Virus record (IMG/VR): IMGVR_UViG_3300032770_000001
Coordinates: 372,001-436,000 of that record
Strand: one strand, 5' to 3'
Length of the DNA: 64,000 nucleotides
In this document: one piece after another, positions 1-64,000 of the stretch
Layout: each line of letters begins with the position of its first letter
Position numbering within the stretch: position 1 is the stretch's first letter
Notes under the pieces: generated by a model
Told to the model about the DNA's origin: nothing
What the model saw: the letters and a program-made list of their open reading frames with translations, nothing else
The model's database searches: none
Made by a program: the position numbers and the translations under genes

Positions 1-47
1 CTTCCCAGATACGGAGCGCCTTGTTGTACGTGCAGGTGCCATATAAT

Positions 48-770
48 TTAACTCCAGTCGTCGCCATAGTCTTGACGTTGAATCCACTGTCCCCACAGGC
101 TTCGTTTGATGACCATCGCGTAGGTGAAAAGAGTGTCGTGGTTGGGGCTCCACATTTGCACATGCCCGTGGACGATCTGAACGTTCACGTCATAGTTCAA
201 CTGCTTAAAGGTTTTCCACTCGCGTTTCGGTTCTCCGAAAGCTTTGTGAATCCCATGCGATGTGTTCCGGATATAGCCGCCGAACGAAAGCCGCAGGTCT
301 GGATCGGTCAGGTAATTCTCAGGGTGTGACGCCGGGAAGCCGGGTGGGACATCGAATGCCACGCGAACCTCATCCATGTTGAACCCGCCTTTGGGCAAAG
401 GCATCGTCCACGACACCGTGAACCAACCGTACTTGTGATCCGCCAGCGTGGTCAACAATTTACCGTCTTTGTCGTAGGCAACGGTGTCCGGGAATTTCGC
501 ACGAAGCTGAGCCAACTGCTCGTCCATAGTGGGCGGCGGTGGAGGCGGAATATACTTCTTGCTGATCTTGAAGTCGTGTGTCTTGCTCAGGTTCTCCAGC
601 GATTGGTTCGCTGCATCGTGCTCTTCGCAGCACGCCAGCCCCTCGCGGAAGGTGCCTTGGTCATCTGTCCAGAACGTCACGAAACAGCCGCAGGTGAACT
701 CCAGTGTTCTGCCGAACGACGTTCCAGTGGTGCCATAGCCGTATTCGAGCTTACTGCACACGTTGTCCAT
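48..770 (-). CDS. Protein with C-terminal prokaryotic E2/UBC-like (family E) domain, probably catalytically altered
   Basis: Pattern LPKGGFN..EVRVAFDVPPGFPASHPENYLTDPDLRL...WSPNHDTLFTYAMVIKRSL resembles Prok-E2 family E. Start placed at 770 by TAATG overlap with the upstream stop. Confidence 0.6.
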   Translation of the reverse strand: MDNVCSKLEYGYGTTGTSFGRTLEFTCGCFVTFWTDDQGTFREGLACCEEHDAANQSLENLSKTHDFKISKKYIPPPPPPTMDEQLAQLRAKFPDTVAYDKDGKLLTTLADHKYGWFTVSWTMPLPKGGFNMDEVRVAFDVPPGFPASHPENYLTDPDLRLSFGGYIRNTSHGIHKAFGEPKREWKTFKQLNYDVNVQIVHGHVQMWSPNHDTLFTYAMVIKRSLWGQWIQRQDYGDDWS

Positions 771-1681
771 TAACTGCCTACCTTGGAGCCGTCCAGCCAC
801 TCAAACTCGCCCTGTTCGCCAACTGGGAGATACTTGCTGCAACCACAACAAAACGTGGAGCCATAGAATTCAGGGTCGCGAGCATAAGTTTCAGCGATAG
901 CCTGCCCCATACTGGTGATGGTGCCGCAGCCGGAGTTCAACTGTGCCTGTGTCCAGAAACGACCGACAAGATTGCTGTCTTCGCGCTCCGGATACTTTTC
1001 GTAAGCGACATAGTCCCACTTTGCGTACTGGATTTTCTCTTCGTCCGTCAAAGGACGAGTCGGATACTTGGGACGCACGCCGACGTGTTTGTAGGAGAGG
1101 CGCACCGGGCGAATAAACCCCTTCGAACGTTCAGTCTCGGATAGGACCCAATGATCTTTGTGCTGCCCGGTGACTGGGTCGATGGGTTGCGGGGCTGAGC
1201 CATATTTATCGACGTAGTCCGGATCAGCCGGACGCCCGGATGCGGTGACGCGACGGCTTTCGAAGCTCCCCTTGCCGGGATCGGCGGGACATTCTTCGGT
1301 CTTTTCCTTGGGGAAGATTTCGCCGTCCTCAAACAGAGCACGAATCTTCTCCTGCTCTTCATCAAGCTGCTTCTGGAGTTCCGGCGTCATGGCAACGTTG
1401 CCGCCCCAGCTATTTATGGATTCCATGCCACGGGCTTTTTCAGCGGGACAGGGGAGAAGCGGACGCCCGTCAGTTACAGTGTCGTTGCTGTGTCCGGTGA
1501 AGGCGATGCCCCACAGTTGACGAAGTTCTTGCCAGTCTGGATGACGATCACAGTATTCGCATTCGCCGGGGGCGTGCAGGACACGTTGATCGCAGTGTGG
1601 AACTTGACCGATATGTTCAAAGCGGCTCATACCAGTACAATACTCAAAGCCCTCTGAAATATTCTGCCATTTGTGGGGCAA
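770..1681 (-). CDS. Hypothetical two-domain Cys/His-containing phage protein
   Basis: N-terminal PHCDQRVLHAPGECEYCD module and C-terminal VLSETERSKGFIRPVR...AETYARDPEFYGSTFCCGC module. True start may be 1630. Confidence 0.6.
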   Translation of the reverse strand: MPHKWQNISEGFEYCTGMSRFEHIGQVPHCDQRVLHAPGECEYCDRHPDWQELRQLWGIAFTGHSNDTVTDGRPLLPCPAEKARGMESINSWGGNVAMTPELQKQLDEEQEKIRALFEDGEIFPKEKTEECPADPGKGSFESRRVTASGRPADPDYVDKYGSAPQPIDPVTGQHKDHWVLSETERSKGFIRPVRLSYKHVGVRPKYPTRPLTDEEKIQYAKWDYVAYEKYPEREDSNLVGRFWTQAQLNSGCGTITSMGQAIAETYARDPEFYGSTFCCGCSKYLPVGEQGEFEWLDGSKVGS

Positions 1682-1814
1682 TGTCGATTACTTCTGTCCG
1701 GCAGCCGTTACAAACAAAACTCACGGTCGGACCGTTGCCAAGACCCGGCGACTCGTAGAGGAAGGTTGCGATCTTTGAACAGCGGTCGCTACCGTAAGCG
1801 CAGGGGATGTTCAT
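1644..1814 (-). CDS. Small Cys-containing hypothetical protein
   Basis: MNIPCAYG...VCNGC portion of ORF 1644..1940; fills the gap between neighbours. Confidence 0.4.
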   Translation of the reverse strand: MNIPCAYGSDRCSKIATFLYESPGLGNGPTVSFVCNGCRTEVIDIAPQMAEYFRGL

Positions 1815-1822
1815 ATCCCGCG

Positions 1823-2215
1823 TTAGAGAAACGAATGCAAGAGATGGACATGGTAAATCGTCTTGCCGTTCATCTCCGCTGGCAGGCTTAGGTGTTTGCT
1901 GCGGGTCGTCACTAGGATCAAAGATTGAATTTCCGAACACTTGCTATATCTCCAAAGCTGCCGCGTCACTAAAGACTGCGACGAATCCACCTTCACTTCA
2001 ATTCCGATGTCGCCAACCAGAAAATCGATGCGATCCCACGCTGAAAGCAGATGCTCGGCTTCGAACGTTAACCCCAATTGGGTGAGTAGAATGCCGATGC
2101 CGCGCTGAAGCTCTTTTTCGTCTTTGTAATGAAACTTTGTGTTATAGATCGCTGTCGCTAAGTCTTTGGCTGTCATCTTCGTCGCCGGGGTCGCATTGTC
2201 CAAACTCATCCACAT
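1823..2215 (-). CDS. PD-(D/E)XK nuclease-like protein
   Basis: E..LQ...RIDFLVGDIGIEVKV...RQLWRY matches the D...ExK...QxxxY motif. Confidence 0.65.
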   Translation of the reverse strand: MWMSLDNATPATKMTAKDLATAIYNTKFHYKDEKELQRGIGILLTQLGLTFEAEHLLSAWDRIDFLVGDIGIEVKVDSSQSLVTRQLWRYSKCSEIQSLILVTTRSKHLSLPAEMNGKTIYHVHLLHSFL

Positions 2216-2471
2216 CCATGTGACCTATCGCATTTTCTGAAAGCTGATGCAGTGTGGGTTCCGGTTCCGAACGTATGCCGCAATCCGGATCATGTCCATG
2301 CTGACTGCATTGAAAGCATTCCGAGCATTTCAACCATTCACTACACCCACAGGGGAGATCGGTGGGAGATTTGTCGCTATACAACAGGCTACGCCCACAC
2401 TCGCCATCCTTGAAATCGCACTCTCGATCTGGGTGTTCACTTTTGCACTTCGAACAGAATGTCGTCGCCAT
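2142..2471 (-). CDS. Cys-rich hypothetical protein
   Basis: MATTFCSKC... with several CxxC motifs; GGAG upstream of ATG 2471. Confidence 0.4.
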   Translation of the reverse strand: MATTFCSKCKSEHPDRECDFKDGECGRSLLYSDKSPTDLPCGCSEWLKCSECFQCSQHGHDPDCGIRSEPEPTLHQLSENAIGHMDVDEFGQCDPGDEDDSQRLSDSDL

Positions 2472-2847
2472 CTTTCCATCTCCGATATTGTTCAGGCATA
2501 CACACCGCGCACGGTCGATAACCCGCCATGATCGCATCGTACTCGTCAGCGAAGAAAACACGGTGTTTGACGTATTGGCCCTTGGCTATGAATCGTAGTG
2601 CGCTGGGACAATCCAACCGACCATAAATCTTGAGCTTCCGGTGTCCGCCGAATTTCCCTTTACGGTTAATCTGGTAGGGCTGCCCAAAGCAGTTAATCAG
2701 GGTATACTGCTTGCCATGGCGGATACGACGTGCGTACCATTCCAGTACGGCTTCCTCGTCGCTCTCTTCAGAGACCGGGATTGCCCTTTGCTTCCGCTGT
2801 TTTCGCGTCAGCATCTCGACCATCTTGCGCTCTGCCTTGCTGCCCAT
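2437..2847 (-). CDS. Ada metal-binding domain protein
   Basis: KIYGRLDCPSA...RVFFADEYDAIMAGYRPCAVC is the Ada Zn-binding signature. Confidence 0.8.
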   Translation of the reverse strand: MGSKAERKMVEMLTRKQRKQRAIPVSEESDEEAVLEWYARRIRHGKQYTLINCFGQPYQINRKGKFGGHRKLKIYGRLDCPSALRFIAKGQYVKHRVFFADEYDAIMAGYRPCAVCMPEQYRRWKDGDDILFEVQK

Positions 2848-3130
2848 TCGGGACTCTCCACATTACTCCAATACTGCGGAGAAATGAGGCGTCCTGCATG
2901 TTGATTGTGGTTTTTCTTACGCAGGATGAACACTGACAATCCCATGACACCACATGGCGGGTACGAGCATAGAACAAAGACTCATCGACATCATCGTAAT
3001 GCTGATGCATCCGTCTCTCCTGTTCCCAGCGCAGCATATCGAGCCGCTCACGCATGAGGTCGGGATCGAGGCCCCAGCCGCAGAGGTAGTAGTGTTCCCA
3101 TCGCCGCTGTGGTTCCGGTTCCCAACCCAT
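2768..3130 (-). CDS. Hypothetical protein
   Basis: ORF in operon context; CxCxxC motif. Confidence 0.45.
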   Translation of the reverse strand: MGWEPEPQRRWEHYYLCGWGLDPDLMRERLDMLRWEQERRMHQHYDDVDESLFYARTRHVVSWDCQCSSCVRKTTINMQDASFLRSIGVMWRVPNGQQGRAQDGRDADAKTAEAKGNPGL

Positions 3131-3150
3131 GCTAAAGAGACGGGTAGTTG

Positions 3151-3873
3151 TTAGCCGCCGACGCCTACGGGCTGGACTTCGACTTCCTCAACCGGAACCT
3201 CATCAATGCTCAAGGCGTTAGTTGAGAGATCGATGGTCATACCACTTTCCAGACCGGACGGAATGCTGTTGGTAGTGAACGCCAGCGACGATGGTTGTGA
3301 CACGCCGGAACCAACGTTGTCGTTATTCAAACCGCAGGTGTTGGTGAACGTCACGGGAGCATCTCCATTGCTGGAGGTCGTCATGGTGAAGTTGCTTTGA
3401 GCAGTGCCGAGGTTTAATGTCTGCCCACCCGTCAGCCCACCGCTGTTCTGTCCACCGGAGATGTTTCCGCTGTTGTAAACATAGGTCGAGCCGCCCTGCC
3501 AGTTCGGGGTGTTCGTGCCGATCACGGTGTTTGGCGAGTTGGTGATGACGTACTGATAGCCGTTCCAGTACCAGTACCAGCCGTGTGGGGCACCGTACCA
3601 GACCCATTGCGGGTAGTTGTAGACGTACTTGACGTTCTGTGGCGGTTCAGTACCTTCGATCAGGGCTTTCAAGCTGCGGTCGAGCATATCCAGCCGCGCC
3701 ACTTCCGCGATCAGGTCCGAGTGAACCTCGTGCGCTTTTGAGAGAACTCGTTCGGCGTGAATCAACGCTTTTTTCTTCGCGGCAAGGTCTTTTGCGGTCT
3801 GTGCTGCGAGTTTTCCGTACTTCGAGGAGTGCTTCTTAACACTTTTCGATGTCTTACTTGTCTTTTTTGGCAT
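3151..3873 (-). CDS. Hypothetical protein (basic N-terminus, coiled coil, W/Y-rich patch, G/N/S/T-rich tail)
   Basis: 240-aa ORF with strong AGGAGG RBS. Confidence 0.7.
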   Translation of the reverse strand: MPKKTSKTSKSVKKHSSKYGKLAAQTAKDLAAKKKALIHAERVLSKAHEVHSDLIAEVARLDMLDRSLKALIEGTEPPQNVKYVYNYPQWVWYGAPHGWYWYWNGYQYVITNSPNTVIGTNTPNWQGGSTYVYNSGNISGGQNSGGLTGGQTLNLGTAQSNFTMTTSSNGDAPVTFTNTCGLNNDNVGSGVSQPSSLAFTTNSIPSGLESGMTIDLSTNALSIDEVPVEEVEVQPVGVGG

Positions 3874-3944
3874 ATCGCCTCCTAAAAATGCACTCCCGTA
3901 GTTCGGAAACGCACTTATAGGTGGTTAATACCGTCGATTTTCAC

Positions 3945-4088
3945 TTAGAGACAGTCGGAATGGAGAATCTTTTTCTTCCCGCCCTTGAAAAAGAAGATGA
4001 AGAGATCGCCGAAGCCGAGACGCTGACACTTCTCACACTTCTGCTCAGGGTCAAACACCTTGATGAATCCGAGAATGCTGTTCTTCAT
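3945..4088 (-). CDS. 47-aa protein, leaderless (not in ORF track)
   Basis: MKNSILGFIKVFDPEQKCEKCQRLGFGDLFIFFFKGGKKKILHSDCL, directly after a TGGTAGAAT promoter motif. Confidence 0.6.
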   Translation of the reverse strand: MKNSILGFIKVFDPEQKCEKCQRLGFGDLFIFFFKGGKKKILHSDCL

Positions 4089-4128
4089 ACCACTATTCTA
4101 CCAGCCGTGTGGCTCGATTCGGGTAGGA
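4089..4128 (-). promoter_or_regulatory. Early-type leaderless promoter
   Basis: CTACC-N18-TGGTAGAAT-N6-ATG; same motif as at 33.2, 35.6 and 39.1 kb. Confidence 0.65.
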
Positions 4129-4147
4129 GGAATTCGTTACTAAAGGG

Positions 4148-4180
4148 AAAGGAAAAGCCCCGGCTGGAGTAACCGGGGCT
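4148..4180 (-). terminator. Rho-independent terminator
   Basis: AGCCCCGG/CCGGGGCT stem plus U-tract after the fibre gene. Confidence 0.7.
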
Positions 4181-4196
4181 GTTGAAATGAAAGGAC

Positions 4197-5342
4197 TTAG
4201 TTGCCCATCACGATGTAGTTGAAGGTCACGGTTCCCGAAACACCGGAACTGGTGTTCACTTGGAAACCGTTTGTGGTGATGTTGTCTACCCAGTACGAAA
4301 CAATCGGCGAAATGTTGCTTGTGGGTACGATCACCACGACAGGTGCGGAACCATACGGCGTGTTGAAAGTGACCGTGTTCGATGTGCCTACAGTGATTGA
4401 GACCGTTCCGGCAATGTCCGTGTTAACCTTGAGATGACCAGCAGGATCGACAGCAAAGCTTGGTGCAACCGCCGAAATGCCCCATGCTTCGAAGGCGTTG
4501 TGCGTACCTGCGCCAGCCGTCAGCTTCGCAACCAAGGCTGGTTGATCTGCTGGCTGCATGATGAGCATTGCAGGTCCGGTAGCGGTTGTTAGAGTCTGGG
4601 TCGTGATAGCGCCGTTCGGGTCAATCCAGAAGTAGCCATCACCATTCTGCGTTTGAATAATAGCGTTGCTGTTCGTTCCGTCGCCGTAAACAATCAGAGA
4701 GGCTGCAATGCTTTCGCTTGGAGTGAAAGTTCCAATAGCGCCGGACGGCTTGATACGAATTGCTTCACTGTTAGTGTCCGTGCTGTAGACCGGAACAAGG
4801 CTGGAGAGCAGTGTGCCGCTGTCCTGAACGTTGCCGTTTGTGTCGTAGGTAAGCACATCGCCGGAGACAATTGTCTGTCCTGTGTTAGTCAACTGAACTG
4901 CGTTGCCGTTGCCGACTTTGGAGTTGATCTGGGAAACCGCCAGCGAACCTGCAAGCTGGTTGAAGTTATAGTCGTTGGTTGCCGCAACGACCACGCCAGA
5001 GCGACCGAACACCGACGTAACGCCGGAAGAGATAGTGCCCGGTGCCCATGCGGTACCGTTCCATTCAATCACTTGATTGATGGTCGCGCCTGACTGAGTG
5101 ATCTGAGAAAGGTTGATGCTAGAAACAGCAGCAGCCGGAGTTGACCAGCCGAGGGTGATGATCGAGTTGTTCGGACCGGAAAGGTTCTGAACAGTCATCA
5201 CTTGACCGACGCCGACCGGAACGGAATTCGGCAACCAGATTGTGGTGCCGCCGCCGATGGGCTGCGAACCGAGAGAGGTCGTACCGGACGAGAATCCCTG
5301 AAATACGACTACACCGTTAACCGGAAGATTTTGCTGTGCCAT
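4197..5342 (-). CDS. Tail/head fibre-like virion protein
   Basis: G/S/T/N-rich; GVTSVFGRSG fibre motif; C-terminal VTFNTPYGSAPVVV (H-lectin/gp53-like) domain. Confidence 0.65.
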   Translation of the reverse strand: MAQQNLPVNGVVVFQGFSSGTTSLGSQPIGGGTTIWLPNSVPVGVGQVMTVQNLSGPNNSIITLGWSTPAAAVSSINLSQITQSGATINQVIEWNGTAWAPGTISSGVTSVFGRSGVVVAATNDYNFNQLAGSLAVSQINSKVGNGNAVQLTNTGQTIVSGDVLTYDTNGNVQDSGTLLSSLVPVYSTDTNSEAIRIKPSGAIGTFTPSESIAASLIVYGDGTNSNAIIQTQNGDGYFWIDPNGAITTQTLTTATGPAMLIMQPADQPALVAKLTAGAGTHNAFEAWGISAVAPSFAVDPAGHLKVNTDIAGTVSITVGTSNTVTFNTPYGSAPVVVIVPTSNISPIVSYWVDNITTNGFQVNTSSGVSGTVTFNYIVMGN

Positions 5343-5354
5343 GTGTTTCCCCTA

Positions 5355-6098
5355 TTACAGGCTGCGAACCAGAACGTAAACGAGGTTCGAGCTTGCTTGA
5401 AATTGGACTTGACCACTTGCCTGTGTAAACACAGACCCCGGCACCACTTTGAACTCCACATGACCTTCATCCACGATGGGATAGGCCACGATGTCATCTG
5501 TACGCTGCGTGCAAGAGTCCGGTGCCGACGTGACGTTGATGGTCGAGCTATTGGCAACGTATGTCTGCCACAGCGCGGCACCAGCCGTCGAAGTCGGGTG
5601 AACGTTCAGATTGCCAAGACCAGCCTTGGCGATCCATGGAGCCGAAGGAATGCTTGCGGTGCCCGTGTCTGAGGCTGCCGCATAATCGGCATGGGTGTAA
5701 TTTGCTGAGAACTGCGTGCTCGACAGACCGGACGACAGGACGGTGACCGTCTGACCGTTCAGGAAGGTTGCCGTTGTCAATCCGCTCAGCGTGACTTGAT
5801 CGCCAGCCTGAAGCGTATTCACTGACTGGATAGTCAGAACGTTCGATGTGACGGCGACGTTCGAGATGCTCGATGCCAGCGAGAAATTGACCACCTGACC
5901 CTGCGTGTATGTGACTGCCGCGTTCCATGCCGCAGCATCCGAAGATGGATGGCAATAGAACGTCACGAGGTCATTGTTGCTTGCCACGAAGTAATTGCCA
6001 TTGGTCGGGTCGCACGCGATGAACGTGGGCGTGATCGACCACGGACCGACAGGCTGGAGAGTCGTTACTGGGACGTTGGGTAAAAGTGTGAGTGCCAT
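5355..6098 (-). CDS. Virion structural protein with CBM5/12-like motif and inserted beta-barrel (FCCH-like) domain
   Basis: AWNAAVTYTQGQVV...; NTLQAGDQVTLSGLTTATFLNGQTVTV. Confidence 0.55.
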   Translation of the reverse strand: MALTLLPNVPVTTLQPVGPWSITPTFIACDPTNGNYFVASNNDLVTFYCHPSSDAAAWNAAVTYTQGQVVNFSLASSISNVAVTSNVLTIQSVNTLQAGDQVTLSGLTTATFLNGQTVTVLSSGLSSTQFSANYTHADYAAASDTGTASIPSAPWIAKAGLGNLNVHPTSTAGAALWQTYVANSSTINVTSAPDSCTQRTDDIVAYPIVDEGHVEFKVVPGSVFTQASGQVQFQASSNLVYVLVRSL

Positions 6099-6101
6099 TT
6101 C

Positions 6102-6326
6102 TTATTCCTTCTTGCGTGAAGCCTTCCACGCCTCGAATTCTTCGTGTTCCTTGATCGACAACTGAACTTTCTTCACGCCCTTGTTCCAGAGCCGCTTGCC
6201 GATCCATTCCACCCCAGCTTTAAGGGTGGAACCGACCACAAGAGCGACGGAGCCGATGGTGTAGTGAAGAAGTTTGTCATCCCACGTCACCCTCGCCAAA
6301 TAGTTATGAATAGGGCCGAGAAACAT
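6102..6326 (-). CDS. Small membrane protein
   Basis: One hydrophobic segment, basic C-terminus. Confidence 0.5.
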   Translation of the reverse strand: MFLGPIHNYLARVTWDDKLLHYTIGSVALVVGSTLKAGVEWIGKRLWNKGVKKVQLSIKEHEEFEAWKASRKKE

Positions 6327-6328
6327 AG

Positions 6329-6631
6329 TTATTTCGCCAACGGCACAACTGCCGGAGCCGCAGGTGGTTTGTTGGTCTTCACGTACAAGTAACCAGCCAG
6401 ACCGCCGCTGCCCAAAAACACCAGCAGGAGCAGATCGAACTCGCTCTTCAGGCCGTTGGTCAGGTTGAACTTGCTATAGTCGAGAACCGACGCACCGACA
6501 ACCGCCGACAGAGACGACCAGCCGCCGTGGATAGCAGCCGAAGTGATAGCTTTCACATACAGAAGCCACGGTTTGGTAGCGTCGTACTCAGCCTTGAGCC
6601 AGTTGGTAACAGCAGTGATTGGGTTGAACAT
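6329..6631 (-). CDS. Holin-like membrane protein
   Basis: 100 aa, two hydrophobic segments, AGGAGG RBS. Confidence 0.4.
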   Translation of the reverse strand: MFNPITAVTNWLKAEYDATKPWLLYVKAITSAAIHGGWSSLSAVVGASVLDYSKFNLTNGLKSEFDLLLLVFLGSGGLAGYLYVKTNKPPAAPAVVPLAK

Positions 6632-6663
6632 GAAGCCCTCCTATGAATAGAGGGCGGTAGGCA

Positions 6664-6969
6664 CTATTCTTCTTCGCTGAAGCCGAGAATCCTAGCGTAA
6701 AGTCGTCCAGACCAATGCCATAGACGCATAATCCGGGCTGTGGTGGGATAGGAGAGGTTGAAGTGTCCGAAAAGCCAGTATTCCGGCTGAGAAATAAAAA
6801 CATCTATGACAGCCCAAATTCTGGCAGGAGCTTTCCTCCAGCGAGACCACTTGGGTTTGCCTTTGAGTTCGCCTCGATAGGCTTTGGAGTCGTGCTCGTA
6901 GAAAATGAAGGCACCGTACAGCCGACGCCAAAATGGAATGTACCAGCAGTAGCGTTTATAGCGTATCAA
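6664..6969 (-). CDS. Hypothetical aromatic/basic protein
   Basis: Coupled ORF in operon. Confidence 0.45.
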   Translation of the reverse strand: MIRYKRYCWYIPFWRRLYGAFIFYEHDSKAYRGELKGKPKWSRWRKAPARIWAVIDVFISQPEYWLFGHFNLSYPTTARIMRLWHWSGRLYARILGFSEEE

Positions 6970-7162
6970 CGTGCGTGACTCCGACGATGCCTTTCCATGC
7001 CCGGAGGAGTTGAGCCTTCTGCTTGTCGGTCACTTCCACCCGGAGATGAACGCAACCGTTGATCGCCAGTACGTAAGGTAGTTGAATCGCACGGCGAGAC
7101 AACTCGGTCAAGATGCGCATCAACACACCTTGTTCGTCGCGGTAGTAGATTCGAGCCATCAT
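6956..7162 (-). CDS. Hypothetical protein
   Basis: ATGA-coupled ORF. Confidence 0.5.
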   Translation of the reverse strand: MMARIYYRDEQGVLMRILTELSRRAIQLPYVLAINGCVHLRVEVTDKQKAQLLRAWKGIVGVTHVDTL

Positions 7163-7344
7163 GCAGAAGCAGCACGGTGCTTGGAGCGGCAGTTGTGTTC
7201 GTCCTTGTCAAGGTGACGAGAGCAAAACAGGAACCCGCAACCGGGGCAGGTTTCCAGATCGTTGCGTGCCTGTTCGCAAGTTTTGCAATATTCGATACAG
7301 CAAGTGCCGTAGAAGTCGTCGAACTCTTGTCGAATGCATCCCAT
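7159..7344 (-). CDS. Small protein with AN1-like zinc finger
   Basis: CPGCGFLFCSRHLDKDEHNC = CxxC-x3-FC-x2-H-x5-H-x-C. Confidence 0.55.
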   Translation of the reverse strand: MGCIRQEFDDFYGTCCIEYCKTCEQARNDLETCPGCGFLFCSRHLDKDEHNCRSKHRAASA

Positions 7345-7355
7345 AGTGACTCCTA

Positions 7356-7946
7356 TTACTTCCCAGTGAATTTGTGAACCATTTTGAACAGATCGGCTTC
7401 GCTTAGACCAACGTGATAGCCGACATTGACGAGTTCCTCAGCCGACAACCCATCGAACCATTGCTTGTACATGGCGATGACGTTGTCTTTGGTCATGCCG
7501 AGATCGGTCGCCAATCTTGCAGGCGTGATCCAGCAGTGTCCCGCATGGTTGCGATCTGCGGAACAACCGGGCTCATGAGGGGCTGTGGATTTGAGTTGGC
7601 GGAAGCCGACAATGTCTTTCAGAGGAACCGTATCAACGACGCCCTCATCCTCATTGTAGCCAGTGCCCCATTTTCCGATGACGAAGAAGGCGTTATCGCG
7701 ATAGTAGTGTCCGGTGTTGTACTGATTCATGATGTCAACCGGGTAGATGTTCCATTCGCGGCTACCTTCTCTCGGCTCATCGCTGGACATCAACCACGGC
7801 GTACCATACTGGAGACCGAGACGGTTGGGACGATCACAGACATGTTCCTTCCCGTCTGCGGTGAGAATAACGACGTTGCCGTCCGAGATGTTGCCTTCAA
7901 CTGTAAATTCCGCGCCGTTGCGACGAATTGCTTTTAATCCGAACAT
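7356..7946 (-). CDS. Hypothetical protein
   Basis: 196-aa ORF with GGAGG RBS. Confidence 0.65.
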   Translation of the reverse strand: MFGLKAIRRNGAEFTVEGNISDGNVVILTADGKEHVCDRPNRLGLQYGTPWLMSSDEPREGSREWNIYPVDIMNQYNTGHYYRDNAFFVIGKWGTGYNEDEGVVDTVPLKDIVGFRQLKSTAPHEPGCSADRNHAGHCWITPARLATDLGMTKDNVIAMYKQWFDGLSAEELVNVGYHVGLSEADLFKMVHKFTGK

Positions 7947-7947
7947 A

Positions 7948-8676
7948 CTACCTCCAGTAACCGTGGTCTTTTGTGAATTGGCTCTCGCGATGTGAGAACA
8001 GGGCGGTGCCGAGGAAAAGCTTGGCGAGTTTCCAGTAGCCCATCTTTTGGAATCGCCGATCTGATGTAGTAACGTAGCCGGGAACGACGCGGAAGCGGTT
8101 CCATTTCACCTGCTTGGAAAGCATGTAGTCCTCAGCGAACAACGCTTTCTCATTGAAACCGCCGAGTTGATTAAAAACCTCACGGCTGAAAAACATGCAC
8201 ATCCCTGTGGAGAACGGCGTGCCGAAAAATCGCGAGCCACGCTGATAGAAGTTGTTCACCGCATAGGCAAGCTTTGAGCGAAACGCACCATACGGACAGG
8301 CAATATTTGTAGTCGCACAATGCAGGCCCTTCGCACGCATCAGTTGTATCGCACGCTCGATGAGGTATTGATCCGGAATCTCCACATCGGCGTCAAGGAA
8401 GAGCAGGTAGCGGGATTCGGCTCGTTTAGCCCCGGCATTGCGTCCAACAGCCGGAAGTCCGCCTTGGATGATCTCCACGTTCAGCCCATACATATCGGCA
8501 GCGGCACGGGCTGCGCTGGTTGTTAGATCGGTCGAGCCTGCGTCAGCGACGAAGATTTTGGGGTGGTTATCCCGCGTGTAGGTCTGAAAGAAGATCGAAC
8601 GAAGGACTCGGAAGATGTTCTTCTGCTCGTTTTTCGTTGGGATGATTATCGTCAACTCGGTGGACATGAATTTCAA
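7948..8676 (-). CDS. Glycosyltransferase family 2
   Basis: IIIPTKNE, VADAGSTD, GRNAGA, LFLDAD, GGFNE...AED motifs. Confidence 0.9.
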   Translation of the reverse strand: MKFMSTELTIIIPTKNEQKNIFRVLRSIFFQTYTRDNHPKIFVADAGSTDLTTSAARAAADMYGLNVEIIQGGLPAVGRNAGAKRAESRYLLFLDADVEIPDQYLIERAIQLMRAKGLHCATTNIACPYGAFRSKLAYAVNNFYQRGSRFFGTPFSTGMCMFFSREVFNQLGGFNEKALFAEDYMLSKQVKWNRFRVVPGYVTTSDRRFQKMGYWKLAKLFLGTALFSHRESQFTKDHGYWR

Positions 8677-9337
8677 CCCTGTCGGTTAGCGATAGATAGG
8701 TGCCATGATCGCCAACCCAGTCTCCCGCATTCCAGTATTCTACACCATCTCCCCACTCGTGCATAGCGAGATGGGTGTGCCCGCAGAACACAAAATCAGC
8801 ACCCACATGAACAGCGTGCTTGAGCGCACCCTTGGCGACCGCGATGTCCAGCCGCTCCCAATGCGTGTGAAGTTTGTCCAGAAGTCGGGGGAGCCATTTC
8901 TTCAGGAAATTGATGTGCTGCATCCACAGGTAAATTGGTGTGAAGATGCGACCGAGGAACGGTACACCCTTCGCCCAAAGCTTATCGTACTGGTGCCCAT
9001 GAATGGCAAGGCACTTTTTGCCCCGCCATTCCCACGTGTACTCTTGGTACACGCGGACTCCGATAAGGTGTTCCATGACTTCCGTGATTCCGGCGTCATG
9101 GTTCCCTTCGACCCACACGACCTCGACTCCACGCTTCGGGTTAGAGAGCTTGCGGATATACGAGATAAGACGCCAATGGTCTTTGGTGAGCCGGGAGAAG
9201 TTTAGGTCCTGAAAGATGTCGCCCAGCAGGATCAGGCGTTTGAACTGAGAGTTTTGCAGCAAGTGCAGAAGATCAGCAGCTTTGCTTACCGGGCTGCCGA
9301 GATGCACATCGGAGATGATAAGAGTTTCGCAATTCAT
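8567..9337 (-). CDS. Calcineurin-like metallophosphoesterase, UDP-2,3-diacylglucosamine hydrolase (LpxH)-like
   Basis: SDVHLG, LLGDIF, GNHD, HGHQYD, CGHTH, NAGDW motifs. Confidence 0.85.
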   Translation of the reverse strand: MNCETLIISDVHLGSPVSKAADLLHLLQNSQFKRLILLGDIFQDLNFSRLTKDHWRLISYIRKLSNPKRGVEVVWVEGNHDAGITEVMEHLIGVRVYQEYTWEWRGKKCLAIHGHQYDKLWAKGVPFLGRIFTPIYLWMQHINFLKKWLPRLLDKLHTHWERLDIAVAKGALKHAVHVGADFVFCGHTHLAMHEWGDGVEYWNAGDWVGDHGTYLSLTDRVEIHVHRVDDNHPNEKRAEEHLPSPSFDLLSDLHAG

Positions 9338-9494
9338 GCCTTCATCTATTAAACCTGAAGGCATATTACAGTCGTGTGAAAATATTAAGGGGCAGCCCTG
9401 TTCCGATTCTAACGGCACTGCTCAAGGCTGCCCCAATCCATTTGAAACAAGTACGGGGCACATACGTCCCCTCAACACTAATAGAATACCGTAG

Positions 9495-10526
9495 TTAGGC
9501 TACGATTTCCACTGTTTCTTTAACTTTTTTGCGTCCACGGCGGCTCGCCGCTTTGGATCGCACTTTTGGGTCGAGAAATGTACGGCCTAACTCTTTCAAA
9601 CGCATACGTTGACGGTTGAACACGGTCTCGCTGACTCCCAGTGAACGGGCGGCTTCACCCTGCGTGGGAGCGTGCGTGATCGCATCAATCACAGCAACCA
9701 TGTCCGGGTCTTTCTCGGCGACGAAGGCACGGAATTCAGAGGCGACCAACGAAGATTCGTATTGACGCTCTCTTTCCTCTGTTTGATGCATGAGCATTTC
9801 CGAATGTGCGTGACAGTAGGCATCGTCTACGACATCGAAGGCTTCATTGTGGTTGGTGTTGTCAATAGTTGTAACCAGAGACAAATTTCCCGCACGGCAG
9901 ACCGGGTTCTTCTGCTTCTTGCTGTACACGGTATTGAATTTGTTGGCAAGGCAGAAATTTACATAAGCACGAAAGCGACGTTCGCTCGCCCCGTACTGCT
10001 GAATGGGGTCGAACGTTTCAATAACGTCAGTGCAACCGTTCTGACGACCATTCGCACCCGGCTTACGGTGCTTGCTTGTCTGAGGCAGATACTTCATGTG
10101 GATGATGAGGTCTTGCGTCCAGTCCTGCACATCCTCATCGATGGTAAAACGACCGAGTCTTTTCTTCACCCAATTGCGGATGTAGTTGGGGTAGCGTTCG
10201 TAGAACTCGTTGAAGTCACGCGGCACGCGGAATTGATCGTCACCGCCGATGTAGTGCCCGGTTTTCGGGTCGATGAGAATTTTGTCGCACTTCGGATTCG
10301 AAATGACAACCGGAATCGGATCGGTCACAACGCCGGGACGGATGTACCACAGCCCGTCACGGCAGTCCGCGATCTGAAGCAGTTCATTGATGACAGGAAG
10401 CTGCCAACTCCCGTGGCATTCCTGCGGCATACGTTCTTGTATTAGGGCGTAAAGTTGATCGAGAGTCTTAGGATATTGAATGAGTGAAACGGCCAGAAGA
10501 TTTCCAAATATCAAGCCAGCTACCAT
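9495..10526 (-). CDS. Sigma-70/ECF-like transcription factor
   Basis: Region-2-like YPNYIRNWVKKRL..DVQDWTQDLIIH...FRAYVNFCLANKF; C-terminal HTH TQGEAARSLGVSETVFNRQRMRL. Confidence 0.6.
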   Translation of the reverse strand: MVAGLIFGNLLAVSLIQYPKTLDQLYALIQERMPQECHGSWQLPVINELLQIADCRDGLWYIRPGVVTDPIPVVISNPKCDKILIDPKTGHYIGGDDQFRVPRDFNEFYERYPNYIRNWVKKRLGRFTIDEDVQDWTQDLIIHMKYLPQTSKHRKPGANGRQNGCTDVIETFDPIQQYGASERRFRAYVNFCLANKFNTVYSKKQKNPVCRAGNLSLVTTIDNTNHNEAFDVVDDAYCHAHSEMLMHQTEERERQYESSLVASEFRAFVAEKDPDMVAVIDAITHAPTQGEAARSLGVSETVFNRQRMRLKELGRTFLDPKVRSKAASRRGRKKVKETVEIVA

Positions 10527-10698
10527 ATTTCTCCAACCATCAAGTTAACGAAAATCCGGGCTCCGAACAATCAGGAGCACGGTACTAACACTTCAGACGA
10601 AGTGTTGCCTCTCTAGTAAACTGCGGACCGTATCTCAACAGTTAACAGCGTGGCATCCTGTTTGTAACACAGGATTTCGGGGAACGCAAGCATCGGAG

Positions 10699-10953
10699 TT
10701 ACTTTCGTGGTTTCGCCTTATTTTCGACTGCGGGGGCCGGGGCGGCGGCAGAGCCGGAGCTAACGTCGGCGGGTGCTGCAAGTCCCTCAAATGAAACGGA
10801 AATTTTGTCGAGATTCTTTCTGAGTTTGCGCTTGATCGTGCGGCAAGGAACAGTTCGACATACCTGCTGAAATTCTTCCAGAGTGCGCTCTAAAGCGATC
10901 CGGCTCGCCGCTATCGGTGTGACAGGAATCAAAGAGTCAATGTTGATTGCCAT
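10699..10953 (-). CDS. Hypothetical protein
   Basis: ORF with AGGAG RBS. Confidence 0.6.
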   Translation of the reverse strand: MAINIDSLIPVTPIAASRIALERTLEEFQQVCRTVPCRTIKRKLRKNLDKISVSFEGLAAPADVSSGSAAAPAPAVENKAKPRK

Positions 10954-10975
10954 AAGCTATCTCCTCAGGTCGCTC

Positions 10976-11398
10976 TTACTCCTTCACCGCGTCGATCAGT
11001 TGCTCGACAACTCGCTGGAATCCGTTCATGATGACCATTTGATTCTGACCGAGCAGTTTTTGTTCCGCCATCATTTCACGAATCAATCCGAGTTGTTCGG
11101 CATGTCTGTCAGCTTGCTGGTGAATGGCATCAGCCAACTGATGGACGCTTGTAGCCAGTTCTTTTTGAGCATCGACCTGACTTTTCAGCAAATCCTTCAA
11201 CTCACCGTTACTGGTGACTACCGCTGTTAGCTGTTCCTCGGCTTTGGTTGTACGAGTTTTCGCATCCGCCAAGAACCCACGAAGCTTCCAAGTTGCTGAA
11301 ATGATTCCGCCAATGACGGTTGTCCAACCGATAGACGGTAGCCACTGAAGAAGTGCCTGCCAAGGGGTCTGGGGCGCTTGGATTGCTTGTATGAACAC
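10976..11398 (-). CDS. Membrane-anchored coiled-coil protein
   Basis: N-terminal TM segment followed by heptad-rich region. Confidence 0.6.
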   Translation of the reverse strand: MFIQAIQAPQTPWQALLQWLPSIGWTTVIGGIISATWKLRGFLADAKTRTTKAEEQLTAVVTSNGELKDLLKSQVDAQKELATSVHQLADAIHQQADRHAEQLGLIREMMAEQKLLGQNQMVIMNGFQRVVEQLIDAVKE

Positions 11399-11451
11399 GA
11401 GTCCTCCGGGTAGAACCTAGCCCTATAGAATGATCGGGTATTTCGGAAATT

Positions 11452-13557
11452 TTACCGCATTCTTTTGCCGCCCATTTTTCGGACCCAACGTGGGTCTGAA
11501 CGGCGTCCTGCGCCGGGGATTCCCGGCGTTCCCATACCCGGCACCCCGCCGCCCATGCGCTGCATACGCTCGCGAAGACGGAGTTCCGCCATGCTGACAC
11601 CCTCAGTGGAAATCAGGCGTCCGGCACCACGGGCTGCCTGCTGTTGAACCACGAGCGAACGGCCTGTCGGGTCGAGTCGCAGGTTGCCCTGTTCGATGAG
11701 CCATTTCTGAGCGAGCAGAGCCACAAGCTGAGTCGCGTCCACCATGTCGTCATGGGCTCCCTTTTCAATCGGGGCGTGCACGCGGATGCGATACTTGGAT
11801 ATGACATCGGTTTCCACCATCTTGATTTCATCCACGTATTTCTGGATGTCGGGGAAGAAGGCGGTTTTGTCGTTGATGAAACCACGGAGAGCATACGCCA
11901 TCTCCGAGTTGATCGCCGGGGTCAGGTTCACAAGCTCCATGCCGCGAATGTCGTTCTGTTCGAGCAGGGCGATAAGCTGACGACCTGCGTGTTGGTCGCA
12001 GACACCTTGGTAGCATGGCAACTGTTTGTTCATGTAGTTCAGCCATACGAGCACGTCACCCAGCGGCAGAACTTGGAAGTCTACGTATTTCTTCTTACCT
12101 TCCGGATCAGGTTTGACGCCCGGACCTATGAATTCTTCGCCGCAGATCATGCGGTCGATGTAGTCATAAACGAGCACGATACCGTGGTTGACGCCTTGAA
12201 CTTCAGGACGCTGACGGAACTCAAGGTGACCGATAGCCAGAGCGGTAGCGTCAGACGCGGTCGAATTCGGATCGGTGACGTTGATGCCGCCAAGGTCAAG
12301 ACCCCAGAAGTATTGGCGTCCCAACTGCTCAAGGCTGAATCGGGTAAGATTCTTACGACCGGGATCGATACATGCACGCACGTCCACTTCGCGGACATAC
12401 GATTCGGACGATTCCAAGAATTGTCCGCCGTATTCGGCCTTGAAAGTCAATGGGTTCTTACGGTGCTTGTCACGCAAGAAGCCCGGTTTGAGGGCTGGGT
12501 TCATTTCCGCTGATGAACAGGCAAGCACGAACGTGGGGTTGTCGTCGTTGACGCCATCTTGCAATGCCATCTTGTAAAGGTCGTACATCATACCGACCTT
12601 CTTGAGAGGCGAGGAGATCGACAGAATCATCGAGTCCTGATATTGAACTTTCTGGGTGACTCGCTTACCGTTCTCATCGAGAACCGGATTCCCATTCTCA
12701 TCTTCAGCATCGACAGTTTCGTAGTGATGGAAATCACCAGCAGCCGGGGTTGCGGCGACGTACATGTCTTCTGACGTTGAACCTTTTTCGGAACGGAAGT
12801 GAGCGAACTCGTCCAATGCTAGGAAGACCGATGAAGGGCCGCGCACGGCGTTGGTGGTGCAAGGCAGTGACCACACAACGACCGATGGCTTAGCGTCTTT
12901 GCGATCTTGATCGGCACGCGAACGGAACGTCAGGCTCTTTGAGTTGTTGTCTTTCAGGTAACCATTGAACCACTGCGCACGGTTGACGGCAGCCGAGAGT
13001 TTCTTGAACAAACGTCCGGCTCCGGTTTCGTCCTGAGCAAGGAAAGTGAAATCAATCTGTGAGCCATCTGCCATGCCGAAGTGCTGCTGCGGCGAGTAGA
13101 TATTGAGAAGCAGGTAGAGGCGGTACGCGGCGATGGCGGCGACAAGTTCAGATTTACCACCACGGCGACCGCAGAATATGACGCCTTCGTTGAAGCCACG
13201 AGCCGGGATGTCCCGCCAGTCGTCGATGTTGCAGCGACCCTCTTCGTAGCAGATATGCAGGTATTCTTCTTCCGTGACTGTGCGAATGAGTTGGTCACGG
13301 AAAGTGTTCCACATGGGCACCATGCCCCATGGGGTGCCGTCCGGTTGCTTGATAGTGTCCGCCCAGTACGGCTTATAGTCGAAGGGAACCGCACACAGAG
13401 CCTTGAGGATCACTCGCTGAACGGGGCGCAGAATAATGCCCGTGCCGCCCGGTCCTTCGACGAAGTCGATGGCGTTCAGCTTATGTGTTGGGTCATCGAT
13501 ATGGTCGAGCGTCAGATCGGCTACGACCGACTTATTCTTACCACGTTGAATCGGCAT
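11452..13557 (-). CDS. terL: Terminase large subunit
   Basis: LRPVQ adenine-binding motif, Walker A CGRRGGKS, Walker B LALDE, coupling ISSP, nuclease GLDLG and HDDMVDA. Confidence 0.92.
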   Translation of the reverse strand: MPIQRGKNKSVVADLTLDHIDDPTHKLNAIDFVEGPGGTGIILRPVQRVILKALCAVPFDYKPYWADTIKQPDGTPWGMVPMWNTFRDQLIRTVTEEEYLHICYEEGRCNIDDWRDIPARGFNEGVIFCGRRGGKSELVAAIAAYRLYLLLNIYSPQQHFGMADGSQIDFTFLAQDETGAGRLFKKLSAAVNRAQWFNGYLKDNNSKSLTFRSRADQDRKDAKPSVVVWSLPCTTNAVRGPSSVFLALDEFAHFRSEKGSTSEDMYVAATPAAGDFHHYETVDAEDENGNPVLDENGKRVTQKVQYQDSMILSISSPLKKVGMMYDLYKMALQDGVNDDNPTFVLACSSAEMNPALKPGFLRDKHRKNPLTFKAEYGGQFLESSESYVREVDVRACIDPGRKNLTRFSLEQLGRQYFWGLDLGGINVTDPNSTASDATALAIGHLEFRQRPEVQGVNHGIVLVYDYIDRMICGEEFIGPGVKPDPEGKKKYVDFQVLPLGDVLVWLNYMNKQLPCYQGVCDQHAGRQLIALLEQNDIRGMELVNLTPAINSEMAYALRGFINDKTAFFPDIQKYVDEIKMVETDVISKYRIRVHAPIEKGAHDDMVDATQLVALLAQKWLIEQGNLRLDPTGRSLVVQQQAARGAGRLISTEGVSMAELRLRERMQRMGGGVPGMGTPGIPGAGRRSDPRWVRKMGGKRMR

Positions 13558-13602
13558 CTACTTAAAGGATTCGGTATTGGGAGGATTTAATTTGGTAGGA
13601 GC

Positions 13603-13640
13603 AAAAGCTGGGGGCGACAGATGCGTAGTCTGTCGCCCCT
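13603..13640 (-). terminator. Strong hairpin / terminator
   Basis: GGGGCGACAGA/TCTGTCGCCCC 11-bp stem followed by CAGCTTTT. Confidence 0.6.
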
Positions 13641-13697
13641 GAGAACTCCTCCCACACATGGTGGGTGAGCTACTAATGCATTGGAAAGTTCAAAATT

Positions 13698-13803
13698 TGG
13701 AGACCCGGACGGGAGTTGAACCCGCAACCACCCGGTTAACACCGGGTGCTCTGTTGAGGTCTGGGTTAGGGCCAGCCGCTCTGCCTGATTGAGCTACCGG
13801 GTC
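13698..13803 (-). tRNA. Atypical tRNA-like gene with two anticodon-like arms (nominal CUA and GUU)
   Basis: Perfect acceptor stem GACCCGG/CCGGGTC-T-CCA, D arm GCTC/GAGC, T arm GCGGG-TTCAACT-CCCGT; 106 nt. Confidence 0.75.
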
Positions 13804-13809
13804 GTTTTC

Positions 13810-13971
13810 CTAATCACCCTCAGTATCTCGCGTGTACTCGATTGAGTCAATAATGAGCACGCCTTCGGTATCGCGATGACAGCGAGCGGTAACACCGTAA
13901 TCGCCTTTCGGATCGCCGAGGTCAAGTCCCCAGAAATACGTTGTCGCGAGACCTTGATTCTGAGTGTCCAT
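13810..13971 (-). CDS. 53-aa mini-protein resembling the start of the TerL nuclease domain (not in ORF track)
   Basis: MDTQNQGLATTYFWGLDLGDPKGDYGVTARCHRDTEGVLIIDSIEYTRDTEGD; YFWGLDLG is identical in TerL; GGAG RBS. Confidence 0.65.
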   Translation of the reverse strand: MDTQNQGLATTYFWGLDLGDPKGDYGVTARCHRDTEGVLIIDSIEYTRDTEGD

Positions 13972-14030
13972 CACAGCCACTCCGTGCCCACGACTTCTTC
14001 ACCACCGCCCATGTTGACCCCCCTGATTAG

Positions 14031-14228
14031 CTAATACTGTGGTAGGCGTCTGATGCCAGCCCGAACTATTGTGACGCGCCCCTGACCCTCACCTTCTTGA
14101 GTCCCCGGAGCTTCCAGCCATTCGTCCCACTCGTCGCCCTCGTAGTCGATCTGATCGAGCATACCCTTCCAATCCTCGCGGATCAGGACACGGGTTTGTG
14201 CCTTCGATTTGATCTTGATCTTTGCCAA
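14031..14228 (-). CDS. Hypothetical protein
   Basis: TTG start just after the 1051-aa gene; ends in TAG. Confidence 0.5.
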   Translation of the reverse strand: MAKIKIKSKAQTRVLIREDWKGMLDQIDYEGDEWDEWLEAPGTQEGEGQGRVTIVRAGIRRLPQY

Positions 14229-14231
14229 GGA

Positions 14232-17200
14232 TTATTCCTTGGTGCCGCAGACGAACTTGTACTTCGCGATCATGCTGTCCGTATCGATATTCTCAATGCG
14301 AACGAACACTTCATACACGAAGCCGCCGCCGTCTCCCTCATGCCAGACTGCTGCCTGTGCGAACGCGGTATTGATGGCGTCCTGCACTTCGCTATCTGTC
14401 AGCTTGTCGAGCAGATACTTCACGCGACTCTGGGTGTTGACCAAGTTGAAGCTGGACAGACCTTGCGGCTGCTCGATGTTGGCAAGCTGGATTTCACCAG
14501 TGCCCGGAACCTTGTCTAGGATCGGACGGTTGGTGACTTTGAATGCCGCCACGAACGTCGCTGCGATCTCACCGCAGACTTTCTGGAGGAAGAGAGCAAA
14601 TTGTTTTGCCTCATCAGCACCAGCGATCTTACCTGCGATTGCTTTCAGCGCCGGGCCGCCCGTGTAGTTGGCGTGATACTCTTCCATGAACATCTGTCCA
14701 GCCCCACGGTTGTTGACCTTGCTGTGACCATCGGCTGCCGGATCGGTAGCCTTCTTCGAGGCAATCGAATTGATCGCCTTGCCGGGAACCGTGCTCTGGT
14801 TCATGAAGAACTCATCATAGAACATCGGCCCGCGAATTTCATCTTCCTTGCGGAACGGTGCGCCTTCGAGAACCTGCGGCTTGCCGTCGCGACCGATGCC
14901 CATAGCACCAGCCGGATCAGTTGAAACATACGCCACGATGGTTGGATCGAGGCTGGCTTCGACCGCCGCTTCGATTGCCTGCTCGGACGGAAGTTCATGC
15001 GCATCGCCGGAGATGTCCGGGTAGAGCATTGGTGAATTGGTCGCGTTTGGATAGTCCACGATCTCGTGCTGGAGATCGGGATAGAACTCTTTCACGACCT
15101 GACCGGGGAAGAACAGGTTAAAGCCTGCTTCCTTCTCGATATCCTCCGGCGACTTGGCTGCGCCTTCGCCAGCCTTCTTGCCTTCAGTTTCGGTGTGCGG
15201 CTTCTCCTGCCATTCCTTGCAGTTCGTTCCCTTCTCGTGCATGTTCCAGTGACCCTGCGTCTTGCAGTAGCCGACCGTCTTACCGTTGGTGTCCTTGGCG
15301 GAAGTTTTGAGTGGGGAGCCCTCATACTTCGCCGGATCGATACCATATTCGGCAAGAATCGAACGAGACGTAGCTTTATCCGGCCCGCCCATCACGCCGA
15401 CCATCGCATCGGGCATCTGAAGCGTCTTGATGGCAATCTTCAACTGGTGCCACTCTGGTGAGCCCTTAGCGGGCATCGGCTTTGCTGCTGTTTTGAGTGA
15501 ATTCATTTTGATCCCCATATCTTTCAACATCTTGTCATCAGCCTTGCTGGTCTGCGGATACGCATCCGGATTCTGGAGGCGCTCTTCATCCATAGCCGAC
15601 GTTGCAATCTCTTCCCAATCCAAATCGCCCAGTTCTTCTTCCCACGAACTGGTGCCGCCGATGTCATAGAAGAGACCTTTGAACTGGTCGCCGTAGTATT
15701 TCACTTTCTGCTCACGGCTCATGCTCTGAAGCTGTTCCTGCGTCGGTTTCGGAGCCCCGCCTTCCAACTGCTCACGCTCATACTGACCACGTTCGCTACG
15801 GGCATCCTCAGCGTTTGCAGCGGCGAAATCGCGGGTCTCTTTCTCCTGTTTCTTAAAGAAACGGGCAAACTGGTTGCCCAGTTCCGCAGGTGTCATGCCC
15901 TTCTTCAAAGCATTGCGAGTCAGATTGATCTTCGTGTTGTACGAGGCTTCCGTGTTGTCAATCAACAGAGCCACGTGCCACGTCAACCAATTCGACCAAC
16001 CGTTGTAATCTGCCTTCTTACAGAGGGCGATTTTGCTACCGAACTTGGCTTTCGCTTTCTTCTCGAAATCCGCCGCCGCCTTCTTGGTCGAAAAGTGCGC
16101 GATGCGAACCTTGCCTTGCAGGGTGAAAGCGATGTGAGCCGATCCACGCTTGAAGGTGAAGACTGTATCCTTGCCGTCATCCTTACCTTCCACTTCACTG
16201 TAGATGTTGATGCCGCGCTCCTGAAACCACTGCGCTGCCTCAGCCGTCGTATTCACGTGTCCGGCTTCTTCAACCGTTCCCATCTCATCGCGAATTACGC
16301 AAGTCAATGGGCGAGTCGGTGAGACTTCGCTGTGCTTCTCGAAGTTCGGTGGGTGACCATTCAGGTCTACGCCGCCGAACGGCCCTCCTGCTGGTTGCAG
16401 GGTATTTTTGTCGCCATGTTCTCCCCCAATCGGTGCGGTGTCGATGTGGCGAGTGTCATTCGGATTCTCGGCATCAGTCGCCCCATGCTTATGGGACTCC
16501 ATGTTCTTCAAGCCTTCTTTGGCCGCGCCTTCAGACTTGAAGGATTCCAGAATCTTATCGGTGTCGTGCTGCTTGATGCACCATTCCGCCAATTCACCCT
16601 TTGAATTGCGGTGACCGGGGCACTTGCTCACATACGCCACTTTGTTCTTAGCGGTGACGTTGATGTTGATCGTCACGCCCTTACCTGCCGGGATCGAGAC
16701 GGACGAGCCGCCTGCTTCCGCTTTATCCTTGGCAGCTTCAACCTCTTCCTGCTTCTGATCGATGGGTTTGCCAATCTCCATCTCAGCCTGACCTTCGATG
16801 GCATCCTTGATCGCCGTTACATTTGGACGTTCAGTGTGCTTGATGTCACCGTCAGTGACCGGAACACCTGCCTCTTCGTGTGTGTTCTCGGTGAACTCCT
16901 GTTTCTCCTGCACACCACCGGGTTGGTCGGCGATCTGCTCTTGCTTCTGAGCGATGTTGTCCATCACGGCTTCCATCTTCTCACCCAGATCGTTATCGCT
17001 CTGGATGATGGCGGCTGCCGATTTCTTAGCGCCCTGTTTCGGCTGATTCTTCATGTCCTCGAACAATTCCTCTTCGCTCGCATACTGCTTGGCGTCTGGA
17101 GGAACGAGGAATACGTCGTAGGTCTTGTGACGAGTTTCCACGATGAACACCTGCTGACCTTCCGGCGTCAAATACAGCAGATGATCCGGACTGTAAGCAT

Positions 17201-17387
17201 ACGGGCTGGGAATTTCTGGAATGCGCTTAATGCGCTTGCCCGTATCCTGCAAGGTATCCATGTAGCGGCTCAAGCCAACGTGTGACGTGATGCGCTTGAT
17301 GCGCTTCGCCGGGAGTTCGCCTTCAGCTTTCTTCTCGTACTCCCCGACCTTTGCGTATTCTTTCAGAGCTTCGATGTTAATTGGCAT
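14232..17387 (-). CDS. Large acidic multi-module protein (putative internal head polyprotein)
   Basis: Modules separated by KKA/KVA/KTA/KEA; includes a YNGWSNWLTW module. Confidence 0.7.
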   Translation of the reverse strand: MPINIEALKEYAKVGEYEKKAEGELPAKRIKRITSHVGLSRYMDTLQDTGKRIKRIPEIPSPYAYSPDHLLYLTPEGQQVFIVETRHKTYDVFLVPPDAKQYASEEELFEDMKNQPKQGAKKSAAAIIQSDNDLGEKMEAVMDNIAQKQEQIADQPGGVQEKQEFTENTHEEAGVPVTDGDIKHTERPNVTAIKDAIEGQAEMEIGKPIDQKQEEVEAAKDKAEAGGSSVSIPAGKGVTININVTAKNKVAYVSKCPGHRNSKGELAEWCIKQHDTDKILESFKSEGAAKEGLKNMESHKHGATDAENPNDTRHIDTAPIGGEHGDKNTLQPAGGPFGGVDLNGHPPNFEKHSEVSPTRPLTCVIRDEMGTVEEAGHVNTTAEAAQWFQERGINIYSEVEGKDDGKDTVFTFKRGSAHIAFTLQGKVRIAHFSTKKAAADFEKKAKAKFGSKIALCKKADYNGWSNWLTWHVALLIDNTEASYNTKINLTRNALKKGMTPAELGNQFARFFKKQEKETRDFAAANAEDARSERGQYEREQLEGGAPKPTQEQLQSMSREQKVKYYGDQFKGLFYDIGGTSSWEEELGDLDWEEIATSAMDEERLQNPDAYPQTSKADDKMLKDMGIKMNSLKTAAKPMPAKGSPEWHQLKIAIKTLQMPDAMVGVMGGPDKATSRSILAEYGIDPAKYEGSPLKTSAKDTNGKTVGYCKTQGHWNMHEKGTNCKEWQEKPHTETEGKKAGEGAAKSPEDIEKEAGFNLFFPGQVVKEFYPDLQHEIVDYPNATNSPMLYPDISGDAHELPSEQAIEAAVEASLDPTIVAYVSTDPAGAMGIGRDGKPQVLEGAPFRKEDEIRGPMFYDEFFMNQSTVPGKAINSIASKKATDPAADGHSKVNNRGAGQMFMEEYHANYTGGPALKAIAGKIAGADEAKQFALFLQKVCGEIAATFVAAFKVTNRPILDKVPGTGEIQLANIEQPQGLSSFNLVNTQSRVKYLLDKLTDSEVQDAINTAFAQAAVWHEGDGGGFVYEVFVRIENIDTDSMIAKYKFVCGTKE

Positions 17388-20300
17388 CGCCTTCCGTTTC
17401 CTTCTCCACTACGAAATCTGCAAGATCACCAATCCCAAGATCGATTGGACGTTCTTCATCCTCTTCGTCACCGTAAGCAGCACAGCCTTGCTTTTCAGCC
17501 AGAGTCCACGTGCTTGCGAGTTCCAACTGATTCACAAGTTCATCAGTGCTGGTGCCGGAATCAACCAGTTCACCATCCGCGTAAATTTCCCAGCCGTTGG
17601 GAGACGTATGGACAACCACGCGATTACCAGTTTCCGGACCCATGAACGTACCGGGATCGCCTTCATCAGACCAACCCATGCCGCTCAGGGCTTCAACATA
17701 CGGGAACTCCCCAGTTTCAGTCTGCGGAGCCGCTTTGACTGATGCCGCGAAATGAGCCGGGTTGACAGTGTCGGTTGAGGCCGAATCACTCGTCAAGTCC
17801 TTCTTGTCCGCGTCCACAGCTTTGCGTGCCTGAGCGAGGTCACCATCGATTGCTTCCGCCGTCTTAGACTTCTCGACGTTGGTTTTCGGAACCATCGGAT
17901 CAGCCCCACCTTTTTCATTGGATGGGTTATCGACCGTGTCCGCGACCTTCGCCGCTTCCGGAACCGACTTAGTTGGCTGCGAGATGTCCTTGTCAACCGT
18001 GTCCGGGCTGACCGTCTTGGACTTCGCTTCGGAGATGTCGCCGCTCACGTCGTCGGCAGTCTTCGCCTTCTCGTGGTCGGTCTTCACTTCCATTGCACCT
18101 GCCCCACCCGCTTCGTTTGCCGGATTGTCGGCGGTGTCAGCCTGCTTTGCATTGTACTGTTCGTGACGCTGCACGGTCGGGGACAAGTTATCGCCCTCGC
18201 CTGCACCGCCGTCACCGGAGTCTGACCCCTCAGAAACTTCGTTGTCAGCCACGTCCGCTGTTTTCTCGCTGCCCATCATCGGTTTGGTCATGTGATGAAG
18301 GGACAGATCACGCACGTCAGACTGGTCAATCGGCTTCTCGCCCGTGGTGTATCCGGACGGCCAACGGTTGTAATCATCGCGGCAGTCACCGTAGAAGTCA
18401 GGCGGGTGTGTCCCACCGCAGCTTCCACAATCGACCCAGTCATCCGGTGGATTTTCGGCATCAATTGGCGGCGGATTCGTCGCGCTGTAAGGCGCACCTG
18501 CCGTCTTTTCCTCGGAGGCGAAGTAGTTCATCTCTTCGTCGCCAAGCTCCGGCTCTTCATCTTCTGCGTAGGTGAACACGCCAGACGCCATAGCGTCTTC
18601 AGCGCAACCGTCGCAGAACGCGGTTCCAGTCACGTCATCCATGTCAACACGACGGAGAATACAGCTTGCTGGAACAAGGCACTGTGCTACGCCTTCGTGC
18701 TGTGGGCAGCCGGGATCGGTGCATTCACAGTCGCCTTCGACTTGGTAAAACCCGTCCGGAGCAGCCGTCTTTTCCTCGGATGCCATCAGGGTATCCATCT
18801 CATCGAGTGAGGATTCGATATCGAAATCGTTCTCACGCGGGTCGCGGTGAGTGTAGACCTCAGCCGTCAACGGGCTGTCAGCCGGAGTCCACGATGTGCG
18901 GCACTTACCGCATTCCCATTCGAAGCTGGATGCAGCACCGATGTGGTAAATGCGATCTTCTTCGGGCAGATCGGTACCGAACGGTTCAGAGCAATTGTCG
19001 CAGTAGTTCACGTCGTCCCACGAATAGGCGGACACGGCACCGCACTTCGGACACTCTTCAGCCGAACCGTCAGCCAGCAGCGATTCCTTAAGGCCCTGAG
19101 CATCAACTTCATAACCTTCGGAATCGACCGCAGCTTGCTTAGATTCAGCGTCGTCACTCTTCTCTTCGGAGCCGGACTCTTCCTTTTTCTCGGACTTGCC
19201 CTTCTCGCGATTCTTCGACCATTCGGACTTGGCACCACCGCCGCCCTTGTCTTCGTCTTCCTTGGTCTTCTCATTTTCGAAGTCAGATTCCTGATTCCCA
19301 GCTTCCGAGTCAGAGACCGACTTGTCGTCTTCCGGGGTATCGGATTCCCACGGCTTCTCCCACTCAGGCTTTTCGCTGCCTTCGGGAGCATCTTCACCGG
19401 GGAGAGGAACAACCGGAGCCGGACCGAACTCTTCCATGTTGTCGAAGATGTCGTCCTCGGTCATCGGGATGTCGGCGAACTTGGCACGCTGAGAGCCGTA
19501 CTTGCGCTGCATCTCTTCTTCGCGCTTCTGTGCCGCCGTCTTGGATTTCTGCGAACGCGCATCGTAAGACTCGCGGGTTGGGCCGCCAGCAATCAAACCC
19601 GCGACGATTTCAGACGCCGCGCTTTTCTTGATCGAAGCGAACTTGCCGCCCTGCTTGTTGTAGTGCTCGTATTCGGAGTGGATCAGGTTGTCGTCGCCGA
19701 CATACAGATCATCCTCACCGAACGACTTGGCGACTTCAGTGAGCTTGTCACCCAAACCGCCCCCATCCAACGCCTGACGATCCCAGAATCCTGCACCGTG
19801 ACCGTTGCGGGTCAGCCAGAAATCGTGTCCAGCTTGCTCTTCTGACGACCACTCACCGTGTCCGTCGTAGCCGGGACGCTGGTAAGCCTCGTTGAGCAGG
19901 GCTTCAGCTTTCTGTTGGAACGCCTGACAATCCTGAGACATCTTGTTGAGCGTCTCTGGAGCGATGTCGCGGATATCGTAATTGCGATCCAAAGGCTCAC
20001 CGCCACTCGGATCGGAGTTGTCATTCGAAGACCACAGGGCGGCTGTAACATAAGCCGTCGTGAAGTCATCAAGCTGCTGAGCAAGCTTCTTCATAGAGCC
20101 AGCCCACCATGCTGCTTTCTTCGACTTCTGTTTCTTGAGCGAAGATGACATCGACATCGGATTCGGCCCCCACTTGCCAGCGTCGATCTCAGCCTGATGA
20201 TCGAACGTTGCGTGATGTGCCTGATTGTCCTGACTCATGCTGGCAGCGTATTCCATCATGTGGTCTTTGTGTTTTTCGAGACCCTTCTTGTCGCCAACAC

Positions 20301-21813
20301 GGGCAGCTTCCCAAGCGGCACTTGCGGATGCGCTCAGGCTGTCTGTTTCTTGAGCGTGTAGACGCCCAACGTCTGCCTTCGGAGTAAACTCCATGCGCTT
20401 TGCTTGCTTGCGCTCTTCTTCCGGACGGCGAGGAACACCAGTCTCATCCAGAGCGATACCAATCGGTGCGCTCGTGAGTTCGACCACAGGCATGTCTTTT
20501 TCGGATGTGTAGCCTTCCTTCTCCTGATTGCCCTTTTCGGCGGCTTCGGTGCCCGGCCCAACGTTTGTGAACGGGGTCTCGTGCACTGCGGCACCGCTCT
20601 TGTTCTTCTCGCGAATCTTGGCGAAGTCGATACGCATACCAGTACCCTCGCACTGAGGGCAGTTGTCGCGCTGGACACCGGGCTTGCAAGAACAAGGCTG
20701 TCCGGTCTTCGGCTGGTATTCAGCCGTTGTAGGCATCGGCTTCACTGGGGTGCCCGGACGCGGGACGGAAGTCACCGCCTGCGGACGTGAAGATGGATCG
20801 GCGAACAGACTCATGTCCTTTGGATTGCCGGAGATTTCGTCGGTTTTATCAGCCGGACCAGCCTTCTTGACAACGTAACCCTTGTCATCGCAATAGCGGC
20901 AGCCGTCGCCCTCACACTTCGGGCACTCTTCCTGAGCCGTCTTCTGCTCGGAGGAGATACGTGGAACCTGCACGTTCTTGGTTGGAGCCTTGCCTTCCGA
21001 CGCATCCTCAACGCCCTCAGTTTCCGGCAACATGGAGTTGCGGAGTGCCTGATCGAGCGACTCGAATACGTTCATTTCCTGAGGATCGAGTTCCTGTTTG
21101 GTGACCTCGTCGGCAGTCTTGCGGGTCAGCAGAATGGTCTTCTTGAGCGAACTTTGCTTGGTCAACAGCGGGTATTCCTTCAGCGGATTCTCAGCAATCG
21201 CCGGGAAGTTCAGCTTCGGAGTGATGTTGTCCACGCTCCACTGAGTCGTATCCACATCGGTCATGATGGCGTCGAACGCCGAAGAGAGACGCGGATCGAA
21301 ATATGCGGAGAAGATCAGGTGACGAACCAAATTGGCGAGTTGGTTGTCGTCCTTGGTAAAGTGGAAGCCGATGTACTCACGCTGGTTAACCCAGTGTGGG
21401 GCGAAGATGATGAGGGCGGCGAATTTGCCGTCGCCGACACCGAACAACTCTTCCTTGATGGAATCGTAATCTGCCTGCGAATACTCGTCGAACTCGCTAT
21501 CGCCGATCTTGTGCGAGATCAGGTCGGACATTTCCTCACCGCCGTAGGTACGCACGAGGCAACCGTAAAGCAGAGAGGTCGGGAATTCAGCACCGCTCTT
21601 GCCCGTTACAGACGGAGGAATGACGTAGATGCGACCGATGGAAATGTTCTGACGGAAGCCCTTGTAGAAGGCTTCGAAGGACTGAATCGTGCCCGAATTG
21701 CGAGCTTCCTTTTCGCCAGCCTTAATTGCCTCGACAACTTTGGCGAGGAGTCCATCGTTCACCATGTAGCCTTGGAACGACTTCAATGCGATGCTGTTTC
21801 CACTGACGCCCAT
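17377..21813 (-). CDS. Large acidic multi-module protein (putative internal head polyprotein)
   Basis: Repeated (S)E(E)KTA junctions; Zn-finger modules; AGHDFWLTRNGHGAGFWDR module. Confidence 0.7.
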   Translation of the reverse strand: MGVSGNSIALKSFQGYMVNDGLLAKVVEAIKAGEKEARNSGTIQSFEAFYKGFRQNISIGRIYVIPPSVTGKSGAEFPTSLLYGCLVRTYGGEEMSDLISHKIGDSEFDEYSQADYDSIKEELFGVGDGKFAALIIFAPHWVNQREYIGFHFTKDDNQLANLVRHLIFSAYFDPRLSSAFDAIMTDVDTTQWSVDNITPKLNFPAIAENPLKEYPLLTKQSSLKKTILLTRKTADEVTKQELDPQEMNVFESLDQALRNSMLPETEGVEDASEGKAPTKNVQVPRISSEQKTAQEECPKCEGDGCRYCDDKGYVVKKAGPADKTDEISGNPKDMSLFADPSSRPQAVTSVPRPGTPVKPMPTTAEYQPKTGQPCSCKPGVQRDNCPQCEGTGMRIDFAKIREKNKSGAAVHETPFTNVGPGTEAAEKGNQEKEGYTSEKDMPVVELTSAPIGIALDETGVPRRPEEERKQAKRMEFTPKADVGRLHAQETDSLSASASAAWEAARVGDKKGLEKHKDHMMEYAASMSQDNQAHHATFDHQAEIDAGKWGPNPMSMSSSLKKQKSKKAAWWAGSMKKLAQQLDDFTTAYVTAALWSSNDNSDPSGGEPLDRNYDIRDIAPETLNKMSQDCQAFQQKAEALLNEAYQRPGYDGHGEWSSEEQAGHDFWLTRNGHGAGFWDRQALDGGGLGDKLTEVAKSFGEDDLYVGDDNLIHSEYEHYNKQGGKFASIKKSAASEIVAGLIAGGPTRESYDARSQKSKTAAQKREEEMQRKYGSQRAKFADIPMTEDDIFDNMEEFGPAPVVPLPGEDAPEGSEKPEWEKPWESDTPEDDKSVSDSEAGNQESDFENEKTKEDEDKGGGGAKSEWSKNREKGKSEKKEESGSEEKSDDAESKQAAVDSEGYEVDAQGLKESLLADGSAEECPKCGAVSAYSWDDVNYCDNCSEPFGTDLPEEDRIYHIGAASSFEWECGKCRTSWTPADSPLTAEVYTHRDPRENDFDIESSLDEMDTLMASEEKTAAPDGFYQVEGDCECTDPGCPQHEGVAQCLVPASCILRRVDMDDVTGTAFCDGCAEDAMASGVFTYAEDEEPELGDEEMNYFASEEKTAGAPYSATNPPPIDAENPPDDWVDCGSCGGTHPPDFYGDCRDDYNRWPSGYTTGEKPIDQSDVRDLSLHHMTKPMMGSEKTADVADNEVSEGSDSGDGGAGEGDNLSPTVQRHEQYNAKQADTADNPANEAGGAGAMEVKTDHEKAKTADDVSGDISEAKSKTVSPDTVDKDISQPTKSVPEAAKVADTVDNPSNEKGGADPMVPKTNVEKSKTAEAIDGDLAQARKAVDADKKDLTSDSASTDTVNPAHFAASVKAAPQTETGEFPYVEALSGMGWSDEGDPGTFMGPETGNRVVVHTSPNGWEIYADGELVDSGTSTDELVNQLELASTWTLAEKQGCAAYGDEEDEERPIDLGIGDLADFVVEKETEGDAN

Positions 21814-21824
21814 GTCTATTCCCC

Positions 21825-22475
21825 TTACTTAGTCTGTGCGATATCACGCCGCACTTGATCTTCTTCAGTCTTCCAGAGTTCACGCCACGCCATCAAGAAG
21901 TTGCTGATGGTGTGGTCACTGACCTGAACCGAGTGCAGAGCACGTTTGTTCATTTCAATGATGTAGTGCATGAGCTTCGCGAATTTCACGCCTTCAAAGT
22001 TGATGTTGTCAACTTTGGCATCGTTCGCTTCGAGAAGCTGCTTACCTAACTCGCGTGCGCCCTTGAGTTGTTCCAAGGACGTTTTCATTCCCTCTTTGTC
22101 GTTAGAGCCGGATACCTTCAGTTCCTCAATGTAGCGGAGCAATGAAGCCATCTCCAGTGCAATCGTTTTGGAAATCTCTTCGTTGGTTGCGGACGGATCG
22201 GCAATCAACTTCTCGATCTCCTGAATTTTCGACACACGTGTCGGCTTTTTCTTGTCTGCCTCGCTCTGACCTTCGACCGCAGCATCGGCAGCCTTTAGCA
22301 GCCCTGCGGCATCGACCTTCGCCGGGGCCGGGGTTTCCGGTGCTACCGGGAGGTTGCCTACCGCTGTGCTCGCTAAACGTTCAGCGACGGTTGTAGTTTC
22401 GGTTGCTGTTGATGTCACTTCTGCACCCTCTTCCTTAAAATCAACGCTCATACGTTGGGATGTTGACTCGTGCAT
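21825..22475 (-). CDS. Hypothetical helical protein
   Basis: TAATG-coupled to the upstream gene. Confidence 0.7.
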   Translation of the reverse strand: MHESTSQRMSVDFKEEGAEVTSTATETTTVAERLASTAVGNLPVAPETPAPAKVDAAGLLKAADAAVEGQSEADKKKPTRVSKIQEIEKLIADPSATNEEISKTIALEMASLLRYIEELKVSGSNDKEGMKTSLEQLKGARELGKQLLEANDAKVDNINFEGVKFAKLMHYIIEMNKRALHSVQVSDHTISNFLMAWRELWKTEEDQVRRDIAQTK

Positions 22476-24421
22476 TAAAAGTCTCCCAACTTCGATGAGT
22501 TCGGCATCTGCACATCGCCGAAATCACCGCTGTATTCGATGTCCGCCATCTTGGTGTCGCCCGGACGACCGCTGCTCGCAGTCAGTTCGAACTCAGCGAG
22601 AATTGAACGTCCATCTTCCGGCACCGATCCGGTCTTGTGACCTTCAGATACCGTAGCGACCTTCTTGGTGCTGCCCTGCTTGTCCATACCGGGGAACGTT
22701 AACAACGTCCCACCAGTCAGACCGCAATGCATACCCTGACGGTACACGCATGTGCCGCACTTCGCAGCGCCCACAATCGGGTTGTGCACGGCGAGCTTGT
22801 TCTTGAGGAACGTGCAATCAATCTGCGACAACGCAACCTTGATCGGCTTATTCTTCAGGCTGGCAATGAAATCCTTCACTGCCTTGCTCGCCTTGGCAGA
22901 CCCGACTTTGGCTGCCGCTGACTTGTAAATCTTCTCCAGTGAGTGACCCTTCTTGTGGTAGTGCTCGATCACGCTGGCATCGATTTCCGGACTTGCAGCC
23001 AGACGCTCACGGCGCAACTGATCCGGGTTGGACTCGACGTAGTTCTGTGGAACGCGAGACAACGGGCTGGCTTTCATTGATTTCTCAAAGCCAGCAGTTT
23101 TCTCGATCTTCTTGCAGCACGCACATTTGGCAGCCCCAACCAGATTCATGGCGTGAACGCCACGCTCTTTCAGGAACTTCACATCGGCGGCAGCGAGAAC
23201 AACCTGCCCGTTCACATTCGGACGCAGAGTCGCGACAAAACCAGACAACGCTTTGGCTGCCGGGTAGGTGCCGAACTTCTTCTCAGCGGCGGCTGTGATC
23301 GCTTTCAAGCTGTGACCCTTCTGGTGCAACTTCGCAACATGCGAAGAGTCCCACGAAAGCGGAGCCACGCGGTTAGCACGCTTCGCCTGCGCATCGACGT
23401 GACCGACGACTGGAGCCGAAATGCCGGATGACGCCGTCTTCGGGCTCTTCGGCATAACCGGAGATTTGGTGCCATCGTTTCCATTGGCGATGTTCACCAA
23501 AGCAGCACGCTTCATCTTTTCCGGCACACCCGCCGTCAGCTTGTTGACAATCGGAGTCAGTTCCTTGGTGTTTGCCACGATGGGAAGCTTGTACAGACCG
23601 CAAGTCTTCTGGGAACCGTTCTTCTGGAAGAACTGGCAACCCTGACATGCACTGATTTGCTTCACCGACGCCGCCTTCGGCTTAATGCCTGCGGCTTTCC
23701 ACTGCTTTGCTTGGCGCAGGCAGTCGTTCGAATCCGAACCCTGCTTCTTGCGCTCATAGGTCGGCGAATTCTTGTCCATGTAAGTATTGGGCTCAAGATA
23801 CGCCATACCGAGCAGTCCCGCGTTGTCCTGCAAGTAGCGGGTGCCGATCTGGTGATTCATCAATTCCAATTCAGCCAGCTTGCGAGCGATCTTCGCCGGG
23901 GACACACCCTGATTGAGCAGATCGTGAATGTATTTCTTGACTTCGGCATCCGAGATGGCTTTCTTCTCGGCGCTGTTCTCAGCAAGATTGTTGTCCTTGC
24001 CAGCCTGTTCGAGACTCTGAGTCACTTCGGCGAACAGAGATTCGTCATCACCAAAACTGTTCTTGTAGTCCTGAGGGCTGCTGGCTTCGTGGTTGCGCCA
24101 GTTCTCAGCCGAGCCGCCGACGCCGGAGAATGCCTGATCCTTGTGCGCCATGCGATCAAGATGTGTCGAGCGGGCCTCAGCGAGGCGCTGCTTCTTCAAA
24201 TCATTGAGGTTCGAGCTTTTGCCAGTCGGCCAGACCGGAGTGTGGCGGGAGGCGGACTCGGCGATGTCGTCCGTAAAATCCTCGTCCACGTACTGGTGCG
24301 TGCGGTCAAGCTGCTCTTCGCCAGATTCCTTAGCTTCGTCGAGACCGAGGTCCTTCCAAGCGGGTTCGCGATCTTCCAAAAGCTGGTCGATGAGCGGGGT
24401 GTACTTTTCTTTATCTGCCAT
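22475..24421 (-). CDS. Putative head-associated protein with internal repeats and Cys clusters
   Basis: Repeat KLHQKGHSLKAI / HYHKKGHSLEKI; VGAAKC twice; K-x-A motifs. Confidence 0.65.
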   Translation of the reverse strand: MADKEKYTPLIDQLLEDREPAWKDLGLDEAKESGEEQLDRTHQYVDEDFTDDIAESASRHTPVWPTGKSSNLNDLKKQRLAEARSTHLDRMAHKDQAFSGVGGSAENWRNHEASSPQDYKNSFGDDESLFAEVTQSLEQAGKDNNLAENSAEKKAISDAEVKKYIHDLLNQGVSPAKIARKLAELELMNHQIGTRYLQDNAGLLGMAYLEPNTYMDKNSPTYERKKQGSDSNDCLRQAKQWKAAGIKPKAASVKQISACQGCQFFQKNGSQKTCGLYKLPIVANTKELTPIVNKLTAGVPEKMKRAALVNIANGNDGTKSPVMPKSPKTASSGISAPVVGHVDAQAKRANRVAPLSWDSSHVAKLHQKGHSLKAITAAAEKKFGTYPAAKALSGFVATLRPNVNGQVVLAAADVKFLKERGVHAMNLVGAAKCACCKKIEKTAGFEKSMKASPLSRVPQNYVESNPDQLRRERLAASPEIDASVIEHYHKKGHSLEKIYKSAAAKVGSAKASKAVKDFIASLKNKPIKVALSQIDCTFLKNKLAVHNPIVGAAKCGTCVYRQGMHCGLTGGTLLTFPGMDKQGSTKKVATVSEGHKTGSVPEDGRSILAEFELTASSGRPGDTKMADIEYSGDFGDVQMPNSSKLGDF

Positions 24422-24432
24422 GGTCTCCTACC

Positions 24433-24756
24433 TTAAAACTCGATGTCGTCCATCACGCTGGACATAAAGCCAGTCGGGTTGCGACGGGGTGCCGCCACAA
24501 TGGACTCGCCGTTGTCAACCTCGTCAGCGCCAACGAGTTTGATGATCTTGTTGCCCTTCACCTGCCAGAAGTCGCGGGTGCTGGGACACTCGTAAATGTT
24601 GCCTGCCACGCGCTCTAAGCCGAGGGAGGCGATCTTCTGCTTGACCTCCGGATCGAGGGGAACGCTGGAAATAAAAGTGTTCAATGTGAATCTGCCGGAG
24701 ACCTTTTCTTTGGATTGCCCCAGCCCAAACGATGCTACGTGACGAAGTTTGCCCAT
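24433..24756 (-). CDS. Hypothetical protein (first gene of head-associated operon)
   Basis: GAGG RBS; divergent promoter region upstream. Confidence 0.65.
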   Translation of the reverse strand: MGKLRHVASFGLGQSKEKVSGRFTLNTFISSVPLDPEVKQKIASLGLERVAGNIYECPSTRDFWQVKGNKIIKLVGADEVDNGESIVAAPRRNPTGFMSSVMDDIEF

Positions 24757-24858
24757 GTCGCTGACCTCTGATTAGAAGTTCGATAGTTGATTTTCGGGTA
24801 AATTTCCCCAAAACCGAAATCTCGCGACTTCGGAGTTCCTTAATAGCGAGGCTTTCTC

Positions 24859-25644
24859 ATGCAGATTAAGAACATCAAAATCTTCGACTCCACCAACGCC
24901 GCCGATGGTTCGTGGATCGATATCAGCAATTGCGTAGCACTCTCGGTCGGTCTTTCCGGCGTCGAAAGCAAAACGTGGATCGAGGTCTCGAACGACCCGA
25001 ATATCATGATCGACGGCACTTCTGTCGTCAGTCCGCCTGCGACTCCCGTCCTGAGCCAAGCCCCCGCGCCGAACGGCGGCGGATTGACATCGCAAGGCAC
25101 CTACTTCGTGAAGCTGACCTATATCACCAAGTACGGGCAGACTCTACCTTCTTCGGAAGCAAGCCTCGCAGTCAGCGACGGCAACGTTCTGAGCATCGCG
25201 GCTCCCGGTCCTGATCCAGCAGGTCTGGCAATCGGCTATTTGATCTATGCCAGCAAGACCACTGGCACCGAAAGACTTCAGAACGGTCCGCAATTCGTGA
25301 ATTCAATTACGGTCGATTCCACACCCGGCTACCACTACACTTCCAATACCGCGTTGCCTGTCAATCAGCCTGCGGCTTTGCCGTATCTGTTCAGCACGAG
25401 CGGTCCGACCGTTCCGGTCTCGAACACGTCCGGCGGACCGGGCATCGGCATCAACATCACCGGAGACTTGGGGACGTTTACGCCCCCGTCCGGGCTTGAT
25501 GAGATTGCGATTTTCTATGACAACGTCAACAAATTGGCGATGGTCAATCCATCATGTCTGTGCTGGAAGTTCCTGCGCGTGCGCAAGGACAATACTGCGC
25601 AGACGCTTGAAACCATTGCGTGGTTGATGGGTCAGAACGGATAA
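24859..25644 (+). CDS. Putative virion structural protein
   Basis: Beta-rich; GGLTSQGTYFVKLTY...IGYLIY FN3-like motif. Confidence 0.55.
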   Translation: MQIKNIKIFDSTNAADGSWIDISNCVALSVGLSGVESKTWIEVSNDPNIMIDGTSVVSPPATPVLSQAPAPNGGGLTSQGTYFVKLTYITKYGQTLPSSEASLAVSDGNVLSIAAPGPDPAGLAIGYLIYASKTTGTERLQNGPQFVNSITVDSTPGYHYTSNTALPVNQPAALPYLFSTSGPTVPVSNTSGGPGIGINITGDLGTFTPPSGLDEIAIFYDNVNKLAMVNPSCLCWKFLRVRKDNTAQTLETIAWLMGQNG

Positions 25645-25718
25645 AGCTTCCCCGCCTTCGATCAAGAGGGGCTCGTGCTCCTCTGAGGCACATACTAGCC
25701 TCTTTACGGGGGTTGCGG

Positions 25719-26162
25719 CTAGGCGGGGTTAACAGTCGCAGCCTCAACCTTCGGTGCCAAGTAGATCGAGGCACGAAGCAGGGTCTTTGAATCCTGAAAG
25801 ACCTGAAGACCCTTCTGGCAGTCCGAGCAAATCAACCCATGGACGTGACCATCGCGGTAATCGACCACCGTCTTGCGGTTGTAGAGCACCAACGGGCGTT
25901 CGCAGATCGGGCATTGCTGATTCTGAGTACGCCACATGTTGAGATACTCTCCCGGCTGCATGTTGAACTGAGCGAGAAGGTAGGCGTCCTGAACCTTGAC
26001 CTTCGTCCAGAAGGTGCCGCAATAGGCATTGTGGCAGGTTTTGCAGTAGTGGGACTTGCCGGAGGCGGTGCGTTTGTTCTCACCGAAGGCACCTAAAGGC
26101 AACCATTTCTTGCACTTGTTGCACCACTTCTCTTTTTCGTTGAACAGCCGTTTACGTCCCAT
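25719..26162 (-). CDS. Endonuclease VII-like protein (degenerate active site)
   Basis: KWCNKCK..YCKTC N-terminus; QNQQCPIC...VDY..GHVHGLICSDCQKGL (DH replaced by DY, CN by CQ). Confidence 0.7.
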   Translation of the reverse strand: MGRKRLFNEKEKWCNKCKKWLPLGAFGENKRTASGKSHYCKTCHNAYCGTFWTKVKVQDAYLLAQFNMQPGEYLNMWRTQNQQCPICERPLVLYNRKTVVDYRDGHVHGLICSDCQKGLQVFQDSKTLLRASIYLAPKVEAATVNPA

Positions 26163-26265
26163 GCAATCCTCCTATTTCCTCTCTAAAAATAGGGATTTGA
26201 TAGTCGGCGAATTCGCCCAATATCAAACCGTAGTTAGAGGAAACTTTCCTTAGAGGCACACATCA

Positions 26266-27597
26266 ATGGCAACTCCAACACTGGTTTCAGCGGGTTACGG
26301 CAACCCGGTAGTCTACGGTGGGCACATTCAGAACGCTTGGTCAAACAACCAAGGCGACAACATTGTGGTCAGCCCGACCGCTGGCAACACGCTTGTCGTG
26401 TTCGTCTTCGGTTTCCGCACCTACGATCCGTTCAACTTGTTCCACAACACAACTCCGGTTGTCCCGACTGGCTGGTCCGTCGGTATCAACGACATGACTC
26501 TGACCCCGACGATCACGGACAACTCCGGTGACTCTGTTGCCGTCACGTCCGTCACTGAGACCACAACGGCACTGACCCTGACTGATGTCAACACGGCGGT
26601 GGGTGGTTCGGCAGTCTACGATGGCACCATCACTGGTGGTGCTGCGAACGCTCTGGCTGGCTACAAGTTCCAAGTAGCAGGCTTTACGACCGCAGCCAAC
26701 AACGGCACATTCCTTTGCACGGCGTCTACCGCGACGAGCTTGACTCTGTCGAACGCAGCCGCAGTTGCCGAGACGCACGCCGCAACCGCGACGTACTCGT
26801 CTGTGGCACTGACGACCGCGAGCAACAACTTCGGCGTCGGCGACGTAGTCGTTCTGGCTGGCTTTACCACGCAGACGTGGTTGAACGGTCAGTCGCAGGC
26901 TGTTGTGTCTTCCGGCTCGACCTTCAAGGTCAATGACAGCACGTTCCACGCAACCTCCGGTCCGACTGCACAGGCAGCCGCAACCGCAGCCCGTAACTCC
27001 GGCAACGACTGGGTCACGGTCACTGGCAAGGTTCAGAACGGCGACGTGGATTACACCCCGTCCGGTGTGACCGACTTTACCGTCTCGTCCAAGTGGGACT
27101 TGAACGGCAAGTACCCGTCCGTTATCGCCTACTACGCGACAAACGTTTCGGGCGGCACCTACAACCTGAACGTCAACTCCTGCTATCAGGATGGCACGAT
27201 CCGCCCCGGCGATCTCGCGGCTGGCAAGCCGTACTTCGATGGCGGCGTGGACATCCACGTTCTGGAATTCTCCGGTCTGTTGACTTCCGGCATCGGCGAT
27301 CAGTCCGCAGGTGCAATGACGGCGTCCAACCCGGCGACGGTTTCTTACACCACGGCGGCGAGCGGCGACCTGATCCTCACGGGCGGTCTCATGAAGAACG
27401 GCAACGCCTTCTCGACCTATGCTCCAGTTGGCACCACGGGCACTTTGATGCTCGCGACTGGCAAGGGCGTAAGCTCGCAGGCTCACTGGGGCATCCAGAT
27501 GCAGCTTCAGACTGCGAACGGCGCAATCACCCCCGGCTTTACGAACCCACTGGGTTACGAAATGGCCGTGGTTTCACTCGCACTCAAGCACGCTTAA
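26266..27597 (+). CDS. Virion structural protein (T/A/G/S-rich, beta-barrel repeats)
   Basis: Strongly biased codon usage; NNFGVGDVVVLAGFTTQTWLNGQ domain; own terminator. Confidence 0.65.
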   Translation: MATPTLVSAGYGNPVVYGGHIQNAWSNNQGDNIVVSPTAGNTLVVFVFGFRTYDPFNLFHNTTPVVPTGWSVGINDMTLTPTITDNSGDSVAVTSVTETTTALTLTDVNTAVGGSAVYDGTITGGAANALAGYKFQVAGFTTAANNGTFLCTASTATSLTLSNAAAVAETHAATATYSSVALTTASNNFGVGDVVVLAGFTTQTWLNGQSQAVVSSGSTFKVNDSTFHATSGPTAQAAATAARNSGNDWVTVTGKVQNGDVDYTPSGVTDFTVSSKWDLNGKYPSVIAYYATNVSGGTYNLNVNSCYQDGTIRPGDLAAGKPYFDGGVDIHVLEFSGLLTSGIGDQSAGAMTASNPATVSYTTAASGDLILTGGLMKNGNAFSTYAPVGTTGTLMLATGKGVSSQAHWGIQMQLQTANGAITPGFTNPLGYEMAVVSLALKHA

Positions 27598-27616
27598 TCC
27601 TTCACGGATTAGCGCG

Positions 27617-27648
27617 AGGGGCGGCTGATTTGCCGCCCCTTCTTTTTT
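27617..27648 (+). terminator. Rho-independent terminator
   Basis: AGGGGCGGC/GCCGCCCCT stem followed by TCTTTTTT. Confidence 0.85.
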
Positions 27649-27726
27649 CCCATAAAAATGGTCGAAAACCTCTCTTGGAAGTCGAAAAAAGTTCGTATTA
27701 TATCATAGAGGTCGAATTTTAGTCAA

Positions 27727-28485
27727 ATGAGTGAGAATACACCGTACTTCGACAGCATCACATCCGCCCGTGCAATGCTCCTCGATGAGGATGAAGCCCT
27801 TCATGGCGCAACCCTGCTTTCGATGGAGTCCGATCCGGAGTTTGCCCGTGAGCAGAAAACCCTTGCCTACATCCAAGACAACTTCCCATCGTTCCTGAAG
27901 TACCTGCGGGAACTGAAAAAGGAAGATCAGGAATTGCTCCTGAGCTACTACATTCTCGCCAAGACCCAGAACACGCTCGCGGTGATCCACCGCAGCACTC
28001 AAACAGTGTGCAGCTTCCGCATCCGCATGGCCCGCAAGGTGCTGGGAGCCATGATGCTCTGGAACGGCGTGCCGGACGAAACCATCATGAGTCCGATCCT
28101 TGCCAAAGCAGGACTGGAAGACGGTTTGGCTCAGGAGGATGGCACTCCGGTCGCCCTGTCCACCGTGATCGCCATGTACGCCAAGACCCGCAGCTTCCAG
28201 AAGATCGCCGAGGTCTTCAAGCTCCACCGCCCGGACATCCGCCGCGCCATGAGCCGTTCATCCAAGACCTTGATGGAGACCAAGGACCCGGAGCAGCACG
28301 CACTGGGAGCCTACATCCACAGCTTGATCGACAAGGCAAATCCCAGCGGCACCGGATTTTCCAAAAGAAAAGTCTCGAAACTCGGTAATATATATCGTAC
28401 AGACCCGGATATTCTGGGTGAGTTCCGCATCAAAGTGGATGACCCTGAGTTCGAACACATGTTTGTTTCGAGAGCTAACCGATGA
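27727..28485 (+). CDS. Double-HTH, sigma region-4-like regulator
   Basis: LKKEDQELLLSYYILAKTQNTLAVIH.STQTVCSFRIRMARKVL and RSFQKIAEVFKLHRPDIRRAM. Confidence 0.55.
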   Translation: MSENTPYFDSITSARAMLLDEDEALHGATLLSMESDPEFAREQKTLAYIQDNFPSFLKYLRELKKEDQELLLSYYILAKTQNTLAVIHRSTQTVCSFRIRMARKVLGAMMLWNGVPDETIMSPILAKAGLEDGLAQEDGTPVALSTVIAMYAKTRSFQKIAEVFKLHRPDIRRAMSRSSKTLMETKDPEQHALGAYIHSLIDKANPSGTGFSKRKVSKLGNIYRTDPDILGEFRIKVDDPEFEHMFVSRANR

Positions 28486-28754
28486 ACGATCAAGAGCTTC
28501 AGCAACATAGATTAGAGCAAGAACGCGAGGATTCGCGCAGACGGTATCGACTCGTATGCATCAAACAACTGTTGGAAAGCGAGGGCGGTCGCGACAAGTT
28601 CGCAACCTCGTTGGCGGAAGTTCTTCGTCGGAAGCCGGAGGCAACTCGCTTCGCAATAACCGAGACTAGGATTGAGGAAACGGTCGAGGCTCTCGGTAGG
28701 GAGTATGAGCAGCGTTTGCGGGATGTTTTTGAAGTTGCAAAAACGAGAATTTAG
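28482..28754 (+). CDS. Small protein resembling the MCP N-terminus
   Basis: QLLESEGGRDKFATSLAEVLRRK vs MCP QLLKTAGGRQKLAASLGPSLRRR. Confidence 0.65.
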   Translation: MNDQELQQHRLEQEREDSRRRYRLVCIKQLLESEGGRDKFATSLAEVLRRKPEATRFAITETRIEETVEALGREYEQRLRDVFEVAKTRI

Positions 28755-28762
28755 GAGAGAGT

Positions 28763-28945
28763 ATGACACTCGATATGGTCAAAGCAGTGATTGAACGCGC
28801 CAGCGTGGGGCGCACACCCCAAACGATCAAGTCTTCAGTCGGCTTGTCGTTCCCGGAAGTGAACTACATCATCGAACAGTTCCGCCGTGGTCAAAACGCG
28901 AAGCAGATCACTGAGACGATGAACAAAAAAGGCTTCAAGCTGTAA
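28763..28945 (+). CDS. Small HTH-like protein
   Basis: AGGAG RBS; GRTPQTIKSSVGLSFPEVNYII. Confidence 0.55.
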   Translation: MTLDMVKAVIERASVGRTPQTIKSSVGLSFPEVNYIIEQFRRGQNAKQITETMNKKGFKL

Positions 28946-29017
28946 GGAAATCCTCAGTATTGAATAGTGTGTCCCTAACGGGCATGTACCAATTTTCAAG
29001 ATACTGAGGATAGTTCC

Positions 29018-29515
29018 ATGCGTACTTTTTCTGTTGAACCGCAGTTCAACGACACCGTTGACATGCTTGCCCTAGCCATTGGCTATCTTTCCGAACCAAC
29101 CCCCAACAACTCCATCGGACAAGCGGCGACCGACGCCGAGGCCGAAGCTCTAATCAAAGAGGCTGAGAAAGGCGGTCAGGTCGCTCAATACGTCATCTTC
29201 AACCCGCAAGATTATCACCTATTTCGCTACCGCAATCCGCGTCTCATCCATCACTTCGATTACGAGACACAGCAGCGCCTCGTCCGCCGTGGCATCGTTG
29301 GCTACCTGTGGGGAACCACGGTCGTGCTCGACAAGAATGTCACACGCGGCTATATCGTAGTCAGTGCGGACAGCCGCGAGAATGCGTTGAAGAGCGACAA
29401 ATCCCTTATTGTCGAGATCAGCAAGTTGGAAATTCCGAATCTTTCGATCACTGTGTCGAAAGCGAGTACGGACTGGTCGAACGGGCCATGCCCGGTATCG
29501 CAAGATCAAGACTAG
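29018..29515 (+). CDS. Truncated MCP paralog (A-domain-like part only)
   Basis: VIFNPQDY...DYETQQRLVRRGIVGYLWGTT...V.RGYIVVSAD vs MCP VFFNPRDY...DRETQRKLLKTGVMGYLWGAT...V.YGSIYILAD. Confidence 0.8.
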   Translation: MRTFSVEPQFNDTVDMLALAIGYLSEPTPNNSIGQAATDAEAEALIKEAEKGGQVAQYVIFNPQDYHLFRYRNPRLIHHFDYETQQRLVRRGIVGYLWGTTVVLDKNVTRGYIVVSADSRENALKSDKSLIVEISKLEIPNLSITVSKASTDWSNGPCPVSQDQD

Positions 29516-30519
29516 GACTTTGGGAGACCCAACACGCTCATGATCCGGGCGACTTCGGCTGGATCATTCTTGATGGGTGCTGTCGCAAAGGGATCGGTCG
29601 GATTAAAGCAGGAGCGAACCATCTCGCTCCATGTCCGGTCGGATTCCCATCGACAGTTTTCCTCACTCCAATGGATGGATGAGAGTCTGGTTTTGAACAC
29701 TGTGCGCTTGCCGAACTTGATGAGCACGTATGGCGTGCCGAAATCGGTGATTATCTGCCAGACCACGCCTGTACCCTTGCCGACGACCGTGATCTGCGTC
29801 CCCGGCTGGATTCCCCTGCCGTAACCACGCAACGTTTCATGTCGCCACGCTTCATCTTGAAAGTACCGCAGTCCATCATCCTTCCAGCCGTAATCCTTCA
29901 CCCAGAGGGGCACACGCAGGCTGCTCTCGCCGTTGTCGAAACGAGACTCGGTAAGAAACATATCGACGTTGAAAGCTGACAGGTTCTTCAACCATTCTTC
30001 GGCGACACGCACCTTCGGCGGCAGTACGTCCATCGGGATCACGAAATTCTTTGGATACCCGTACTGCGCCCTGTAGCCGACCTCGCATTCAATGATCGAG
30101 CCCCACAGTGCGACCTGTCCGTGGATGCCCTTCTCCGCGTATTTGATCCGCACCAGATGGGCGAAGTCCTTGGCGGCATAGATACCGCAGCGGCAGTCAT
30201 CGACTGGAGATTCGTGTTTCACGACGTTCAAGAAAAACCATCGGGCTTCCGCCTCGGTCATTGGTTCCCTCGCACCGAGGTCGATGAACTGACCATCGGC
30301 GGTGAGCGAGGGACTGGCTCCGCGAACGCGAGTGTTCACCCAACTGGTAAAGTTGTGAACCTTCGGCTTCATGTAATGCTTGGTGATGGCTTTGTTGCAG
30401 GTCGCAACCATTGCCTGTCCGGGAACCCACGGCTCATGGTTGAGCGACGTGAGCCCCCTAGCGTCCCAATCCCACGTGCGGTACGCGATGAGAGGATCGA
30501 TGTAATCAGGGATTATCAT
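29512..30519 (-). CDS. Conserved hypothetical protein (CxCGIYA / GxVxLWG / GYRAQ family)
   Basis: IPDYIDPLIAYRTW...HESP..CRCGIYAAK...GQVALWG...GYRAQYGYP. Confidence 0.65.
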   Translation of the reverse strand: MIIPDYIDPLIAYRTWDWDARGLTSLNHEPWVPGQAMVATCNKAITKHYMKPKVHNFTSWVNTRVRGASPSLTADGQFIDLGAREPMTEAEARWFFLNVVKHESPVDDCRCGIYAAKDFAHLVRIKYAEKGIHGQVALWGSIIECEVGYRAQYGYPKNFVIPMDVLPPKVRVAEEWLKNLSAFNVDMFLTESRFDNGESSLRVPLWVKDYGWKDDGLRYFQDEAWRHETLRGYGRGIQPGTQITVVGKGTGVVWQIITDFGTPYVLIKFGKRTVFKTRLSSIHWSEENCRWESDRTWSEMVRSCFNPTDPFATAPIKNDPAEVARIMSVLGLPKS

Positions 30520-30701
30520 TCTTGTCCGAGGAATGGGTGAAACTCTTCCCACGGCCCGTCGCCGAAGTTGTAGACCGAGACCACGCCGTCATCCCAATGG
30601 ATTTCGAACTTGATCCAACTGAGCACCTTGACGGTGCCCTTGACGCCGGAGTCGTTCAGAATGACGCGGCGTCCTGTCACAATTTCCTGTGCGAATGTCA
30701 T
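30516..30701 (-). CDS. Small SH3-like hypothetical protein
   Basis: GRRV...GTV...IHWDDG; coupled on both sides. Confidence 0.55.
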   Translation of the reverse strand: MTFAQEIVTGRRVILNDSGVKGTVKVLSWIKFEIHWDDGVVSVYNFGDGPWEEFHPFLGQE

Positions 30702-30844
30702 TAGGGCACCAGTACAGGTTCCCGTTCGGGAACATTCGGCTCAGGTTCAGGGGTGACAGGGGGTAAATGTTCCCGGTCGGGAACATGCGCCGGGGCTTCC
30801 AGCGGCTCGATCACGAAGCGGCGAACTGGCTCTCCGATGTTCAT
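30701..30844 (-). CDS. 47-aa Pro/Glu-rich peptide, leaderless (not in ORF track)
   Basis: MNIGEPVRRFVIEPLEAPAHVPDREHLPPVTPEPEPNVPEREPVLVP; TGATATAAT-N6-ATG upstream. Confidence 0.65.
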   Translation of the reverse strand: MNIGEPVRRFVIEPLEAPAHVPDREHLPPVTPEPEPNVPEREPVLVP

Positions 30845-31020
30845 GCCCCGATTATATCAGTCTCCTCGCGTTCCGACAATGAATGTCAGATCGCCGTCCC
30901 GGTGCCTGTTGATGTGGCCGAAACGCCGCTGGCATTTCACCCGGCGTGGCGATGTATCCAGATAGGCGGGGCAGCGTTTGCCGAGTAATCCGAGCACCCA
31001 ACCCCAGAACGTCCAGTCTC

Positions 31021-31248
31021 TCATGCGTATTCCTTCTGAACTCGTTCTTCGATGTGCTTGTACTGATGCCGCATCTGCATGATCGCCGATTGCGGCAGGT
31101 ATTCTTTCCCGCACTCCTCGCACTTCACCGCAGAGGCGATACCGAGACAGAACTTGGACTCAATCGCGACAAAGCCACGTGCCTTCCAGACATCTTTCCA
31201 CCCGGCGATGCGATAGCGATTCGGGTCTTTGGCTCTCATTCTGCCCAC
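31021..31248 (-). CDS. Small zinc-finger protein
   Basis: CEECG...H...H. Confidence 0.5.
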   Translation of the reverse strand: MGRMRAKDPNRYRIAGWKDVWKARGFVAIESKFCLGIASAVKCEECGKEYLPQSAIMQMRHQYKHIEERVQKEYA

Positions 31249-31751
31249 CCCAACTCAGCCAGAATCGCCTTACCCTTCTTGGTGCTCGGATTGACGATGC
31301 ACTTGGTCAGGCCATCGACGATTTTCCACGTCTCAGTCGGGGTCAACATGATCGCCTTGAACTCGCGACCCTCGCGATGCGCACGCACCGCCCGGTGGTT
31401 GCCGTCGATCAGGATCGCGGACATCTTCGGACCGCCATCCGGCTTCGCCCATAACACGGTCGCCAGAATGCCGGGGCGCTCCGGGTCTTGCAGGTGCGCC
31501 AGATGCGGCTCGTTGATATAGACCATGCTCATGTGGTGCGACTTCTTGCCGCAGGAGCACTGCGAGATCACGACGCCGCAGTTCAGGCACTTCTCCTCTT
31601 CCAGAGGCAGCCCGATACCCTCCAAGAAAGCCTTCGGCACCGTGCGCAACGGGCGCTCCGGCGTCACCAGCTTGTTGGCGGCGGCGACATCAAACTCCAA
31701 TGCCAGCATCCGAAACCGTTCGTTCTCGTAATTTCCGCAGTTATCGCACAT
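31236..31751 (-). CDS. ParB/Srx-like domain protein
   Basis: RPGILA...ILIDGNHRAVRA. Confidence 0.6.
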   Translation of the reverse strand: MCDNCGNYENERFRMLALEFDVAAANKLVTPERPLRTVPKAFLEGIGLPLEEEKCLNCGVVISQCSCGKKSHHMSMVYINEPHLAHLQDPERPGILATVLWAKPDGGPKMSAILIDGNHRAVRAHREGREFKAIMLTPTETWKIVDGLTKCIVNPSTKKGKAILAELGWAE

Positions 31752-31763
31752 AAGTCGTCTCCG

Positions 31764-33242
31764 TTAGAACCGTGGCGGCATGTACTCGTTACGACGCTGC
31801 CGCATTTCGCAAATCAAGGCATCCGCCAGAATCCATTCCTCGCGTTCCTTCTGCTCAGCCGCACGCTGCGCCTTACGCGCCTTGGCAGCGGCTTTCTTTT
31901 CTTCCTTGGTCTGGTAAGCCTTGGCGCGGCTGATGGTGGTCTGCTTCACGGCTTCCCTCTGCTCACCCGTGCGCTGATCGGTTCCGGCGTATTCCTCATG
32001 CTTCTTCACAGTCGCCGTCAGGCTAACCACGTCGCCGACGTTGATGTCCTGCTCAGTCGCCGGGTTGTAGTACACGTTCGAGGAGAACCACACGATCACG
32101 TTGCCAGCCGCATCCTTGAACTTGTACAGGTGCGATACGCCCCAATCGCTCTCAAGATCGCGGGTGAACACCAGCGTCAGGTTCAGGAAGTCGCTACGCT
32201 TACCAACTTCGCCGACGTACTGACTGTTCTTGTCCGACTCGAACTGCTTGCGGCGGTTGATCTCGCGTTCCATCTCACGCATGTAAGTCGGGATCGCGGA
32301 GCAAGCGATGCCGAAATTCTTGCTGGTGAACGTCGCACCCTTGCCGAGAACCGACAGGTTGTACATGTAGTCGTTCAGGTTCTCGCGTTCCGACAGGGAC
32401 GCCAGCCACTCGGCAACTTCGTGCGCCGTCGCCTTGTCCTCATCGGTCGGCTTCAACGGCTTTTCCCACTGCTTGCGCTCGTGCGCCCGTGCGAAAACCC
32501 AATTGGAAACTTCGTTGGAAGTCGAGAGCGTACCGTACTCACGGGCCGTCTTGTTCGAGCGCCAACCATTCAGGCGAATCTGGCACGCGGCGAGGGCAAG
32601 AATCTCTTCCGCCATGAACCGCTCGACGTAGCGTCCACCCGCCCCACCGAAGAAGTCGTCATCTTCGGAGCCCATGCACAAATCTTCGGCGGACATCAGG
32701 TACTCGGCGTAACGGCAGAAAACCTCAGGCGATGTGTGACCCAAAAAATCGCGGAGGCAGTTGCGACCGACCTGCTTGTAGGTATCGTCCTCGTGACGCA
32801 GGACGAAGGTCTCGTTGCGGCGGCGGATCGTATTGCAATGATCGCAGTGATTTTCAGCGGAGCGATAGGCAACCGGAACTTCGTGCGAGGCTCCGGGGAC
32901 GTTGCGCAGCATGTTGCCGAGGCTCTTGCCTTCCTCGTCGGTGACAGGCTGGATGACGGCGATGAATTCCCAACCGTTCAGCTTGGGGGCTTCGCCGGAG
33001 ACGGTGATGTCGAACACCTTGCGGAAGCAGCGAATCTTGTTGGTCGGGAACCCGGTGTATTCATCGTTCTCGTAAACCGGGACTTCCTTGGAGCCGAGGA
33101 CGTTGATGATGATCGTGCCGCAATTCAGCTTCGCAGCACGCTTGTTCAGCTTGGCGATCTGCTCTTCCAGCTTGGGAAGGTTGAATTCAGGAACTTCGAA
33201 GATTTTCGGCTCGGCGGCGACGTTGTTCATAACCTGTTCCAT
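31764..33242 (-). CDS. Early protein with Zn ribbon and C-terminal OB-fold
   Basis: CDHCNTIRRR..QVGRNC; YVGEVGKR...FKDAAGNVIVWFSS...LTATVKKH...KQTTISR. Confidence 0.7.
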   Translation of the reverse strand: MEQVMNNVAAEPKIFEVPEFNLPKLEEQIAKLNKRAAKLNCGTIIINVLGSKEVPVYENDEYTGFPTNKIRCFRKVFDITVSGEAPKLNGWEFIAVIQPVTDEEGKSLGNMLRNVPGASHEVPVAYRSAENHCDHCNTIRRRNETFVLRHEDDTYKQVGRNCLRDFLGHTSPEVFCRYAEYLMSAEDLCMGSEDDDFFGGAGGRYVERFMAEEILALAACQIRLNGWRSNKTAREYGTLSTSNEVSNWVFARAHERKQWEKPLKPTDEDKATAHEVAEWLASLSERENLNDYMYNLSVLGKGATFTSKNFGIACSAIPTYMREMEREINRRKQFESDKNSQYVGEVGKRSDFLNLTLVFTRDLESDWGVSHLYKFKDAAGNVIVWFSSNVYYNPATEQDINVGDVVSLTATVKKHEEYAGTDQRTGEQREAVKQTTISRAKAYQTKEEKKAAAKARKAQRAAEQKEREEWILADALICEMRQRRNEYMPPRF

Positions 33243-33285
33243 GCCTATATTCTACCAGTGGAAGGCGCGAAAAAGGTAGTATTTT
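33243..33285 (-). promoter_or_regulatory. Early-type leaderless promoter
   Basis: AAAATACTACC-N17-TGGTAGAATATAGGC-ATG. Confidence 0.75.
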
Positions 33286-33300
33286 ATGGCTATATTTGCC

Positions 33301-33732
33301 CTATTTTGAGGCACTTACGGATAGTTTTAGCTGATGACCCACGTGCCAGCCCTCACAAAACGGGCAGTGGTAGACATCGTAGGGGACGCCCTCCCGATCC
33401 TGCACGGCGCGTCGGTGCGACTCGGCGAACGACTGGAACTTATGCCGCTGCTTGCCCCGGCACATGCGTGACCACTGGTCGTAGTTCTCGGCAGTGATGA
33501 ACCGGGGACGCTTCACCCGCGTACAGGCTCCGGCGTGCGGCAGGCGCTCCAGCTTGGCGTTGTAGTAGTACGGGCCGAAGTTGTTTGTAGGACGGCTCCC
33601 GGTGGTGTCTTTGCCAACCCTGCGCAGGACGCCGCAGACACAACGGGAAACGTAGATGAGACCGCCGTGGTTGTTGTCCCATACGCCGGGGTTCTCTTTC
33701 ATGCCGCCATGGGGCTTGAATTCGTGGTTCAT
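33301..33732 (-). CDS. Hypothetical protein with C-terminal YxCPFCxGWH finger
   Basis: Likely start MNHEF; CRGK...YHCPFCEGWHVGH. Confidence 0.55.
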   Translation of the reverse strand: MNHEFKPHGGMKENPGVWDNNHGGLIYVSRCVCGVLRRVGKDTTGSRPTNNFGPYYYNAKLERLPHAGACTRVKRPRFITAENYDQWSRMCRGKQRHKFQSFAESHRRAVQDREGVPYDVYHCPFCEGWHVGHQLKLSVSASK

Positions 33733-33733
33733 G

Positions 33734-33982
33734 TCAGTTTCCCATTTGAATGCCGGACATACTGATGCCTGCATCCTGCGGTTGTTCGGCACGTTTGCGC
33801 CGGGGCGTATCGAGACTTTCACTAGCTGTGAGTTCTTCCAGACTTGCGGCTGCCCGGAGATCAACGCCCAAAGTTCTAAACTGCCCGTATCCCCGACGAT
33901 TCGGAGCATACCAGCGCGTTCGTCTCTTTGTCCAGCCGATCTCTTTCAGCTTGTTCACGATCTGCAATCGAGTGTATCTCAT
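33734..33982 (-). CDS. Hypothetical protein
   Basis: ATGA-coupled ORF with AGGAG RBS. Confidence 0.45.
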   Translation of the reverse strand: MRYTRLQIVNKLKEIGWTKRRTRWYAPNRRGYGQFRTLGVDLRAAASLEELTASESLDTPRRKRAEQPQDAGISMSGIQMGN

Positions 33983-34374
33983 GATTGCTCCTCTTCCCAC
34001 TCGTTTAGACGAGCCATCATATCACGGGGATTATCGGAAAGGCGACCCCACCTTGTGGCTATTCGCGAGGAGCCGACATCGTGGAAATGGTTGTGCATCT
34101 TCTCCACCAGTTCGGACAAGCGGAGCACCAGCGCCATGTCCTTCGCCTTGTTGGAATTCAGGATGTGCCAGTCGGCGATGATCTCGTCTGCCTTGTCGCG
34201 TAGATGCTCAGGGAACTCGTAGTCCGATGTGATCGCTCGGATGTCCTCGATCATTTCCTTCTCGATCTCAGCGACAGCCCGGAGGAATGCGTCGTCAGTG
34301 TAGAACGTGATGCGGGGGTGCTGCTTGGAAGCTTCCCCCACACGTCGCGACAGGTTGTCGAAATAGCTGCTCAT
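33979..34374 (-). CDS. Hypothetical protein
   Basis: ATGA-coupled ORF. Confidence 0.5.
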   Translation of the reverse strand: MSSYFDNLSRRVGEASKQHPRITFYTDDAFLRAVAEIEKEMIEDIRAITSDYEFPEHLRDKADEIIADWHILNSNKAKDMALVLRLSELVEKMHNHFHDVGSSRIATRWGRLSDNPRDMMARLNEWEEEQS

Positions 34375-34850
34375 AATTCCACTTTGGCAACCGGGTACGT
34401 GACTTCCCACGCCTCGTACACGCAACGGTCGGTCGAGTCCCAACTATCGTACACGCTGCCGTTGACAACAGCAACTACGTGATGTGCCTGATGCAGGATG
34501 AACCGCCCTTTGCTGTACAGCTTCACGAACTTCTTGGCGGTCATGCGCTTCTCGCCGCGCTTCGCCGGGAAGGGGATGCGCTGCTTGACGCCGAGTTCGT
34601 AGCGATCCAGATAGAGACAGATGTTGAACCCGTTTGTGCGGTACTTGCCCTGCAAAGCGTACAGCTTGTCCCACGCTTCGCCGTAGGTTGTCCCGGCTGC
34701 GACCGTCAAGGCTCGAACCTGACAATCCCCGTTGTCGTCCTCATCGCGGACGTGTTTGCCGGGGTCATACTTCACGAGAATTGGATTGATGCGCTCTAGG
34801 CTCACTGACCCTCCAGAATCTTTGCGCTTGCGTTGTAATAGGCTGAACAA
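34371..34850 (-). CDS. Hypothetical protein with papain-like Cys/His pattern
   Basis: GDCQVRAL...HVVAVVNG..YDSWDS. Confidence 0.55.
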   Translation of the reverse strand: MFSLLQRKRKDSGGSVSLERINPILVKYDPGKHVRDEDDNGDCQVRALTVAAGTTYGEAWDKLYALQGKYRTNGFNICLYLDRYELGVKQRIPFPAKRGEKRMTAKKFVKLYSKGRFILHQAHHVVAVVNGSVYDSWDSTDRCVYEAWEVTYPVAKVEL

Positions 34851-35188
34851 ATCAGATACAACCGGGCGACAGCTTCCGCTCTGCCCGATTCGTTTTCAAT
34901 CGACATCAGGCGTTCGGTCTGGAACTCGAACCAGCCCATCGAGCCGACTTGAAATCCACCATTCTCCAGTTTAGGCAATGCCATGACGTTTGTCCCTCGC
35001 CTTTTCCCATTTCCGCATCTGCTGGCTGCTCAGCGTTGCCGACGCCAGTGCTTGATCTTCCGGGTGCGCCTCGACCACATGTTTCAGGTGGTCTCCCATC
35101 CTCGGCGACCGGGTGCCGCACTCGCAAACGTAACCGCCGTTCACGATGTCATACGCCGGGTGTGTCGATGCCCACAGTGCGCTTCTGC

Positions 35189-35395
35189 TCATTCTGGGAC
35201 CGCCTTGATCTTCGGCTGCCGGACGTTGGGCAGCTTCACTTCGTGCCCGTTCTGGCATTTGTGCACCGACCCCGGCGTCATTTCGTTCACGCTCCAGTAG
35301 AGCGATCCAGTAGTCGTCTCCGGGACGCACTCGCCGCACGTCGGGCAGATGACATCCACGGTCGTGATCTGGTAGGACGCGGTCTTAGCTGACAT
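35189..35395 (-). CDS. Small Zn-ribbon protein
   Basis: ICPTCGE...KCQNG. Confidence 0.5.
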   Translation of the reverse strand: MSAKTASYQITTVDVICPTCGECVPETTTGSLYWSVNEMTPGSVHKCQNGHEVKLPNVRQPKIKAVPE

Positions 35396-35645
35396 AGGCG
35401 TTGACCTCGTAGTTACCAGAGTTGTCCATCTTGTGCCACGTGAAGAGAATCCAAGTGCGCTCACCAACCTGCTCGTGGACGCGGCCATCGCGACCGCAGT
35501 AGATGCCTTCCTCCAGCGACTTGAAGCCGTTGGAGGTCAGGATGGCGTCGATGTCAGCGAGGGGGAGGGTTTCCGAGTAAATGGGGAGGGCGTGCAGGGC
35601 GTCATTGACCGCGTTGCGTGCGCTGCGCTCTTGAGAAGCCGTCAT
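35385..35645 (-). CDS. Hypothetical early protein, leaderless
   Basis: Starts at promoter motif; C-terminal W.KM.SG.YEV.AYVS. Confidence 0.7.
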   Translation of the reverse strand: MTASQERSARNAVNDALHALPIYSETLPLADIDAILTSNGFKSLEEGIYCGRDGRVHEQVGERTWILFTWHKMDNSGNYEVNAYVS

Positions 35646-35687
35646 GCCTATATTCTACCAGCCAGACGCGACTTTTGGTTAGGATTT
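35646..35687 (-). promoter_or_regulatory. Early-type leaderless promoter
   Basis: AAATCCTAAC-N17-TGGTAGAATATAGGC-ATG. Confidence 0.75.
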
Positions 35688-35707
35688 ACGCCTTTAATTA
35701 CAACAGT

Positions 35708-35941
35708 TTACGTGGCGTCCGAGTACAGATAGCGCGTGACGTAACGCTCCGCTTCTGACTTGAGAAGCAAGTTGCCGTTCTCCAGACTCCACAGAAGATT
35801 GAAAACTTCTTCCGGCGTACCGCCAACCTCAAATTGAACGGCAACGAATGCGTCGAAATATCTATCGAGATCGCTGGCACCGCCGTGTACGAAATCGGCA
35901 CCCTCGTCTTGCAGCTTGAGTTGCTGTAGCGTTGATGGCAT
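35708..35941 (-). CDS. Hypothetical protein
   Basis: AAGGGGG RBS. Confidence 0.55.
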   Translation of the reverse strand: MPSTLQQLKLQDEGADFVHGGASDLDRYFDAFVAVQFEVGGTPEEVFNLLWSLENGNLLLKSEAERYVTRYLYSDAT

Positions 35942-36141
35942 ACTGTCCCCCCTTTACCAGAGTTCAAGAACGTAGAACGGTTCGTTTCCGATCTTCCGAA
36001 TTTCCACCACCCGAACTTTGTCCCACTTGCCCCGGCTCAATACGAACGGGCGAATCTCAATGATGTCGCCAGCCTTGACGACCCGTTTGTATAGGACGTT
36101 GTAGTATCCTGCCGGACCAGTTCCGAGTTTGGCATGAATCA

Positions 36142-36456
36142 TCATTGCTTTTTCGAGCAGGACTTGAGTTCGTAAAGAACGCCATGATCTACGCCGCCCG
36201 GTCGCGTGATTTTGTACAGGCAACCATCGGCACCGTAGGTGTCCAGTTCCTTCCCATCTGCACTGACCGGGCATTTGCCGGACGTAACGATGAAAGTGTT
36301 GTCAGCCGACACCGTGTACTGGCAGGCGTCCACCGTAATCCCGTGATCGACGTATTCGACGGTGCGCACAGGTTGCGTCTGAGCATCGAATTTGGTGCTC
36401 GGCATTGTACAGGCCGTCAACAGCAAAGGCAGCAGAATTGTAATGGACGATTTCAT
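36142..36456 (-). CDS. Predicted lipoprotein
   Basis: MKSSITILLPLLLTAC signal peptide with lipobox L-T-A-C. Confidence 0.65.
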   Translation of the reverse strand: MKSSITILLPLLLTACTMPSTKFDAQTQPVRTVEYVDHGITVDACQYTVSADNTFIVTSGKCPVSADGKELDTYGADGCLYKITRPGGVDHGVLYELKSCSKKQ

Positions 36457-36870
36457 TAGCTCCCCCATCCGCTATCGTCGCGGGTCGTCAGCGATTTCAA
36501 CATCTTCGCGGCTTCACAACTATCCACTTTCTCGGACGCCACGAGCAGGATCGCATTGCGTTCATGCTCCGACCGGGTGAAGATCGTGTTCAGAAGTCGT
36601 GCCAGTTCATCAGCTTTGTCTACGATGTTGCTCATGGCTTTCCCCCCATCCCGAAGAGATACTCAAACGCCGCGATCACGGCTGGCTCATTGCCCATCGT
36701 TCGACGAAGATCAGTCATCAGACGGTATCGCTTGGCGAAGTCCATCAATTGTGACATCGAACCCAATCCGGCTTCGTAATGTGCACGAGCCCATGCCTGC
36801 GGGTCTTCGAGAATGTTGATGTGGTCGATCTTGCACGTCAACGGTCGGCAATGTGGACAAGTCCAGTTCA

Positions 36871-37293
36871 TCAGTCTACTGTCTCCTCGTCGCTGGTATC
36901 CTGCCACTCAGCGATACGATCCTCTTCGACGTACCAACCCACAACCTGCCGGACGACTGTGACGGCACCGAAAGCTGTCTTGCCAGAGTCTATCACCTTC
37001 CGACCGTAAGCCAAAGCCTTCTCTTTCGCTCCCTCACCCCGGAAAACCCTCATCAGGTGATCCAGATCGGCGTCGATGTCGATGTCCAGTTCGTACCGCT
37101 TGAGCCGACACGCTTCGATCTCGCACTTGTCGAAATCCCCGGCGTGCCCTAGCTGCGCGTGCTTGCGCTTGGCGTTCATTTCGACCATGCGGATACGCCG
37201 CTGTGCCGAAACTTTCACCTGCTCCCACGAGCACTTCCACCGCTCGGCACCGAACTCCTCGTGCGTCCTGTCTGGATAGAGCCAAACCTGCAT
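36871..37293 (-). CDS. Hypothetical protein
   Basis: GGAGG RBS. Confidence 0.6.
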   Translation of the reverse strand: MQVWLYPDRTHEEFGAERWKCSWEQVKVSAQRRIRMVEMNAKRKHAQLGHAGDFDKCEIEACRLKRYELDIDIDADLDHLMRVFRGEGAKEKALAYGRKVIDSGKTAFGAVTVVRQVVGWYVEEDRIAEWQDTSDEETVD

Positions 37294-37305
37294 ACCAGCC
37301 TCCGG

Positions 37306-37575
37306 TTACGCTACGGCGGTTTTACGGATGTGGTACATCACGAAACTCATGTCCTCGGTGCGGACATAGTTCGAGTTCTCGCGAACCCACACGATTGGAC
37401 GACCGTTCTTTCCTGCCTGCTTGCGATAGTCCTTCTCGGCATACTGCTTCGCCGTGGCGAGATCGCTGAACGGCTTGGTGAAGTTGGTTGTCGTGTACTC
37501 GGAACCCATCTGACCGCCAAGGTGCGTCAGGTTCTCGGATGTGAGTTGAAAGACCACTACTTTCTTTTTCGCCAT
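37306..37575 (-). CDS. Hypothetical protein
   Basis: Likely start MAKKKVV with GGGAG RBS. Confidence 0.55.
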   Translation of the reverse strand: MAKKKVVVFQLTSENLTHLGGQMGSEYTTTNFTKPFSDLATAKQYAEKDYRKQAGKNGRPIVWVRENSNYVRTEDMSFVMYHIRKTAVA

Positions 37576-37708
37576 AGTTATGCTCCCAAGTGAATTTTGA
37601 GATAAACGTAGAACAGCGTACCGACGATCAGATAGCTCCACATGCGAATGTTGCGCTTCTGCTTTGCGGGGCTCTCCTGCTCGATGTTTCCTTGATCCCA
37701 AGCTGCGC

Positions 37709-38410
37709 TCATTTCCATCCCCTTCCGATATCGTATTCGACTCCATCGATCCTGATGACCTTCGGCTTGCCGCCAGAAGTCACCGCCGTGCGGTCGTATT
37801 TAGGCAACAGTCCAAGCCAAACCATGGCGTAGCACCACTCCCACCAAATCTCGATCATGCCGTCCGCGCTCTCGATGACCATCATTTCATCGTTCACGAC
37901 CTGCAATTCGTTCGCGTCCGGCTTGACCCGGTCTTTCATCTTCCGAATGGCTGAACGCAGGTACGCCACATCGATGCGTTCCGAGGCGTCGATGGGAAGT
38001 TCGTCCTGTTCGCAGACATCCTCCAGAACGTCCGCCCGGTGCTCCAGTTCCTCGATGATCGTTTCGGAGACATACGCGGTCGAGAGTCGCCGTGGCTTGC
38101 GGGGACAGTCGTCCTTGTGCGCCCGGTTGAACTCGCAGATTTCAATGTTGCAGATGCACGACTCCGTCGCACTGATCTTAGGCTGAAACCAGACACCCGG
38201 CTCCGGCGTAATACCGTTCATGTCCTTACCCCAACAGCCTTCGTTGTAGTAAGTGTTGAGTTCGTGCAGGTTCATCCTGCCGCTGCTATACCCGGCTTGA
38301 TTGATGAGCTTGACCGCTTGCGTCTTGGTCTCGGCGCACACGAAGATGTGTCCGTCCAGCTTCCAGAAGTCGCCGCGACCGTTCCAGATTTTGAGCGCCC
38401 TCTTACCCAT
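37709..38410 (-). CDS. Hypothetical protein
   Basis: Likely start MGKRALKIWNGR; YYNEGCWG.DM.GITPEPGVW. Confidence 0.55.
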   Translation of the reverse strand: MGKRALKIWNGRGDFWKLDGHIFVCAETKTQAVKLINQAGYSSGRMNLHELNTYYNEGCWGKDMNGITPEPGVWFQPKISATESCICNIEICEFNRAHKDDCPRKPRRLSTAYVSETIIEELEHRADVLEDVCEQDELPIDASERIDVAYLRSAIRKMKDRVKPDANELQVVNDEMMVIESADGMIEIWWEWCYAMVWLGLLPKYDRTAVTSGGKPKVIRIDGVEYDIGRGWK

Positions 38411-38864
38411 TGAGCACCACCTTGAGTTCCGCACGCTTCGCGGCAAGCTGCTTCTCCAGCTTCTCGATATCTTCCTCGATCCGCTGCGCCTTGTTGTTGC
38501 GGTCGGCAGTCTTGCCAGCCTCCCGGAGTTCCGGGTGCTCACTCATGAACTTGTTCACTGCTGGAACCCACGCGGCGAGAACCGCCTTACGCTGCGCGTC
38601 GGTCGCGGAGTTGCCGAAGGAACCCTCTTTGTTGATGTAGAGCGAGTTCCACGTCATGCCGCTGGAGTCCTTCGAGGGCTCGAAGCCGTTGCCGTAGTCG
38701 TTGACATGGAGAGAGCCGCTGATCTGCTTGCCCCGGACGATGCACTTCTCGCCGTCCGGCGTGCTGATGTAGATGTGGTTGAAGTCGGTGATCGCGAGAA
38801 CCACCGCACCGATGGCGGTCTCAACTCGAACCTTGTCGGGATACTGCTTCCATTCTCTGCTCAT
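38403..38864 (-). CDS. Hypothetical protein with C-terminal coiled coil
   Basis: ATGA-coupled start MSREWK. Confidence 0.6.
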   Translation of the reverse strand: MSREWKQYPDKVRVETAIGAVVLAITDFNHIYISTPDGEKCIVRGKQISGSLHVNDYGNGFEPSKDSSGMTWNSLYINKEGSFGNSATDAQRKAVLAAWVPAVNKFMSEHPELREAGKTADRNNKAQRIEEDIEKLEKQLAAKRAELKVVLNG

Positions 38865-39103
38865 TTGGACTCCAGTGATTCTTCGGAGATCACGTTCTCG
38901 GCGGCGAAGCGGCAGTGCCAGCACGACATCTTGCTGCCCATTTCGTAGTGGAAAATCTGGTTGAAGGTGCCCGTGTGACCGCAGGGCGAGAAGGTGATGT
39001 AGGTGCCGTCCGTCTGCTCGTTGATCGCGACGACCTCGCGCTCCGGGCCGGACGAGTTCCTCAGGTTGACCCGCATGTTCCGGTCATAATCGATAACGAT
39101 CAT
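38861..39103 (-). CDS. Small Zn-ribbon protein, leaderless
   Basis: PCGH...CWHC; starts at promoter motif. Confidence 0.65.
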   Translation of the reverse strand: MIVIDYDRNMRVNLRNSSGPEREVVAINEQTDGTYITFSPCGHTGTFNQIFHYEMGSKMSCWHCRFAAENVISEESLESK

Positions 39104-39146
39104 GCCTATATTCTACCAGCTAAGGGTCTGAAAAAGGTAGGATTTT
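39104..39146 (-). promoter_or_regulatory. Early-type leaderless promoter
   Basis: AAAATCCTACC-N17-TGGTAGAATATAGGC-ATG. Confidence 0.75.
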
Positions 39147-39186
39147 AGAGGTATATTTGTATTATAATCAACAGTTTGGGGATGAA

Positions 39187-39281
39187 ATAAAGGCGGGGCT
39201 ATCAACCCCGCCCCCTGTTTTGCTGCATTTCACATGCAGTCCTCCGATAGCTCAAGAAAAGGGAGGCGATGAACGCCTCCC
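39187..39281 (-). terminator. Tandem terminators between the late head operon and the early island
   Basis: GGGAGGCG/CGCCTCCC plus TTTT (39257-39281) and GGCGGGG/CCCCGCC plus TTTATTT (39185-39212). Confidence 0.7.
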
Positions 39282-39308
39282 CAGTTCCTCGTACACGTGG
39301 TACGTGAA

Positions 39309-39539
39309 TTACGCGACTGGATCAGTCGGTGCGCGGCGAGCGCCTTGACGCTTCGGACGCGGACCGCCTTTGCCGAGAACGTAGTTGACAAAGGTGTTGA
39401 TGTCGAAACGCGGATTCTCCGCACTCAACGGTTGTGCAATGCGACGTGCAAATTGTTCCATCTGCTCAGGCGAGAGACCCGATTCCTTGATCGCATCTGC
39501 GATCATGATGTAGTCCTTACGGCTCAGGGCAACTTTGCT
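39309..39539 (-). CDS. RKDY..IA / NPRFD module, probably reached by +1 frameshift from 39538..40302
   Basis: Open frame reads SKVALSRKDYIMIADAIK...AENPRFDINTF and starts in the +1 frame at CTT TAG C. Confidence 0.6.
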   Translation of the reverse strand, partial: SKVALSRKDYIMIADAIKESGLSPEQMEQFARRIAQPLSAENPRFDINTFVNYVLGKGGPRPKRQGARRAPTDPVA

Positions 39540-40302
39540 AAAGACTCCCGGAGGCTGATTTCGCGCCTGCGGGGGTAACCTTTGCAGAAGATTTGTTCAC
39601 TTCACTAACACCCTCAGCACGCGGAATTTCGAGCTTACTCGGAGCCTTCGGTTGTCCGGCTGCGTCACGATCAGTGACGTATGCGTCGGAGCCAACGGCG
39701 GCTTCTTTTTCTTCAGGTTTCTCTTCCTTGTCTTCGGATTCGGACTTGTCCTCGGACTCGGATTTTTCTTCCTTCCCCTTCTCGAACGAGGGCTTTTCGT
39801 CAATCGGAGATTCCTGCGACTCTTCGCCCTTTTCCTCACCAAGCTCAAGCTCAGCCTTGCCTTCGTCAGTGAATGCTTGTTCGGCTGGGGTTGCGCCCAG
39901 ATCGACACCGAGAACCTCGGCTGCCATCTCGATAGCGGCTGCCTGCTCATCCAGTGCCTTGTAGGACTGACGGAGGGCGTCTGCCAGCATGTCCGGCTTT
40001 TCGTCGGCAGTCTGACGGAATCCCTTGGCGTAGTTACGGGCGGCGGCGACACGAACCTTTGCCGGAGCATCGGCGGCGGCACGGACGAGACCGAGATTGG
40101 TCTGGAGACCTTCCATCCAGTCAGCCTGACGTGCGGACTTCTCTACCAGAGAAGCCAGAATCTTCTCAAATTTCTGCGGGTTCTTGGCAGCGGCACGCAT
40201 CTTCTCGTACTTCGCCGCCTCTTCCGCTTTACGGGCTTCCTTACGGGCTACGATAGCCTCACGGAGCGCCTTGCGGTCGATTGCTTTCTTTTCCTTTGCC
40301 AT
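39538..40302 (-). CDS. Putative head-associated protein (K/E/A-rich, K-x-A motifs)
   Basis: GGAGG RBS and own late-type promoter motif. Confidence 0.75.
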   Translation of the reverse strand: MAKEKKAIDRKALREAIVARKEARKAEEAAKYEKMRAAAKNPQKFEKILASLVEKSARQADWMEGLQTNLGLVRAAADAPAKVRVAAARNYAKGFRQTADEKPDMLADALRQSYKALDEQAAAIEMAAEVLGVDLGATPAEQAFTDEGKAELELGEEKGEESQESPIDEKPSFEKGKEEKSESEDKSESEDKEEKPEEKEAAVGSDAYVTDRDAAGQPKAPSKLEIPRAEGVSEVNKSSAKVTPAGAKSASGSL

Positions 40303-40342
40303 GTTTCCTCCACCCTATTAAAGGGGTCAAAAAGTTCAGTTG

Positions 40343-43300
40343 TTAGGCGACTTTCAGCCCGTCGCCCTGAATACCTGCAACAATATCTTGAATATAGCGG
40401 TGCTCGACAACCACAGAGTCGCCCCAGTATGTTACCCCGCTTTCAGGGTTAGGCTCGCCGCTGCTGTAGCTTGAGTCGAGGTTTTCGATGATCCAGTCCT
40501 CAGCCGCCGCCGTCATTGGGGTCAACAGGAAGATGCCGCCCTCGTTGCGAACTTCAAAATCCGGCCCCTCGTAGGGAGCACCTTGTGGGGTGTACTGCGG
40601 CTTATCCGCCTTTTTCTTACGACCACGTGCGCCGGGGTGACCGCTTGACTTCTTGCTGCTGGTCAGCGGAAGTGCCTGCTGATTCGGATCGGGAGCAGGT
40701 GCTTCCGGTTGCTCTTCCTCGTACAGGTTGCCGCCGTACTGCATGAAAACCTCGTGCCCCTGCTTGAGTTCCTCGACCATATCTTCGATCTGGTAACGCT
40801 CGTGCCAGTACAGATTGCCGTTCGGATCAGCGAAGATTTCACCGGAGGTCAGAGCCCCGATGTCGGCGGGATTGACATTCTCCCAGCCGTTGGTGAAGAA
40901 GTCTTCCATGAGTTCCCAGATGCTCTGGTACGTCTGCGCATCTTGCGGTCCACCCTGAGCAACTTCCTGAAGCAACTGTGCAGTCGGCTTCAGTTTGATG
41001 CCGCCCTTACCGTAGAGGACATCGACGTAGGTGCCTTTGTCTTCGCCCTTGGTCGGCGTGCGTGCTTCCTGCGCATCCACTTTGTTCTGCTCGTCCTGCT
41101 GTTTCAACTCATCAAGCGTCACAGCCGTTTTCTTTGATGCGACAGCGGAGTTCGGAACGTAACCGACTTCCGGCTGTTTTGGCTTCAGACCGAGTTGGTC
41201 TGGAGTCTTCGGATTGCCACGCTGCTTCATGTTGAGAATTGCTGGATTTGCCGCTTCCTTGTCAGATGCGATCACTTCACCTTCCTCGTCATCATCATCG
41301 AACGGGACGTAGCCATCATAATCGGAACGCTCCGGATAGAATGCTGCCCATTCCGCCAATGCTTCAGCGTTGCCGCGACCGGATTCCTTGAAGCGAGCGA
41401 TCATCTCGTTCAGATACTCATAGCCATGCGTGGTCAGCGGGTTCTTTAGGAACTCACCGCAGCCTGCGCAGTTCTGCGGACTGTCGGACTCTTGATCGAA
41501 GAACGGACCTTTCGGATAGTTGTCGGAGTCATAGCTTGACTCGTCTTCCGGGTTCTCCGGGCCTTCGCCGTTCGCGTCGATTCTCTGCGCGATTTTTATA
41601 GCGCAGTCTTCGCACCACACGTCAGCGGCGTAGATGTATTCACCGTCGTTAGAACCACGGATACCACTGTCGGCACCGGGCTCGAATGCTTCTTTTTCCA
41701 TTGTGCCCTCTTTCACTTGCTCGTTCTTAAATGTCACGAAACGGTGACGCCCACCGTGCAGAGAAGTTCCGCAGCAATCGCAAGGACGTTTCGAAAACTC
41801 ATCGATGCCTTCGCCCGTCTCGCTGTCGAAGTCAGGAACCAGCCAACCCAATCTCTGGATGCCTGCCTGAATCTGCTCCATGCGCTTGTTAGCCTCTTCG
41901 CCCTGATAGTAATAATCAAGGCCGGAGTAGTCATCGTTCACTGCCGCTTGCAGACAGTCGTCGCACAACCACAAATTGTCCTGCTCAATTTCAGCGGCAG
42001 TTTTGTTTGCCTGAATGCCCATGTCTTTCAACATCTGCTTCTCTTCGTCCGTGGGGTTGTATTCCTTCTCGTGCCCGTGGAACTCTTCGATACCCGCAGG
42101 CTCTTCCAATTCTACGTCACCGGGGGTGATGTAGTCCGCGAGGCTCTGCAACTCAGCCAGTTCCGCATAGCTAATGCGCTCGGCACGAAGTTGGCTACGG
42201 AGATATTCCAGACGCTCCTGAATTTCCTCTGGCTCCAACTCGTCCTCGTCCTCATCAATCCATGCCTTCTTGCTCGATGCTTCCTTGGAGCAAGTGCCGC
42301 AGTACCACTTGTTGCCGATCTCGTGGCTGCCTTCGTCTACGTCAGATGAATCGAACACCTTACCGCAGCCAGCACATTCAACTTCGCGTGAAGAGGTCTT
42401 GTCGCTGCTTTCGACCGCATCCAGTCCCTCATCCACATGACGATCCATGCAGGATTCGTCGCCAGACTCAATCTCTTCGAGGTCGAGACCTTCGATGCTT
42501 TGCCCACCCTCGGCATCGACCACCGACCAAATCGCACCACACGGTCCGCACGTAACCCACCACTGTCCGTGCTCGAACGCAGGCACGCAACCTTCGTGAA
42601 TCTCAGTGAGAGGGTGAGACGCGATTAGACGCTCTACTTCCATCTCCATTTCCGGAGTGTTCTGCTCCGTTTTCAACGCTGCTTTCTTCATGGTGCCCTC
42701 TTCTGACGACATGTGGAATTTCTTGTTGGGAAGCTCCGGTGGGACGGTCTTCCGCTTCAGCCCTTCGTTTTCTTTCTCCTGTGGCAGCACAGCCATCGGT
42801 GCCCCCGGCTGTCCGGGGATCGGCTGCACTACCGGATTTGGTTCCGCTGTGGGTGCTTGCGGTTGCGCTGCTGGTGCCTGAACCGGAGCCGGAGCCGCCG
42901 CCACAGTCATGGAAACAACCTTCTCACCCGGCTTGAGCTTCTTGGTAACGGCTTTCTCCGCTCCCTGATAATCGTTGCCGCCTACGGTTTCTTCACGCTG
43001 ATTGCCTTTGGTGTCACGCAGGGTGACCTTCCACTTGGCTTCCTTCAACATCTTGATACCGTGATTGCGATTGACACTGTGCTCATTCGCGGTGTCTTCA
43101 GTCGTGCCCCATACCGGACAATTGCGGCACTGCCACATCTTCTCCGGAACGGTGACGCCCTTGAGAGCGTCCGGGTTGCGAGCTAACAACTTGTCCAAAC
43201 GTCCAGCCGTCTTGCTTGCACCCTTCATTTTCTTATAAGCTTCGAATTTCTGATCCTGCGGTACACCCGGCATGTGTTCTCCACCACCACGACAAGGGCG

Positions 43301-45391
43301 TAAATTGCAGGTTACACATTCCAGACAACGAGGGCAATACAGATGCGTGCGCTCTTGCTCATCATAGTCCGGTTCCTCAGGCATGTCGGCAGGCAAGAGG
43401 TTCTCCGCAAATTCTGCGGTCTTTGACGCTTGCTTGAGCTTCGAATAACGTTCCCGCATCTGTGCTAATGTCTTTTCGTCGAAACGGATGATGTCGGCAT
43501 TGCGCTTCAGACCCTCTTCAGAGCCAAATCCGCCAGTCACCAACTTCTCCTCATCGTTCACGAAATGGTAGGAACCGTCGTTGAGCTTCTCAACTTTCCA
43601 CTTGGGGTCATCGAGTTTGATGCCAACGGTCTTCGGCCCGGCGGGTTTCTTGCCGCCATGAATGTATTGCTCGTAATAAGCATCGTGCTCTTCAGCACTG
43701 ATTTTGCCAGCATAGCGCAATGCGTCAATCACGCCAGCGATGTAGTTGTAGGCGTTTGAATTCTTTGCTGAGTCATCCCAGATTTTCGTCAGGAAGGTGC
43801 CGACATCCAAACCACGGAGGCTATCCTTCAACTCGGCGACTTTAACTGCTCCGGCATGATAACTGCCTTGCGTGCGTCCATGCGGTGGACGCCCGGTGTC
43901 GCCTTCAGTGATCTGTGGCTGAATGCCATCATAGAATTGATCGCCGCCCTCAGCGCCGTCTTTCTTCTTAGGTTCGGTCTTCTTCATCAACTCCACGGTT
44001 TTGTCGAAGTTTTCGCTGTAGACCGGGCAATCGATGCGGTGCCGTCCATGATAGCCGCCGCAGCACTTTGAAGTGTCAATCGTCGGAACCGAAGTATCGG
44101 CAGCTTCTTTGCAAATGCAATTTTCCTTCACCCGGTCACACGCATCACAGTACGGCACACCAGCAGGCGGGTGAATATCCCGCTCAGTCTGAACCGCAGC
44201 CGCTTTCGGATCATTGATGCCGGGGACGATACCGTGTTCCCAATTCTTGCCACAGTCATTGCACTTGGCAGTCTCGAAGTCGGTCGGCATGAGCCCGTAG
44301 TCTGAGGAGCCGCAGTGTGGGCACTTCGGTTTAGCCGATGCCGTGGCGTGTACTTTCGCCTGCGGTTCTTTCATCTGAGTGATGAGATTGATAAGTTGGT
44401 ATCCAGTCTCTTCGCCACGAGGCAACTGTCCTTCGGTCGCAAACTCTTCAAGTAGACCGGGCAGTTCCGAGTAGTAACGCTTCAATGAGTCCTGACCGAG
44501 GTTGGTGACTTTCAGCCAGTCCTGTACCAGATCGCTCACCGTAATCTTGGCTTCCCCAGTGCTCTCCTGTGCGTGCTTCCAGAACAGTAAGAGAACGATC
44601 ATGTTGTACTTGGCAGCCGTGCGGGATACCTTGGTTGGGAGCCATGCGGCGAATCGCTTCGCTACGTTCTTGAATTCCTGCTCGGATTCAAACTCAGTGT
44701 GCGGCGATGGAGCATTCAACTGCTGACTGTCGATCAAACTATAAGTTTCGTCCTCCTCGTGCTTGCCGCCAGCAGGCTGCTCGCCGGAGACTTCCTCCGG
44801 ATGCTGCACCTGACGGATATAGCTCTTGGCACGCTCGATGCGGAAGGTAAACTGCTTCTTCAGGAATTCCGTAATCTGTTCGGCCACTGGGAGCTTCTTG
44901 ACGCCAGCGGGAAAGTTCTTGATGGCTCGCGGAAAGTCCTGCATCGCCTTGCCGTGCTGGAGCACGTAAAGGATGACGTGATAGATCGCCTCATCCTTCA
45001 GTTCGAAGTCGAGGGTTGTGGATGTGAGTGAGGGAACGAAGACTGTCTGAAACCACTTCGACCAATCCATCTTGGGATCGACCGGATATCCCGCCTGCTC
45101 AATGTAGGACTTGACGAACTTGTCGAAATCCTTGTTGTAGGCGAAGACGTAGCGGATTCGTGACGCAATACGCGCCTGACCCGGTGAGATCGGGTGGAAA
45201 TTGGCTGGGGTCTGAACAGGCTTCCCGGTGTACGGGTCGGCCAACCTGAAGGCGTAGCCGTCCGGTCCGGCGACTTTAGACACCACCCGGTAGGCGGAAC
45301 CATCGAGAGTATCGACAATTTGCCCCGGCGCGATAAGGCGGGAAAACTTGGTCAGGTTCGCCGCTGGTACTCGTACAGCGTCCTGAGGCAT
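40343..45391 (-). CDS. Very large multi-module protein (putative internal head polyprotein), possibly sigma-like N-terminal module
   Basis: About 15 small modules separated by KTA/KEA/KKA/KVA. Confidence 0.7.
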   Translation of the reverse strand: MPQDAVRVPAANLTKFSRLIAPGQIVDTLDGSAYRVVSKVAGPDGYAFRLADPYTGKPVQTPANFHPISPGQARIASRIRYVFAYNKDFDKFVKSYIEQAGYPVDPKMDWSKWFQTVFVPSLTSTTLDFELKDEAIYHVILYVLQHGKAMQDFPRAIKNFPAGVKKLPVAEQITEFLKKQFTFRIERAKSYIRQVQHPEEVSGEQPAGGKHEEDETYSLIDSQQLNAPSPHTEFESEQEFKNVAKRFAAWLPTKVSRTAAKYNMIVLLLFWKHAQESTGEAKITVSDLVQDWLKVTNLGQDSLKRYYSELPGLLEEFATEGQLPRGEETGYQLINLITQMKEPQAKVHATASAKPKCPHCGSSDYGLMPTDFETAKCNDCGKNWEHGIVPGINDPKAAAVQTERDIHPPAGVPYCDACDRVKENCICKEAADTSVPTIDTSKCCGGYHGRHRIDCPVYSENFDKTVELMKKTEPKKKDGAEGGDQFYDGIQPQITEGDTGRPPHGRTQGSYHAGAVKVAELKDSLRGLDVGTFLTKIWDDSAKNSNAYNYIAGVIDALRYAGKISAEEHDAYYEQYIHGGKKPAGPKTVGIKLDDPKWKVEKLNDGSYHFVNDEEKLVTGGFGSEEGLKRNADIIRFDEKTLAQMRERYSKLKQASKTAEFAENLLPADMPEEPDYDEQERTHLYCPRCLECVTCNLRPCRGGGEHMPGVPQDQKFEAYKKMKGASKTAGRLDKLLARNPDALKGVTVPEKMWQCRNCPVWGTTEDTANEHSVNRNHGIKMLKEAKWKVTLRDTKGNQREETVGGNDYQGAEKAVTKKLKPGEKVVSMTVAAAPAPVQAPAAQPQAPTAEPNPVVQPIPGQPGAPMAVLPQEKENEGLKRKTVPPELPNKKFHMSSEEGTMKKAALKTEQNTPEMEMEVERLIASHPLTEIHEGCVPAFEHGQWWVTCGPCGAIWSVVDAEGGQSIEGLDLEEIESGDESCMDRHVDEGLDAVESSDKTSSREVECAGCGKVFDSSDVDEGSHEIGNKWYCGTCSKEASSKKAWIDEDEDELEPEEIQERLEYLRSQLRAERISYAELAELQSLADYITPGDVELEEPAGIEEFHGHEKEYNPTDEEKQMLKDMGIQANKTAAEIEQDNLWLCDDCLQAAVNDDYSGLDYYYQGEEANKRMEQIQAGIQRLGWLVPDFDSETGEGIDEFSKRPCDCCGTSLHGGRHRFVTFKNEQVKEGTMEKEAFEPGADSGIRGSNDGEYIYAADVWCEDCAIKIAQRIDANGEGPENPEDESSYDSDNYPKGPFFDQESDSPQNCAGCGEFLKNPLTTHGYEYLNEMIARFKESGRGNAEALAEWAAFYPERSDYDGYVPFDDDDEEGEVIASDKEAANPAILNMKQRGNPKTPDQLGLKPKQPEVGYVPNSAVASKKTAVTLDELKQQDEQNKVDAQEARTPTKGEDKGTYVDVLYGKGGIKLKPTAQLLQEVAQGGPQDAQTYQSIWELMEDFFTNGWENVNPADIGALTSGEIFADPNGNLYWHERYQIEDMVEELKQGHEVFMQYGGNLYEEEQPEAPAPDPNQQALPLTSSKKSSGHPGARGRKKKADKPQYTPQGAPYEGPDFEVRNEGGIFLLTPMTAAAEDWIIENLDSSYSSGEPNPESGVTYWGDSVVVEHRYIQDIVAGIQGDGLKVA

Positions 45392-45403
45392 GTTCTTCCG
45401 TCC

Positions 45404-45634
45404 TTAGTCGATGTGGATGTCGTTCGGGTCGCCTTCGGTCTTCTCGTCTTCCTTCATGATCTGCTCAAGGGTCTTGAGGTACTCTTCGTGATCCTCAAAA
45501 GCCTGCGGGTCATGCGGAGCGCCCTTTTCGTCCTTGATCGTGGACTGAGCTTTCTTCAGTCCAAGGCGGTCAAGCTCGCCTGCGTACAGGCGGTTCATTG
45601 CGGATGACTCTGCTGCTGCGAATTTCTTTGCCAT
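45404..45634 (-). CDS. Small acidic protein with K-x-A motifs
   Basis: AGGAG RBS; KKFA and LKKA. Confidence 0.65.
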   Translation of the reverse strand: MAKKFAAAESSAMNRLYAGELDRLGLKKAQSTIKDEKGAPHDPQAFEDHEEYLKTLEQIMKEDEKTEGDPNDIHID

Positions 45635-45712
45635 TTGTTATCTCCTAGCTAGGGAAAGCGGAAAACCGCTCTATACTTGAATACCGTAGTAAGGATTTGT
45701 GTTCACAACCGT

Positions 45713-46384
45713 TTAGGTGATCGTCACCGTTGCGCTCGCGGTCAGCCCCAGAGGGTGCCCCGTCGCGTCGTAGCACGTCATGGTCAGCAGGATAGTGTGA
45801 GTCCACCCCGTGCCCTTGATGTAAATACCTGATCCAGCAGTAGTTATGCGACCGGAATCGAACGGCGGATCGATGCCGTTGTTTCCCGTAATCTCAATCT
45901 GAGCCACGTTGATGGTGTCCCAGATCAGGGTGACGGAATGTCCTGCCGTCGTGTTGCTGGGATTGGCTGCCAGAGCCGCCTGTGGCGGCAGGCTGCTGTC
46001 CCCGGTGGACTGATAGCTCGCGATCAAAGCGAAACCGGGCACAATCGGTGCCGCCGAGACGACGGCGATGACCTGCTGTACAAATGGGTCCGGGGTTGCC
46101 GTGCAACCAATGTAGTTGGCATCACCGACGTAAATAGCCGACAGGTTGTGGAAGCCGACTGTCAGGATGGTGAGATCGAGTTCTGCCGTGGAAATTGTGC
46201 TGGTCGGCGAGAGCGGCGTCAGGTTTACGGTCCCGAGCAGGTTGACGCCATCGAAGAAATTGACCGCGCCTGATGGCGGGGCAACGTTAAACGAAGACGC
46301 CGTGACCGTGACCGTCATCGCGATCTGTTGTTCGAACTGCGACGGCGACGGCGAAACGACGAGAGTGGCGGTTGTGGATACCAT
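45713..46384 (-). CDS. Ig-like (Big_3-type) domain virion protein
   Basis: PSGAVNFFDG..LLGTVNL...LTVGFHNLSAIYVGDANY. Confidence 0.75.
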   Translation of the reverse strand: MVSTTATLVVSPSPSQFEQQIAMTVTVTASSFNVAPPSGAVNFFDGVNLLGTVNLTPLSPTSTISTAELDLTILTVGFHNLSAIYVGDANYIGCTATPDPFVQQVIAVVSAAPIVPGFALIASYQSTGDSSLPPQAALAANPSNTTAGHSVTLIWDTINVAQIEITGNNGIDPPFDSGRITTAGSGIYIKGTGWTHTILLTMTCYDATGHPLGLTASATVTIT

Positions 46385-47005
46385 TTACTGTAACCCCGGC
46401 ACTTTCACGACGTACCAACCAACATTCGACGCGGCACCGACGAGTTCCTGCGTGTGCACCGTGAGGTTCTGAGTGTCAGCCGGATGCATGGCGATCACTG
46501 GACGAATCACGTACTTGCTCAAATCAAAGCCGTTGTTGTAGGTCTGTAAAGTCGAAATTGACGATTGAAACAAAGGGTCAATTGCAGCGTACAGGTTGTG
46601 GTGTAATCCGTCATCCACCATGAGCAGATACGCCGGAGGGATGCTCTGTGGAACATACGTGACCGAAAACGTCACGATACTGGAGACGTTAATGTTATCG
46701 ATAACCACCTGCCCACCGAGCAGCGTGTACGAGATGTGGTGCAGCGAGCCATTCATGTCCGCGTAATACACGTGAACGATACCGGGACGGGAGATAGTGC
46801 CAACCCACGCAACATTTTGAGCCAGAGAGAAAGCCGTGTTGCCGGGAACTGCCGATCCTCCGGTACTAATCATGTTGACCACGCGAAGCGATCCCGTCTC
46901 TGTGATGTAGAAAAACAGATCGGTACCGTTCAAGGTCGCATACGACTTGGAGATGAACTCCGACCCCGGCGTTACGATGAAGTATGTGTCAACAGGAATG
47001 CCCAC
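46385..47005 (-). CDS. Putative virion structural protein
   Basis: Beta-rich ORF in structural operon. Confidence 0.55.
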   Translation of the reverse strand: MGIPVDTYFIVTPGSEFISKSYATLNGTDLFFYITETGSLRVVNMISTGGSAVPGNTAFSLAQNVAWVGTISRPGIVHVYYADMNGSLHHISYTLLGGQVVIDNINVSSIVTFSVTYVPQSIPPAYLLMVDDGLHHNLYAAIDPLFQSSISTLQTYNNGFDLSKYVIRPVIAMHPADTQNLTVHTQELVGAASNVGWYVVKVPGLQ

Positions 47006-47014
47006 GGAGCCCCC

Positions 47015-50000
47015 TTAGATTCGGCGACCCCACTGGTAGTTGATCGAAACGTTGGTTCCAGTGATAGTCTGCACGCCGCCGTCCTGACCACCGTTCTGGA
47101 ACTGTGTGAAGCCGAAGAACGGGTGCACTTTGTAGCAACCCAGCGAAGCCCCAGCCGGAGCGTTCGTCGGGTTCTGCACGGCGTACCAGTCCCACCAGCC
47201 ATGAACCGCAGCACTCTCAAGGCTGCTGTACGGAGCCAGCAAGTTCGGACTCTGACTGTCTATGCTGATGTTCGCCACGTCGGTCGCGATACCAAGGCAG
47301 TTGGGATCGAACGAAGCTGCCGGAGCCGTGCCAACAGCGGCGAGGCTGTTACCCAGACGAGCCGCATCTATTGCTACCTGTGAGGCGTTGTAGTCAACCA
47401 GATAGAACGGGCCGAACTCAGTGATTGTGTTGCTGGTCGCGGAATTGCGCCCATGCTGCACAGTCACACGAAGATTCGTGATACCAGTTTGACGGGCAAA
47501 CGAGTACGCATAACCGTTATGGGCACGCCACAGCGGAGTGATTTGCGTGTAGCTAGTTCCGCCGTTGGTTGAAACTTCAAACTTCAAACCACGGCACAAA
47601 TTGCGATTCTGCAAGAATTTGTAAGTTGAACCCTCAGCAGGGTTGACTTGCGAACCGTAGCTGTAAAACACCAGATCAACGAAGTTGCAGGTTGTCTGCA
47701 ATACTGAAGTGCTGAGACGGAACGTGCTGACCGATGGCAAGCTGGAGTTCGTTGCCGTGATGTTCAAGCGGTAGTAACGGTACGAACCCGGTGTCGTCAC
47801 ATTATAGGCGTAGCCGCGTGACGCCGATACACCAGTGCGTGTATCCAGCGTAGTCCACGAGGAGTTATCATTCGAACCCTGCAACTGGAAATTCGTCGGC
47901 AGACCGCTGCTTGGGTTATCCGAAGTGTCATAAACGGTGCGGAAACCATAAGACAGAACTGTCTGAGCATTGCCGAGACCGAGATCGATTTCGAGCCATT
48001 GTGTCGGAGAGCCACTAGCCTGCCAGAACTCTTGCGGGTTATTCATGAAGGCTTTCCAGCTTGCGGTAGTCGTACCGCTTTGTGAACTGCTGGAAGCCGT
48101 GTAAGTGTTGGAGCCCACCGTCCATGAGTACGGGTTGCTGCCTGTGACGATGTTAACGTTCGCCGGAGCATAAGCATAGCTTCCGGTAGCGAATCCGTTC
48201 GGCGTCCATACCAGAACCAGCGGTGAGGCGTCGAAGCCTACGTTAGAGCCGTCCAATTTGTTCCACGAAGCCGACGTTGTCCAGCCCTTATAAGCTGTAG
48301 TCAACGACGCAGTGTTCGGCGTTGTGCTGGTCGGAGCAGTCCAAGTCGCACCACCCGGATCGGTGTCGATAAAGTACGGAGTGATGGCTTCTTCTTGAGC
48401 AATGGTGCGGCTATCAGTGTTGGTGAACGTCTGACCCGCGAATTGTGCCCACGAAGAGCGCAACTTACGAGCAAACTTGGTGTTGCCATAGCACATGTTC
48501 CACGTGTGGAACTCGCCGTTAGTCCATGAAGTCGAAGACAACGGGCCGAACTGTACAGCCAAACCATACGGCAGGTTGATCGTGCTGGTGTAGCCGCCAG
48601 CATACGCACCCACAGTGTAGGGGTTGCTCGAAGCGTCGGAGAAACTGTCCGCCATTACCCAATTGCCGCCCGAATATTTCCAGTAAGTTGGCAGGAATGC
48701 CATGCCCTGCCCAGCCGCACGACCATAGGTCGCGTTTGAGGGCAAACCATCCTGTCCACCACCAGCGCAGCGCAAGAACACCATGTAATTGTCGGTCAAC
48801 GAAACTGGGAACATCCACGCCCCACGGTCGAGGAACTGTCCGGAAACCGGAGTCAAATCCATCCAAGACCAATAATCTTGCTGAACGCTTTGAATCGATG
48901 GAGGATTGCTGCTGTAGCTGTTGCGTTGAATCAACGACAAGCTGGTCGGCGAACTCCAGTTAAACCCCGGAGGAGCCAAGTAAATTGGGCACGTAGCGTT
49001 GTTCGAGTGAATCGGCTGATGCGGGAAGAACGTGGTGCGGTCGGCGTTCGTCGCATAGTCACGTGCGTGCGTAATCGAGATCGGCTGCGTGGCCGGGTTG
49101 AACTGGCTCGGATTGAAGCTATCGTTCGCGAACAATGTGCTTGACGCGACAGCGGTCAACTGCGTATTGCTCAGCGAAGCCGTAGAGCCGGATACGTTGA
49201 GTGTAAAGACCGATGCGCAATGCCAGCTACCCTGAACCAACAGGATGTTTGGAGCCACGTCATGCATGAATGCGTTGATGTCGTAGAACCAAAAATCTGG
49301 GTTCTGGCTTGGTGAAGTCGCATTGGCACCGAAGTTCGTACCGTACTGAATCGGTGAAGAACCGTTGATCTTGGACGTGTTCCATGTCGCAGCGACCGGA
49401 TCGTATGCCTGCACTTGCCAGTTGACATTAGTGACTGCACCGAAAGCGTTCGATACAGTGTACGGGCCGCCGCCCGAAACGCTAACGTCCTCGCACAGAA
49501 TGTAGAGCTTGCCATCGCGAGGGGAAATCATCTCGCTCAATGAACGACCGTTATGACGCCCGGTGTTTCCACTGAAGGTGATCGAACCCCATGCGCCCGT
49601 ACCGATGAAGTAATTGACGACACCAATGCGAGCCGTAGCGACCAAGCCCGTCTGTGTAGTGCGCGGATCGGCTGTCATGGTGCCGTAAAGCGCCCACAGT
49701 TCGTAACAAGTCGCCGTACCTGTGTCGGAGGCGTTGGTGTAGTTGCCGACCGTTGTCGGGACTTGGAAGCTGCTTGTGGATAATCCGGTTGCCGACACCA
49801 CATAGGTGATGTTGTTAATTCCGGACTCCTGCGTGCCTGTGATGTTCACCACATCGCCAGCTTGGAAATTATTTGCTGCCGTCACAGTCAGAACGCCGCC
49901 AGTTGCGGAAGTCGCCGTGATCGGCCCGGTGATTGTGCGCGTCTTCAATGCGCCGTAAGCCTCGCCCACGTGCGCAACTGCTGGAGCATTGGTCGCGAAA

Positions 50001-51601
50001 CTGAATGAACCGGAGCCAGCCAGTTCGAGAACACCGTTGGTCTGCGTGAAATCGTAACGAGCCAGTTTGCCATCCTCAGAGAGGAAGAAGACCTGATATC
50101 CCAATACCTGCGTAGAGTTGCTGGTATAGTAAGTCGGCACAGTCGCAACACCTGCAATACGCATCGCGGTGGAGCCTGTCCACGTATCCGCAAGATCAAA
50201 GAACAAGAGCGGCACCATCGAAGACTTATTGCTCCAGATCGAGCATTTGGTGTCCATCACCAAGCCGTAATATTCTTCGTTGATGTTGAATGTCGCCGCC
50301 TGACGAACGCGGAAGTCCGGGTTATAAACTGCAATACCACCCGAAGTTTCTCCCTGTGCGGAGTAAACACTGTGCACCGTGTTGATGGTGAATTGGGTGC
50401 TGGTTGCAGTAGCCACAGTCCAAAGCTGACCATTGAGCCACGTGTTGTTGCCGTTGGTCAAACCCTGAATGAAGACAATCTGGTTTGTCGAGAACGTATT
50501 TTTCGCAGTGACCGTAACTACGGTGCCGGATGAGGCCACAGAAGTGATTGCCGCACCCACATCACGCCCACCTGCCCAAACATATTCCTGTTGATCGTTG
50601 ACGTAGGTATACGGGTTCTGAATATTCTGACTTGAAACTACGACGCCCGTGCCGAGTGTCTGACCATCTTCCTCATACGGATAAGCGAATGAGTTGAAGC
50701 CGTTGTCAAATACTTTTGCCAAATGGAACGATAGACCACGACTGTTCAGCTTGCGCACACCTGTGATCTGGAACAGTTCGCGGTAGTTGTCGCTCGCGGC
50801 TGAGTTAAGACCGCCGCTCTGACGCAGAGGATCGCTAGTCGCCGGGTATGTCTGGCCTAAAGTATTTGGAGTTTCCGCACCCGACCACGCTGGCAACTGA
50901 CCTGACACGCTGTTGTTGTCATTAAATCCCGTCATGCGGAGCGAAGGGCGATTCTCCATGAAAAACTTCAGGCTGCCGGAGCCAGTTGACTGTGAGCCCG
51001 TGCTTGCAATGTGGAAAATCATGTAGCTCGCAGGCATGTAGATCGAGCGTGTCAACGCCGAGGACATGTTAATGATCGAGTCTGTACCATCGGAGGGCGA
51101 AGAGTTCGAGTCTAGCCACTGATGAGCAATGTCCGCCGTCATCGGCCATGACGCTACACCATGCCCGTATACGGGTTCATAATCCGCAGATTCTCCATTT
51201 GGATCGTGGCTATAATCGGCATAGACAAGACCACCGACAAGACTCCCAATGTAGCCGTCACGAAAACCGCTCACAGCAGGCGGAACAGCGGTTCCCACGA
51301 ATGCCATTGTGCGAACGAAATATCCACCGTTCGGACGCCATGCCTGACCACTGGACGTACCATCACCGGAGCCCGTTGTCTGCATGTAGCAATCGCTGCT
51401 CGGCGAGGCTGGGTTTGTTGAAGCCTGAGGATTGATGCTTCCCCATGTACTCAGAAGATGGAAGTAACGTGCGGTCTGTCCGTTTACGTTGTCCGGAATG
51501 ATACCGAATTCTGAAGCGAATGCACTGGCATTGCGTGTGACCGGAGAAGTAGCAAGAAACTGCCAGTTTAGATCGGCGATTTGATATGGGTGAATTGCCA
51601 T
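47015..51601 (-). CDS. Large tail/receptor-binding protein with discoidin (F5/8 type C) domain
   Basis: QWLEIDLG...PTNFQLQGSNDNSSWTTLD...YRYYRLNIT; two FCCH-like barrels; S/T/G/N-rich. Confidence 0.75.
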   Translation of the reverse strand: MAIHPYQIADLNWQFLATSPVTRNASAFASEFGIIPDNVNGQTARYFHLLSTWGSINPQASTNPASPSSDCYMQTTGSGDGTSSGQAWRPNGGYFVRTMAFVGTAVPPAVSGFRDGYIGSLVGGLVYADYSHDPNGESADYEPVYGHGVASWPMTADIAHQWLDSNSSPSDGTDSIINMSSALTRSIYMPASYMIFHIASTGSQSTGSGSLKFFMENRPSLRMTGFNDNNSVSGQLPAWSGAETPNTLGQTYPATSDPLRQSGGLNSAASDNYRELFQITGVRKLNSRGLSFHLAKVFDNGFNSFAYPYEEDGQTLGTGVVVSSQNIQNPYTYVNDQQEYVWAGGRDVGAAITSVASSGTVVTVTAKNTFSTNQIVFIQGLTNGNNTWLNGQLWTVATATSTQFTINTVHSVYSAQGETSGGIAVYNPDFRVRQAATFNINEEYYGLVMDTKCSIWSNKSSMVPLLFFDLADTWTGSTAMRIAGVATVPTYYTSNSTQVLGYQVFFLSEDGKLARYDFTQTNGVLELAGSGSFSFATNAPAVAHVGEAYGALKTRTITGPITATSATGGVLTVTAANNFQAGDVVNITGTQESGINNITYVVSATGLSTSSFQVPTTVGNYTNASDTGTATCYELWALYGTMTADPRTTQTGLVATARIGVVNYFIGTGAWGSITFSGNTGRHNGRSLSEMISPRDGKLYILCEDVSVSGGGPYTVSNAFGAVTNVNWQVQAYDPVAATWNTSKINGSSPIQYGTNFGANATSPSQNPDFWFYDINAFMHDVAPNILLVQGSWHCASVFTLNVSGSTASLSNTQLTAVASSTLFANDSFNPSQFNPATQPISITHARDYATNADRTTFFPHQPIHSNNATCPIYLAPPGFNWSSPTSLSLIQRNSYSSNPPSIQSVQQDYWSWMDLTPVSGQFLDRGAWMFPVSLTDNYMVFLRCAGGGQDGLPSNATYGRAAGQGMAFLPTYWKYSGGNWVMADSFSDASSNPYTVGAYAGGYTSTINLPYGLAVQFGPLSSTSWTNGEFHTWNMCYGNTKFARKLRSSWAQFAGQTFTNTDSRTIAQEEAITPYFIDTDPGGATWTAPTSTTPNTASLTTAYKGWTTSASWNKLDGSNVGFDASPLVLVWTPNGFATGSYAYAPANVNIVTGSNPYSWTVGSNTYTASSSSQSGTTTASWKAFMNNPQEFWQASGSPTQWLEIDLGLGNAQTVLSYGFRTVYDTSDNPSSGLPTNFQLQGSNDNSSWTTLDTRTGVSASRGYAYNVTTPGSYRYYRLNITATNSSLPSVSTFRLSTSVLQTTCNFVDLVFYSYGSQVNPAEGSTYKFLQNRNLCRGLKFEVSTNGGTSYTQITPLWRAHNGYAYSFARQTGITNLRVTVQHGRNSATSNTITEFGPFYLVDYNASQVAIDAARLGNSLAAVGTAPAASFDPNCLGIATDVANISIDSQSPNLLAPYSSLESAAVHGWWDWYAVQNPTNAPAGASLGCYKVHPFFGFTQFQNGGQDGGVQTITGTNVSINYQWGRRI

Positions 51602-52212
51602 TATGCTACCCCAACGATGGACAGGAAGTAGGAGACCTGAAGAATGTCAGGTGTTCCCGAACCGCCGTTACGTCCATGAATTAAAATCGATGACGGCAGA
51701 ACCACGAGGGTCTGCGGAATAAAAATTGTCGGCTGTTGGTTAACCGCACCGAACTGTGCGTCCGGAATGTCTCCACCTGCGGACGATGACTGCCAACCTG
51801 TCAGACCGAGAGCTTTCAACTGAAAATCCAGCGGCAACTTTGTCCACTCGAAGAACAATTTGTGGCGTCCACCGACCGGAGTCAACGGTGCCGTGTAGGT
51901 CTGACGGGTCTGCCATTGCGGGTCGGCCCCAGTATCTACCGAGTTGTTTGCGGTTGCACAATACGGGGCATACGGATTGGTGCGATCAAATGTGAAGCCT
52001 GTCCAGTTCGTATAGCCTATAGGATCATCGGGAAGCAGGAAGCACCACGGCGCTCCACCGCCCTGCATCTGAGTGATGAAGATGTGCCCGTAAGCGCAGA
52101 GAACGTCATCCGAGATGGCGTTATCCTTAGACCACTCGGCGACCGTCTCACCTGTCTTGCCGGAGATGACCTTAAGCTGGACTTCGTTTTCGAATTTCAA
52201 TCCTTGATACAT
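51601..52212 (-). CDS. Putative tail/baseplate protein
   Basis: V.LKVI..KTGE...KDNAI N-terminus and DILQVSY C-terminus typical of fibre-attachment proteins. Confidence 0.5.
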   Translation of the reverse strand: MYQGLKFENEVQLKVISGKTGETVAEWSKDNAISDDVLCAYGHIFITQMQGGGAPWCFLLPDDPIGYTNWTGFTFDRTNPYAPYCATANNSVDTGADPQWQTRQTYTAPLTPVGGRHKLFFEWTKLPLDFQLKALGLTGWQSSSAGGDIPDAQFGAVNQQPTIFIPQTLVVLPSSILIHGRNGGSGTPDILQVSYFLSIVGVA

Positions 52213-53247
52213 TTAGTTCCCCATCCATGCTGGCAGAGCATTGCCGCCTGTCGCTAACTCTTGCGAGAGACTCAAAGTGATCTCATCCGCACCCGCTTCA
52301 TTTACAAAGGCTTGACGAACATCGAAGAAACTGAACGTGTTACCGTTGCCTGCTTCTAAAGAAGACTTCGAAAGTTGAATTGCATCATCTGGCCCCTCAT
52401 TCAGGAATGCCTCACGAGTATCGAAACCAGCGAATGCCACGCTGCTCGCATATTTCAGCGTAAGTGACTCATCCAAAAAGAGTTGAGTATTGGCGTGCTG
52501 CGTGTTTGAATCCACGGTAACGGTCGTCTGACCGGGGATTCCCTCGTTGTGGAGGACTGGATTCCATGGGTGCTGCGCGTTGACACCATCTCCCCACGTG
52601 ACAGAAAACTGGTAGCGCAGGCTGCCGACATTGCTGAACGGGAAGCTGAAGTACGGACGAACCGGAGAGCCGAGGAATGTGTTAATCGGAGTCCAGTCCT
52701 GAACAAGCACCCATGATCCGGTGTATGGGAACGGACGTGCATAGAAACGGAAGAGAACTGAAGCGGCATTCGGCGTCGGCTGCCACGGTTCCCACGTACT
52801 AAGCTCAGACACGGTGACCGAATAGGTGTTCGTGAATGCATCGAGGAAAAGACTTGGCTGCGGAAGCAATGGCGGATTGAAATAGTCGTCAACCACAGCG
52901 GTTGAAGATTGGCCTTCCTGTTTCGCCGTCAGTGAGTCCTGAAGCAACTGGAAATTGTAAGTGAATGGCGTCGGTGGATTCGGACCGCCGGAAACCTGCA
53001 CCGGGTTGACCTGTGTAGGAGGCCACGTTGCGGTATCAACCACGCGGCAAAACAAATGCGATAGATATTCGAACGTTAAAATGTACTGCGTGCCGCTGTA
53101 AACCTGAATTGATGGGCGTGCGCCCGGCCCGACAAAGTGCCAGACATCTGGGACACCCGGCTGCGTGCTGCTGACAGTCTGCGGCATCCGCGTGACGTAC
53201 ACGCTTCCGTTGATCTCTTTGCAAGCGAGAATGTAGGCGGCTGGCAT
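52213..53247 (-). CDS. Putative virion structural protein
   Basis: Coupled ORF in structural operon; repeated D.LTL motifs. Confidence 0.5.
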   Translation of the reverse strand: MPAAYILACKEINGSVYVTRMPQTVSSTQPGVPDVWHFVGPGARPSIQVYSGTQYILTFEYLSHLFCRVVDTATWPPTQVNPVQVSGGPNPPTPFTYNFQLLQDSLTAKQEGQSSTAVVDDYFNPPLLPQPSLFLDAFTNTYSVTVSELSTWEPWQPTPNAASVLFRFYARPFPYTGSWVLVQDWTPINTFLGSPVRPYFSFPFSNVGSLRYQFSVTWGDGVNAQHPWNPVLHNEGIPGQTTVTVDSNTQHANTQLFLDESLTLKYASSVAFAGFDTREAFLNEGPDDAIQLSKSSLEAGNGNTFSFFDVRQAFVNEAGADEITLSLSQELATGGNALPAWMGN

Positions 53248-53573
53248 TAGGTGTCCTCACCCGGCTCGATACCCGGCGTCAAGTCATACAACGGCGGATT
53301 GACGAGAGCAGTAAATGGCGGTTGTGGCATGTGATGCACCACTTGAATCACACCCTGAAGATTGAACGATTGCTGCATGAAAATCAGATAGCGATTGTTC
53401 ACTGAGTCGAATGACCACGACTGCACAACCTGTAAAGAACCATCGACGTAAATTTCCAGATCGCGCTGCGGATTGAAAACACCCAGCGGACCGTCCTGCA
53501 CGAACGGGCCGATGTACGGTGCCAGCGTGATCTGAAGTCGATTTGGATACGGGCCGTTGGTGATCGCCTGCAT
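53247..53573 (-). CDS. Putative virion structural protein
   Basis: TAATG-coupled; DLEIYVDG. Confidence 0.5.
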   Translation of the reverse strand: MQAITNGPYPNRLQITLAPYIGPFVQDGPLGVFNPQRDLEIYVDGSLQVVQSWSFDSVNNRYLIFMQQSFNLQGVIQVVHHMPQPPFTALVNPPLYDLTPGIEPGEDT

Positions 53574-54541
53574 TATTCTTCTTCCTCTTCTTCTGGTTCC
53601 TGCTTGTACGGCAGACCTTTGTGAAGATGCGGTTTGTGTTTCTTGTGCGCATCCTCGATCCGTTTCTGCTCACCCTCAAATAGATCGCCGATAGATTCTT
53701 CTTCCGTTTTCTGCGGAGCCTTCGGCTTGTACGCTTCGGGAAGCTCCATCCACGCTGGCTGCTTCTTCTCTTGAGGCGCAGTAGCGGGGGCTTCACGCTG
53801 CACCAGCGGCTCAGCCTGCTCTTCCAAATCTTTCTCATGGAGCATACGAGCTTCTTCTTTTTTGCGCAGAGCTTCGAGCAGCTTGTCCTGAATTTCCTTA
53901 TCCTTGACCTTCCGGATTTTCTCGATCTCCTGTTTCTTCTTCATCCGGTCTTGCTTCTTCTTCAACTCCTCCGGCGTCATGTCGCGCTCTTCCTTGTGAC
54001 GCTCAACCTCACGCTCGCGAAGAATCTTCACGATGTTGTGTTGCACTGAAGGCAGGATGCGTTCGAACACCGCGTGAATGTGTTTGCAGATGACGTAGTT
54101 GCCACGCAAATCGAGACGCTCGGTCGGCGGCGACAACTCCGGTCGTGGCGTACCCAGCAGCCCGTCACGCTGGTGGAGATTCCATTGGGCTCCCCAGTAC
54201 AGAAACGCGGGGCACGAGCAACTCACCTGCACATCGAGGTCTTTCGCCTGAGCCGACTCCTGCACCTTCGTAACATCGAATTGCACTCTAACATCGTGAC
54301 CGTTAGGGTCGCTGTCTTCCTTGCTGCACTTCACGTTATAGTGGAGGAAGAGAGCTTTGGGGTTCGAGTCGAGCAACTTCGGCTGGCAGCCGCCACGATA
54401 CTTTTTCGAGAAAGCGTTGGTCTGCCGGACGATGTCAGGCAGTGAAACTGCGGTCTTGACGGCCCGGTTCCCCACGCCATCGACCACGTCCACGGCGGCG
54501 GACAGTGGAATTGTCATTGTGACTGGGAGATTTCCGCTCAT
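53573..54541 (-). CDS. SWIM-type zinc-finger protein
   Basis: VSCSCPAFLYWG...ICKHIHAV; VKTA motif before the folded domain. Confidence 0.7.
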   Translation of the reverse strand: MSGNLPVTMTIPLSAAVDVVDGVGNRAVKTAVSLPDIVRQTNAFSKKYRGGCQPKLLDSNPKALFLHYNVKCSKEDSDPNGHDVRVQFDVTKVQESAQAKDLDVQVSCSCPAFLYWGAQWNLHQRDGLLGTPRPELSPPTERLDLRGNYVICKHIHAVFERILPSVQHNIVKILREREVERHKEERDMTPEELKKKQDRMKKKQEIEKIRKVKDKEIQDKLLEALRKKEEARMLHEKDLEEQAEPLVQREAPATAPQEKKQPAWMELPEAYKPKAPQKTEEESIGDLFEGEQKRIEDAHKKHKPHLHKGLPYKQEPEEEEEE

Positions 54542-54575
54542 GAACGCAATAAACCCTCACTGAAGAATCAGAAAG

Positions 54576-54911
54576 TCACCATCTCAGAGGACTGGGATTT
54601 CCTTCCCCGTAAAACACTATGCGGAAAGACTTTAGGCTGACAACCACGCCCAGTTCCCACAGTTGACGGGCAACCAGATGCTTCAGGTAGCGGCGGAATT
54701 GGCTGATCGTCATGCTGTCCTTCATCTGGTTGCAGTACAGGCAGGCAGGGAGCAGATTGGACATGGCATTGGTTCCGCCCCGGCTTTCAGGCAGGGAGTG
54801 ATCGACGGTCAAGTCCATCAGGTCTTGTGGTTTCCAGCCACAATACCAACAACGACCGCCGCATTTGCGAACGGTTTTCCACCACTGGGTCTTACGGGTT
54901 GTGCGCGGCAC
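54576..54911 (-). CDS. HNH endonuclease
   Basis: CWYCG...TVDHSLPESRGGTN..SNLLPACLYCNQMK. Confidence 0.9.
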   Translation of the reverse strand: MPRTTRKTQWWKTVRKCGGRCWYCGWKPQDLMDLTVDHSLPESRGGTNAMSNLLPACLYCNQMKDSMTISQFRRYLKHLVARQLWELGVVVSLKSFRIVFYGEGNPSPLRW

Positions 54912-54913
54912 GA

Positions 54914-55390
54914 TTAGACTGTCTTATCAACGATGGGCTCAGGGATTTCTACTTTGAGCGGCGGACGCTTGGACTCTTGGTCTTTCAGAGCGAGAGCCTC
55001 TTTAAGGCGCGGAGGGAAGTTCTCCTCCCCCTCGATAACGGTAGGTACGGCCTTCTTGCGTTTCTGTTCAAGTTCCTCTTTAGTCGGCTTGATCGCTTCC
55101 TTCTTCGGCTCCGGCTTAAGATCGGGCTTGAGCTTCGGCAATGAACGCTTCAACATATCAATTACGGCAGGTGCCGGAGGAGCCGGGATCGTCTGCTCGT
55201 AGATGAAACCGTTCTTGATGAGGGCAGCCATGCCCAAAGAAGTCTGCTGGAGGGTTTTAACGATCTCGCCAGCCCGATATACCGTCAAACGGTGACTCGC
55301 GAGTTCATGGACCAGAACGTCCCCGGAATTGACCCGGAAATTGAACTCGACGAAGTTGATCGGCGATTTAGCTATGTAGCTCTTTTGCAT
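54914..55390 (-). CDS. Hypothetical protein
   Basis: GGGAG RBS; P/K/E-rich tail. Confidence 0.6.
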   Translation of the reverse strand: MQKSYIAKSPINFVEFNFRVNSGDVLVHELASHRLTVYRAGEIVKTLQQTSLGMAALIKNGFIYEQTIPAPPAPAVIDMLKRSLPKLKPDLKPEPKKEAIKPTKEELEQKRKKAVPTVIEGEENFPPRLKEALALKDQESKRPPLKVEIPEPIVDKTV

Positions 55391-55865
55391 CTACAAGGCT
55401 CCCTTCTATGTAATACTCTGGATTTTCCGCATGAAATTGCAAATATTGCACCAACCCCAGTAACTTGGAGACACTGTCATTTACATGCCCTAAAGCTATG
55501 TTGCACCCTCCACATAAAACCCCTCGCTTTTTACCCGTTTTGTGATTGTGATCGGAGTGACCCCCACCGCTGGGAAGTTCCTTACCGCAGCCGGGATTCG
55601 CGCAACGGTAGTCCTGCGCCTTTAATTGTTTCTCACGGTCCGCCTGCTTTCTTTTCGTTTGTTGCCGCGATACTTCTCGTTGCTTCCCTAATATCACTTC
55701 TTTATTGGCTTCATAGTAATTGCGTGCCGCTTCTGAATCATGAACACGAGGTTGTCCCTGACCGCAGAGACGACAGCGAGAATACACTTTACCGTGGTCT
55801 CGAACCTCAACCATGTTTTCAGGGGTTAAAGGATGAAGTCTGTTAGAGCACAATTCAACGGACAT
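55368..55865 (-). CDS. Endonuclease VII-like homing endonuclease
   Basis: HSDHNHKTGKKRGVLCGGCNIALG. Confidence 0.85.
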   Translation of the reverse strand: MSVELCSNRLHPLTPENMVEVRDHGKVYSRCRLCGQGQPRVHDSEAARNYYEANKEVILGKQREVSRQQTKRKQADREKQLKAQDYRCANPGCGKELPSGGGHSDHNHKTGKKRGVLCGGCNIALGHVNDSVSKLLGLVQYLQFHAENPEYYIEGSLVDAKELHS

Positions 55866-55912
55866 TTTCTTTTACGGGAAGGCTCCTATAAAAGAAAATG
55901 ATATTGGGAGAA

Positions 55913-56419
55913 TTACTGAGAAACTTCCTCTTCGTAATGCACGTGCCAAGGCTCCCAGTAGATGAGAGCCGCCAATTCGTACAGGAACTTGCGCTGTCCG
56001 GGCAGAATGTAGTCGTAGGCTTCTTCTTTTAGCTTGAACCAGCTAGCCCGGTCGATTTCCGGGATCGTAAGCATCTTGCCGGAGCCCGCTGGATATTCGA
56101 TCTCACACGTGTTGCTCTTGAGCCTAGATACCTCCCATTCGCCTTCAAAGGCGAATACAGAGACCTTTTTAGTCTTGGACTGCTGGTGGGTACCCAGAAA
56201 CTTCGGAGCCACTACAGACGGCGTAAAGCCCAATTCTTCCTCGAACTCGCGCATGGCGGCACCGAGGATTTCTTCCCCGTCCTCGACTTTGCCTTTGGGG
56301 ATCGACCACCAGCCTTTGTCGCGGTGCTGCCAGTACGGTCCGCCGGGGTGCACGAGGAGCACCTGCGTGCTATAAGCAGGACGCCAGCGATACATCAACA
56401 AACCTGCGGAGTGATCCAT
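55913..56419 (-). CDS. NUDIX hydrolase
   Basis: HPGGPYW; Nudix box PKGKVEDGEEILGAAMREFEEELG. Confidence 0.9.
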   Translation of the reverse strand: MDHSAGLLMYRWRPAYSTQVLLVHPGGPYWQHRDKGWWSIPKGKVEDGEEILGAAMREFEEELGFTPSVVAPKFLGTHQQSKTKKVSVFAFEGEWEVSRLKSNTCEIEYPAGSGKMLTIPEIDRASWFKLKEEAYDYILPGQRKFLYELAALIYWEPWHVHYEEEVSQ

Positions 56420-56745
56420 TATGGCTCCAGTTGATCGGATTTGTCGCTTGCGTAAGCGAAGGCATCCCGCCGCCCTTCGTTCGTCGCCGGAAACCGGGCG
56501 AGCAGGTGGTTGCTCTCAGTGAAGTGCGGGTCGAGTTCATCGATACCCTTGAAATGCTTGGGATCGCCCCGGAAGACCATGACTTTTTTACCCTCGAATG
56601 TCGTGCAGCCGGGATAGAAAGCTTCGACGATCACGATGCATGATTTGTGCTCAACCGCCGTGATGCCGAGGATTTTGAATTTCTTCGGGTCGGGGTTCGG
56701 TGGTGTCGGGTTGTTGTCGCTAGCTCTGAAAAGGCTCAGTCCCAT
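56419..56745 (-). CDS. Conserved hypothetical phage protein
   Basis: PNPDP..F...YPGCTTFEGKK...LDPHF...ARFP. Confidence 0.65.
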   Translation of the reverse strand: MGLSLFRASDNNPTPPNPDPKKFKILGITAVEHKSCIVIVEAFYPGCTTFEGKKVMVFRGDPKHFKGIDELDPHFTESNHLLARFPATNEGRRDAFAYASDKSDQLEP

Positions 56746-56763
56746 AAGAAAATTGTATACTTG

Positions 56764-57201
56764 CTATTGTAGAGCAGGGGGATGCTTGATGTAAAGAGCG
56801 GCTCTTTCCAGAAGCTCCGGAGAATCATAGAAACTACCGAGACCCCAGTTACATGTCCCGCACAGCAATCCGCGAAACTTTCCTGTTTGATGATCGTGAT
56901 CTGGTTTCGCCGCTTCAGCGCGAGTCTTACCGAATGGTTTTCGACAAATCCAACACTTGTGCTCTTGACGTTCTGACTGGTCAAAATATTCAGTCAGCGT
57001 GATGCCGCACAGCGCCTCCAACCGCTCTCCGAATCTACGTCTAGCTCTTGCGTTGGCAGCCGCTATTTTTCTTGCTCGATGTTGGGGGTTGGAATGGTAT
57101 TTCTCTCGTTCAGCATCTCGACGGCACTTCTTACAGTACCCCTGTTTTGATGTGATAAGAGATTTCGGGTCTTCGCATTTCGGGCAAATTCTTGTCTCCA
57201 T
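56764..57201 (-). CDS. Endonuclease VII-like homing endonuclease
   Basis: QEHKCWIC...DHDHQTGKFRGLLCGTCNWGLG. Confidence 0.88.
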   Translation of the reverse strand: METRICPKCEDPKSLITSKQGYCKKCRRDAEREKYHSNPQHRARKIAAANARARRRFGERLEALCGITLTEYFDQSERQEHKCWICRKPFGKTRAEAAKPDHDHQTGKFRGLLCGTCNWGLGSFYDSPELLERAALYIKHPPALQ

Positions 57202-57266
57202 ACTCAGGAGCCCGAAAGTCGTTTCTTACAATTCTGACAATGCAAGTTCCTTACAAAATTGAGGGC

Positions 57267-57422
57267 TTAACGACTCAAAGCGATGCGAAAAAGTTCTTTC
57301 TCACGCACTTTGTATTCAGGCGTGCCTTCTGTCATCTTAAGCCACTCAATGTAAAGAGACTCGAATTGCTGCTTCGAGATCGAAGAAGTTGTCTGAGTAG
57401 CGGTTGCTGTGGTCTGTGCCAT
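57267..57422 (-). CDS. Small hypothetical protein
   Basis: MAQTTATA... with GAGG RBS. Confidence 0.5.
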   Translation of the reverse strand: MAQTTATATQTTSSISKQQFESLYIEWLKMTEGTPEYKVREKELFRIALSR

Positions 57423-57457
57423 GTTCACAAAAATCCCCTCTAAATAGAGTTCCAAAA

Positions 57458-57862
57458 TCACTTTTTAGCCGCCAGTGCCGTGATTGCCACGGTCTGTCGC
57501 CATGCATCCAAGTTCACACCGTGTGGGTTAAACCCCCTCGGTAACACCGAATGAATCCATTCCGCGTAACCTACTACGATAACGTGGTGTTCTTTCAATA
57601 GTTTATACCATCCCCCATAACCTGTCTCACCCGGCGTTTGAGCATTGCCATGTTCAGCCATCCAAATCAATGCCTCTTCGGTTGTGGGAGCAAATGGCTT
57701 TGGGTTTTGAGAAGTACGCCATTCACCTAAGGCCCACAGAGCATCCATTCCCTCCATCCCAGCGCGACGAGCCCCGCTCATGATATGCTCTAGCAGAGTT
57801 TCTCGACGGTCAAAAGGCCGCTGGTCGTACATCTCCCAGTCGAAGTTGATGTAAACAGGCAT
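57458..57862 (-). CDS. Hypothetical protein
   Basis: 134-aa ORF. Confidence 0.55.
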   Translation of the reverse strand: MPVYINFDWEMYDQRPFDRRETLLEHIMSGARRAGMEGMDALWALGEWRTSQNPKPFAPTTEEALIWMAEHGNAQTPGETGYGGWYKLLKEHHVIVVGYAEWIHSVLPRGFNPHGVNLDAWRQTVAITALAAKK

Positions 57863-57904
57863 TATTACTTAATACGCTGGCCGCTAGTGACTTCTTACAA
57901 ATTT

Positions 57905-58510
57905 TCAAAGGAACCGGGCGTGCACTTCACGCATGTACGCGGGGTCGCACTTGTGGGTCGTAATCATGTCGTTCCCCGGCGTCGGGAACCGCCAGTGCAG
58001 GTTGCTGTGCACATAACGTTGGTCGTCGAACAGCGGTGCTTTCTGGTTCATTACCAGATAGTAGCCGACCGAGGAATCTTCGAGCTTACGATTCTTCCAT
58101 TCTTGCTCCGGCTCGGCGACGAGAATCTTCATCGCACGCCGCGACAGCCAGTACCCGCAGCCGCCTGCCGCATAGAACAGTTGCCGTGCGCTTCCGCAAT
58201 AGTCATGGTACTGATAGCCGGAGGCGAGCAGACGGGGGATGTGCACATAGGTGTCATCATCCGCTTTGAACAGGTTGGTGTAGTCGCGCTCCAGCGTCCA
58301 CTTCATCGTGTAAAACAGCTTCAGCGGCAGACTCTCGTAATTGTCGGGAACGGGTAGGTAGACTTCATCCTTCTTGGCCCGTTTCTTCGGATCACCGATG
58401 AAGAATCGGTAGTCGATCTCTTTGCCCCATGTTTTCAACCACGTGTCACGGCAGGCGTCCTGCTGTTCTTTGAAGGCGTGACAGGTGAGGATGGCGAGGA
58501 GAGGTTTCAC
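57905..58510 (-). CDS. Galactosyltransferase-like glycosyltransferase (GT31/Fringe)
   Basis: RDTW, DNYESLPLK, FKADDDTYV, GGCGYWLS, ED..VG; likely GTG start at 58510. Confidence 0.85.
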   Translation of the reverse strand: MKPLLAILTCHAFKEQQDACRDTWLKTWGKEIDYRFFIGDPKKRAKKDEVYLPVPDNYESLPLKLFYTMKWTLERDYTNLFKADDDTYVHIPRLLASGYQYHDYCGSARQLFYAAGGCGYWLSRRAMKILVAEPEQEWKNRKLEDSSVGYYLVMNQKAPLFDDQRYVHSNLHWRFPTPGNDMITTHKCDPAYMREVHARFL

Positions 58511-58544
58511 ACTAAATAAATACCGCGTCCTATGTCCAATCCAC

Positions 58545-58575
58545 AAAAGAAAAGGGCTCGCATCGCTGCGAGCCC
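58545..58575 (-). terminator. Terminator after MCP
   Basis: GGGCTCGCA/TGCGAGCCC stem followed by TTTTCTTTT. Confidence 0.85.
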
Positions 58576-58603
58576 AATCTGATTATCCAACCAGAGAGAA
58601 CGA

Positions 58604-59563
58604 TTAGTTCTCGCCGTAGTTGGCGGTCGAGTTGAAGCGACCATTGACCGTAAGACGCTGCACGCCGGACGGGTTGAACACGAGGAAGCCGAGGTTCTCG
58701 AAGATCGAGAAGCCGATCTGACGGAGGTCAGGACGGTCGGCGCTCATGACCGTGAGCGGAATACGCTCTGGGATAACGCCGAGGAACTCTGCGTCCGCCA
58801 GAATGTAGATCGAGCCGTAGCCGACCTTACGCGACTGGAGGAGCGTTGCGCCCCAGAGATAGCCCATCACGCCCGTTTTCAACAGCTTGCGCTGTGTTTC
58901 GCGGTCGATGTTCTGTTGGGTCCACTTCAACAGGTCCGTGTAGTCACGGGGGTTGAAGAAGACGAACGCGACTGAGAGGTCATGACGCTGCACCTGACCA
59001 AAGCCGTCTGCCATCGAGTTGATGTCAATCGGAGCGTTGATCGGAATGTCAGGGTTGTAGACCGGATCATTCGAGTTCTTACCCGCTGCGCTGTTCGCGA
59101 CACCGTCAAACAGAACGAACACGTATCCGTCTTCGGCTGCGCCCACTTCGGCTTTCGCCAAGTTCAGTGAACGAGCAACCAAGTCGAAACGGCGCTCTTT
59201 GATCTGCGTGATCGGGATCATCGGATTGGACACGATTTCGAACGTCGGAACCGTGACGCGCTTCGGTTTTGTAACGCGGACGATGTCACCACCTTCTTCG
59301 CCGACGATGAATGCTTCGACGAAGGACGAACCCGGAGTCGAGCCAACGGTCATCGCGTTGACATCGAATTCCTTGTCGTAGATGGGCAGTGCGCCATCCG
59401 GAAGAGTTTCGACCATGAGAGCCTTGCGAGCAATGCTCATATAGTCACGGCGACGACGCAGGGACGGACCGAGCGAAGCCGCAAGCTTCTGACGCCCACC
59501 CGCCGTCTTCAAAAGTTGGCCGAGCATTTGCGTCTGCTGTTGTGTGCGAGAAAGTTGTGCCAT
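58604..59563 (-). CDS. Major capsid protein (HK97 fold)
   Basis: Position after scaffold and decoration genes, strong RBS and terminator; RRDY.SIARK...LPDGALPIYDK, FEI.SNP, GYLWGA motifs of large-phage MCPs. Confidence 0.85.
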   Translation of the reverse strand: MAQLSRTQQQTQMLGQLLKTAGGRQKLAASLGPSLRRRRDYMSIARKALMVETLPDGALPIYDKEFDVNAMTVGSTPGSSFVEAFIVGEEGGDIVRVTKPKRVTVPTFEIVSNPMIPITQIKERRFDLVARSLNLAKAEVGAAEDGYVFVLFDGVANSAAGKNSNDPVYNPDIPINAPIDINSMADGFGQVQRHDLSVAFVFFNPRDYTDLLKWTQQNIDRETQRKLLKTGVMGYLWGATLLQSRKVGYGSIYILADAEFLGVIPERIPLTVMSADRPDLRQIGFSIFENLGFLVFNPSGVQRLTVNGRFNSTANYGEN

Positions 59564-59578
59564 TGTGAATTCTCCTCG

Positions 59579-60145
59579 TTAGATCAGTGACGCTACGCCG
59601 AGCCATGCTTCCGAAGCGGAAGGAACGTGAGTGCAAATGCCAATTGCAATTGGAGCGGAACCGCCCGAATTGCCAGCACGAGCCGCGCTCGTGTACTGTC
59701 CGACATTGTTGTGCGTGGTCGTATGCCCGCAGTAGACGTATCCACCGAGAGTAAACGTCGCATTCGTGTCGTAAATTGAAACCGTTGCACCCGAAGTGAA
59801 GCTAGTGTTGCCAACGTTGCCCTGCCACATCGCACGAACTACAGGGGCACGCTTGGAGCCAGAAGCGCCAATTGCACCGGAGAATTCGTTTGCAGAGTCG
59901 TTGAGCAAGGTTGCGAATGGGATTTGACTATCTGTGTCGCACGGCGCGATAGCACCGATTGCACCAAAAGCAGGCTGATTGGTGTATACGCCAGCGGAAG
60001 GCGTGGTCAAAGCCACGATCTTTCCACCGTAGTACCCAGCGTTATCCAGTGTGAACTGGTCAGTACCGGGATCACCAGTCAAAACTACGTTCGGTGTGCA
60101 GTTGACAGAGTCGTTCTGCCCCATGTAGGTCAGCTTAAGGGACAT
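59579..60145 (-). CDS. Head decoration/cement protein
   Basis: Directly upstream of MCP; G/A/T-rich; C-terminal IGIC..VP...LGV. Confidence 0.65.
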   Translation of the reverse strand: MSLKLTYMGQNDSVNCTPNVVLTGDPGTDQFTLDNAGYYGGKIVALTTPSAGVYTNQPAFGAIGAIAPCDTDSQIPFATLLNDSANEFSGAIGASGSKRAPVVRAMWQGNVGNTSFTSGATVSIYDTNATFTLGGYVYCGHTTTHNNVGQYTSAARAGNSGGSAPIAIGICTHVPSASEAWLGVASLI

Positions 60146-60339
60146 GCTGATTCCTCCACCTTGAGTTTTGGTTCAGTTGAGCAGTTTGAATTTGCCGTTC
60201 CCAATCCGGCCTGTGTTCGCAGGCTAAAGGACTATAGGACAGCGTGCTCAATAAAGAGGCAGGTAGTGAAAAAACCCAATTACTTGCGAAAAAATTATTT
60301 CGATGGGATTTCTGCTATAATTTTCAGGTATTTACCGAT

Positions 60340-60801
60340 ATGAGTGTCTCCACAAACAGACGCCGTCTGAGAGAGCAAATCTTCACTCTGCTCGGCAATC
60401 GCTGTGTCGGGCCGGATTGCGGGTGGATTAACGAAGACGGGACTCGTGGGTGTACCGATATCCGATGCCTTCAAATTGACCATAAAAACGGCGGCGGACA
60501 TCAAGCAGTTCTCAAAGCCGGAAACAACTACGAGCATTTGAAAGAAATCTTACGAGACCCAGAAATTCACGAACACTATCAGCTTCTCTGCGCCAACTGC
60601 AACTGGATCAAACGACATCTGAACAACGAATTCAATCGCAAAGGAACTCGACAATCGACCGAGCGTCAACTTCGTATTCGAGACATGATTTTAGAACGAC
60701 CTGATCTCACTCAAGCGGCTATCGGAGAGATTTTCGGCATCAGCCGGGTATCGGTGTACCACATATCCAAAAAGTTTGGAATCCAACCCACCAAGCAATG
60801 A
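60340..60801 (+). CDS. HNH-like endonuclease with C-terminal HTH
   Basis: CLQIDHKNGGG...YQLLCANCN; LTQAAIGEIFGISRVSV; inserted antisense in the head operon. Confidence 0.8.
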   Translation: MSVSTNRRRLREQIFTLLGNRCVGPDCGWINEDGTRGCTDIRCLQIDHKNGGGHQAVLKAGNNYEHLKEILRDPEIHEHYQLLCANCNWIKRHLNNEFNRKGTRQSTERQLRIRDMILERPDLTQAAIGEIFGISRVSVYHISKKFGIQPTKQ

Positions 60802-60808
60802 TCTTTTA

Positions 60809-61381
60809 CTATTTCTTCAAACAACCACAGGGGTAGCCCGGAGGATGCACATGGTTCTTGTTGGGGGTAATCATCTTTCCGCTGTAGAACGGCCCGTCAC
60901 GATGCACGGCTTCTGTGTTAGCCCAGCCTTGGAAAATCGGGCTGGTCAGCCAGAAGTTCCCCGCGAACTCCAACCACATACCGATCTGCGGATCGCTCCC
61001 GGCGTCGAGAAGAGTCATAGTGCCCTGAGAGACTGGACGCTGATTGATGGCGTCCATCGTAGCCAGTGTTTGAAGGTTGGTCGCATTCTGAAGCGGAACA
61101 TGCGTCAACTGCACATACGTCATCGGCACGTTGAACCAGCCCGACAAAGCCATGTGGAAGATGTAGTCCGTGTCGAGTGATCCCTGCCAGCGTCCACCGG
61201 GCACGACAAGTTGATTGCCGAAGAAGATAGTGGTCTGCACCTTGCCGAAGATTTGCGTCACTGACAGCAGCGGTCGCCACGATGGTGTGAATGTCAACTG
61301 CCCCGCTTGGTTGGCTTGCGGTGCTTTGGGCTGTTGAAGCTGAATCGCGAGGACGCGAGAATCGAGAGGACTGAGTGCCAT
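60809..61381 (-). CDS. Hypothetical protein in head module
   Basis: 190-aa ORF between scaffold and decoration genes. Confidence 0.6.
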   Translation of the reverse strand: MALSPLDSRVLAIQLQQPKAPQANQAGQLTFTPSWRPLLSVTQIFGKVQTTIFFGNQLVVPGGRWQGSLDTDYIFHMALSGWFNVPMTYVQLTHVPLQNATNLQTLATMDAINQRPVSQGTMTLLDAGSDPQIGMWLEFAGNFWLTSPIFQGWANTEAVHRDGPFYSGKMITPNKNHVHPPGYPCGCLKK

Positions 61382-61404
61382 AAATGATCTCTATCTATGG
61401 TTCC

Positions 61405-61433
61405 AAAAGTGAAGGGCTGGCTTTCGCCAGCCC
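61405..61433 (-). terminator. Terminator after scaffold gene
   Basis: GGGCTGGC-GAAA-GCCAGCCC followed by TTCACTTTT. Confidence 0.75.
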
Positions 61434-61460
61434 CTCGGTTAACTACCGTGTAACGGTGGA

Positions 61461-63716
61461 TTAGAACTCTTCGCTGCCGAACAGCGCGGTTGCAATGTCC
61501 ACAGGCTTCGGCGAAGCGACGACCGGGCGAACACGCTTAATGCTGCCCTTCTTCTCGTCCTTCTTCTCTGATGCCGCCTTTGCTGACTGTTTCGGAGCCT
61601 GCAATTCCGGACGTGCATCTTGAGGAGTGCGCTTTGCGCCCTGCTCTTCAGGCTTGATGTCCTTCATTGCTTCCGCGAACAAGTCCTCATCGTGATCGGT
61701 GTCGTTGTCGCGTGCTTCCGAACCGTCCTGCTTGAAGTGGTTCGCCGCGTCAACAAACGCCTCGACCACGTCTTCGCCTTCAACGCTGGTTGCCGTTTTG
61801 TTGTCAACCGACGCCATCAGGCTGGCAAGCGGATCATTTTCCGAGCCCTGAACTGTGAAGTAGTCCTCGATTGAAGCGACTTGCATACCGCTGTCTTCGA
61901 GTGCTGCTTCCATCTGTGCCGCCGAGGTCGGTGCGAAAAAGTCTTCCGCAGCCATGTGCTCGACGCTACCGTCGCCTTCGTTTGCAAGAGCCGAAACTTT
62001 ATCGTCCATTGCACCCTCATCAAATACGGACGAAAGGTCAAGCTCGCCCTCTGCCGGGCCTTCAGTCTCTTCGAGCGAAATTTCTTCCTCGCCTTCCAAC
62101 GGAAGAGCAGGCTCTTCCTCGGACTCTTCGAGAATTTCCTGTTCGAGTGCCTTGATCGCTTCCTCGGCTTCCTCGATCTTTTCCTGCACGACCATCTTCT
62201 TCTCGTCGGTCAGGATTGCACCAGCGGCTTCCTCAGGCGGTGCGCCTGCATCGCCAGCCGGAGCTTCTGCCAACGGATCGCCCGGTGCTTCAGGAGCAGG
62301 CGGTGCGTCTGGAGCCGGAGCATCGACCGGAGCTTCCGCTGCCGGATCGTCTGCGACTTTCTGATCTGCGCCCTTTACTGGAGGAGCAGGGAGATCGGCC
62401 TTCTTTTCGGCAGCAGCTTTCTTCTCTGCGGCAGCCTTGCACTCAGGGCAATCACCAGCACACTTGCCGTCCTTGCCATGAGCAGTCTTCGCGGCAGCCT
62501 TCTTGCTGTCGCCTTCGGAGAGGTTCACGGTCTGACCCGGCTTCTCACCAGCGTCCGGACGCTCGGCGGCTTTACCCGCTTCGAGTTCCTTCGGCTCAGT
62601 GTGCTCACCGCCGCCGCAACCGCGACCATCGTTGTACGTGCCTGTCTGTGGACCTGCATCCTTGCGGTCGTCGGCAGTCTTCGCGGCTGCTTCTTTCGCA
62701 GAACCATGAAGTTCCTTTTCGACGGCGGCACGCTCAGACTTGAGCACGGACGGGTCTTCAAGATACTGATTGAGTTCGGTCTTGTGGACTTCTTTGAACT
62801 GTTCAGCAAGGTGGGTGGAGTGAGCGTTCTTTGCGGTCTGACGGAGGGCGGCGACGAGAGTCTTCGTGTCATTGCCATCCAGCAGCGATGTCGCGAATGC
62901 TTGACGACGCTCGACGGAGGCTGTCGGCAACATCGTGTTAGCGATGGTATACGCCGCAGCCGTGCGAATCTGTGCTTCTTTCTTGATAGACTCGCGCTGT
63001 TTCTTTGCCTCAGCGAGCTTCTCTTTCAGATTCGCGGGCTTGGTAGCAGTCTGATTTGCCATGGTAGAGCCTTCCTTTTTCATGTCAGAACGGGCAGAAA
63101 CGCCCTTCTTTAGAGGTACTTGATAGTTATTTTTCTTGCTAATTGGAGCTTTTGCACTAGCAAGGGGTGCTTCCAGAGGGGCTGCTTCCGCAGCCGCATC
63201 ATCTGTGGGAAGTGGTTCTGCCGCCCCAGCCGCGCCGTCAACCGGGGGCTCAGGGGTAGCTGCCGGAACAGCAGCTTCAGGGGCAGGAGGGGGTTCCGGT
63301 GCCGGGGGTGCTGCCGGAGCGGAAATGCCAAGATCGGGTGCCGGGGGTGCCAGCGGTGCTGCCGGAGCAGCCAAGGGATCGATAGCGGGTTCACCGCCAG
63401 ATGCGTCGGCGATCTGCGAATCCAGACCATCCAAAACGGACTTGATCTCTTCCGACCACGGTCCGCCCTTGAACTTTTCCCACTCACCAATCAATTGCAC
63501 GCCTTCGCGCATGTGACGAATTTCTTCTTCGAGTTCTTCGCGCTTCTGGGAGAGGAGGTCGAATTCCGGCGATGGGCCGAGATCAGTGGGTGCGTCGGGA
63601 GCCATCTCAGGCATACCCATAAGCTGGTCGTCCATGCCGTCCAGCAGGGCTTGTTTACGAGCGATTTCCGCCGCTACGTGTGATTTGATCTGTGCAACTG
63701 TCTTCGGTTTTGCCAT
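61461..63716 (-). CDS. Capsid scaffolding protein
   Basis: Acidic, A/P/E-rich, coiled coils; between protease and MCP; many K-x-A motifs. Confidence 0.7.
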   Translation of the reverse strand: MAKPKTVAQIKSHVAAEIARKQALLDGMDDQLMGMPEMAPDAPTDLGPSPEFDLLSQKREELEEEIRHMREGVQLIGEWEKFKGGPWSEEIKSVLDGLDSQIADASGGEPAIDPLAAPAAPLAPPAPDLGISAPAAPPAPEPPPAPEAAVPAATPEPPVDGAAGAAEPLPTDDAAAEAAPLEAPLASAKAPISKKNNYQVPLKKGVSARSDMKKEGSTMANQTATKPANLKEKLAEAKKQRESIKKEAQIRTAAAYTIANTMLPTASVERRQAFATSLLDGNDTKTLVAALRQTAKNAHSTHLAEQFKEVHKTELNQYLEDPSVLKSERAAVEKELHGSAKEAAAKTADDRKDAGPQTGTYNDGRGCGGGEHTEPKELEAGKAAERPDAGEKPGQTVNLSEGDSKKAAAKTAHGKDGKCAGDCPECKAAAEKKAAAEKKADLPAPPVKGADQKVADDPAAEAPVDAPAPDAPPAPEAPGDPLAEAPAGDAGAPPEEAAGAILTDEKKMVVQEKIEEAEEAIKALEQEILEESEEEPALPLEGEEEISLEETEGPAEGELDLSSVFDEGAMDDKVSALANEGDGSVEHMAAEDFFAPTSAAQMEAALEDSGMQVASIEDYFTVQGSENDPLASLMASVDNKTATSVEGEDVVEAFVDAANHFKQDGSEARDNDTDHDEDLFAEAMKDIKPEEQGAKRTPQDARPELQAPKQSAKAASEKKDEKKGSIKRVRPVVASPKPVDIATALFGSEEF

Positions 63717-64000
63717 TAGCGTATTAGCCTCCCGCGTAAATCGGCGTTGAGTAAAGCTTCCCCCAAATCAAGGGTCTCGAAATCATTATTTTTACTGGCA
63801 ATTTTTGTAAGCTTTGCGATCTTGCCAGCCCCAGCCGCTTTGGTGTATGGAGATTTGGGACCGATCCATACCTCGCCGCCCTCGATAATGTTGCGTTTCG
63901 AGGCTCCGGGGAACGCTGGGGTCGCAACCCAAGAAGCTTCCACGAACTTCACACCGCCGTTCGGCAACGTCTTGTGACCGCAGAGTTCAGCGATGCGACG
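63716..64000 (-). CDS. Prohead maturation protease, C-terminal part (runs off window)
   Basis: Frame open to the edge: RRIAELCGHKTLPNGGVKFVEASWVATPAFPGA resembles the E-x-S-x-V-x-x-PA motif of HK97/herpes-fold proteases; upstream of scaffold. Confidence 0.7.
   Translation of the reverse strand, partial: RRIAELCGHKTLPNGGVKFVEASWVATPAFPGASKRNIIEGGEVWIGPKSPYTKAAGAGKIAKLTKIASKNNDFETLDLGEALLNADLRGRLIR

Follow-up and report, generated by a model that had tools for sequence, protein, structure and literature searches.

A stand-alone BubB-type E2-like protein without the catalytic serine in a 455-kb wetland phage: a candidate decoy of bacterial Bub conjugation

Why would a phage carry a single E2-like protein of a bacterial ubiquitination-like pathway, without the rest of that pathway and without the residues that make the enzyme work? 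This question is raised by a gene in a 455,708-bp virus record (IMGVR_UViG_3300032770_000001), analysed here within a 64,000-nucleotide stretch (positions 372,001–436,000 of the record; hereafter the window). The last ~149 bases of the record (positions 455,560–455,708) repeat its first bases (positions 1–149), indicating that the assembly is circular and complete. The virus is a phage, as the window holds a large terminase (11455–13557), a major head protein (58607–59563) and a tail protein. No tRNA gene was found in the 64-kb window. Using genetic code 11 only, 642 ORF calls over the whole genome gave TAA 291, TGA 231 and TAG 120 stop codons, which is normal for code 11. The same DNA occurs in several wetland metagenomes, whereas no RNA run holds the region. 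An earlier note, made from the sequence alone, had described an E2/UBC-like domain lacking a cysteine at 48–560, fused through a polyproline linker to a Cys-rich N-terminus, and had inferred a captured inactive E2 that sequesters host E1 or Ubl in the setting of the CBASS Cap2 and Bil systems.

The ORF runs from 48 to 800 on the minus strand. The likely start is the ATG at 770–768, which overlaps the TAA of the upstream gene by one base (TAATG), and the protein on record (P0002) is the corresponding 240-aa form, whose numbering is used below. The features of the locus are as follows.

48..770, minus strand: gene for the 240-aa phage protein (stop codon 48–50, ATG 770–768); an in-frame GTG at 800 would add 10 residues but is less likely.
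549..770, minus strand: N-terminal Cys/His module (residues 1–74).
531..548, minus strand: six-proline linker (P75–P80), conserved as PPPPPP(T) in all members of the target's clade that carry the N-terminal module.
72..530, minus strand: BubB-type UBC/E2-like domain (residues 81–233), free of Cys.
318..320, minus strand: codon of Glu151, at the position of BubB Asp299.
162..170, minus strand: codons of His201-Gly202-His203, aligned with the catalytic Ser333-x-His335 of BubB.
770..1681, minus strand: upstream gene for a 303-aa Cys-rich protein of unknown function, translationally coupled to the E2-like gene (context, not a demonstrated partner).
1..67, minus strand: 5' end of the downstream SNF2-family helicase gene (Pfam SNF2-rel_dom, E 8e-21), which overlaps the 3' end of the E2-like gene by about 20 nt and continues beyond the window.

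The observation made in the earlier note was confirmed. Residues 1–74 hold five Cys (C5, C27, C29, C46 and C47), and residues 81–240 hold none. Pfam Prok-E2_E (PF14462) matched at 27.8 bits for the whole protein, 29.9 bits (E 5e-7) for the C-terminal 157 aa alone and 27.3 bits in the genome scan, against a gathering cut-off of 25. The motif comparison in the note was also right, as H-P-E-N-Y in the target aligns with P-D-C-F in operon-embedded cellular homologues and with L-D-M-F in Citrobacter BubB. The gene is real, with relatives at 50–68% identity that share a strongly conserved core. The range given in the note covers the linker and the E2 domain, whereas the N-terminal module extends to 770.

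To establish which E2 family the protein belongs to, the genomic setting of PF14462 was examined. In genomes of the phylum of an Acidobacteriaceae MAG, strong PF14462 hits lie next to Multi_ubiq and JAB-ThiF genes; 10 of 401 sampled genomes of that phylum have PF14462 above the cut-off. Furthermore, three members of the cellular clade closest to the phage proteins sit in operons of the form regulator (BrxR, or a CapH/CapP-like HTH plus M78 peptidase)–Multi_ubiq–Prok-E2_E–JAB/ThiF–TCAD9–BubE, matching the Bub (formerly 6E, DUF6527-associated) pathway (Ye, Gong, Chambers and Corbett, bioRxiv 10.1101/2024.11.21.623953). In two of these contigs the extra TCAD9-domain gene of ~540 aa between the E1 and BubE (L037:8733-10361 and L044:6719-8332) is not part of the core Bub description. 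PF14462 is therefore BubB, the E2 of Bub operons. The target is 30% identical to one operon E2 (BLASTP, E 3e-16), and hhalign against operon BubBs gave a probability of 99.4% (E 7.8e-22). A fold that was not UBC-like had been named beforehand as grounds for rejecting the original reading; the fold was found to be UBC-like and closest to BubB, with the divergence of the solved BubB structure (Citrobacter BubB, PDB 9eae/9eav).

PHROGs gave no family for the target or most of its neighbours, and tblastn against 50,697 GenBank phage records gave no match; the family appears only in uncultured-virus and metagenome data. PADLOC and NCBIfam gave no match for the target, for an intact phage-type E2 or for a cellular BubB. 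No PADLOC E1-E2 or Bil model matched the target at E ≤ 0.001, although a cellular BubCD used as a control matched the E1-E2 models. CBASS Cap2 and BilB are bacterial UBC-like proteins of conjugation pathways linked to defence, but their E2 parts are Cys-thioester enzymes, and the catalytic Cys that accompanies the HPN motif in canonical UBC E2s is absent from the target domain. The relevant host system is thus Bub, not CBASS Cap2 or Bil.

The reasoning from the missing cysteine had to be corrected. BubB has no catalytic cysteine; it has an invariant Ser (S333) at the position of the E2 cysteine, with His335 and Asp299 alongside (or Lys/His in type II), and forms an oxyester, and the S333A/H335A mutant abolishes conjugation (Ye et al., bioRxiv 10.1101/2024.11.21.623953). 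The absence of Cys is therefore the family norm and says nothing about activity, and the Cys of the PDC motif is not invariant and sits next to the Asp299-equivalent residue. In our alignments the cellular E2s carry P-D-C/M-F and W/F-S-x-H, with D, S and H invariant in one of them (A8). The target reads H-P-E-N-Y and I-V-H-G-H, which maps Asp299 to Glu151, Ser333 to His201 and His335 to His203. Across the 16-member clade of the target, the Ser position is H, F, Y or P and the Asp position is E, K, R or S, so that Ser and Asp are each kept in 0 of 16 members, and His in 6 of 16 (38%).

The register, which rests on sequence alignment without residue-level superposition, is fixed by five clade members that lack an insertion of about 17–20 residues before the former active-site strand. 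Two local alignments, by BLASTP and hhalign, slide this insertion and put Thr188 or Lys190, not His201, opposite the Ser; however, no alignment puts a Ser there, and Thr188 lies in a segment that five members lack. Other family-conserved positions (PPGFP, F153, R160, Q205, W207, P209, N210, L214 and T216) are kept at 81–100% in the clade, with the PPGFP, Q-x-W-x-PN and L-x-T motifs at 88–100%, which is the pattern of a binding-competent dead enzyme rather than a decaying gene. The clade has also changed several positions around the active site (W199I, W202G, R224A and P167I), which could mean a new function rather than simple inactivation.

The origin of the gene was then assessed by phylogeny. 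A profile of the nearer relatives (clade-B profile) found 461 proteins at E ≤ 0.001. Of the 142 sequences analysed, 96 keep the Asp (or Glu)/Ser/His centre and 46 do not. A quick IQ-TREE run on only 132 columns, rooted on the Acidobacteriota-type BubBs, placed the operon-embedded cellular clade (37 rows, all intact) as basal. An 83-row clade (98, a starred branch) holds every phage-context member sampled except P0093, which sits just outside it; inside lies a 32-row all-degenerate clade (96, starred), and inside that the 16-row clade of the target (100, starred; stem length 1.33). The intact/degenerate label changes at least 3 times, as forced by starred branches, and most parsimoniously 9 times. 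Other stand-alone lineages (P0028, P0029, P0042, P0052, P0062, P0064–P0069, P0073, P0075–P0077 and P0081) have independently replaced the catalytic Ser/His with basic residues (WKWR, WHWK, WHWR, WNWK, WWWR) and changed the Asp while keeping all other conserved positions, suggesting repeated conversion into non-catalytic binders. In contrast, most stand-alone copies on phage-like contigs, such as P0024, P0023 and P0060, keep the centre (PDHF ... WSWH) and are potentially active. These are part of the 461 profile hits and are single genes with no E1 or Ubl, 28–35% identical to the target, about 125–155 aa long and without the N-terminal module, and the target's clade is nested among them on the tree.

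All nine sampled contexts outside the basal cellular clade are phage-like, with arrays of small ORFs, DnaB, RecA/SSB, DNA polymerase, terminase and holin, and none has an E1, Ubl or BubE. Two unrelated phage contigs among them carry known anti-defence families within 5 kb of intact phage-type E2 genes: Acb2_Tad1_hairpin on L004 (L004:10485-10691), and Gad2 plus Acb2_Tad1_hairpin on L040 (L040:2572-3231 and L040:10708-10938). In addition, one intact phage-type copy (L014:8001-8402) lies at the end of an Acidobacteriaceae MAG contig (PLHP01000145.1), after ordinary cellular genes (FGE-sulfatase/EgtB-like, histidine methyltransferase/EgtD-like, response regulator and histidine kinase). It may mark a prophage or mobile-element boundary, and gives a host clue (Acidobacteriota).

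The genome of the target lacks the remaining Bub components above threshold. No ThiF was found, and DUF6527/BubE reached only 11.8 bits, far from the gene. Multi_ubiq reached only 16.1 bits (E 0.005), 82 kb away, in a near full-length match to the C-terminal ~65 residues of a 328-aa DUF1599 ("nucleotide modification associated") protein (L036:8986-9969; genome 454682–455668, minus strand). This protein ends in NCA rather than Gly; its C-terminus may be a beta-grasp domain but is not accepted as a Ubl. Outside the window, about 8–15 kb beyond window position 1, three adjacent genes (L035:1229-7732; genome 357225–363731, minus strand) look like signalling or counter-defence functions: a 1518-aa protein with a 2H phosphoesterase domain (2_5_RNA_ligase2, E 6e-11; weak Acb1 hit at 19 bits, below cut-off) plus a weak SprT-like hit, a stand-alone 183-aa Prok-JAB (29.8 bits), and a 523-aa InPase + RelA_SpoT protein. 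The phage JAB was considered as a Bub-type peptidase, but hhalign gave a probability of 1.4% with only the HxHP motif aligned, and it is not used as evidence.

The immediate neighbours gave no indication of function. The 303-aa upstream protein had no Pfam, PHROG, PADLOC or NCBIfam match. It belongs to a run of overlapping or coupled small genes (window 770–3130, minus strand) for Cys/His-rich proteins of unknown function (303, 98, 130, 139, 136 and 120 aa), of which one (2440–2847) has an Ada_Zn_binding domain (27.8 bits) and one (1826–2215) matches phrog_5928 (E 3e-30, unknown function). Related large phages (L007 and L008) share many genes with this genome, but none lie next to the E2-like gene, and the neighbours are not conserved among relatives.

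The N-terminal module is an accessory to the E2-like core, as four clade members lack it. In the clade it reduces to C-x11-12-C-x5-6-H-x3-4-H-x-F-x3-W followed by Y-V-PPPPPP-T, with C29, C47 and H65 (target numbering) invariant and a further His common. It looks like a small CCHH-type zinc-binding beta-hairpin module, enlarged by inserts in this protein. AF2 predicted a hairpin at 29–35/41–47, but with low confidence, and prediction on the module's own alignment stayed at pLDDT 34–68; no fold is claimed. Pfam gave nothing beyond noise (Phospholip_A2_2 at 16.7 bits, below the cut-off of 22), and there was no usable Atlas hit.

To assess whether the protein could pair with a Bub E1, its E2 domain was co-folded with the E1 domain (residues 160–444) of the BubCD from the operon in L037. 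The score was 0.46 (runs 0.46, 0.02 and 0.49) against 0.01 for the best of three controls, the runs agreed in at least 33% of contacts, and partner pLDDT was at least 74. The mark was reached by 58 of 80 solved complexes and 2 of 110 mismatched pairs, but at 0.60 or under by only 7 of those 80 and by both mismatches that passed. This support is weak, and because a like complex (BubCD–BubB, 9eae) is solved, it may reflect likeness only.

Taken together, the interpretation in the earlier note is partly supported: a UBC-like fold, apparent capture from cellular Bub operons and a degenerate catalytic centre hold, whereas the cysteine argument and the Cap2/Bil setting do not. What the analysis itself establishes is the homology to BubB, the loss of the catalytic serine and accompanying aspartate, the solitary position in a phage genome and the nesting of this lineage within cellular BubBs; loss of activity, binding to E1 or Ubl, and inhibition of host Ubl conjugation are inferred. 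We hold the identity as a BubB-derived pseudo-E2 with high confidence. Our preferred, but tentative, explanation of its role is a decoy: during infection of a host with a Bub operon, the protein would bind the Bub E1 (BubCD or BubBD) at the E2 docking site, and/or the activated Ubl, and, because it could neither accept nor pass on the Ubl, would block conjugation in a dominant-negative manner. In this view, the N-terminal module on its rigid polyproline linker would add a second contact or target.

Other readings are each less likely. The E2 domain may bind the Bub Ubl or its conjugates non-covalently without blocking the E1, as eukaryotic UEV domains (Mms2/Uev1a, Tsg101/Vps23) do as cofactors or ubiquitin readers, while the Zn-like module brings in something else, for example a phage peptidase or a phage protein to be shielded. 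This is a functional analogy only, as no sequence relationship to UEV domains was detectable and those are not viral decoys. Comparably unlikely is re-use of the scaffold for a phage function unrelated to Bub, for example as a protein–protein adaptor in the replication or early-gene module next to the SNF2 helicase. The overlap with the helicase gene, the coupling to the 303-aa protein, the frequent location of relatives among replication genes (DnaB, RecA/SSB, DNA polymerase), the long stem branch and the extra substitutions would fit this view. However, the neighbours differ in every relative, the helicases in the target genome and in L040 show no detectable similarity, and retention of the surface motifs shared with operon BubBs is left unexplained.

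Least likely is that the protein is still an enzyme, using His201, Thr188 or Ser172 with the host E1 and Ubl to redirect conjugation to targets that favour the phage. Hijacking of a host E1~Ubl is plausible for the intact stand-alone copies outside the all-degenerate clade, and His203 and an acidic residue at 151 remain in the target, in which BLASTP puts Thr188 opposite the Ser. Nevertheless, no candidate nucleophile is conserved across the 16-member clade, since position 201 varies, the Thr188 segment is missing from five members, and Ser172 is present in only about five.

No paper describing phage-encoded BubB/Prok-E2_E proteins or any anti-Bub factor was found in the literature, whereas BubB itself and its operons are already described. 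Bub operons are widespread (544 were catalogued by Ye et al.), are biochemically unusual in running entirely through oxyester intermediates, and sit under DNA-damage and defence regulators, but no biological role has been shown, and no tested operon protected E. coli from phages. It remains possible, although less likely than not, that phages have repeatedly captured BubB and, in several lineages, killed its active site to make mimics that block the host Bub pathway. These would be the first anti-Bub counter-defence proteins, and their existence would imply that Bub operons are antiviral immune systems, which has not been demonstrated so far. A phage-borne family of BubB homologues is independent evolutionary evidence that phages meet this pathway, both for the copies with an intact active site and for the several lineages in which only the catalytic residues have been lost, and it gives a testable handle on whether Bub is antiviral. 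These proteins are also ready-made reagents, as putative inhibitors for probing Bub function, for identifying sensitive phage–host pairs and for mapping the E1–E2 interface, and they would be a bacterial-virus example of a dominant-negative E2 pseudo-enzyme.

Follow-up and report, generated by a model that had tools for sequence, protein, structure and literature searches.

A 106-base tRNA-like RNA encoded on the minus strand at positions 13698–13803 of the window (the whole 64,000-nucleotide stretch of DNA analysed here, bases 372001–436000 of the 455,708-bp IMG/VR wetland phage record G000) is on balance probably functional, one of a small and conserved group of tRNA(CUA)-type RNAs in phages. 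Judged from synteny and shared sequence, its orthologues in related huge phages are ordinary 75-nt tRNA(CUA) genes of the amber-suppressor type, to which it adds about 30 nucleotides made up of a mini-hairpin of the form CTC-NNNN-GAG, the dinucleotide CA, and a second hairpin of 5–8 bp. The original prediction had described a minus-strand tRNA-like RNA with two hairpins and a CTC-AACA-GAG hairpin between its D and T arms; its reading of 13698–13803 agrees with the sequence letter for letter, and these elements are all directly visible there.

The G000 genome has a GC content of about 54% and contains 62–64 tRNA genes in several clusters together with a tmRNA, the presence of which points to a bacterial host. 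The two-arm RNA is solitary, with no adjoining tRNA, and lies approximately 140 nt upstream of the large terminase subunit gene (11452–13557, minus strand; 701 aa, matching PHROGs 9, 2 and 17415, 'terminase large subunit'), whose homologues anchor the comparisons of synteny below, and downstream of a 1051-aa gene to which no function is assigned. A promoter-like site (TTGACT-17-GATACT, 13822–13850, minus strand) is positioned directly upstream of the RNA, although it comes from a consensus scan alone that returned two sites where 0.7 were expected, and is not evidence of function. Two hairpins can be read directly downstream on the same strand within 13611–13665, one at 13651–13665 and the other, GC-rich and terminator-like, at 13611–13639; similar hairpins follow the 3′ end of the plain tRNA(CUA) in the related loci L001 and L131, and by this similarity the segment is probably a conserved terminator region preceding the terminase gene. 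Contigs from three other wetland metagenome runs cover the RNA with zero differences and zero gaps (coverage of the region is 13397–13897 in X2, 13660–13816 in X4, and 13590–13776 in X3), and an assembly artefact is thus ruled out. These are DNA contigs, and no RNA run was found to contain the region.

All of the parts of a tRNA body are present, and all are on the minus strand. The 5′ strand of the acceptor stem (RNA positions 1–7, window 13797–13803) pairs at seven of seven positions with 13702–13708, with pair probabilities of at least 0.98, and is followed by a D arm (positions 10–26, 13778–13794) with a GCTC/GAGC stem of probability 0.91 and a 9-nt loop containing GG. Arm 1 (13760–13776) has a 5-bp stem with probabilities of 0.97–0.99, the top pair of which is a G.A mismatch, and a 7-nt loop, CCCTAAC, with the CUA at 13767–13769. 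Next come the mini-hairpin CTC-AACA-GAG (positions 46–55, 13749–13758), which has the appearance of a D-arm remnant, and arm 2 (positions 56–75, 13729–13748), an 8-bp hairpin (CACCCGGT / GTTA / ACCGGGTG) with probabilities of 0.99–1.0. A GTT linker and the T arm (GCGGG / TTCAACT / CCCGT, with a canonical T loop; 13709–13728) lead into the 3′ strand of the acceptor stem, a discriminator T, and an encoded CCA (13698–13708, by direct reading), the latter being also encoded in 58 of the 61 other ARAGORN-called tRNA genes of G000. The claim that the acceptor, D and T arms and the CCA are intact is thus borne out both by direct reading and by the pair probabilities (0.84–1.0 over the 7-bp acceptor stem, 4-bp D stem and 5-bp T stem). 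The variable region is 34 nt long, with 11–12 nt, including the mini-hairpin, preceding arm 2.

In the predicted minimum free energy structure (−49.4 kcal/mol, z = −3.6; 0 of 200 shuffled sequences fold as well) arm 1 occupies the anticodon position, with the variable region taken up by the mini-hairpin and arm 2; the acceptor stem, the first D stem, arm 1, arm 2, and the T arm form in the partition function as well. The 5-bp stem and TGTTAA loop that had been regarded as a second, Asn-like anticodon arm sit inside arm 2, where the stem is predicted to extend to 8 bp (probability ~0.99–1.0) and to close the UGUUAA to a GUUA tetraloop, unlike an open anticodon loop. Moreover, the 'Asn' GUU is not conserved across the family, the loop being T-N-TTAA (where N is G, T or A) or, in one member, GAAATAA, with only T..TTAA or UAA kept throughout. 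An Asn-type anticodon function for arm 2 is therefore contradicted by both the predicted tetraloop and the variation among homologues.

The Rfam tRNA model (RF00005) matches the RNA with 46.8 bits against a gathering threshold of 29 (E 7e-7), covering model positions 1–71 completely and treating 33 nt as an insertion. Default ARAGORN makes no call at this position and misses all of the family members, but with a relaxed score it reports a tRNA(CUA) whose variable arm is very long. When introns are allowed (-i), ARAGORN instead reports a tRNA-Asn with a 29-nt intron. We have rejected both this parse and the D-loop insertion used in the Rfam alignment, because the helices that each requires have ensemble probabilities of ~0.

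Comparison of terminase homologues at 25 IMG/VR loci and in several ENA and NCBI contigs shows what lies at this position in other phages. An ordinary 75-nt tRNA(CUA) is located between the same two genes in L001–L006 (65% TerL identity) and in L131 (83%), and these tRNAs match the two-arm RNA in D arm, variable-loop GGTT, T stem, discriminator T, and CCA, indicating that the ancestral gene at this site was an amber-type tRNA. There is no tRNA at the terminase-adjacent site of L132 and more distant relatives. In L133 and L134 the resident tRNA has been replaced by an HNH endonuclease gene and a different tRNA(CUA), of 78 nt, upstream of the terminase (L133:4447–4960), with a 19-nt 3′ remnant of the old gene left directly after them; this arrangement looks like a homing cassette that carries its own tRNA. 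We note also that the terminase large-subunit homologues of many relatives (L013–L016, L020 and L021; proteins P0009, P0018, P0021 and P0050) are split or lengthened by LAGLIDADG or HNH insertions of the intein type. The original prediction took a normal tRNA in relatives, combined with a unique and unexpressed insert, as arguing against it; the relatives do carry the normal tRNA, but the insert is shared with at least five other elements.

RNAs with the same layout (acceptor stem, D arm, CUA arm, CTC-NNNN-GAG, second hairpin, T arm, and CCA) are present in five other phage contigs, and those beyond G002 were found using a covariance model built from the window RNA and its homologue in G002 (model R1) plus architecture patterns. 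The G002 element (192308–192411 of a 332-kb phage) appeared first as a 101-nt Rfam tRNA match in a scan of the whole records of relatives, overturning the idea that the insert is confined to the source contig; it contains a CUA arm, then C, CTC-ACTA-GAG and CA, a hairpin whose loop, TGTTAA, is that of the window RNA, TGGTT, and a T arm. The second-arm loop is GAAATAA in the 105-nt G010 element (138393–138497), TTTTAA in L196 (2706–2809), and TATTAA in both L197 (13524–13630) and L198 (345–451), the last two having G as the discriminator. A diverged member of 110 nt in G021 (48481–48590) is 400 nt upstream of TerL, a position like that in G000. The homologues differ at 16–30% of positions and reside in phages spanning 40–55% GC, and thus have not been copied from each other recently. 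The two-arm elements of G002 and G010 each have two ordinary tRNA(CUA) genes beside them, and the matching slot in G001 contains the plain form, while the 180-kb phage G029 (40% GC, standard code) has just two tRNA genes, a tRNA-Thr and a two-arm RNA. The latter (L210:13161–13267) is situated at a convergent gene junction, near a DnaB-like helicase gene with an intein and a QueE-like radical-SAM gene with an HNH domain.

The family appears to be small, although the structural-model search covered a fraction of public phage sequence. The exact 19-mer of arm 1 has no match in IMG/VR, and a pattern for the tRNA body with a gap of 18–48 nt retrieves 105 ordinary tRNAs and zero long forms; in the JGI metagenomes the body pattern with a gap of 30–60 nt finds only the source contig and unrelated intron-bearing tRNAs. 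A blastn search of INPHARED with the region from the window gives no match, and with L197 it gives ordinary tRNAs alone, aligned across the 3′ half. The architecture pattern has no match among the GTDB species genomes, model R1 identifies no further member in 36 other large phage records, and a relaxed pattern adds two matches, both of which are false positives in coding sequence.

Maintenance of the structure is supported by compensatory change. In alignment A3, which was fitted to the structural model and comprises seven sequences with one nearly identical pair among them, 96.9% of cells are paired and 19 of the 32 pairs have two-sided changes, distributed as 6/7 in the acceptor stem, 5/5 in arm 1, 5/8 in arm 2, and 3/5 in the T stem. 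None of 500 shuffled controls reaches these values, and controls in which the pairing is slid along the sequence are at most 51% paired. From an independent MAFFT alignment of six sequences, RNAalifold recovers this fold and counts 14 compensatory pairs. Compensatory substitutions thus maintain each of the four variable stems, and the covariation sought among homologues, as well as the earlier argument that the preserved stems reflect selection on shape, are well supported. The two remaining stems behave differently: the D-stem sequence is identical in the six close members, with one one-sided change in the diverged G021, and in the mini-hairpin the stem is invariant in the six close members while its loop varies (AACA, ACTA, GCAA, GAAA, AAAA). 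RNAalifold departs from the mini-hairpin model here, and pairs GA with the TT or TC 3′ of arm 2.

The CUA is found at positions 34–36 of the arm following the D arm and is conserved in all six close members. In five close homologues the loop of arm 1 is an invariant CUCUAAA, a 7-nt loop with U33, and together with the orthologous ordinary tRNA(CUA) genes this provides good support for the predicted amber reading of arm 1. The window RNA itself departs from the U33 rule in having CCCUAAC, with C33. The earlier statement that its arm 1 lacks U33 is therefore correct, but not as a defect specific to this gene, because C33 is found elsewhere in these phages, including the tRNA-Tyr (CCGUAAC) and Gly(UCC) of G000, the Ile(GAU) of three genomes, and the Met and another tRNA(CUA) of G002. 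Loops with C33 amount to 5–12% of the tRNAs in these phages (G000 92509–92583 and 128737–128829; L172, L219, L221, L224 and L225), and since they recur across the group, the absence of U33 is not evidence of decay. Within G000 the closest match to arm 1 is the C33-bearing tRNA-Tyr at 128737 (13/17 identities), the closest to arm 2 is an Asn arm at 285014 (14/17, which is not an outlier), and the D loop TCAGG is common to the two-arm RNA and the tRNA(CUA) at 25852. These similarities are only suggestive, and the arms are too short for similarity to discriminate between internal duplication and capture from a paralogue.

There is no indication that these phages have reassigned TAG. In G000 and G029 the ORF density is 89–90%, TAG accounts for 17–21% of stops, and frames do not stay open beyond TAG more than expected, and on these grounds a TAG-recoded genome is rejected for both; nor is there an in-frame TAG in either the terminase or the 1051-aa neighbour among the 25 relatives. 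The G000 intervals 25852–25929, 25979–26052, 26227–26302, 30867–31271 and 134039–134362 contain a pair of ordinary tRNA(CUA) genes, a tRNA whose 8-nt loop (TCGCAAGA) might hold a quadruplet anticodon, the tmRNA, and a 218-aa ORF with an RF-1 domain within a tRNA cluster, and G000 uses the standard code despite its tRNA(CUA) genes and this RF-1-domain ORF. Recoded phages are reported to have relatives that use the standard code and encode suppressor tRNAs (Borges et al., bioRxiv 10.1101/2021.08.26.457843). The two-arm RNA resembles phage amber suppressor tRNA(CUA) genes in having CUA in a 7-nt loop, a complete tRNA body, and a phage genome as its source, in this case next to the terminase, a late gene. 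It differs from them in its roughly 30 extra nucleotides, equivalent to one or two added helices, in belonging to phages without TAG recoding, and in being invisible to default ARAGORN. Given the standard code, a suppressor of this type would serve limited or timed read-through or interference with the host, not genome-wide recoding; a strong one would extend many proteins of these phages, which counts against our interpretation.

The standard code is also one of the reasons for considering that the RNA does not decode at all, but is instead a tRNA mimic, which either diverts, as a decoy or sponge, a host anticodon nuclease or a defence protein that binds tRNAs, or serves a phage enzyme as its substrate. 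There is no obvious need for an amber suppressor in such phages, phage tRNAs with altered anticodon loops have been proposed to evade host tRNases (PMC10264068), the loops of both arms share an invariant UAA, and the many odd tRNAs in these genomes, with C33 loops and added variable arms, suggest pressure from tRNA-targeting defences. However, conservation of the acceptor stem, T arm, discriminator and CCA, together with a CUA loop that is canonical in the relatives, is what a translating tRNA needs; the orthologues are ordinary tRNA(CUA) genes, and no linked nuclease or defence gene is seen. We regard a mimic as possible but rather doubtful, and favor a translating tRNA.

For a translating tRNA(CUA), we take the added module to be an elaborated variable region. 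Added variable arms are common in these phages, whose Thr, Asn, Arg, Gln and Pro tRNAs also carry them, and as they are conserved on class-I tRNAs this fits the placement of arm 2 in the variable region. These class-I tRNAs are 82–93 nt long, with an extra 3–4-bp hairpin that is often GAAA-capped and is conserved across related huge phages (G000 17526–17611, 283827–283914, 284623–284709 and 284921–285007; L216 and L218 of G001; L219 and L221 of G002). The RNA shares with class II tRNAs (Ser, Leu, bacterial Tyr, Sec) and their amber-suppressor derivatives a stable hairpin placed 3′ of the anticodon arm and 5′ of the T arm; arm 2, at 8 bp with a 4-nt loop, is sized like the variable arms of the phage's own tRNA-Ser genes (6–8 bp) and resembles the 8-bp arm of its tRNA-Ser(CGA), and the family discriminator is T or G. 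In other respects the RNA is not a class II tRNA, as its D arm is of the class-I type, with the 4-bp GCTC/GAGC stem, its acceptor stem and D arm are unlike those of the phage's Ser, Leu and Tyr tRNAs, and 8–11 nt of D-arm-like sequence precede the hairpin. Class II variable regions are roughly 13–24 nt and start 1–2 nt after the anticodon stem, and one of 34 nt with a second small helix counts against our reading, as does the fact that, to our knowledge, nobody has demonstrated that a six-helix tRNA can fit EF-Tu and the ribosome.

Other tRNAs with unusual variable arms offer partial parallels. Allo-tRNAs are defined by an 8/4 or 9/3 split between acceptor and T stem (Mukai et al., PMC5389517), and nov-tRNAs, as cited in the same article, have noncanonical variable arms (Hamashima et al. 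2016). According to what that article says of them, these too are natural tRNAs with long variable arms and unexpected anticodons, including stop anticodons, known from metagenomes and phages, with an identity proposed to be conferred by the variable arm through SerRS. The two-arm family is distinguished from allo-tRNAs by a 7/5 split in all members and by the additional mini-hairpin. Engineered aptamer-tagged tRNAs show that an amber suppressor can still be compatible with translation when its variable arm holds a foreign hairpin (PMC7590224), but these are synthetic and built on an allo-tRNA chassis, whereas the two-arm insert is natural and conserved. The literature that we searched contains no description of a two-hairpin variable region of this type; the phrase 'two anticodon arms' was found in one paper, where it refers to the ordinary variable arm of a chloroplast tRNA-Ser.

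SerRS recognizes a long variable arm and a discriminator of G73 or U73 (PMC5389517), and by analogy with this rule, and with the size and partial sequence likeness of arm 2 to the phage's own tRNA-Ser arms, serine is a speculative candidate for the residue carried. A profile search of the phage, which covered PF00587, found no class-IIb synthetase core. Two further kinds of tRNA-like RNA were observed in these phages. An identical 117-nt RNA in G005 (110200–110316, L184) and G023 (121481–121597, L182) has four hairpins, a T arm and ACCA, and is tRNA-like but not a cloverleaf, scoring 28.7 bits with model R1; and G026 contains a 116-nt tRNA (182597–182712, L189) with an otherwise normal body, the anticodon loop of which is enlarged beside CTCTAA by about 40 inserted nt, making it a different kind of interrupted CUA tRNA.

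We propose a cloverleaf in which arm 1 would be the working anticodon arm and read UAG, as suggested by the 7-nt CUCUAAA loop of the relatives, and in which the mini-hairpin and arm 2 would project from the body in the manner of an oversized class-II arm. The RNA would undergo normal 5′ processing, and with its gene-encoded CCA would be charged with an amino acid for insertion at UAG codons; more speculatively, the extra module might set recognition by a synthetase or a phage factor. The module itself probably originated, we speculate, as a duplicated or captured unit of a D arm and an anticodon arm. Set against this proposal are the absence of U33 from the CCCUAAC loop of the window RNA and the small size of the family, with seven sequences, two of them nearly identical, in an alignment that was itself fitted to the model.

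The repeated D-arm-like sequence raises the question of a second cloverleaf, alternating with the UAG-decoding fold, in which arm 2 takes the anticodon position. In this structure GCTC pairs with the second GAGC, the first GAG pairs with CTC and lengthens arm 1 into a D-loop insertion, and arm 2 acquires class-I geometry with A26 and a 5-nt variable loop (TGGTT/C); a synthetase or other enzyme would read the U-N-U-U-A-A loop, which is like the Asn/Lys anticodon box, in one fold, and UAG would be decoded in the other. Without optimisation, the bare skeleton of the alternative lies 1.1–2.3 kcal/mol above the main fold (1.7–6.8 after optimisation), and the Rfam alignment itself uses the alternative topology. 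In addition, the 3′ half from the second GAGC is 79–87% identical to ordinary phage tRNA-Asn, Gln and Arg genes, arm 2 has the 14/17 identity to the phage's own tRNA-Asn arm, and G021 has a full 4-bp stem only in the alternative topology, with an arm 2 loop of 7 nt. The four strands involved do not differ among the six close members, although all the other stems covary; but GCTC/GAGC is a very common D stem, so invariance need not imply switching, and because the GCTC, GAGC, CTC and GAGC strands are essentially invariant, covariation is compatible with both topologies. Against the alternation are the ensemble probability of ~0 for the alternative D stem in the window RNA and an arm 2 loop of 6 nt instead of 7 in five members, with GAAATAA in G010. 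Lys identity needs A73 and Asn tRNAs have G73, but the family has T or G at this position and most members have T73. It is thus unlikely that the RNA alternates between two states, and a bistable two-module tRNA, with residue identity and codon set by two different anticodon-like arms of one molecule, would be an improbable elaboration of that idea.

It also seems improbable that the module of ~29–30 nt is removed, with a phage nuclease and ligase excising it to leave a 76–77-nt tRNA(CUA) or GUU tRNA. Orthologues do differ by exactly this module at both genomic locations (plain forms in G001, L131 and L001; two-arm forms in G002, G010, the window and G021), and ARAGORN -i models a 29-nt intron. 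But we know of no splicing of short tRNA introns in bacteria, which the tmRNA indicates to be the hosts, and a group I intron would have to be much longer than this insert; the splice form proposed by ARAGORN needs a stem of probability ~0 and a G.G mismatch, and compensatory evolution within the insert points to a use for the hairpin as such. No Rfam family other than tRNA is found in the window, with the insert spanning 29–33 nt, and no bulge-helix-bulge motif is seen by eye at its borders.

The suggestion that the RNA is a chimeric pseudo-tRNA, decaying after an accidental internal duplication or fusion and tolerated because of the two intact tRNA(CUA) genes at G000 25852–26052, could draw on the plain tRNA at this site in the nearest relatives, the C33 of arm 1 and the 6-nt loop of arm 2, and a recombinationally active locus (the HNH gene, new tRNA and 19-nt remnant of L133), but it is very improbable, since broken stems and an unconserved aberrant part are not what is found: every stem of the window RNA is intact, C33 occurs also in conserved tRNAs of the group, and six homologues share the layout with 96.9% pairing and 19 compensatory pairs which, together with the retention of the RNA in the 180-kb G029 genome, which has just one other tRNA gene, exclude a decaying scar.

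If the two-arm RNAs do translate, they would constitute a natural six-helix tRNA architecture beyond the two known classes, showing how much added structure the translation apparatus can accept, and could be taken up directly as candidate orthogonal amber suppressors for expanding the genetic code. Because default ARAGORN misses every member of the family, censuses of phage suppressor tRNAs that use it in this way will undercount them. The added variable arms and C33 loops of these phages may reflect an arms race with host defences that target tRNAs. The family also sharpens the question of why giant phages with a standard code keep amber-reading tRNAs, with up to three in a single genome.

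What the first reader, a model, noticed from the sequence alone, without database searches (positions are those of the whole stretch)
13810..13971. Unannotated 53-aa peptide copying the terminase nuclease active-site strands
Seen: TYFWGLDLGDPKGDYGVTARCH...GVLIIDSIE aligns with TerL QYFWGLDLG...SDATALAIGH...GIVLVYDYID, with 8 consecutive identities that include the first catalytic Asp motif. It has a GGAG RBS and lies about 250 bp upstream of terL, separated by the odd tRNA. Known: Avs-type STAND receptors recognise terminase folds and active-site residues. Inference: a third self-mimic fragment, acting as a decoy or packaging regulator. Together with the MCP fragments it suggests a strategy of expressing pieces of the phage's own immune triggers.
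Basis: partly seen in the sequence, partly recalled or inferred. Interest (0 to 1): 0.72.

Follow-up and report, generated by a model that had tools for sequence, protein, structure and literature searches.

The report
Mini-gene copied from terminase nuclease strands
A giant soil/wetland phage carries, just upstream of its DNA-packaging enzyme, a real and conserved 53-residue gene whose core copies the first three strands of that enzyme's DNA-cutting domain. It belongs to an unnamed, fast-evolving family of small acidic proteins whose job is still unknown.

Summary
A 53-aa ORF on the minus strand (13971→13810) shares YFWGLDLG with TerL residues 416-423, and a family-versus-TerL profile comparison aligns 39 columns (95% probability, E 1.8e-8).

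It is not a decayed duplicate. Between diverged copies the 34-codon core shows 19.8 synonymous against 7.2 non-synonymous differences. Indels stay in frame. The ATG, ribosome-binding site and stop/start coupling are conserved.

At least 27 relatives (53-144 aa) exist in metagenomes. In 9 of 11 contexts the gene lies directly upstream of terL in the same orientation, usually with an amber-suppressor tRNA(CUA) between. The invariant residues (G15, D17, H32, G37, D42) match invariant or near-invariant TerL residues. AlphaFold2 predicts only a three-stranded sheet, so it cannot be a nuclease.

The gene evolves several-fold faster than its neighbours. Alleles are exchanged between near-identical backbones, and close relatives (TerL 90-93% identical) have deleted the core. 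It occurs only beside TerLs that carry two loop insertions the mini-protein lacks.

Best reading: a domesticated TerL mimic that titrates a TerL-binding partner, probably in a conflict role. Decoy versus packaging regulator is unresolved. No binding or expression data exist.

The parts
13810..13971 (-). 53-aa mini-ORF with a TerL nuclease beta1-beta3-like core, net charge -7, stop TAG.
   Evidence: called as a gene in ENA and JGI assemblies. Selection. Homology to TerL. AlphaFold2 predicts three strands at residues 11-17, 25-33 and 39-46.
13980..13983 (-). GGAG Shine-Dalgarno-like element, 8 nt upstream of the ATG. It lies inside the codons T-E-W of the upstream micro-ORF.
   Evidence: Purine-rich elements precede the ATG in all 11 relatives.
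13971..14012 (-). 13-aa micro-ORF (ends GTEWL) whose TGA overlaps the mini-ORF ATG (TGATG). It corresponds to the N-terminal module that is fused in frame in longer family members.
   Evidence: The 15-nt indel relative to L028 is in frame.
14031..14228 (-). Conserved 65-aa ORF immediately upstream, syntenic in all relatives and not TerL-like.
   Evidence: hhalign against TerL: probability 0.2%.
13698..13803 (-). Atypical 106-nt tRNA gene with encoded CCA. Relatives have a canonical 75-78-nt tRNA(CUA) at this position. Here a 33-nt insert supplies a new CUA anticodon arm, and the old arm has a 6-nt loop.
   Evidence: ARAGORN finds nothing here.
13822..13850 (-). Sigma-70-like promoter match (TTGACT, 17-nt spacer, GATACT) inside the 3' end of the mini-ORF, placed to start transcription just upstream of the tRNA. 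Consensus match only.
13611..13639 (-). GC-rich 11-bp hairpin followed by a short U run, between the tRNA and terL (terminator-like). A different hairpin occupies the same place in L029.
   Evidence: (z -5.5).
11452..13557 (-). Large terminase (TerL), 701 aa.
   Evidence: Foldseek top hits are T4 gp17, Sf6 gp2, PhiV-1 TerL and HK97 TerL. 43% identical to the annotated TerL of Tunturi_5.
12154..12330 (-). TerL residues 410-468: nuclease strands beta1-beta3, the segment the mini-ORF copies. YFWGLDLG lies at 12289-12312. This clade carries two loop insertions here that the mini-ORF lacks.

Best explanation
Shown:
- The 53-aa ORF is a functional protein-coding gene under purifying selection.
- It belongs to an unnamed family of small acidic proteins (53-144 aa).
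- The conserved core of the family is a domesticated copy of the first three beta-strands of the RNase H-like nuclease domain of the large terminase. The copy keeps the residues that are invariant in TerL (catalytic Asp of beta1, the following Asp, His, Gly, Asp).
- It lacks the helices and strands beta4-beta5 that carry the remaining catalytic residues, so it cannot be a nuclease on its own.
- It sits in a small variable cassette (short modular ORFs, often a Zn-ribbon ORF, and an amber-suppressor tRNA) directly upstream of terL.

Inferred mechanism:
- An isolated three-stranded sheet exposes the hydrophobic faces that helices cover in TerL, so it must pair with itself or with a partner.
- I propose it acts as a molecular mimic of the TerL nuclease active-site sheet and occupies a partner that normally contacts TerL.
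- The gene is dispensable, evolves several-fold faster than its neighbours, is exchanged as alleles between nearly identical backbones, and has an indel-prone modular N-terminus. The partner is therefore more likely a conflict partner than an essential part of the phage's own packaging cycle. Candidates are a host sensor of terminase (Avs1-3 or Upx type) or the packaging machinery of a rival phage or satellite.
For: Gene reality:
- Core of 34 codons, window versus L029: 19.8 synonymous differences over 23.2 sites against 7.2 non-synonymous over 78.8 sites. The opposite strand shows the reverse pattern.
- dN/dS is below 1 in the four pairs where it could be computed; in the two with saturated dS, pN/pS is 0.24 and 0.47.
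- All indels between the window and L028 are confined to 13936-14023 and are in frame.
- ATG with a Shine-Dalgarno-like element and TAATG/TGATG stop/start coupling is conserved in most of the relatives.

Family:
- 13 hits in an exhaustive HMMER search (12 small proteins plus one unrelated 682-aa protein), then 25 in a word-indexed search.
- The nearest ESM Atlas clusters hold 59, 103 and 112 viral members, and one is auto-named as terminase-like.

TerL derivation:
-.
- The invariant family residues G15, D17, H32, G37, D42 (and near-invariant D24) match invariant or near-invariant TerL residues: D421, H444 and D465 invariant, G459 and D436 near-invariant.
- 3 of 27 members weakly hit a TerL PHROG.
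- The predicted strands match TerL strands 416-421, 439-447 and 458-464.

Synteny:
- Directly upstream of terL in the window, L028, L033, L035, L037, L041, L042, L043 and L044.

Accessory and fast-evolving:
- TerL is 90-93% identical between phages with the gene (L041, L043) and without it (L003, L007, L008). The core was removed by deletion.
- Mini-ORF dN/dS is 0.12-0.6, against 0.05-0.10 for TerL.
- On L035-like backbones the neighbouring ORF is 91-99% identical while the mini-ORF alleles are only 47-60% identical.

Other points:
- All members are acidic, net -1 to -14.
- The TerL nuclease domain is a documented immune target. SeAvs3 binds active-site residues and the native nuclease domain, and KpAvs2 can be triggered by the nuclease domain of some terminases (bioRxiv 10.64898/2026.04.30.721860).
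Against: - There is no evidence of binding to anything. The TerL plus mini-protein complex prediction gave no verdict.
- No transcript or peptide data exist; no RNA run was listed.
- The host and its defence repertoire are unknown.
- A three-strand fragment covers only a small part of the surface that Avs3 envelops, so decoy activity is not obvious.
- One family member (P0010, L040) lies in a replication module with no terL or tRNA nearby.
- In L039 the gene is inverted together with the tRNA, away from terL. The functional link may therefore be to the tRNA cassette rather than to TerL.
- The statistically secure part of the single-sequence similarity is mostly the beta1 motif. The beta2-beta3 alignment needs profiles.
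Confidence: 0.4

Rival explanations
1. Housekeeping regulator of the phage's own terminase. The mini-protein binds resident TerL (or the portal or DNA at the motor) and tunes nuclease or packaging activity. It would fill the slot just upstream of terL where small terminase genes usually sit.
For: The position directly upstream of terL is conserved in 9 of 11 contexts. It lies in the late-gene orientation, behind large ORFs of unknown function. It retains the TerL active-site residues. No recognisable TerS turned up next to terL in the loci examined.
Against: Phages with 90-93% identical TerL have deleted it. Alleles 47-60% identical sit on 90-99% identical backbones, so there is no sign of co-adaptation with TerL. 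It resembles short-loop TerLs rather than the resident long-loop TerL. There are no TerS features: no Pfam or PHROG TerS hit and only three strands.
Confidence: 0.2
2. The function belongs to the tRNA(CUA) cassette and the TerL resemblance is only historical. The protein would work with the neighbouring Zn-ribbon ORF and suppressor tRNA, or mainly provide a translated leader and promoter context for the tRNA. Either way it has an activity unrelated to terminase.
For: In L039 the unit of mini-ORF, Zn-ribbon ORF and tRNA is inverted as a block relative to terL. The tRNA starts 6-10 nt after the ORF's stop in the window, L035 and L044. A promoter-like site for the tRNA lies inside the ORF's 3' end. 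The family occurs only in the clade that has the tRNA(CUA) upstream of terL.
Against: A leader role would not need amino-acid conservation of TerL's invariant residues, yet synonymous sites are saturated while the peptide is kept. L042 and L040 carry the gene without a detectable tRNA. L003, L007 and L008 keep the tRNA without the core.
Confidence: 0.2
3. Non-functional remnant: a decaying partial duplication of terL, or a by-product of homing-endonuclease or intein traffic at terL, that happens to remain open.
For: terL in this group is a hotspot for mobile elements. Inteins sit at residues 109, 135/136 and 233 in relatives, and HNH, Endonuclease VII and GIY-YIG genes lie nearby. The gene has been lost in some lineages.
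Against: Strong purifying selection in the coding frame only. A family with five invariant residues across more than 25 clusters. In-frame indels. Conserved start and coupling signals. None of the inteins is at the nuclease motif. Beyond the 24-nt motif, no further DNA identity to terL was seen in the 54-nt window compared.
Confidence: 0.04
4. Chance or convergent similarity: a small beta-rich protein that merely shares a G-x-D-x-G strand motif with RNase H-like nucleases.
For: BLASTP to the phage's own TerL is only 24.6 bits, and such scores are common genome-wide. Foldseek with the 53-aa model finds nothing significant. An unrelated 682-aa repeat protein (P0011) also hit the profile.
Against: The profile-profile match extends over three strands and six conserved positions. 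The family consensus shares TerL-family-specific strings such as KQYF-G-D-G and A-GH. It is the top-ranked ORF genome-wide with a clade-independent HMM. The adjacency to terL is conserved.
Confidence: 0.04

Closest known systems
Nuclease (C-terminal, RNase H-like) domain of large terminases such as T4 gp17, Sf6 gp2 and G20c TerL
   Same: The sequence is homologous to strands beta1-beta3, including the first catalytic Asp and the conserved Asp, His and Asp that follow. It has the same predicted strand order.
   Different: Only about 40 of roughly 250 residues are present. There are no helices, no beta4-beta5 and no remaining catalytic carboxylates, so it is not an enzyme. It is a separate gene with its own start, and it is acidic and fast-evolving.
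microProteins (miPs) of plants and animals: small proteins derived from one domain of a larger protein that act as dominant-negative binders (from general knowledge, not tested here)
   Same: It is a short single-domain derivative of a multi-domain protein and is encoded as its own gene. The proposed action is titration or competition.
   Different: That class is known in eukaryotic transcription-factor families. Here the parent is a viral packaging enzyme, and no binding to the parent has been shown.
Ksap2 of phage Bas60 (PMC11564622)
   Same: It is a small phage protein of narrow distribution with a resemblance to part of a large terminase, and it is connected to terminase-sensing immunity (KpAvs2).
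Small terminase subunits, and satellite-encoded packaging-interference proteins such as SaPI Ppi or PICI Rpp (from general knowledge)
   Same: It is a small gene placed at the terminase locus that could modulate packaging.
   Different: It has no helix-turn-helix or oligomerisation domain and no similarity to TerS families. Ppi and Rpp target TerS and are not TerL fragments.

Membership tests
Large terminase nuclease domain (RNase H-like fold) | Sequence homology to the beta1 catalytic-Asp strand and to the following beta2-beta3 strands | tested here: met
   hhalign 95.4% probability, E 1.8e-8, over 39 columns. Clade-independent HMM: top of about 4,900 ORFs.
Large terminase nuclease domain (RNase H-like fold) | Complete five-stranded sheet with flanking helices and all catalytic carboxylates | tested here: not met
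   53 aa. AlphaFold2 predicts three strands only. TerL needs residues up to about 610 for the rest of the fold.
Large terminase nuclease domain (RNase H-like fold) | Recognised by curated terminase models | tested here: not met
   No Pfam hit for any of 27 members. Only 3 of 27 weakly hit a TerL PHROG, best E 0.016.
Pseudogene or decayed terL duplication | Relaxed selection (dN/dS near 1), frame disruption, and no conservation as an ORF | tested here: not met
   pN 0.09 against pS 0.85 in the core. Indels are in frame. At least 25 intact relatives.
Small terminase subunit (TerS) | Gene immediately upstream of terL | tested here: met
Small terminase subunit (TerS) | DNA-binding helix-turn-helix plus an oligomerisation helix, or a match to TerS families | tested here: not met
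   No Pfam or PHROG TerS match. The prediction is all-beta.
Anti-defence decoy of terminase-sensing receptors (Avs1-3, Upx) | Binds the sensor and blocks, or fails to trigger, its activation | not testable with these tools
   The host and its sensors are unknown. Literature shows only that the nuclease domain can be sensed. No decoy is described in the papers found.
microProtein-type dominant-negative fragment | Derived from a domain of a larger protein and encoded as a separate small gene | tested here: met
microProtein-type dominant-negative fragment | Physically engages the parent protein or its partners | tested here: inconclusive
   The single complex prediction gave no verdict. It counts neither for nor against.

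The most novel reading that the evidence does not exclude
The mini-protein is a weaponised TerL fragment. It keeps the ancestral short-loop shape of the nuclease beta1-beta3 sheet and either poisons the terminase of competing short-loop relatives or saturates a host sensor of that surface. The resident TerL escapes because it has acquired two loop insertions exactly in this segment. Where the adjacent TerL could be read, it always carries the insertions, and the gene's alleles turn over rapidly. These two facts would then be two sides of one arms race.
Probability: 0.15. Interest if true: 0.85.

Novelty: new variant of a known kind. Interest (0 to 1): 0.62.

Why it matters
Large terminase is the most conserved protein of tailed phages and a principal target of bacterial pattern-recognition immunity. 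A conserved, selected, separately encoded fragment of its active-site sheet has not, to my knowledge, been described, and the literature searches here turned up none.

If it titrates a host sensor, it would be the first decoy against terminase sensing. If it acts on terminases, it would be a phage example of microProtein-type regulation or of inter-phage interference.

Either way it gives a concrete, 53-residue, easily synthesised reagent for testing how the TerL nuclease surface is read by partners. It also flags the variable cassette between the big ORFs and terL in these jumbo phages as a hotspot for accessory genes.

Tried and rejected
- Complex prediction of full-length TerL with the mini-protein: no verdict. 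It counts neither for nor against binding.
- Foldseek of the 53-aa model against the PDB: nothing below E 0.2, as expected for three strands.
- Pfam, PHROGs on the ORF and on all 27 members: no family, only faint TerL PHROG hits.
- tBLASTn against 50,697 phage records: only chance hits.
- RNA runs: none was listed. DNA contigs of four wetland runs show only that both N-terminal alleles occur.
- Idea that DTQNQGL/NQGL is a DNA-level motif (promoter or attachment site): rejected. It occurs once in the genome, and its third codon positions vary between copies.
- Idea that the D-T-E/Q motifs are prohead-protease sites: not supported. There are 12 genome-wide hits, about the number expected by chance, and 3 of them are in this ORF.
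- Idea that an intein or intron at the nuclease motif produced the copy: the inteins of relatives sit at TerL residues 109, 135/136 and 233, not at 416-423.
- Idea that the neighbouring 65-aa ORF is another TerL piece, making a split nuclease: hhalign probability 0.2%.
- Wholesale TAG recoding: not shown. TAG ends 17% of long ORFs and table 11 gives 93% coding coverage, so no alternative code was used.
- P0011, a 682-aa repeat protein that hit the profile, is treated as unrelated.
- TerL profile against PDB sequences found no terminase. The fold search did.

Full report
**Where we are**

The window is bases 372001-436000 of a 455,708-bp IMG/VR virus record judged complete. The nearest cultured relative by TerL (43% identity) is the 309-kb Tunturiibacter phage Tunturi_5, from Acidobacteriota in tundra soil. 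Near-identical DNA occurs in wetland metagenomes.

All features discussed lie on the minus strand, in this order:

| Feature | Window coordinates |
|---|---|
| 1051-aa ORF | 17387-14232 |
| 65-aa ORF | 14228-14031 |
| 13-aa micro-ORF | 14012-13971 |
| 53-aa ORF of the finding | 13971-13810 |
| Atypical tRNA gene | 13803-13698 |
| GC-rich hairpin | 13639-13611 |
| terL, 701 aa | 13557-11452 |

**Checking the observation**

YFWGLDLG matches TerL residues 416-423 exactly. At the DNA level 21 of 24 bases agree, and the three differences are at third codon positions.

Taken alone, the BLASTP hit of 24.6 bits is not unusual. Comparing all small ORFs of the genome with all large ORFs gave about 40 hits at that level. 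I therefore tested the similarity in three other ways.

- I built an HMM of the TerL beta1-beta3 segment from relatives, leaving out the window's own clade. It ranks this ORF first among about 4,900 any-frame small ORFs of the whole genome, at 15.9-17.3 bits against 6.5 for the next best. Most of that score comes from the beta1 motif.
- After relatives of the small ORF were found, a profile-profile comparison of the small-protein family with the TerL family gave 95.4% probability and E 1.8e-8 over 39 columns. This covers TerL residues 410-468.
- AlphaFold2 predicts the small protein as three strands at residues 11-17, 25-33 and 39-46, with mean pLDDT 76.7.

The TerL model has strands at 416-421, 439-447 and 458-464, followed by the helix-strand alternation of an RNase H-like domain. 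Its best structural matches are T4 gp17, Sf6 gp2, PhiV-1 TerL (the chain bound by Avs3) and HK97 TerL.

**Is it a gene or a decaying copy?**

Two close relatives were found first: a 59-aa version on a 2.7-kb contig (L028) and a 73-aa version on a 1.2-kb contig (L029).

- Between the window and L029, the 34-codon core has 19.8 synonymous differences on 23.2 synonymous sites, which is saturation. It has only 7.2 non-synonymous differences on 78.8 sites. Reading the opposite strand reverses the pattern.
- L028 is 96.9% identical to the window over 2.7 kb. Every indel between them lies in 13936-14023, which covers the micro-ORF and the N-terminal linker of the mini-ORF. The indels are in frame: 15 nt in the micro-ORF and a net 18 nt in the mini-ORF.
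- All 12 copies with known DNA start with ATG preceded by a purine-rich element. Most overlap the stop of the preceding small ORF as TAATG or TGATG.

These are the marks of a translated, selected gene.

**A family, not a one-off**

An exhaustive HMMER search of 1.84 billion representative proteins with the three-sequence profile found 13 hits, all but one being small proteins of 53-109 aa. A second search with the enlarged alignment raised the family to 27 proteins of 53-144 aa.

Five positions are invariant: G15, D17, H32, G37 and D42. D24 and I41 are nearly so. All five invariant positions, and D24, correspond in the hhalign alignment to positions that are invariant or near-invariant in the TerL family. 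TerL D421, H444 and D465 are invariant, and G459 and D436 are near-invariant. Some members carry the TerL-family string A-I-G-H.

No Pfam family matches any member, and 3 of 27 faintly hit a TerL PHROG. The ESM Atlas places a 144-aa member next to viral clusters of 59, 103 and 112 proteins. One of these is automatically named as terminase-like, so the family is probably larger than the 27 collected here. All members are acidic, with net charge between -1 and -14.

Outside the core, the proteins are mosaics of a small vocabulary of short peptide motifs: TKIP, FRVP, KWPE, DTQNQGL, DTEG and GTEWL. Sixteen of the 27 end in NQGL. Third codon positions of these motifs differ between copies, so they are conserved as peptide rather than as DNA. 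In some phages the N-terminal module is fused to the core. In others, including the window, it is a separate micro-ORF coupled by an overlapping stop and start. L009, which lacks the core, retains a 15-aa ORF made only of the N- and C-terminal motifs.

**Genomic context**

Eleven contexts are known. In nine the gene lies directly upstream of terL in the same orientation: the window, L028, L033, L035, L037, L041, L042, L043 and L044. It sits behind a conserved ORF of about 67 aa, which in the longer contigs follows a large ORF of 800-1,200 aa. A tRNA with anticodon CUA lies between the gene and terL in most of them.

There are two exceptions.
- In L039 the block of mini-ORF, Zn-ribbon ORF and tRNA is inverted relative to its flanks.
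- In L040 a family member sits in a replication module with no terL or tRNA nearby.

**Relation to the resident TerL**

TerLs of this group come in two forms. Outgroups have short loops between beta1-beta2 and between beta2-beta3. The clade that carries the upstream tRNA(CUA) has insertions of about 9 and 8 residues there. Every TerL found next to a mini-ORF, wherever the nuclease segment lies on the contig, is of the long-loop form.

The mini-protein itself has short loops. The family HMM scores short-loop TerLs at 14-22 bits across beta1-beta2 and partly beta3. It scores long-loop TerLs, including the window's own, at only 8-13 bits on beta1 alone. The copy therefore derives from a short-loop terminase. 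That source was either the stem lineage before the insertions arose or another phage.

**Evolutionary tempo**

| Pair | Mini-ORF | Comparators |
|---|---|---|
| L033 vs L037, dN/dS | 0.36 | TerL 0.05; large upstream ORF 0.06; 68-aa neighbour 0.09 |
| L041 vs L043, dN/dS | 0.12 | TerL 0.05 |
| L035, L029, L044 (one backbone type), amino-acid identity | 47-60% | 67-aa neighbour 91-99%; TerL N-terminus 90% |

The third row shows that alleles are exchanged independently of their flanks.

L003, L007 and L008 have TerLs 90-93% identical to those of L041 and L043 but lack the core. In L008 about 330 nt have been cleanly removed, leaving the N-terminal module. In L003 and L007 the deletion is larger.

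The gene is therefore old, constrained at a handful of residues, fast-evolving elsewhere, mobile among relatives and dispensable.

**Mechanism**

What is shown is that this is a selected, TerL-derived, three-strand mini-protein that cannot be a nuclease by itself.

What is inferred is the following. In TerL both faces of this sheet are covered by helices, so in isolation the hydrophobic strand residues must be buried by self-association or by a partner. The retention of exactly the TerL-invariant polar residues suggests that the surface being presented is the active-site face. I therefore favour a mimic that occupies something which normally contacts TerL. The evolutionary tempo favours a conflict partner over an essential packaging role.

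The literature shows that the terminase nuclease domain is read by immune sensors. SeAvs3 binds active-site residues and the native nuclease domain, and KpAvs2 can be triggered by the nuclease domain of some terminases. A small phage protein with weak structural likeness to the TerL ATPase domain, Ksap2, activates KpAvs2. No terminase-fragment decoy appeared in the papers found.

I put about 0.4 on the mimic model as stated. Within it, a host-sensor partner and a rival-terminase partner are about equally likely. I put 0.2 on a housekeeping regulator of the phage's own TerL, 0.2 on a function tied to the tRNA cassette, and under 0.1 on remnant or chance.

**Limits**

- No expression data exist. 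No RNA run was listed.
- There is no binding evidence. The complex prediction returned no verdict.
- Most family members come from short contigs.
- The TerL nuclease model has only moderate confidence.
- The host is unknown.

Noticed in passing
window 13698-13803 (-): The tRNA next to the ORF is a derived form of the canonical 75-78-nt tRNA(CUA) that relatives carry at this spot. A 33-nt insert after the D-loop supplies a new stem-loop with loop CCCUAAC (anticodon CUA, C at position 33). The ancestral anticodon arm has lost a base (6-nt loop) and now sits where a long variable arm would. RNAfold gives a five-arm cloverleaf, z -3.6. ARAGORN misses it; Rfam scores it at 46.8 bits. L028 has the same form.
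   Followed up: partly
whole genome G000 and the loci with tRNA(CUA): An amber-suppressor tRNA is conserved just upstream of terL across this clade. Even so, TAG ends 17% of long ORFs, and table 11 gives 93% coding coverage. Any TAG read-through must therefore be partial or gene-specific. Mini-ORF stops are TAA in 7, TAG in 4 and TGA in 1 of the 12 copies.
   Followed up: partly
window 28482-28754 (+) versus 58604-59563 (-): A 90-aa ORF is 35% identical over 48 aa to residues 5-52 of the major head protein (phrog_2522, E 7e-42). Its conservation and selection were not tested.
   Followed up: partly
L015-L018, L022, L023, L039, L042 (terL): Relatives' terL genes are 1,063-1,572 codons long because of in-frame insertions (inteins, with a faint LAGLIDADG hit in one). 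They sit at positions equivalent to window TerL residues 109, 135/136 (inside the Walker A motif) and 233. Free-standing HNH, Endonuclease VII and GIY-YIG genes flank terL in several loci.
   Followed up: partly
L003 3328-3612, L008 3285-3596, L039 4595-4840: A Cys-rich, Zn-ribbon-like ORF of about 80-95 aa lies between the mini-ORF position and the tRNA in several relatives. It runs up to or into the tRNA gene. The window lacks it.
   Followed up: no
L039 about 4356-4950: The block of mini-ORF, Zn-ribbon ORF and tRNA(CUA) is inverted relative to both flanks when compared with L041. This is either a real inversion of the cassette or an assembly artefact.
   Followed up: partly
L040 6001-6258: A clear family member (P0010) sits in a different kind of phage contig, beside a family-A DNA polymerase, a DUF3987 protein and a ParB/methyltransferase gene. 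No terL or tRNA lies within reach, which suggests transfer of the mini-gene between phage groups.
   Followed up: no
G000 177508-177900 (+) versus 147642-150239 (+); 198085-198504 (-) versus 198508-199008 (-), outside the window: Other small ORFs of the genome resemble parts of larger ones. A 130-aa ORF is 48% identical over 50 aa to residues 610-659 of an 865-aa protein (E 1.5e-10). Two adjacent genes share an 80%-identical N-terminal 46 aa.
   Followed up: no
window 17377-21813 (-): The 1,478-aa ORF upstream of the cluster contains repeated short motifs of the form S-E-(E)-K-T-A and several Cys-x-x-Cys pairs. Neither it nor the 1,051-aa ORF (DUF7249 hit, phrog_871) has an assignable function.
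   Followed up: no

Follow-up and report, generated by a model that had tools for sequence, protein, structure and literature searches.

The window analysed here is a stretch of 64,000 nucleotides from the 456-kb genome of a huge soil phage, to which the Tunturiibacter phage Tunturi_5 is related and Bacillus phage G more distantly so; a near-identity DNA search against known phages gave no match, and no tRNA genes were found in the window. Three giant open reading frames, termed A, B and C, are real genes of the minus strand, at the coordinates at which an initial annotation of this DNA had placed them (Table 1). The polyprotein genes belong to the late structural block and share the strand of the structural genes, placed amid those for tail, terminase and head: A and B adjoin TerL, C adjoins tail genes, and a 948-aa protein adjoins the protease gene. 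This last, a fourth polyprotein encoded just outside the window, had been missed in the initial annotation.

Table 1. Genes and modules discussed in the text, with nucleotide positions in the window
Feature	Position	Strand	Description
ORF A	14232..17387	-	1051 aa; variable module array, then conserved C-terminal domain (aa 755-1051)
ORF B	17377..21813	-	1478 aa; conserved N-terminal domain (aa 1-290), then ~13 modules
ORF C	40343..45391	-	1682 aa; conserved N-domain (aa 1-340) and ~10 modules
K-x-A-rich protein, 648 aa	22475..24421	-	Syntenic partner upstream of B; ortholog of Tunturi_5 gp348
322-aa protein	53573..54541	-	SWIM-like CxC...CxH pattern, by eye only
Major capsid protein (MCP)	58604..59563	-	phrog_2522, E 7e-42
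Scaffold-like protein, 751 aa	61461..63716	-	Ala/Pro/Glu-rich; between protease and MCP
Prohead protease, C-terminal ~94 aa	63716..64000	-	phrog_18299 head maturation protease, E 2e-15
Module A 460-634	15486..16010	-	DUF7249 (Pfam PF23907, E 4.4e-07); phrog_871-like (E 7e-08)
B 1187-1319	17857..18255	-	Four tandem acidic units of 28-39 aa, ending KQA, KTA, KVA and KTA
Module B 569-726	19636..20109	-	Complete copy of a free-standing ~135-aa family; phrog_1915, E 4.5e-34
Module C 1133-1235	41687..41995	-	Weakly phrog_8253-like, E 0.0087
Zn-ribbon module C 351-402	44186..44341	-	Mobile cassette in other polyproteins of related phages

The protease gene runs beyond the window and encodes 298 aa in full (L001:4952-5848); it lies directly upstream of the gene for the scaffold-like protein, with the MCP gene further downstream, and belongs to a family of more than 800 members found on contigs of up to 894 kb. 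The protein has no Pfam match at E<=0.01 and no PDB match by phmmer, profile or Foldseek. A Foldseek search of BFVD, made with a model of pLDDT 66.7, finds phage G gp19 (9e-11) as well as entries named prohead serine protease, COG3740 or XkdF, the latter at a probability of ~1.0 and TM-scores of 0.3-0.5. The putative catalytic pair, H105 and S162, does not vary among 38 homologs, nor in a four-phage alignment that includes phage G gp19. The enzyme also carries a Cys-rich CxxC insert.

Module architecture of the giant proteins

ORFs A, B and C are arrays of approximately 30 small modules joined by the tripeptide K-x-A. The strong K-x-A sites delimit ~32 segments across the polyproteins, so that the 'dozens' of mini-proteins spoken of in the initial annotation is roughly right, and every junction string that it quoted is present in the translations. 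Its picture of chains of 30-150-aa modules applies to many of the segments but not to the ORFs as wholes, because the larger conserved domains at one end of each protein (Table 1) are also present.

ORFs A and B are two halves of one ancestral protein, with A corresponding to its C-terminal half and B to its N-terminal half, and their genes overlap by 11 nt. The N-terminal end of Tunturi_5 gp350 is the B N-domain and its C-terminal end is the A C-domain. The initial annotation had missed this relationship. Hardly any relatives of A and B turned up by exact-word seeding, and they were located by synteny through TerL. The A C-domain is conserved at 14 loci. Only its last ~130 aa fold in a structure model, and the folded part begins directly after a K-x-A that is conserved in all 14 homologs. 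The domain has no PDB match by profile, and fold comparison yielded weak PAS-like resemblances but nothing significant; the B N-domain gave no meaningful PDB match either. The 'DarB-like' label attached to gp350 could not be reproduced, with no PHROG match at E<=0.1, and Pfam and NCBIfam scans found in A and B no methyltransferase or helicase domains such as those of P1 DarB.

Some modules match known families, and one of them, module B 569-726, is a full copy of a free-standing protein. Its phrog_1915 match spans profile positions 6-138 of 141, and the module is bracketed by KLA (576-578) and KFA (724-726). Homologs that stand alone number at least 7,958, are 52-64% identical to it and occur in the small-gene (accessory) arrays of prophage-like mobile elements; they begin 1-2 aa past the KLA and stop ~12 aa before the KFA. 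Module A 460-634 begins directly past LCKKA and stops at SLKTA, with position 3 of the PF23907 profile falling at aa 459, and the weaker match in module C 1133-1235 aligns aa 1138-1216 to positions 6-82 of 88 of the phrog_8253 profile, between KTA 1130-1132 and KEA 1233-1235. Many of the C modules are CxxC zinc-ribbon-like, and the C protein itself terminates in GLKVA. The modules of B are separated by strong K-x-A sites, three of them, of the form S-E-(E)-K-T-A, falling within B 1000-1190, and in A homology breakpoints fall at KVA 249-251, KKA 457-459, KTA 632-634 and KEA 752-754. The polyproteins are acidic and of low complexity in places; the acidic units of B 1187-1319, which are 70-83% identical and repeated in homologs, give no sign of a fold.

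When A, B, C and the 648-aa protein were scanned with Pfam, PHROGs and NCBIfam, the sole matches were DUF7249 and PHROG families without known function, and NCBIfam had no match in any polyprotein. Profile scans detected no conflict domain of the usual kinds (MuF/portal fusion, ART, ParB-like, methylase, helicase or lysozyme, among others) in the polyproteins, with the 948-aa protein likewise devoid of a conflict domain in Pfam and NCBIfam, and no embedded autoprocessing peptidase, zincin-like MPTase or similar, was detected in any polyprotein ORF.

Distribution and conservation of the Lys-x-Ala motif

Whole-protein shuffles, which give the K-x-A and K-T-A counts expected of each protein, reveal an excess of K-x-A in B (22 observed against 10.2 expected, p<0.001), in C (22 against 10.6, p=0.001), in the 648-aa protein (15 against 8.0, p=0.011) and in the 751-aa scaffold-like protein (21 against 11.5, p=0.001). 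K-T-A is in still clearer excess, with 8 occurrences in B against 0.6 expected and 4 in C against 0.5. ORF A alone is not significantly enriched in K-x-A (15 against 10.3, p=0.07), and the products of tail, terminase and enzyme genes show no departure from expectation. The density of the motif claimed previously is therefore upheld for B, C, the scaffold and the 648-aa protein; the claim fails by count for the K/A-rich 254-aa protein (5 against 5.8) and for the 322-aa protein (1 against 2.4), the latter nonetheless having one conserved N-terminal K-T-A.

Stricter controls were applied to 36 family members totalling 40.8k aa. K-T-A occurs 106 times among them, and the same three residues in any one of the five remaining orders only 8-19 times, with 18-20 +/- 4 K-T-A expected when residues are shuffled within blocks of 10-30 aa; K-x-A occurs 616 times against 355 +/- 17 expected, and its mirror A-x-K 361 times. 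The permutation-order and local-shuffle controls, together with the K/A-rich control proteins, led to the rejection of a pure composition or linker origin. A conserved DNA linker or recombination site is likewise ruled out, because the codons that encode the motif vary freely and the motif is kept at the level of protein, not DNA.

The same selectivity is displayed by Tunturi_5, in which K-x-A is enriched in the scaffold (gp332, the protease being gp331), gp348 (18 against 7.3, with KTA followed by Ser repeated in the N-terminus), gp350 and gp328, and not in the sheath, fibers or MCP; gp335, a K/A-rich control, has no excess (5 against 4.0). In phage G, the protease gp19 has 8 sites against 2.4 expected and the scaffold gp21 has 7 against 2.8.

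In alignments of the protease (38 homologs), the scaffold (39 orthologs) and the A C-domain (14 copies), the Lys and the Ala are fixed in position and the middle residue varies. The protease has K-x-A at aa 5-7 in 37 of its 38 homologs (P2 being F, Y, I, V, T or Q) and at aa 33-35 in 31, and the part of its tail within the window carries KAA, KIA and KIA; the motif-bearing N- and C-terminal segments are low-confidence, flexible parts of the model. The scaffold-like protein has at least six conserved sites of variable P2 among its orthologs, at aa 346-348 in all 39 (P2 being T in 12, K in 12 and V in 10), at aa 453-455 in 37, and at aa 21-23 and 341-343 in 34 each. A site that reads KTA↓DDRKDAGP here (the arrow marks the predicted cut) reads KKA↓DDRKDAGP in Tunturi_5.

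Short leaders terminate in the motif as well. In the MCP, a K-T-A at aa 19-21 (nt 59501-59509) closes a short N-terminal leader, distant alignments of the protein begin at aa 21-23, and the site is KTA here and in LR745208, KSA in Tunturi_5 and ETE in phage G; this evidence is only suggestive, since a single site is concerned. In the 322-aa protein a variable leader ends in an invariant K-T-A at aa 29-31 (nt 54449-54457). The leaders are ~13-45 aa long and end in (V/I)KTA↓(I/V)(S/T)LP(D/E)(I/L)VRQTN in every N-terminus inspected among 39 distinct orthologs. The context of the motif is protease-like, with Ser at P4-P6 and a small P1' residue, and it lies in flexible termini and at domain starts.

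The coincidence of the motif with module borders was assessed from 17 large insertions between homologs, a K-x-A within 6 aa of an edge being scored. Such a site lies near the left edge of 10 of the 17 and near the right edge of 10, against 2.8 +/- 1.5 under the null, and at both edges of 5 against 0.5; K-x-A thus bounds insertions ~3.5 times more often than chance, and six control motifs were all at the null. Some module borders have no K-x-A. Breakpoints of BLAST alignments also fall within 3 aa of K-x-A more often than expected (25% against 10%), a comparison dropped as motif-specific evidence on finding that K.S and A.K controls were raised too. Exchange of cassettes and insertions are both seen among homologs, and cassettes are retained across phages. 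Copies of the Zn-ribbon cassette C 351-402, 63-81% identical, occur in differing contexts in the related loci L085, L086 and L088, with a copy in L087 that is 38% identical over a longer match; they always end in DPK[A/T/E]A or SKKA. Comparison of L087 with L088 reveals a block of ~130 aa inserted directly after NKTA.

Processing and delivery: the proposed model and its alternatives

These patterns support the reading that K-x-A behaves like a recognition site of the prohead protease, as the initial annotation had supposed from the sequence and as the site-like conservation of the motif in the protease, the scaffold and the A C-domain would suggest. The full proposal, that K-x-A is the cleavage site of this enzyme and that A, B and C are head-internal polyproteins, is put forward tentatively, with a likelihood that we place a little short of even. 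The giant proteins are probably cut inside the capsid, because the same motif marks the head scaffold and the head protease. In this model the lineage's HK97-type prohead serine protease would cut after the Ala, preferring Lys at P3, tolerating various residues at P2 (T>K>Q>V>E), and favouring Ser at P4-P6 and a small residue at P1'. A and B, together with C, the 648-aa protein and the 948-aa protein, would be head-internal polyproteins that probably enter the prohead core with the scaffold, possibly by way of their conserved end domains. The protease would then cut at ~30 linker sites to release small folded modules and short acidic peptides, and those folded modules unable to exit the shell would remain alongside the DNA, to reach the host at ejection. 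It is plausible that these pieces are injected effectors, such that the phage would bring in proteins whose counterparts in other mobile elements are products of early or accessory genes. In the same model, phages exchange modules with one another, as do the different polyproteins, in the form of cassettes that the cleavage motif delimits.

The retention of the pieces is an assumption of the model, because small cleavage products mostly leave the head in T4 and in phiKZ-like phages. An unlikely alternative accepts cleavage at K-x-A by the prohead protease and regards the variable arrays as disposable filler or multi-site propeptides, expelled before DNA packaging, with at most the conserved end domains staying behind and no cargo at all. 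The scaffold bears the same dense motif, the polyproteins are acidic and of low complexity in places, the units of B 1187-1319, with no sign of a fold, would suit such a role, and long propeptides with redundant cleavage sites are removed in phiKZ and SPN3US (PMC9026906 and PMC10052503). Disposable filler is, however, hard to reconcile with the Zn-ribbon-like, Cys-rich domains and the complete copies of free-standing families, at 52-64% identity, that make up many of the segments, and with the exchange and retention of cassettes across phages. Synthesis and processing of the polyproteins might instead both take place in the cytoplasm, with the prohead protease or a different enzyme doing the cutting, or some modules might arise from internal starts, with late co-expression and no packaging. 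GAGG does stand 6-7 nt upstream of an ATG at the C junctions M901 and M1231, just ahead of K-x-A, and family-wide SD-like sequences precede ATGs near the motif in 18% of cases against 10% (p=0.02). This start-codon signal is weak, Met is not enriched upstream of K-x-A as fossil start codons would require (0.149 against 0.159), the genes sit in the structural block, and prohead proteases such as T4 gp21 and HK97 gp4 are normally active only inside assembled proheads; such an origin is highly improbable.

Two further readings dispense with proteolysis. In one, which we consider quite unlikely, the ORFs encode uncut multidomain 'polyvalent' virion proteins and K-x-A is a favoured flexible linker rich in Lys, Ala, Ser and Thr. 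Mosaic multidomain phage proteins are indeed encoded near virion genes and some are packaged unprocessed, as is the N4 virion RNA polymerase (PMC5512222), and the rise of BLAST breakpoints near K.S and A.K is in keeping with a generic linker. Generic linkers would not be expected to prefer the order K-T-A or to fix Lys and Ala around a free middle residue, and the motif also appears in the termini of the single-domain protease, in the scaffold and in short leaders, where no domains are linked; the K/A-rich 254-aa protein and Tunturi_5 gp335, with no excess, argue against it too. In the other, K-x-A is a short linear motif that serves some purpose other than proteolysis, as a signal for docking to the prohead core or encapsidation, or as a site of lysine modification. 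It could account for the site located 5-7 residues from the protease N-terminus, which would make an oddly short propeptide, and for the K-V-A at the very end of ORF C, where no cut is needed, and it has a precedent in the capsid-targeting sequences of T4, short leaders able to serve as address tags (PMC9026906). Against it, K-x-A has what protease sites typically have: small residues at P1 and P1', a permissive P2 and a place in flexible segments. We regard this explanation as very unlikely on its own, although it is not exclusive of the preferred one since address tag and cleavage site coincide in T4.

If the proteolytic model is true, it would define a new prohead-protease specificity, in which Lys occupies P3 and Ala P1, in a large group of huge phages that has hardly been studied, and would make head-protein processing predictable from sequence across that group. 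It would also establish a polyprotein strategy in tailed dsDNA phages that joins head-maturation proteolysis to the 'polyvalent protein' idea of injected counter-defence kits, and would suggest early action in the host as a function for widespread small proteins, one family of which has ~8,000 or more free-standing homologs. A broader proposal, which we hold to be rather doubtful, is that the clade of huge soil phages comprising the relatives of Tunturi_5, out to phage G, has moved part of its early and accessory repertoire into capsid-delivered polyproteins, in which mini-proteins strung on K-x-A would be loaded into the prohead, released by the protease and injected with the DNA, the motif doubling as a recombination-tolerant cassette joint. 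These ideas are directly testable, as both Tunturi_5 and phage G are cultured and particle proteomics data exist for phage G. The paper presenting those data (bioRxiv 10.1101/2024.12.16.628780) does not report processing sites, nor does the Tunturi paper, and no description of a Lys-x-Ala prohead-protease motif was found in the literature searched.

Relation to known systems

There is precedent for the processing of head proteins at short motifs. The T4 motif is L/I-x-E, with Glu at P1, that of SPN3US is A-x-E and also ends in Glu, and short acidic internal peptides stay in the T4 head. According to PMC9026906 and PMC10052503, the proteases of T4 (gp21) and of phiKZ and SPN3US cut internal and ejection proteins at tri-residue motifs of which the middle position is free, and the T4 internal proteins (IPI, IPII, IPIII and Alt) are ejected with the DNA, IPI serving to block restriction (PMC9026906). 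The system described here resembles that of T4 gp21 in its three-residue motif with a free middle, present in the scaffold, the MCP leader and putative internal proteins, and resembles the T4 internal proteins, as the same source portrays them, in short N-terminal leaders that terminate in the motif. It differs in that Lys at P3 and Ala at P1 take the place of the terminal Glu. In T4, moreover, the internal proteins come from separate genes, each product with a leader of its own, with no arrays of tens of modules within one polypeptide, and the protease is of the gp21 family, whereas the one studied here would group by its modelled fold with HK97 gp4/COG3740-type enzymes.

The giant phages phiKZ, 201phi2-1 and SPN3US, by way of gp175, gp268 and gp245, respectively, cut many head, inner-body and ejection proteins at a tri-residue motif, with several redundant sites per substrate and a protease that trims its own C-terminus (PMC10052503 and PMC9026906). 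Their motif ends in Glu and cleavage mostly strips N-terminal propeptides off large proteins, whereas the segments between sites here are small folded domains homologous to free-standing proteins; the lineages are also unrelated, the MCP and protease of the present phage being closest to those of phage G. The protease itself shares with HK97 gp4-type (COG3740/XkdF-like) enzymes a gene position upstream of the scaffold and MCP, an invariant His and Ser separated by ~57 residues and an E-x-S-W-V-x-x-P-A block; the BFVD matches, low in TM-score, may point to a related fold. It departs from them in its want of a Pfam or PDB match, its Cys-rich CxxC insert and a predicted substrate range that would extend far beyond a capsid delta domain. 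Processing of polyproteins in eukaryotic RNA viruses, for instance by the picornavirus 3C protease, offers an analogy only, without homology: there, too, a viral protease divides a single translation product at a short motif repeated between functional units, whereas here the virus is a dsDNA tailed phage and the cutting would take place inside a capsid.

The closest published concept is that of the polyvalent proteins of phages and conjugative elements, very long mosaic multidomain proteins with rapidly shuffled cassettes, whose genes adjoin those for virion proteins and which are predicted to be packaged and injected against host defences (Iyer, Burroughs, Anand, de Souza, Aravind 2017, PMC5512222), an overlap that the initial annotation had not drawn. 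Both carry many distinct domains per polypeptide (2-15 or more in polyvalent proteins, against ~32 segments here), are shuffled as mosaics and are encoded among virion and packaging genes. Polyvalent proteins are defined by conflict domains (MuF, ART, ParB-like, methylases and a zincin-like peptidase, among others), none of which is detectable here, where the modules are mini-domains without known function; and their processing is proposed to proceed through an embedded peptidase, whereas here the prohead protease would act in trans on a defined motif. Taken as a whole, the system would be a variant of two known themes, the processing of head proteins as in T4 and phiKZ and the polyvalent proteins.

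Motif enrichment in the modular ORFs

The window belongs to a 455,708-bp IMG/VR viral contig, which it matches at 100%, and its genes lie on the minus strand almost throughout. Its MCP shares 70% identity with the one from Tunturiibacter phage Tunturi_5, a cultured myovirus (309 kb) with an Acidobacteriota host; identity falls to 49% against the MCP of an uncultured 485-kb phage and to 34% against gp27 of Bacillus phage G. Homing-type and accessory genes are dispersed amid the head genes, and two ORFs overlap on opposite strands at 31488-33497.

Features of the window and its right flank (L001, the same contig past the right edge of the window)
Feature	Position	Strand	Remark
Calcineurin-like metallophosphoesterase, 283 aa	8567-9418		downstream of TerL
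Large terminase (TerL)	11452-13557		
ORF A	14232-17387	-	
~25-aa element in A	15486-15572		A aa 606-634
ORF B	17377-21813	-	
Acidic units in B	17857-18255		B aa 1187-1319
648-aa protein	22475-24421		
669-aa ORF	31488-33497	+	probably a shadow ORF
492-aa ORF	31764-33242	-	phrog_2319 match, E 2.6e-76
ORF C	40343-45391	-	
ATG of C M1231	41699-41701		
~25-aa element in C	41996-42070		C aa 1108-1132
ATG of C M901	42689-42691		
Tail protein	47015-51601		discoidin-like F5/8 type C domain
322-aa protein	53573-54541		
HNH endonuclease	54576-54911		amid head genes
NUDIX hydrolase	55913-56419		amid head genes
Endonuclease VII	56764-57201		amid head genes
Galactosyltransferase-like protein	57905-58546		amid head genes
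MCP	58604-59563		phrog_2522 match, E 7e-42
HNH-like ORF	60244-60801	+	by eye, without Pfam match; between scaffold and decoration genes
Scaffold-like 751-aa protein	61461-63716		
Fourth polyprotein, 948 aa	L001:2078-4924		modular, CxxC-rich; immediately upstream of the protease gene
~25-aa element in the 948-aa protein	L001, aa 176-200		
Prohead protease, 298 aa	L001:4952-5848		C-terminus is the ORF truncated by the window's right edge

The three giant ORFs A, B and C were present as the initial annotation had stated, all of the junction strings that it quoted were found in them, and the Lys-x-Ala (K-x-A) motif that it saw there is real and well above chance when counts are set against whole-protein shuffles, although A by itself falls short of significance (p=0.07). 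Its view that the scaffold and the 648-, 254- and 322-aa proteins are motif-dense held for the first two but, by count, not for the last two. The shuffles revealed no excess in tail, terminase and enzyme genes, with counts at expectation bar those of the metallophosphoesterase (4 vs 0.8 expected, p=0.004), the sole enzyme-like window protein with an excess.

Observed and expected motif counts (expectation from whole-protein shuffles)
Protein	K-x-A observed	K-x-A expected	K-T-A observed	K-T-A expected
A	15	10.3 (p=0.07)	1	0.6
B	22	10.2	8	0.6
C	22	10.6	4	0.5
Scaffold, 751 aa	21	11.5	3	0.5
648-aa	15	8.0	2	0.4
254-aa	5	5.8	0	
322-aa	1	2.4	1	0.06

Because the linkers might merely be rich in Lys and Ala, stricter composition controls drew on 36 homologous polyproteins (40.8k aa in total) encoded by related contigs. 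These contain K-T-A 106 times; the five alternative K/T/A orderings are found 8-19 times each, and shuffling inside 10-30-residue blocks gives an expectation of 18-20 +/- 4. K-x-A occurs 616 times (355 +/- 17 expected), against 361 for the reversed A-x-K. The middle position is chiefly T, K, Q, V or E; the three residues preceding the Lys show a 2.4-3.5-fold enrichment of Ser, and the residue following the Ala is as a rule A, S, G or D. The motif codons are freely variable, which indicates selection at the protein level and rules out a reading of the motif as a DNA linker.

The prohead protease and its candidate site

In the protease, His105 and Ser162 are invariant and an E-x-S-W-V-x-x-P-A block is present. 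It has a PHROG head-maturation-protease match; Pfam and PDB searches gave none. Its structure model, of moderate quality, resembles in fold phage G gp19 and many entries that carry the name prohead serine protease, COG3740 or XkdF. Among 38 homologs, K-x-A lies at residues 5-7 in 37 (middle F, Y, I, V, T or Q), at residues 33-35 in 31, and once more in the C-terminal tail, these segments being flexible, low-confidence ends of the model; the proteases of Tunturi_5, LR745208 and phage G carry it at matching positions. The alignment of 39 scaffold orthologs (45-69% identity) features one K-x-A column in all 39 (middle T, K, V, S, Q or R) and five further columns, each in 28-37 of the 39 with variable middles. 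MCP residues 19-21 read K-T-A (K-S-A in Tunturi_5, K-T-A in LR745208, E-T-E in phage G), the leader of the 322-aa protein ends in a K-T-A that is invariant in the orthologs inspected, and the folded part of the A C-domain begins directly after a K-x-A kept in 14/14 homologs, its middle variable. The 322-aa leader differs in length and sequence among orthologs, and the protein bears a SWIM-like CxC...CxH pattern (by eye; without Pfam match) and a Lys/Glu-rich tail.

Observed K-x-A counts in Tunturi_5 exceed expectation in the scaffold (16 vs 5.4), gp348 (18 vs 7.3), gp350 (16 vs 9.1) and gp328 (19 vs 8.9), with no enrichment in its sheath, fibers, MCP or K/A-rich gp335; the phage G counts are 8 vs 2.4 in gp19, 7 vs 2.8 in gp21 and zero in the MCP. 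The protease and scaffold-region proteins of phage G have the K-x-A pattern in common with the window phage, and gp20 begins MSKKISRLKKTA; the many Zn-ribbon proteins of phage G are each a separate small gene without the motif. The proteins whose flexible segments carry K-x-A here are exactly those that prohead proteases cut in T4 and phiKZ-like phages, and a Lys and an Ala that stay fixed while the residue between them varies are what a P3/P1 recognition site would be expected to show (PMC9026906, PMC10052503). These alignments leave K-x-A well supported as the predicted site of the prohead protease.

Modules and their borders

Judged from their homologs, A and B, which overlap by 11 nt (17377-17387), derive from a single ancestral gene, of which each is one half: Tunturi_5 gp350 and several contigs (compared at L127:9040-12282, L116, L118 and L122) hold a single ~1,100-aa ORF whose ends are the B N-domain and the A C-domain and whose middle is variable, and the order of the 648-aa protein, a 216-aa protein, B/A and TerL is kept. 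A 'DarB-like' label on gp350 proved irreproducible. The N-domain of C is conserved. An ortholog of the 948-aa polyprotein (L085/L086) has the Zn-ribbon cassette that this phage keeps in C, which indicates that cassettes move between different polyproteins. Cutting at the strong K-x-A sites would give ~32 segments, among them mini-domains rich in Cys and, in B, four acidic units in tandem (28-39 aa, each K-x-A-terminated). The acidic units share 70-83% identity and recur as repeats in homologs; they resemble the short acidic internal peptides remaining in T4 heads. A ~25-aa element, N-P-T-D/E-x-x-x-x-x-L-K/R-x-M/I-G-I-x(3-5)-K-x-A, recurs before some junctions (also in L084 and L120) and may serve in extended recognition or in docking.

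BLAST breakpoints lie <=3 aa from K-x-A in 25% of cases (10% expected), but the K.S and A.K controls were raised too, so this test shows only that borders are rich in K, A and S. Pairs of homologs were also compared across 17 large insertions: a K-x-A no more than 6 aa away accompanies the left edge of 10 insertions and likewise the right edge of 10 (null 2.8 +/- 1.5), and five have one at both edges (null 0.5 +/- 0.7), with six control motifs at the null level; the proposed placement of the motif at module junctions is borne out at these edges, but some borders lack it. A ~130-aa block, placed exactly after NKTA, sets apart two proteins that are nearly identical elsewhere, and every profile match in the ORFs falls within an inter-motif segment. 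The Zn-ribbon module C 351-402 is found again in other polyproteins of related phages, its copies invariably ending in DPK[A/T/E]A or SKKA. Free-standing homologs of segment B 569-726 number at least 7,958 (125-145 aa, 52-64% identity); set against B, they start 1-2 residues past its K-L-A and stop ~12 residues short of its K-F-A, and in prophage-like regions they belong to rows of small unannotated genes that all run on one strand.

Proposed fate of the modules and relation to known systems

On the favoured reading, proposed with somewhat less than even confidence, the polyproteins assemble together with the prohead, inside which the protease would cleave following the Ala of K-x-A to yield modules. 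A putative cargo or effector role for these is a reasonable hypothesis. The pieces may remain in the head and be injected, a fate (and a function) favoured by the folded Zn-ribbon modules and by the complete copies of widespread free-standing proteins, or they may be expelled like scaffold fragments, as the short acidic units and the known expulsion of propeptides would suggest. Uncut polyvalent proteins and a non-proteolytic role for K-x-A are both less likely, as is cytoplasmic processing or internal initiation; GAGG does lie 6-7 nt upstream of the ATGs of C M901 and M1231, 1-3 residues ahead of a K-x-A, but the family-wide signal is weak (SD-like sequences 18% vs 10%, p=0.02), and these ATGs could be fossil or still-active starts of once-separate genes.

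Within the literature searched, no published description of a Lys-x-Ala prohead-protease motif was found, nor any account of head-protein processing in this phage's lineage. Tunturi_5 gp321 (L081:433-4521; 1,362 aa), annotated as a NUDIX hydrolase among tail and neck genes, matches RNA-ligase and acetyltransferase families in PHROGs and seems to be an enzymatic polyvalent protein of the classical type; its K-x-A count shows no excess (10 vs 9.0). The window phage comes nearest to three systems and has its logic in common with all of them: T4 gp21 and the T4 internal proteins, head maturation in phiKZ/SPN3US, and polyvalent proteins (Iyer et al., PMC5512222). It differs in a motif with Lys at P3 and Ala at P1 instead of an acidic P1, in a protease that by fold is probably of the HK97-type lineage, in polyproteins of tens of mini-modules, and in having no recognised conflict domain or embedded peptidase.
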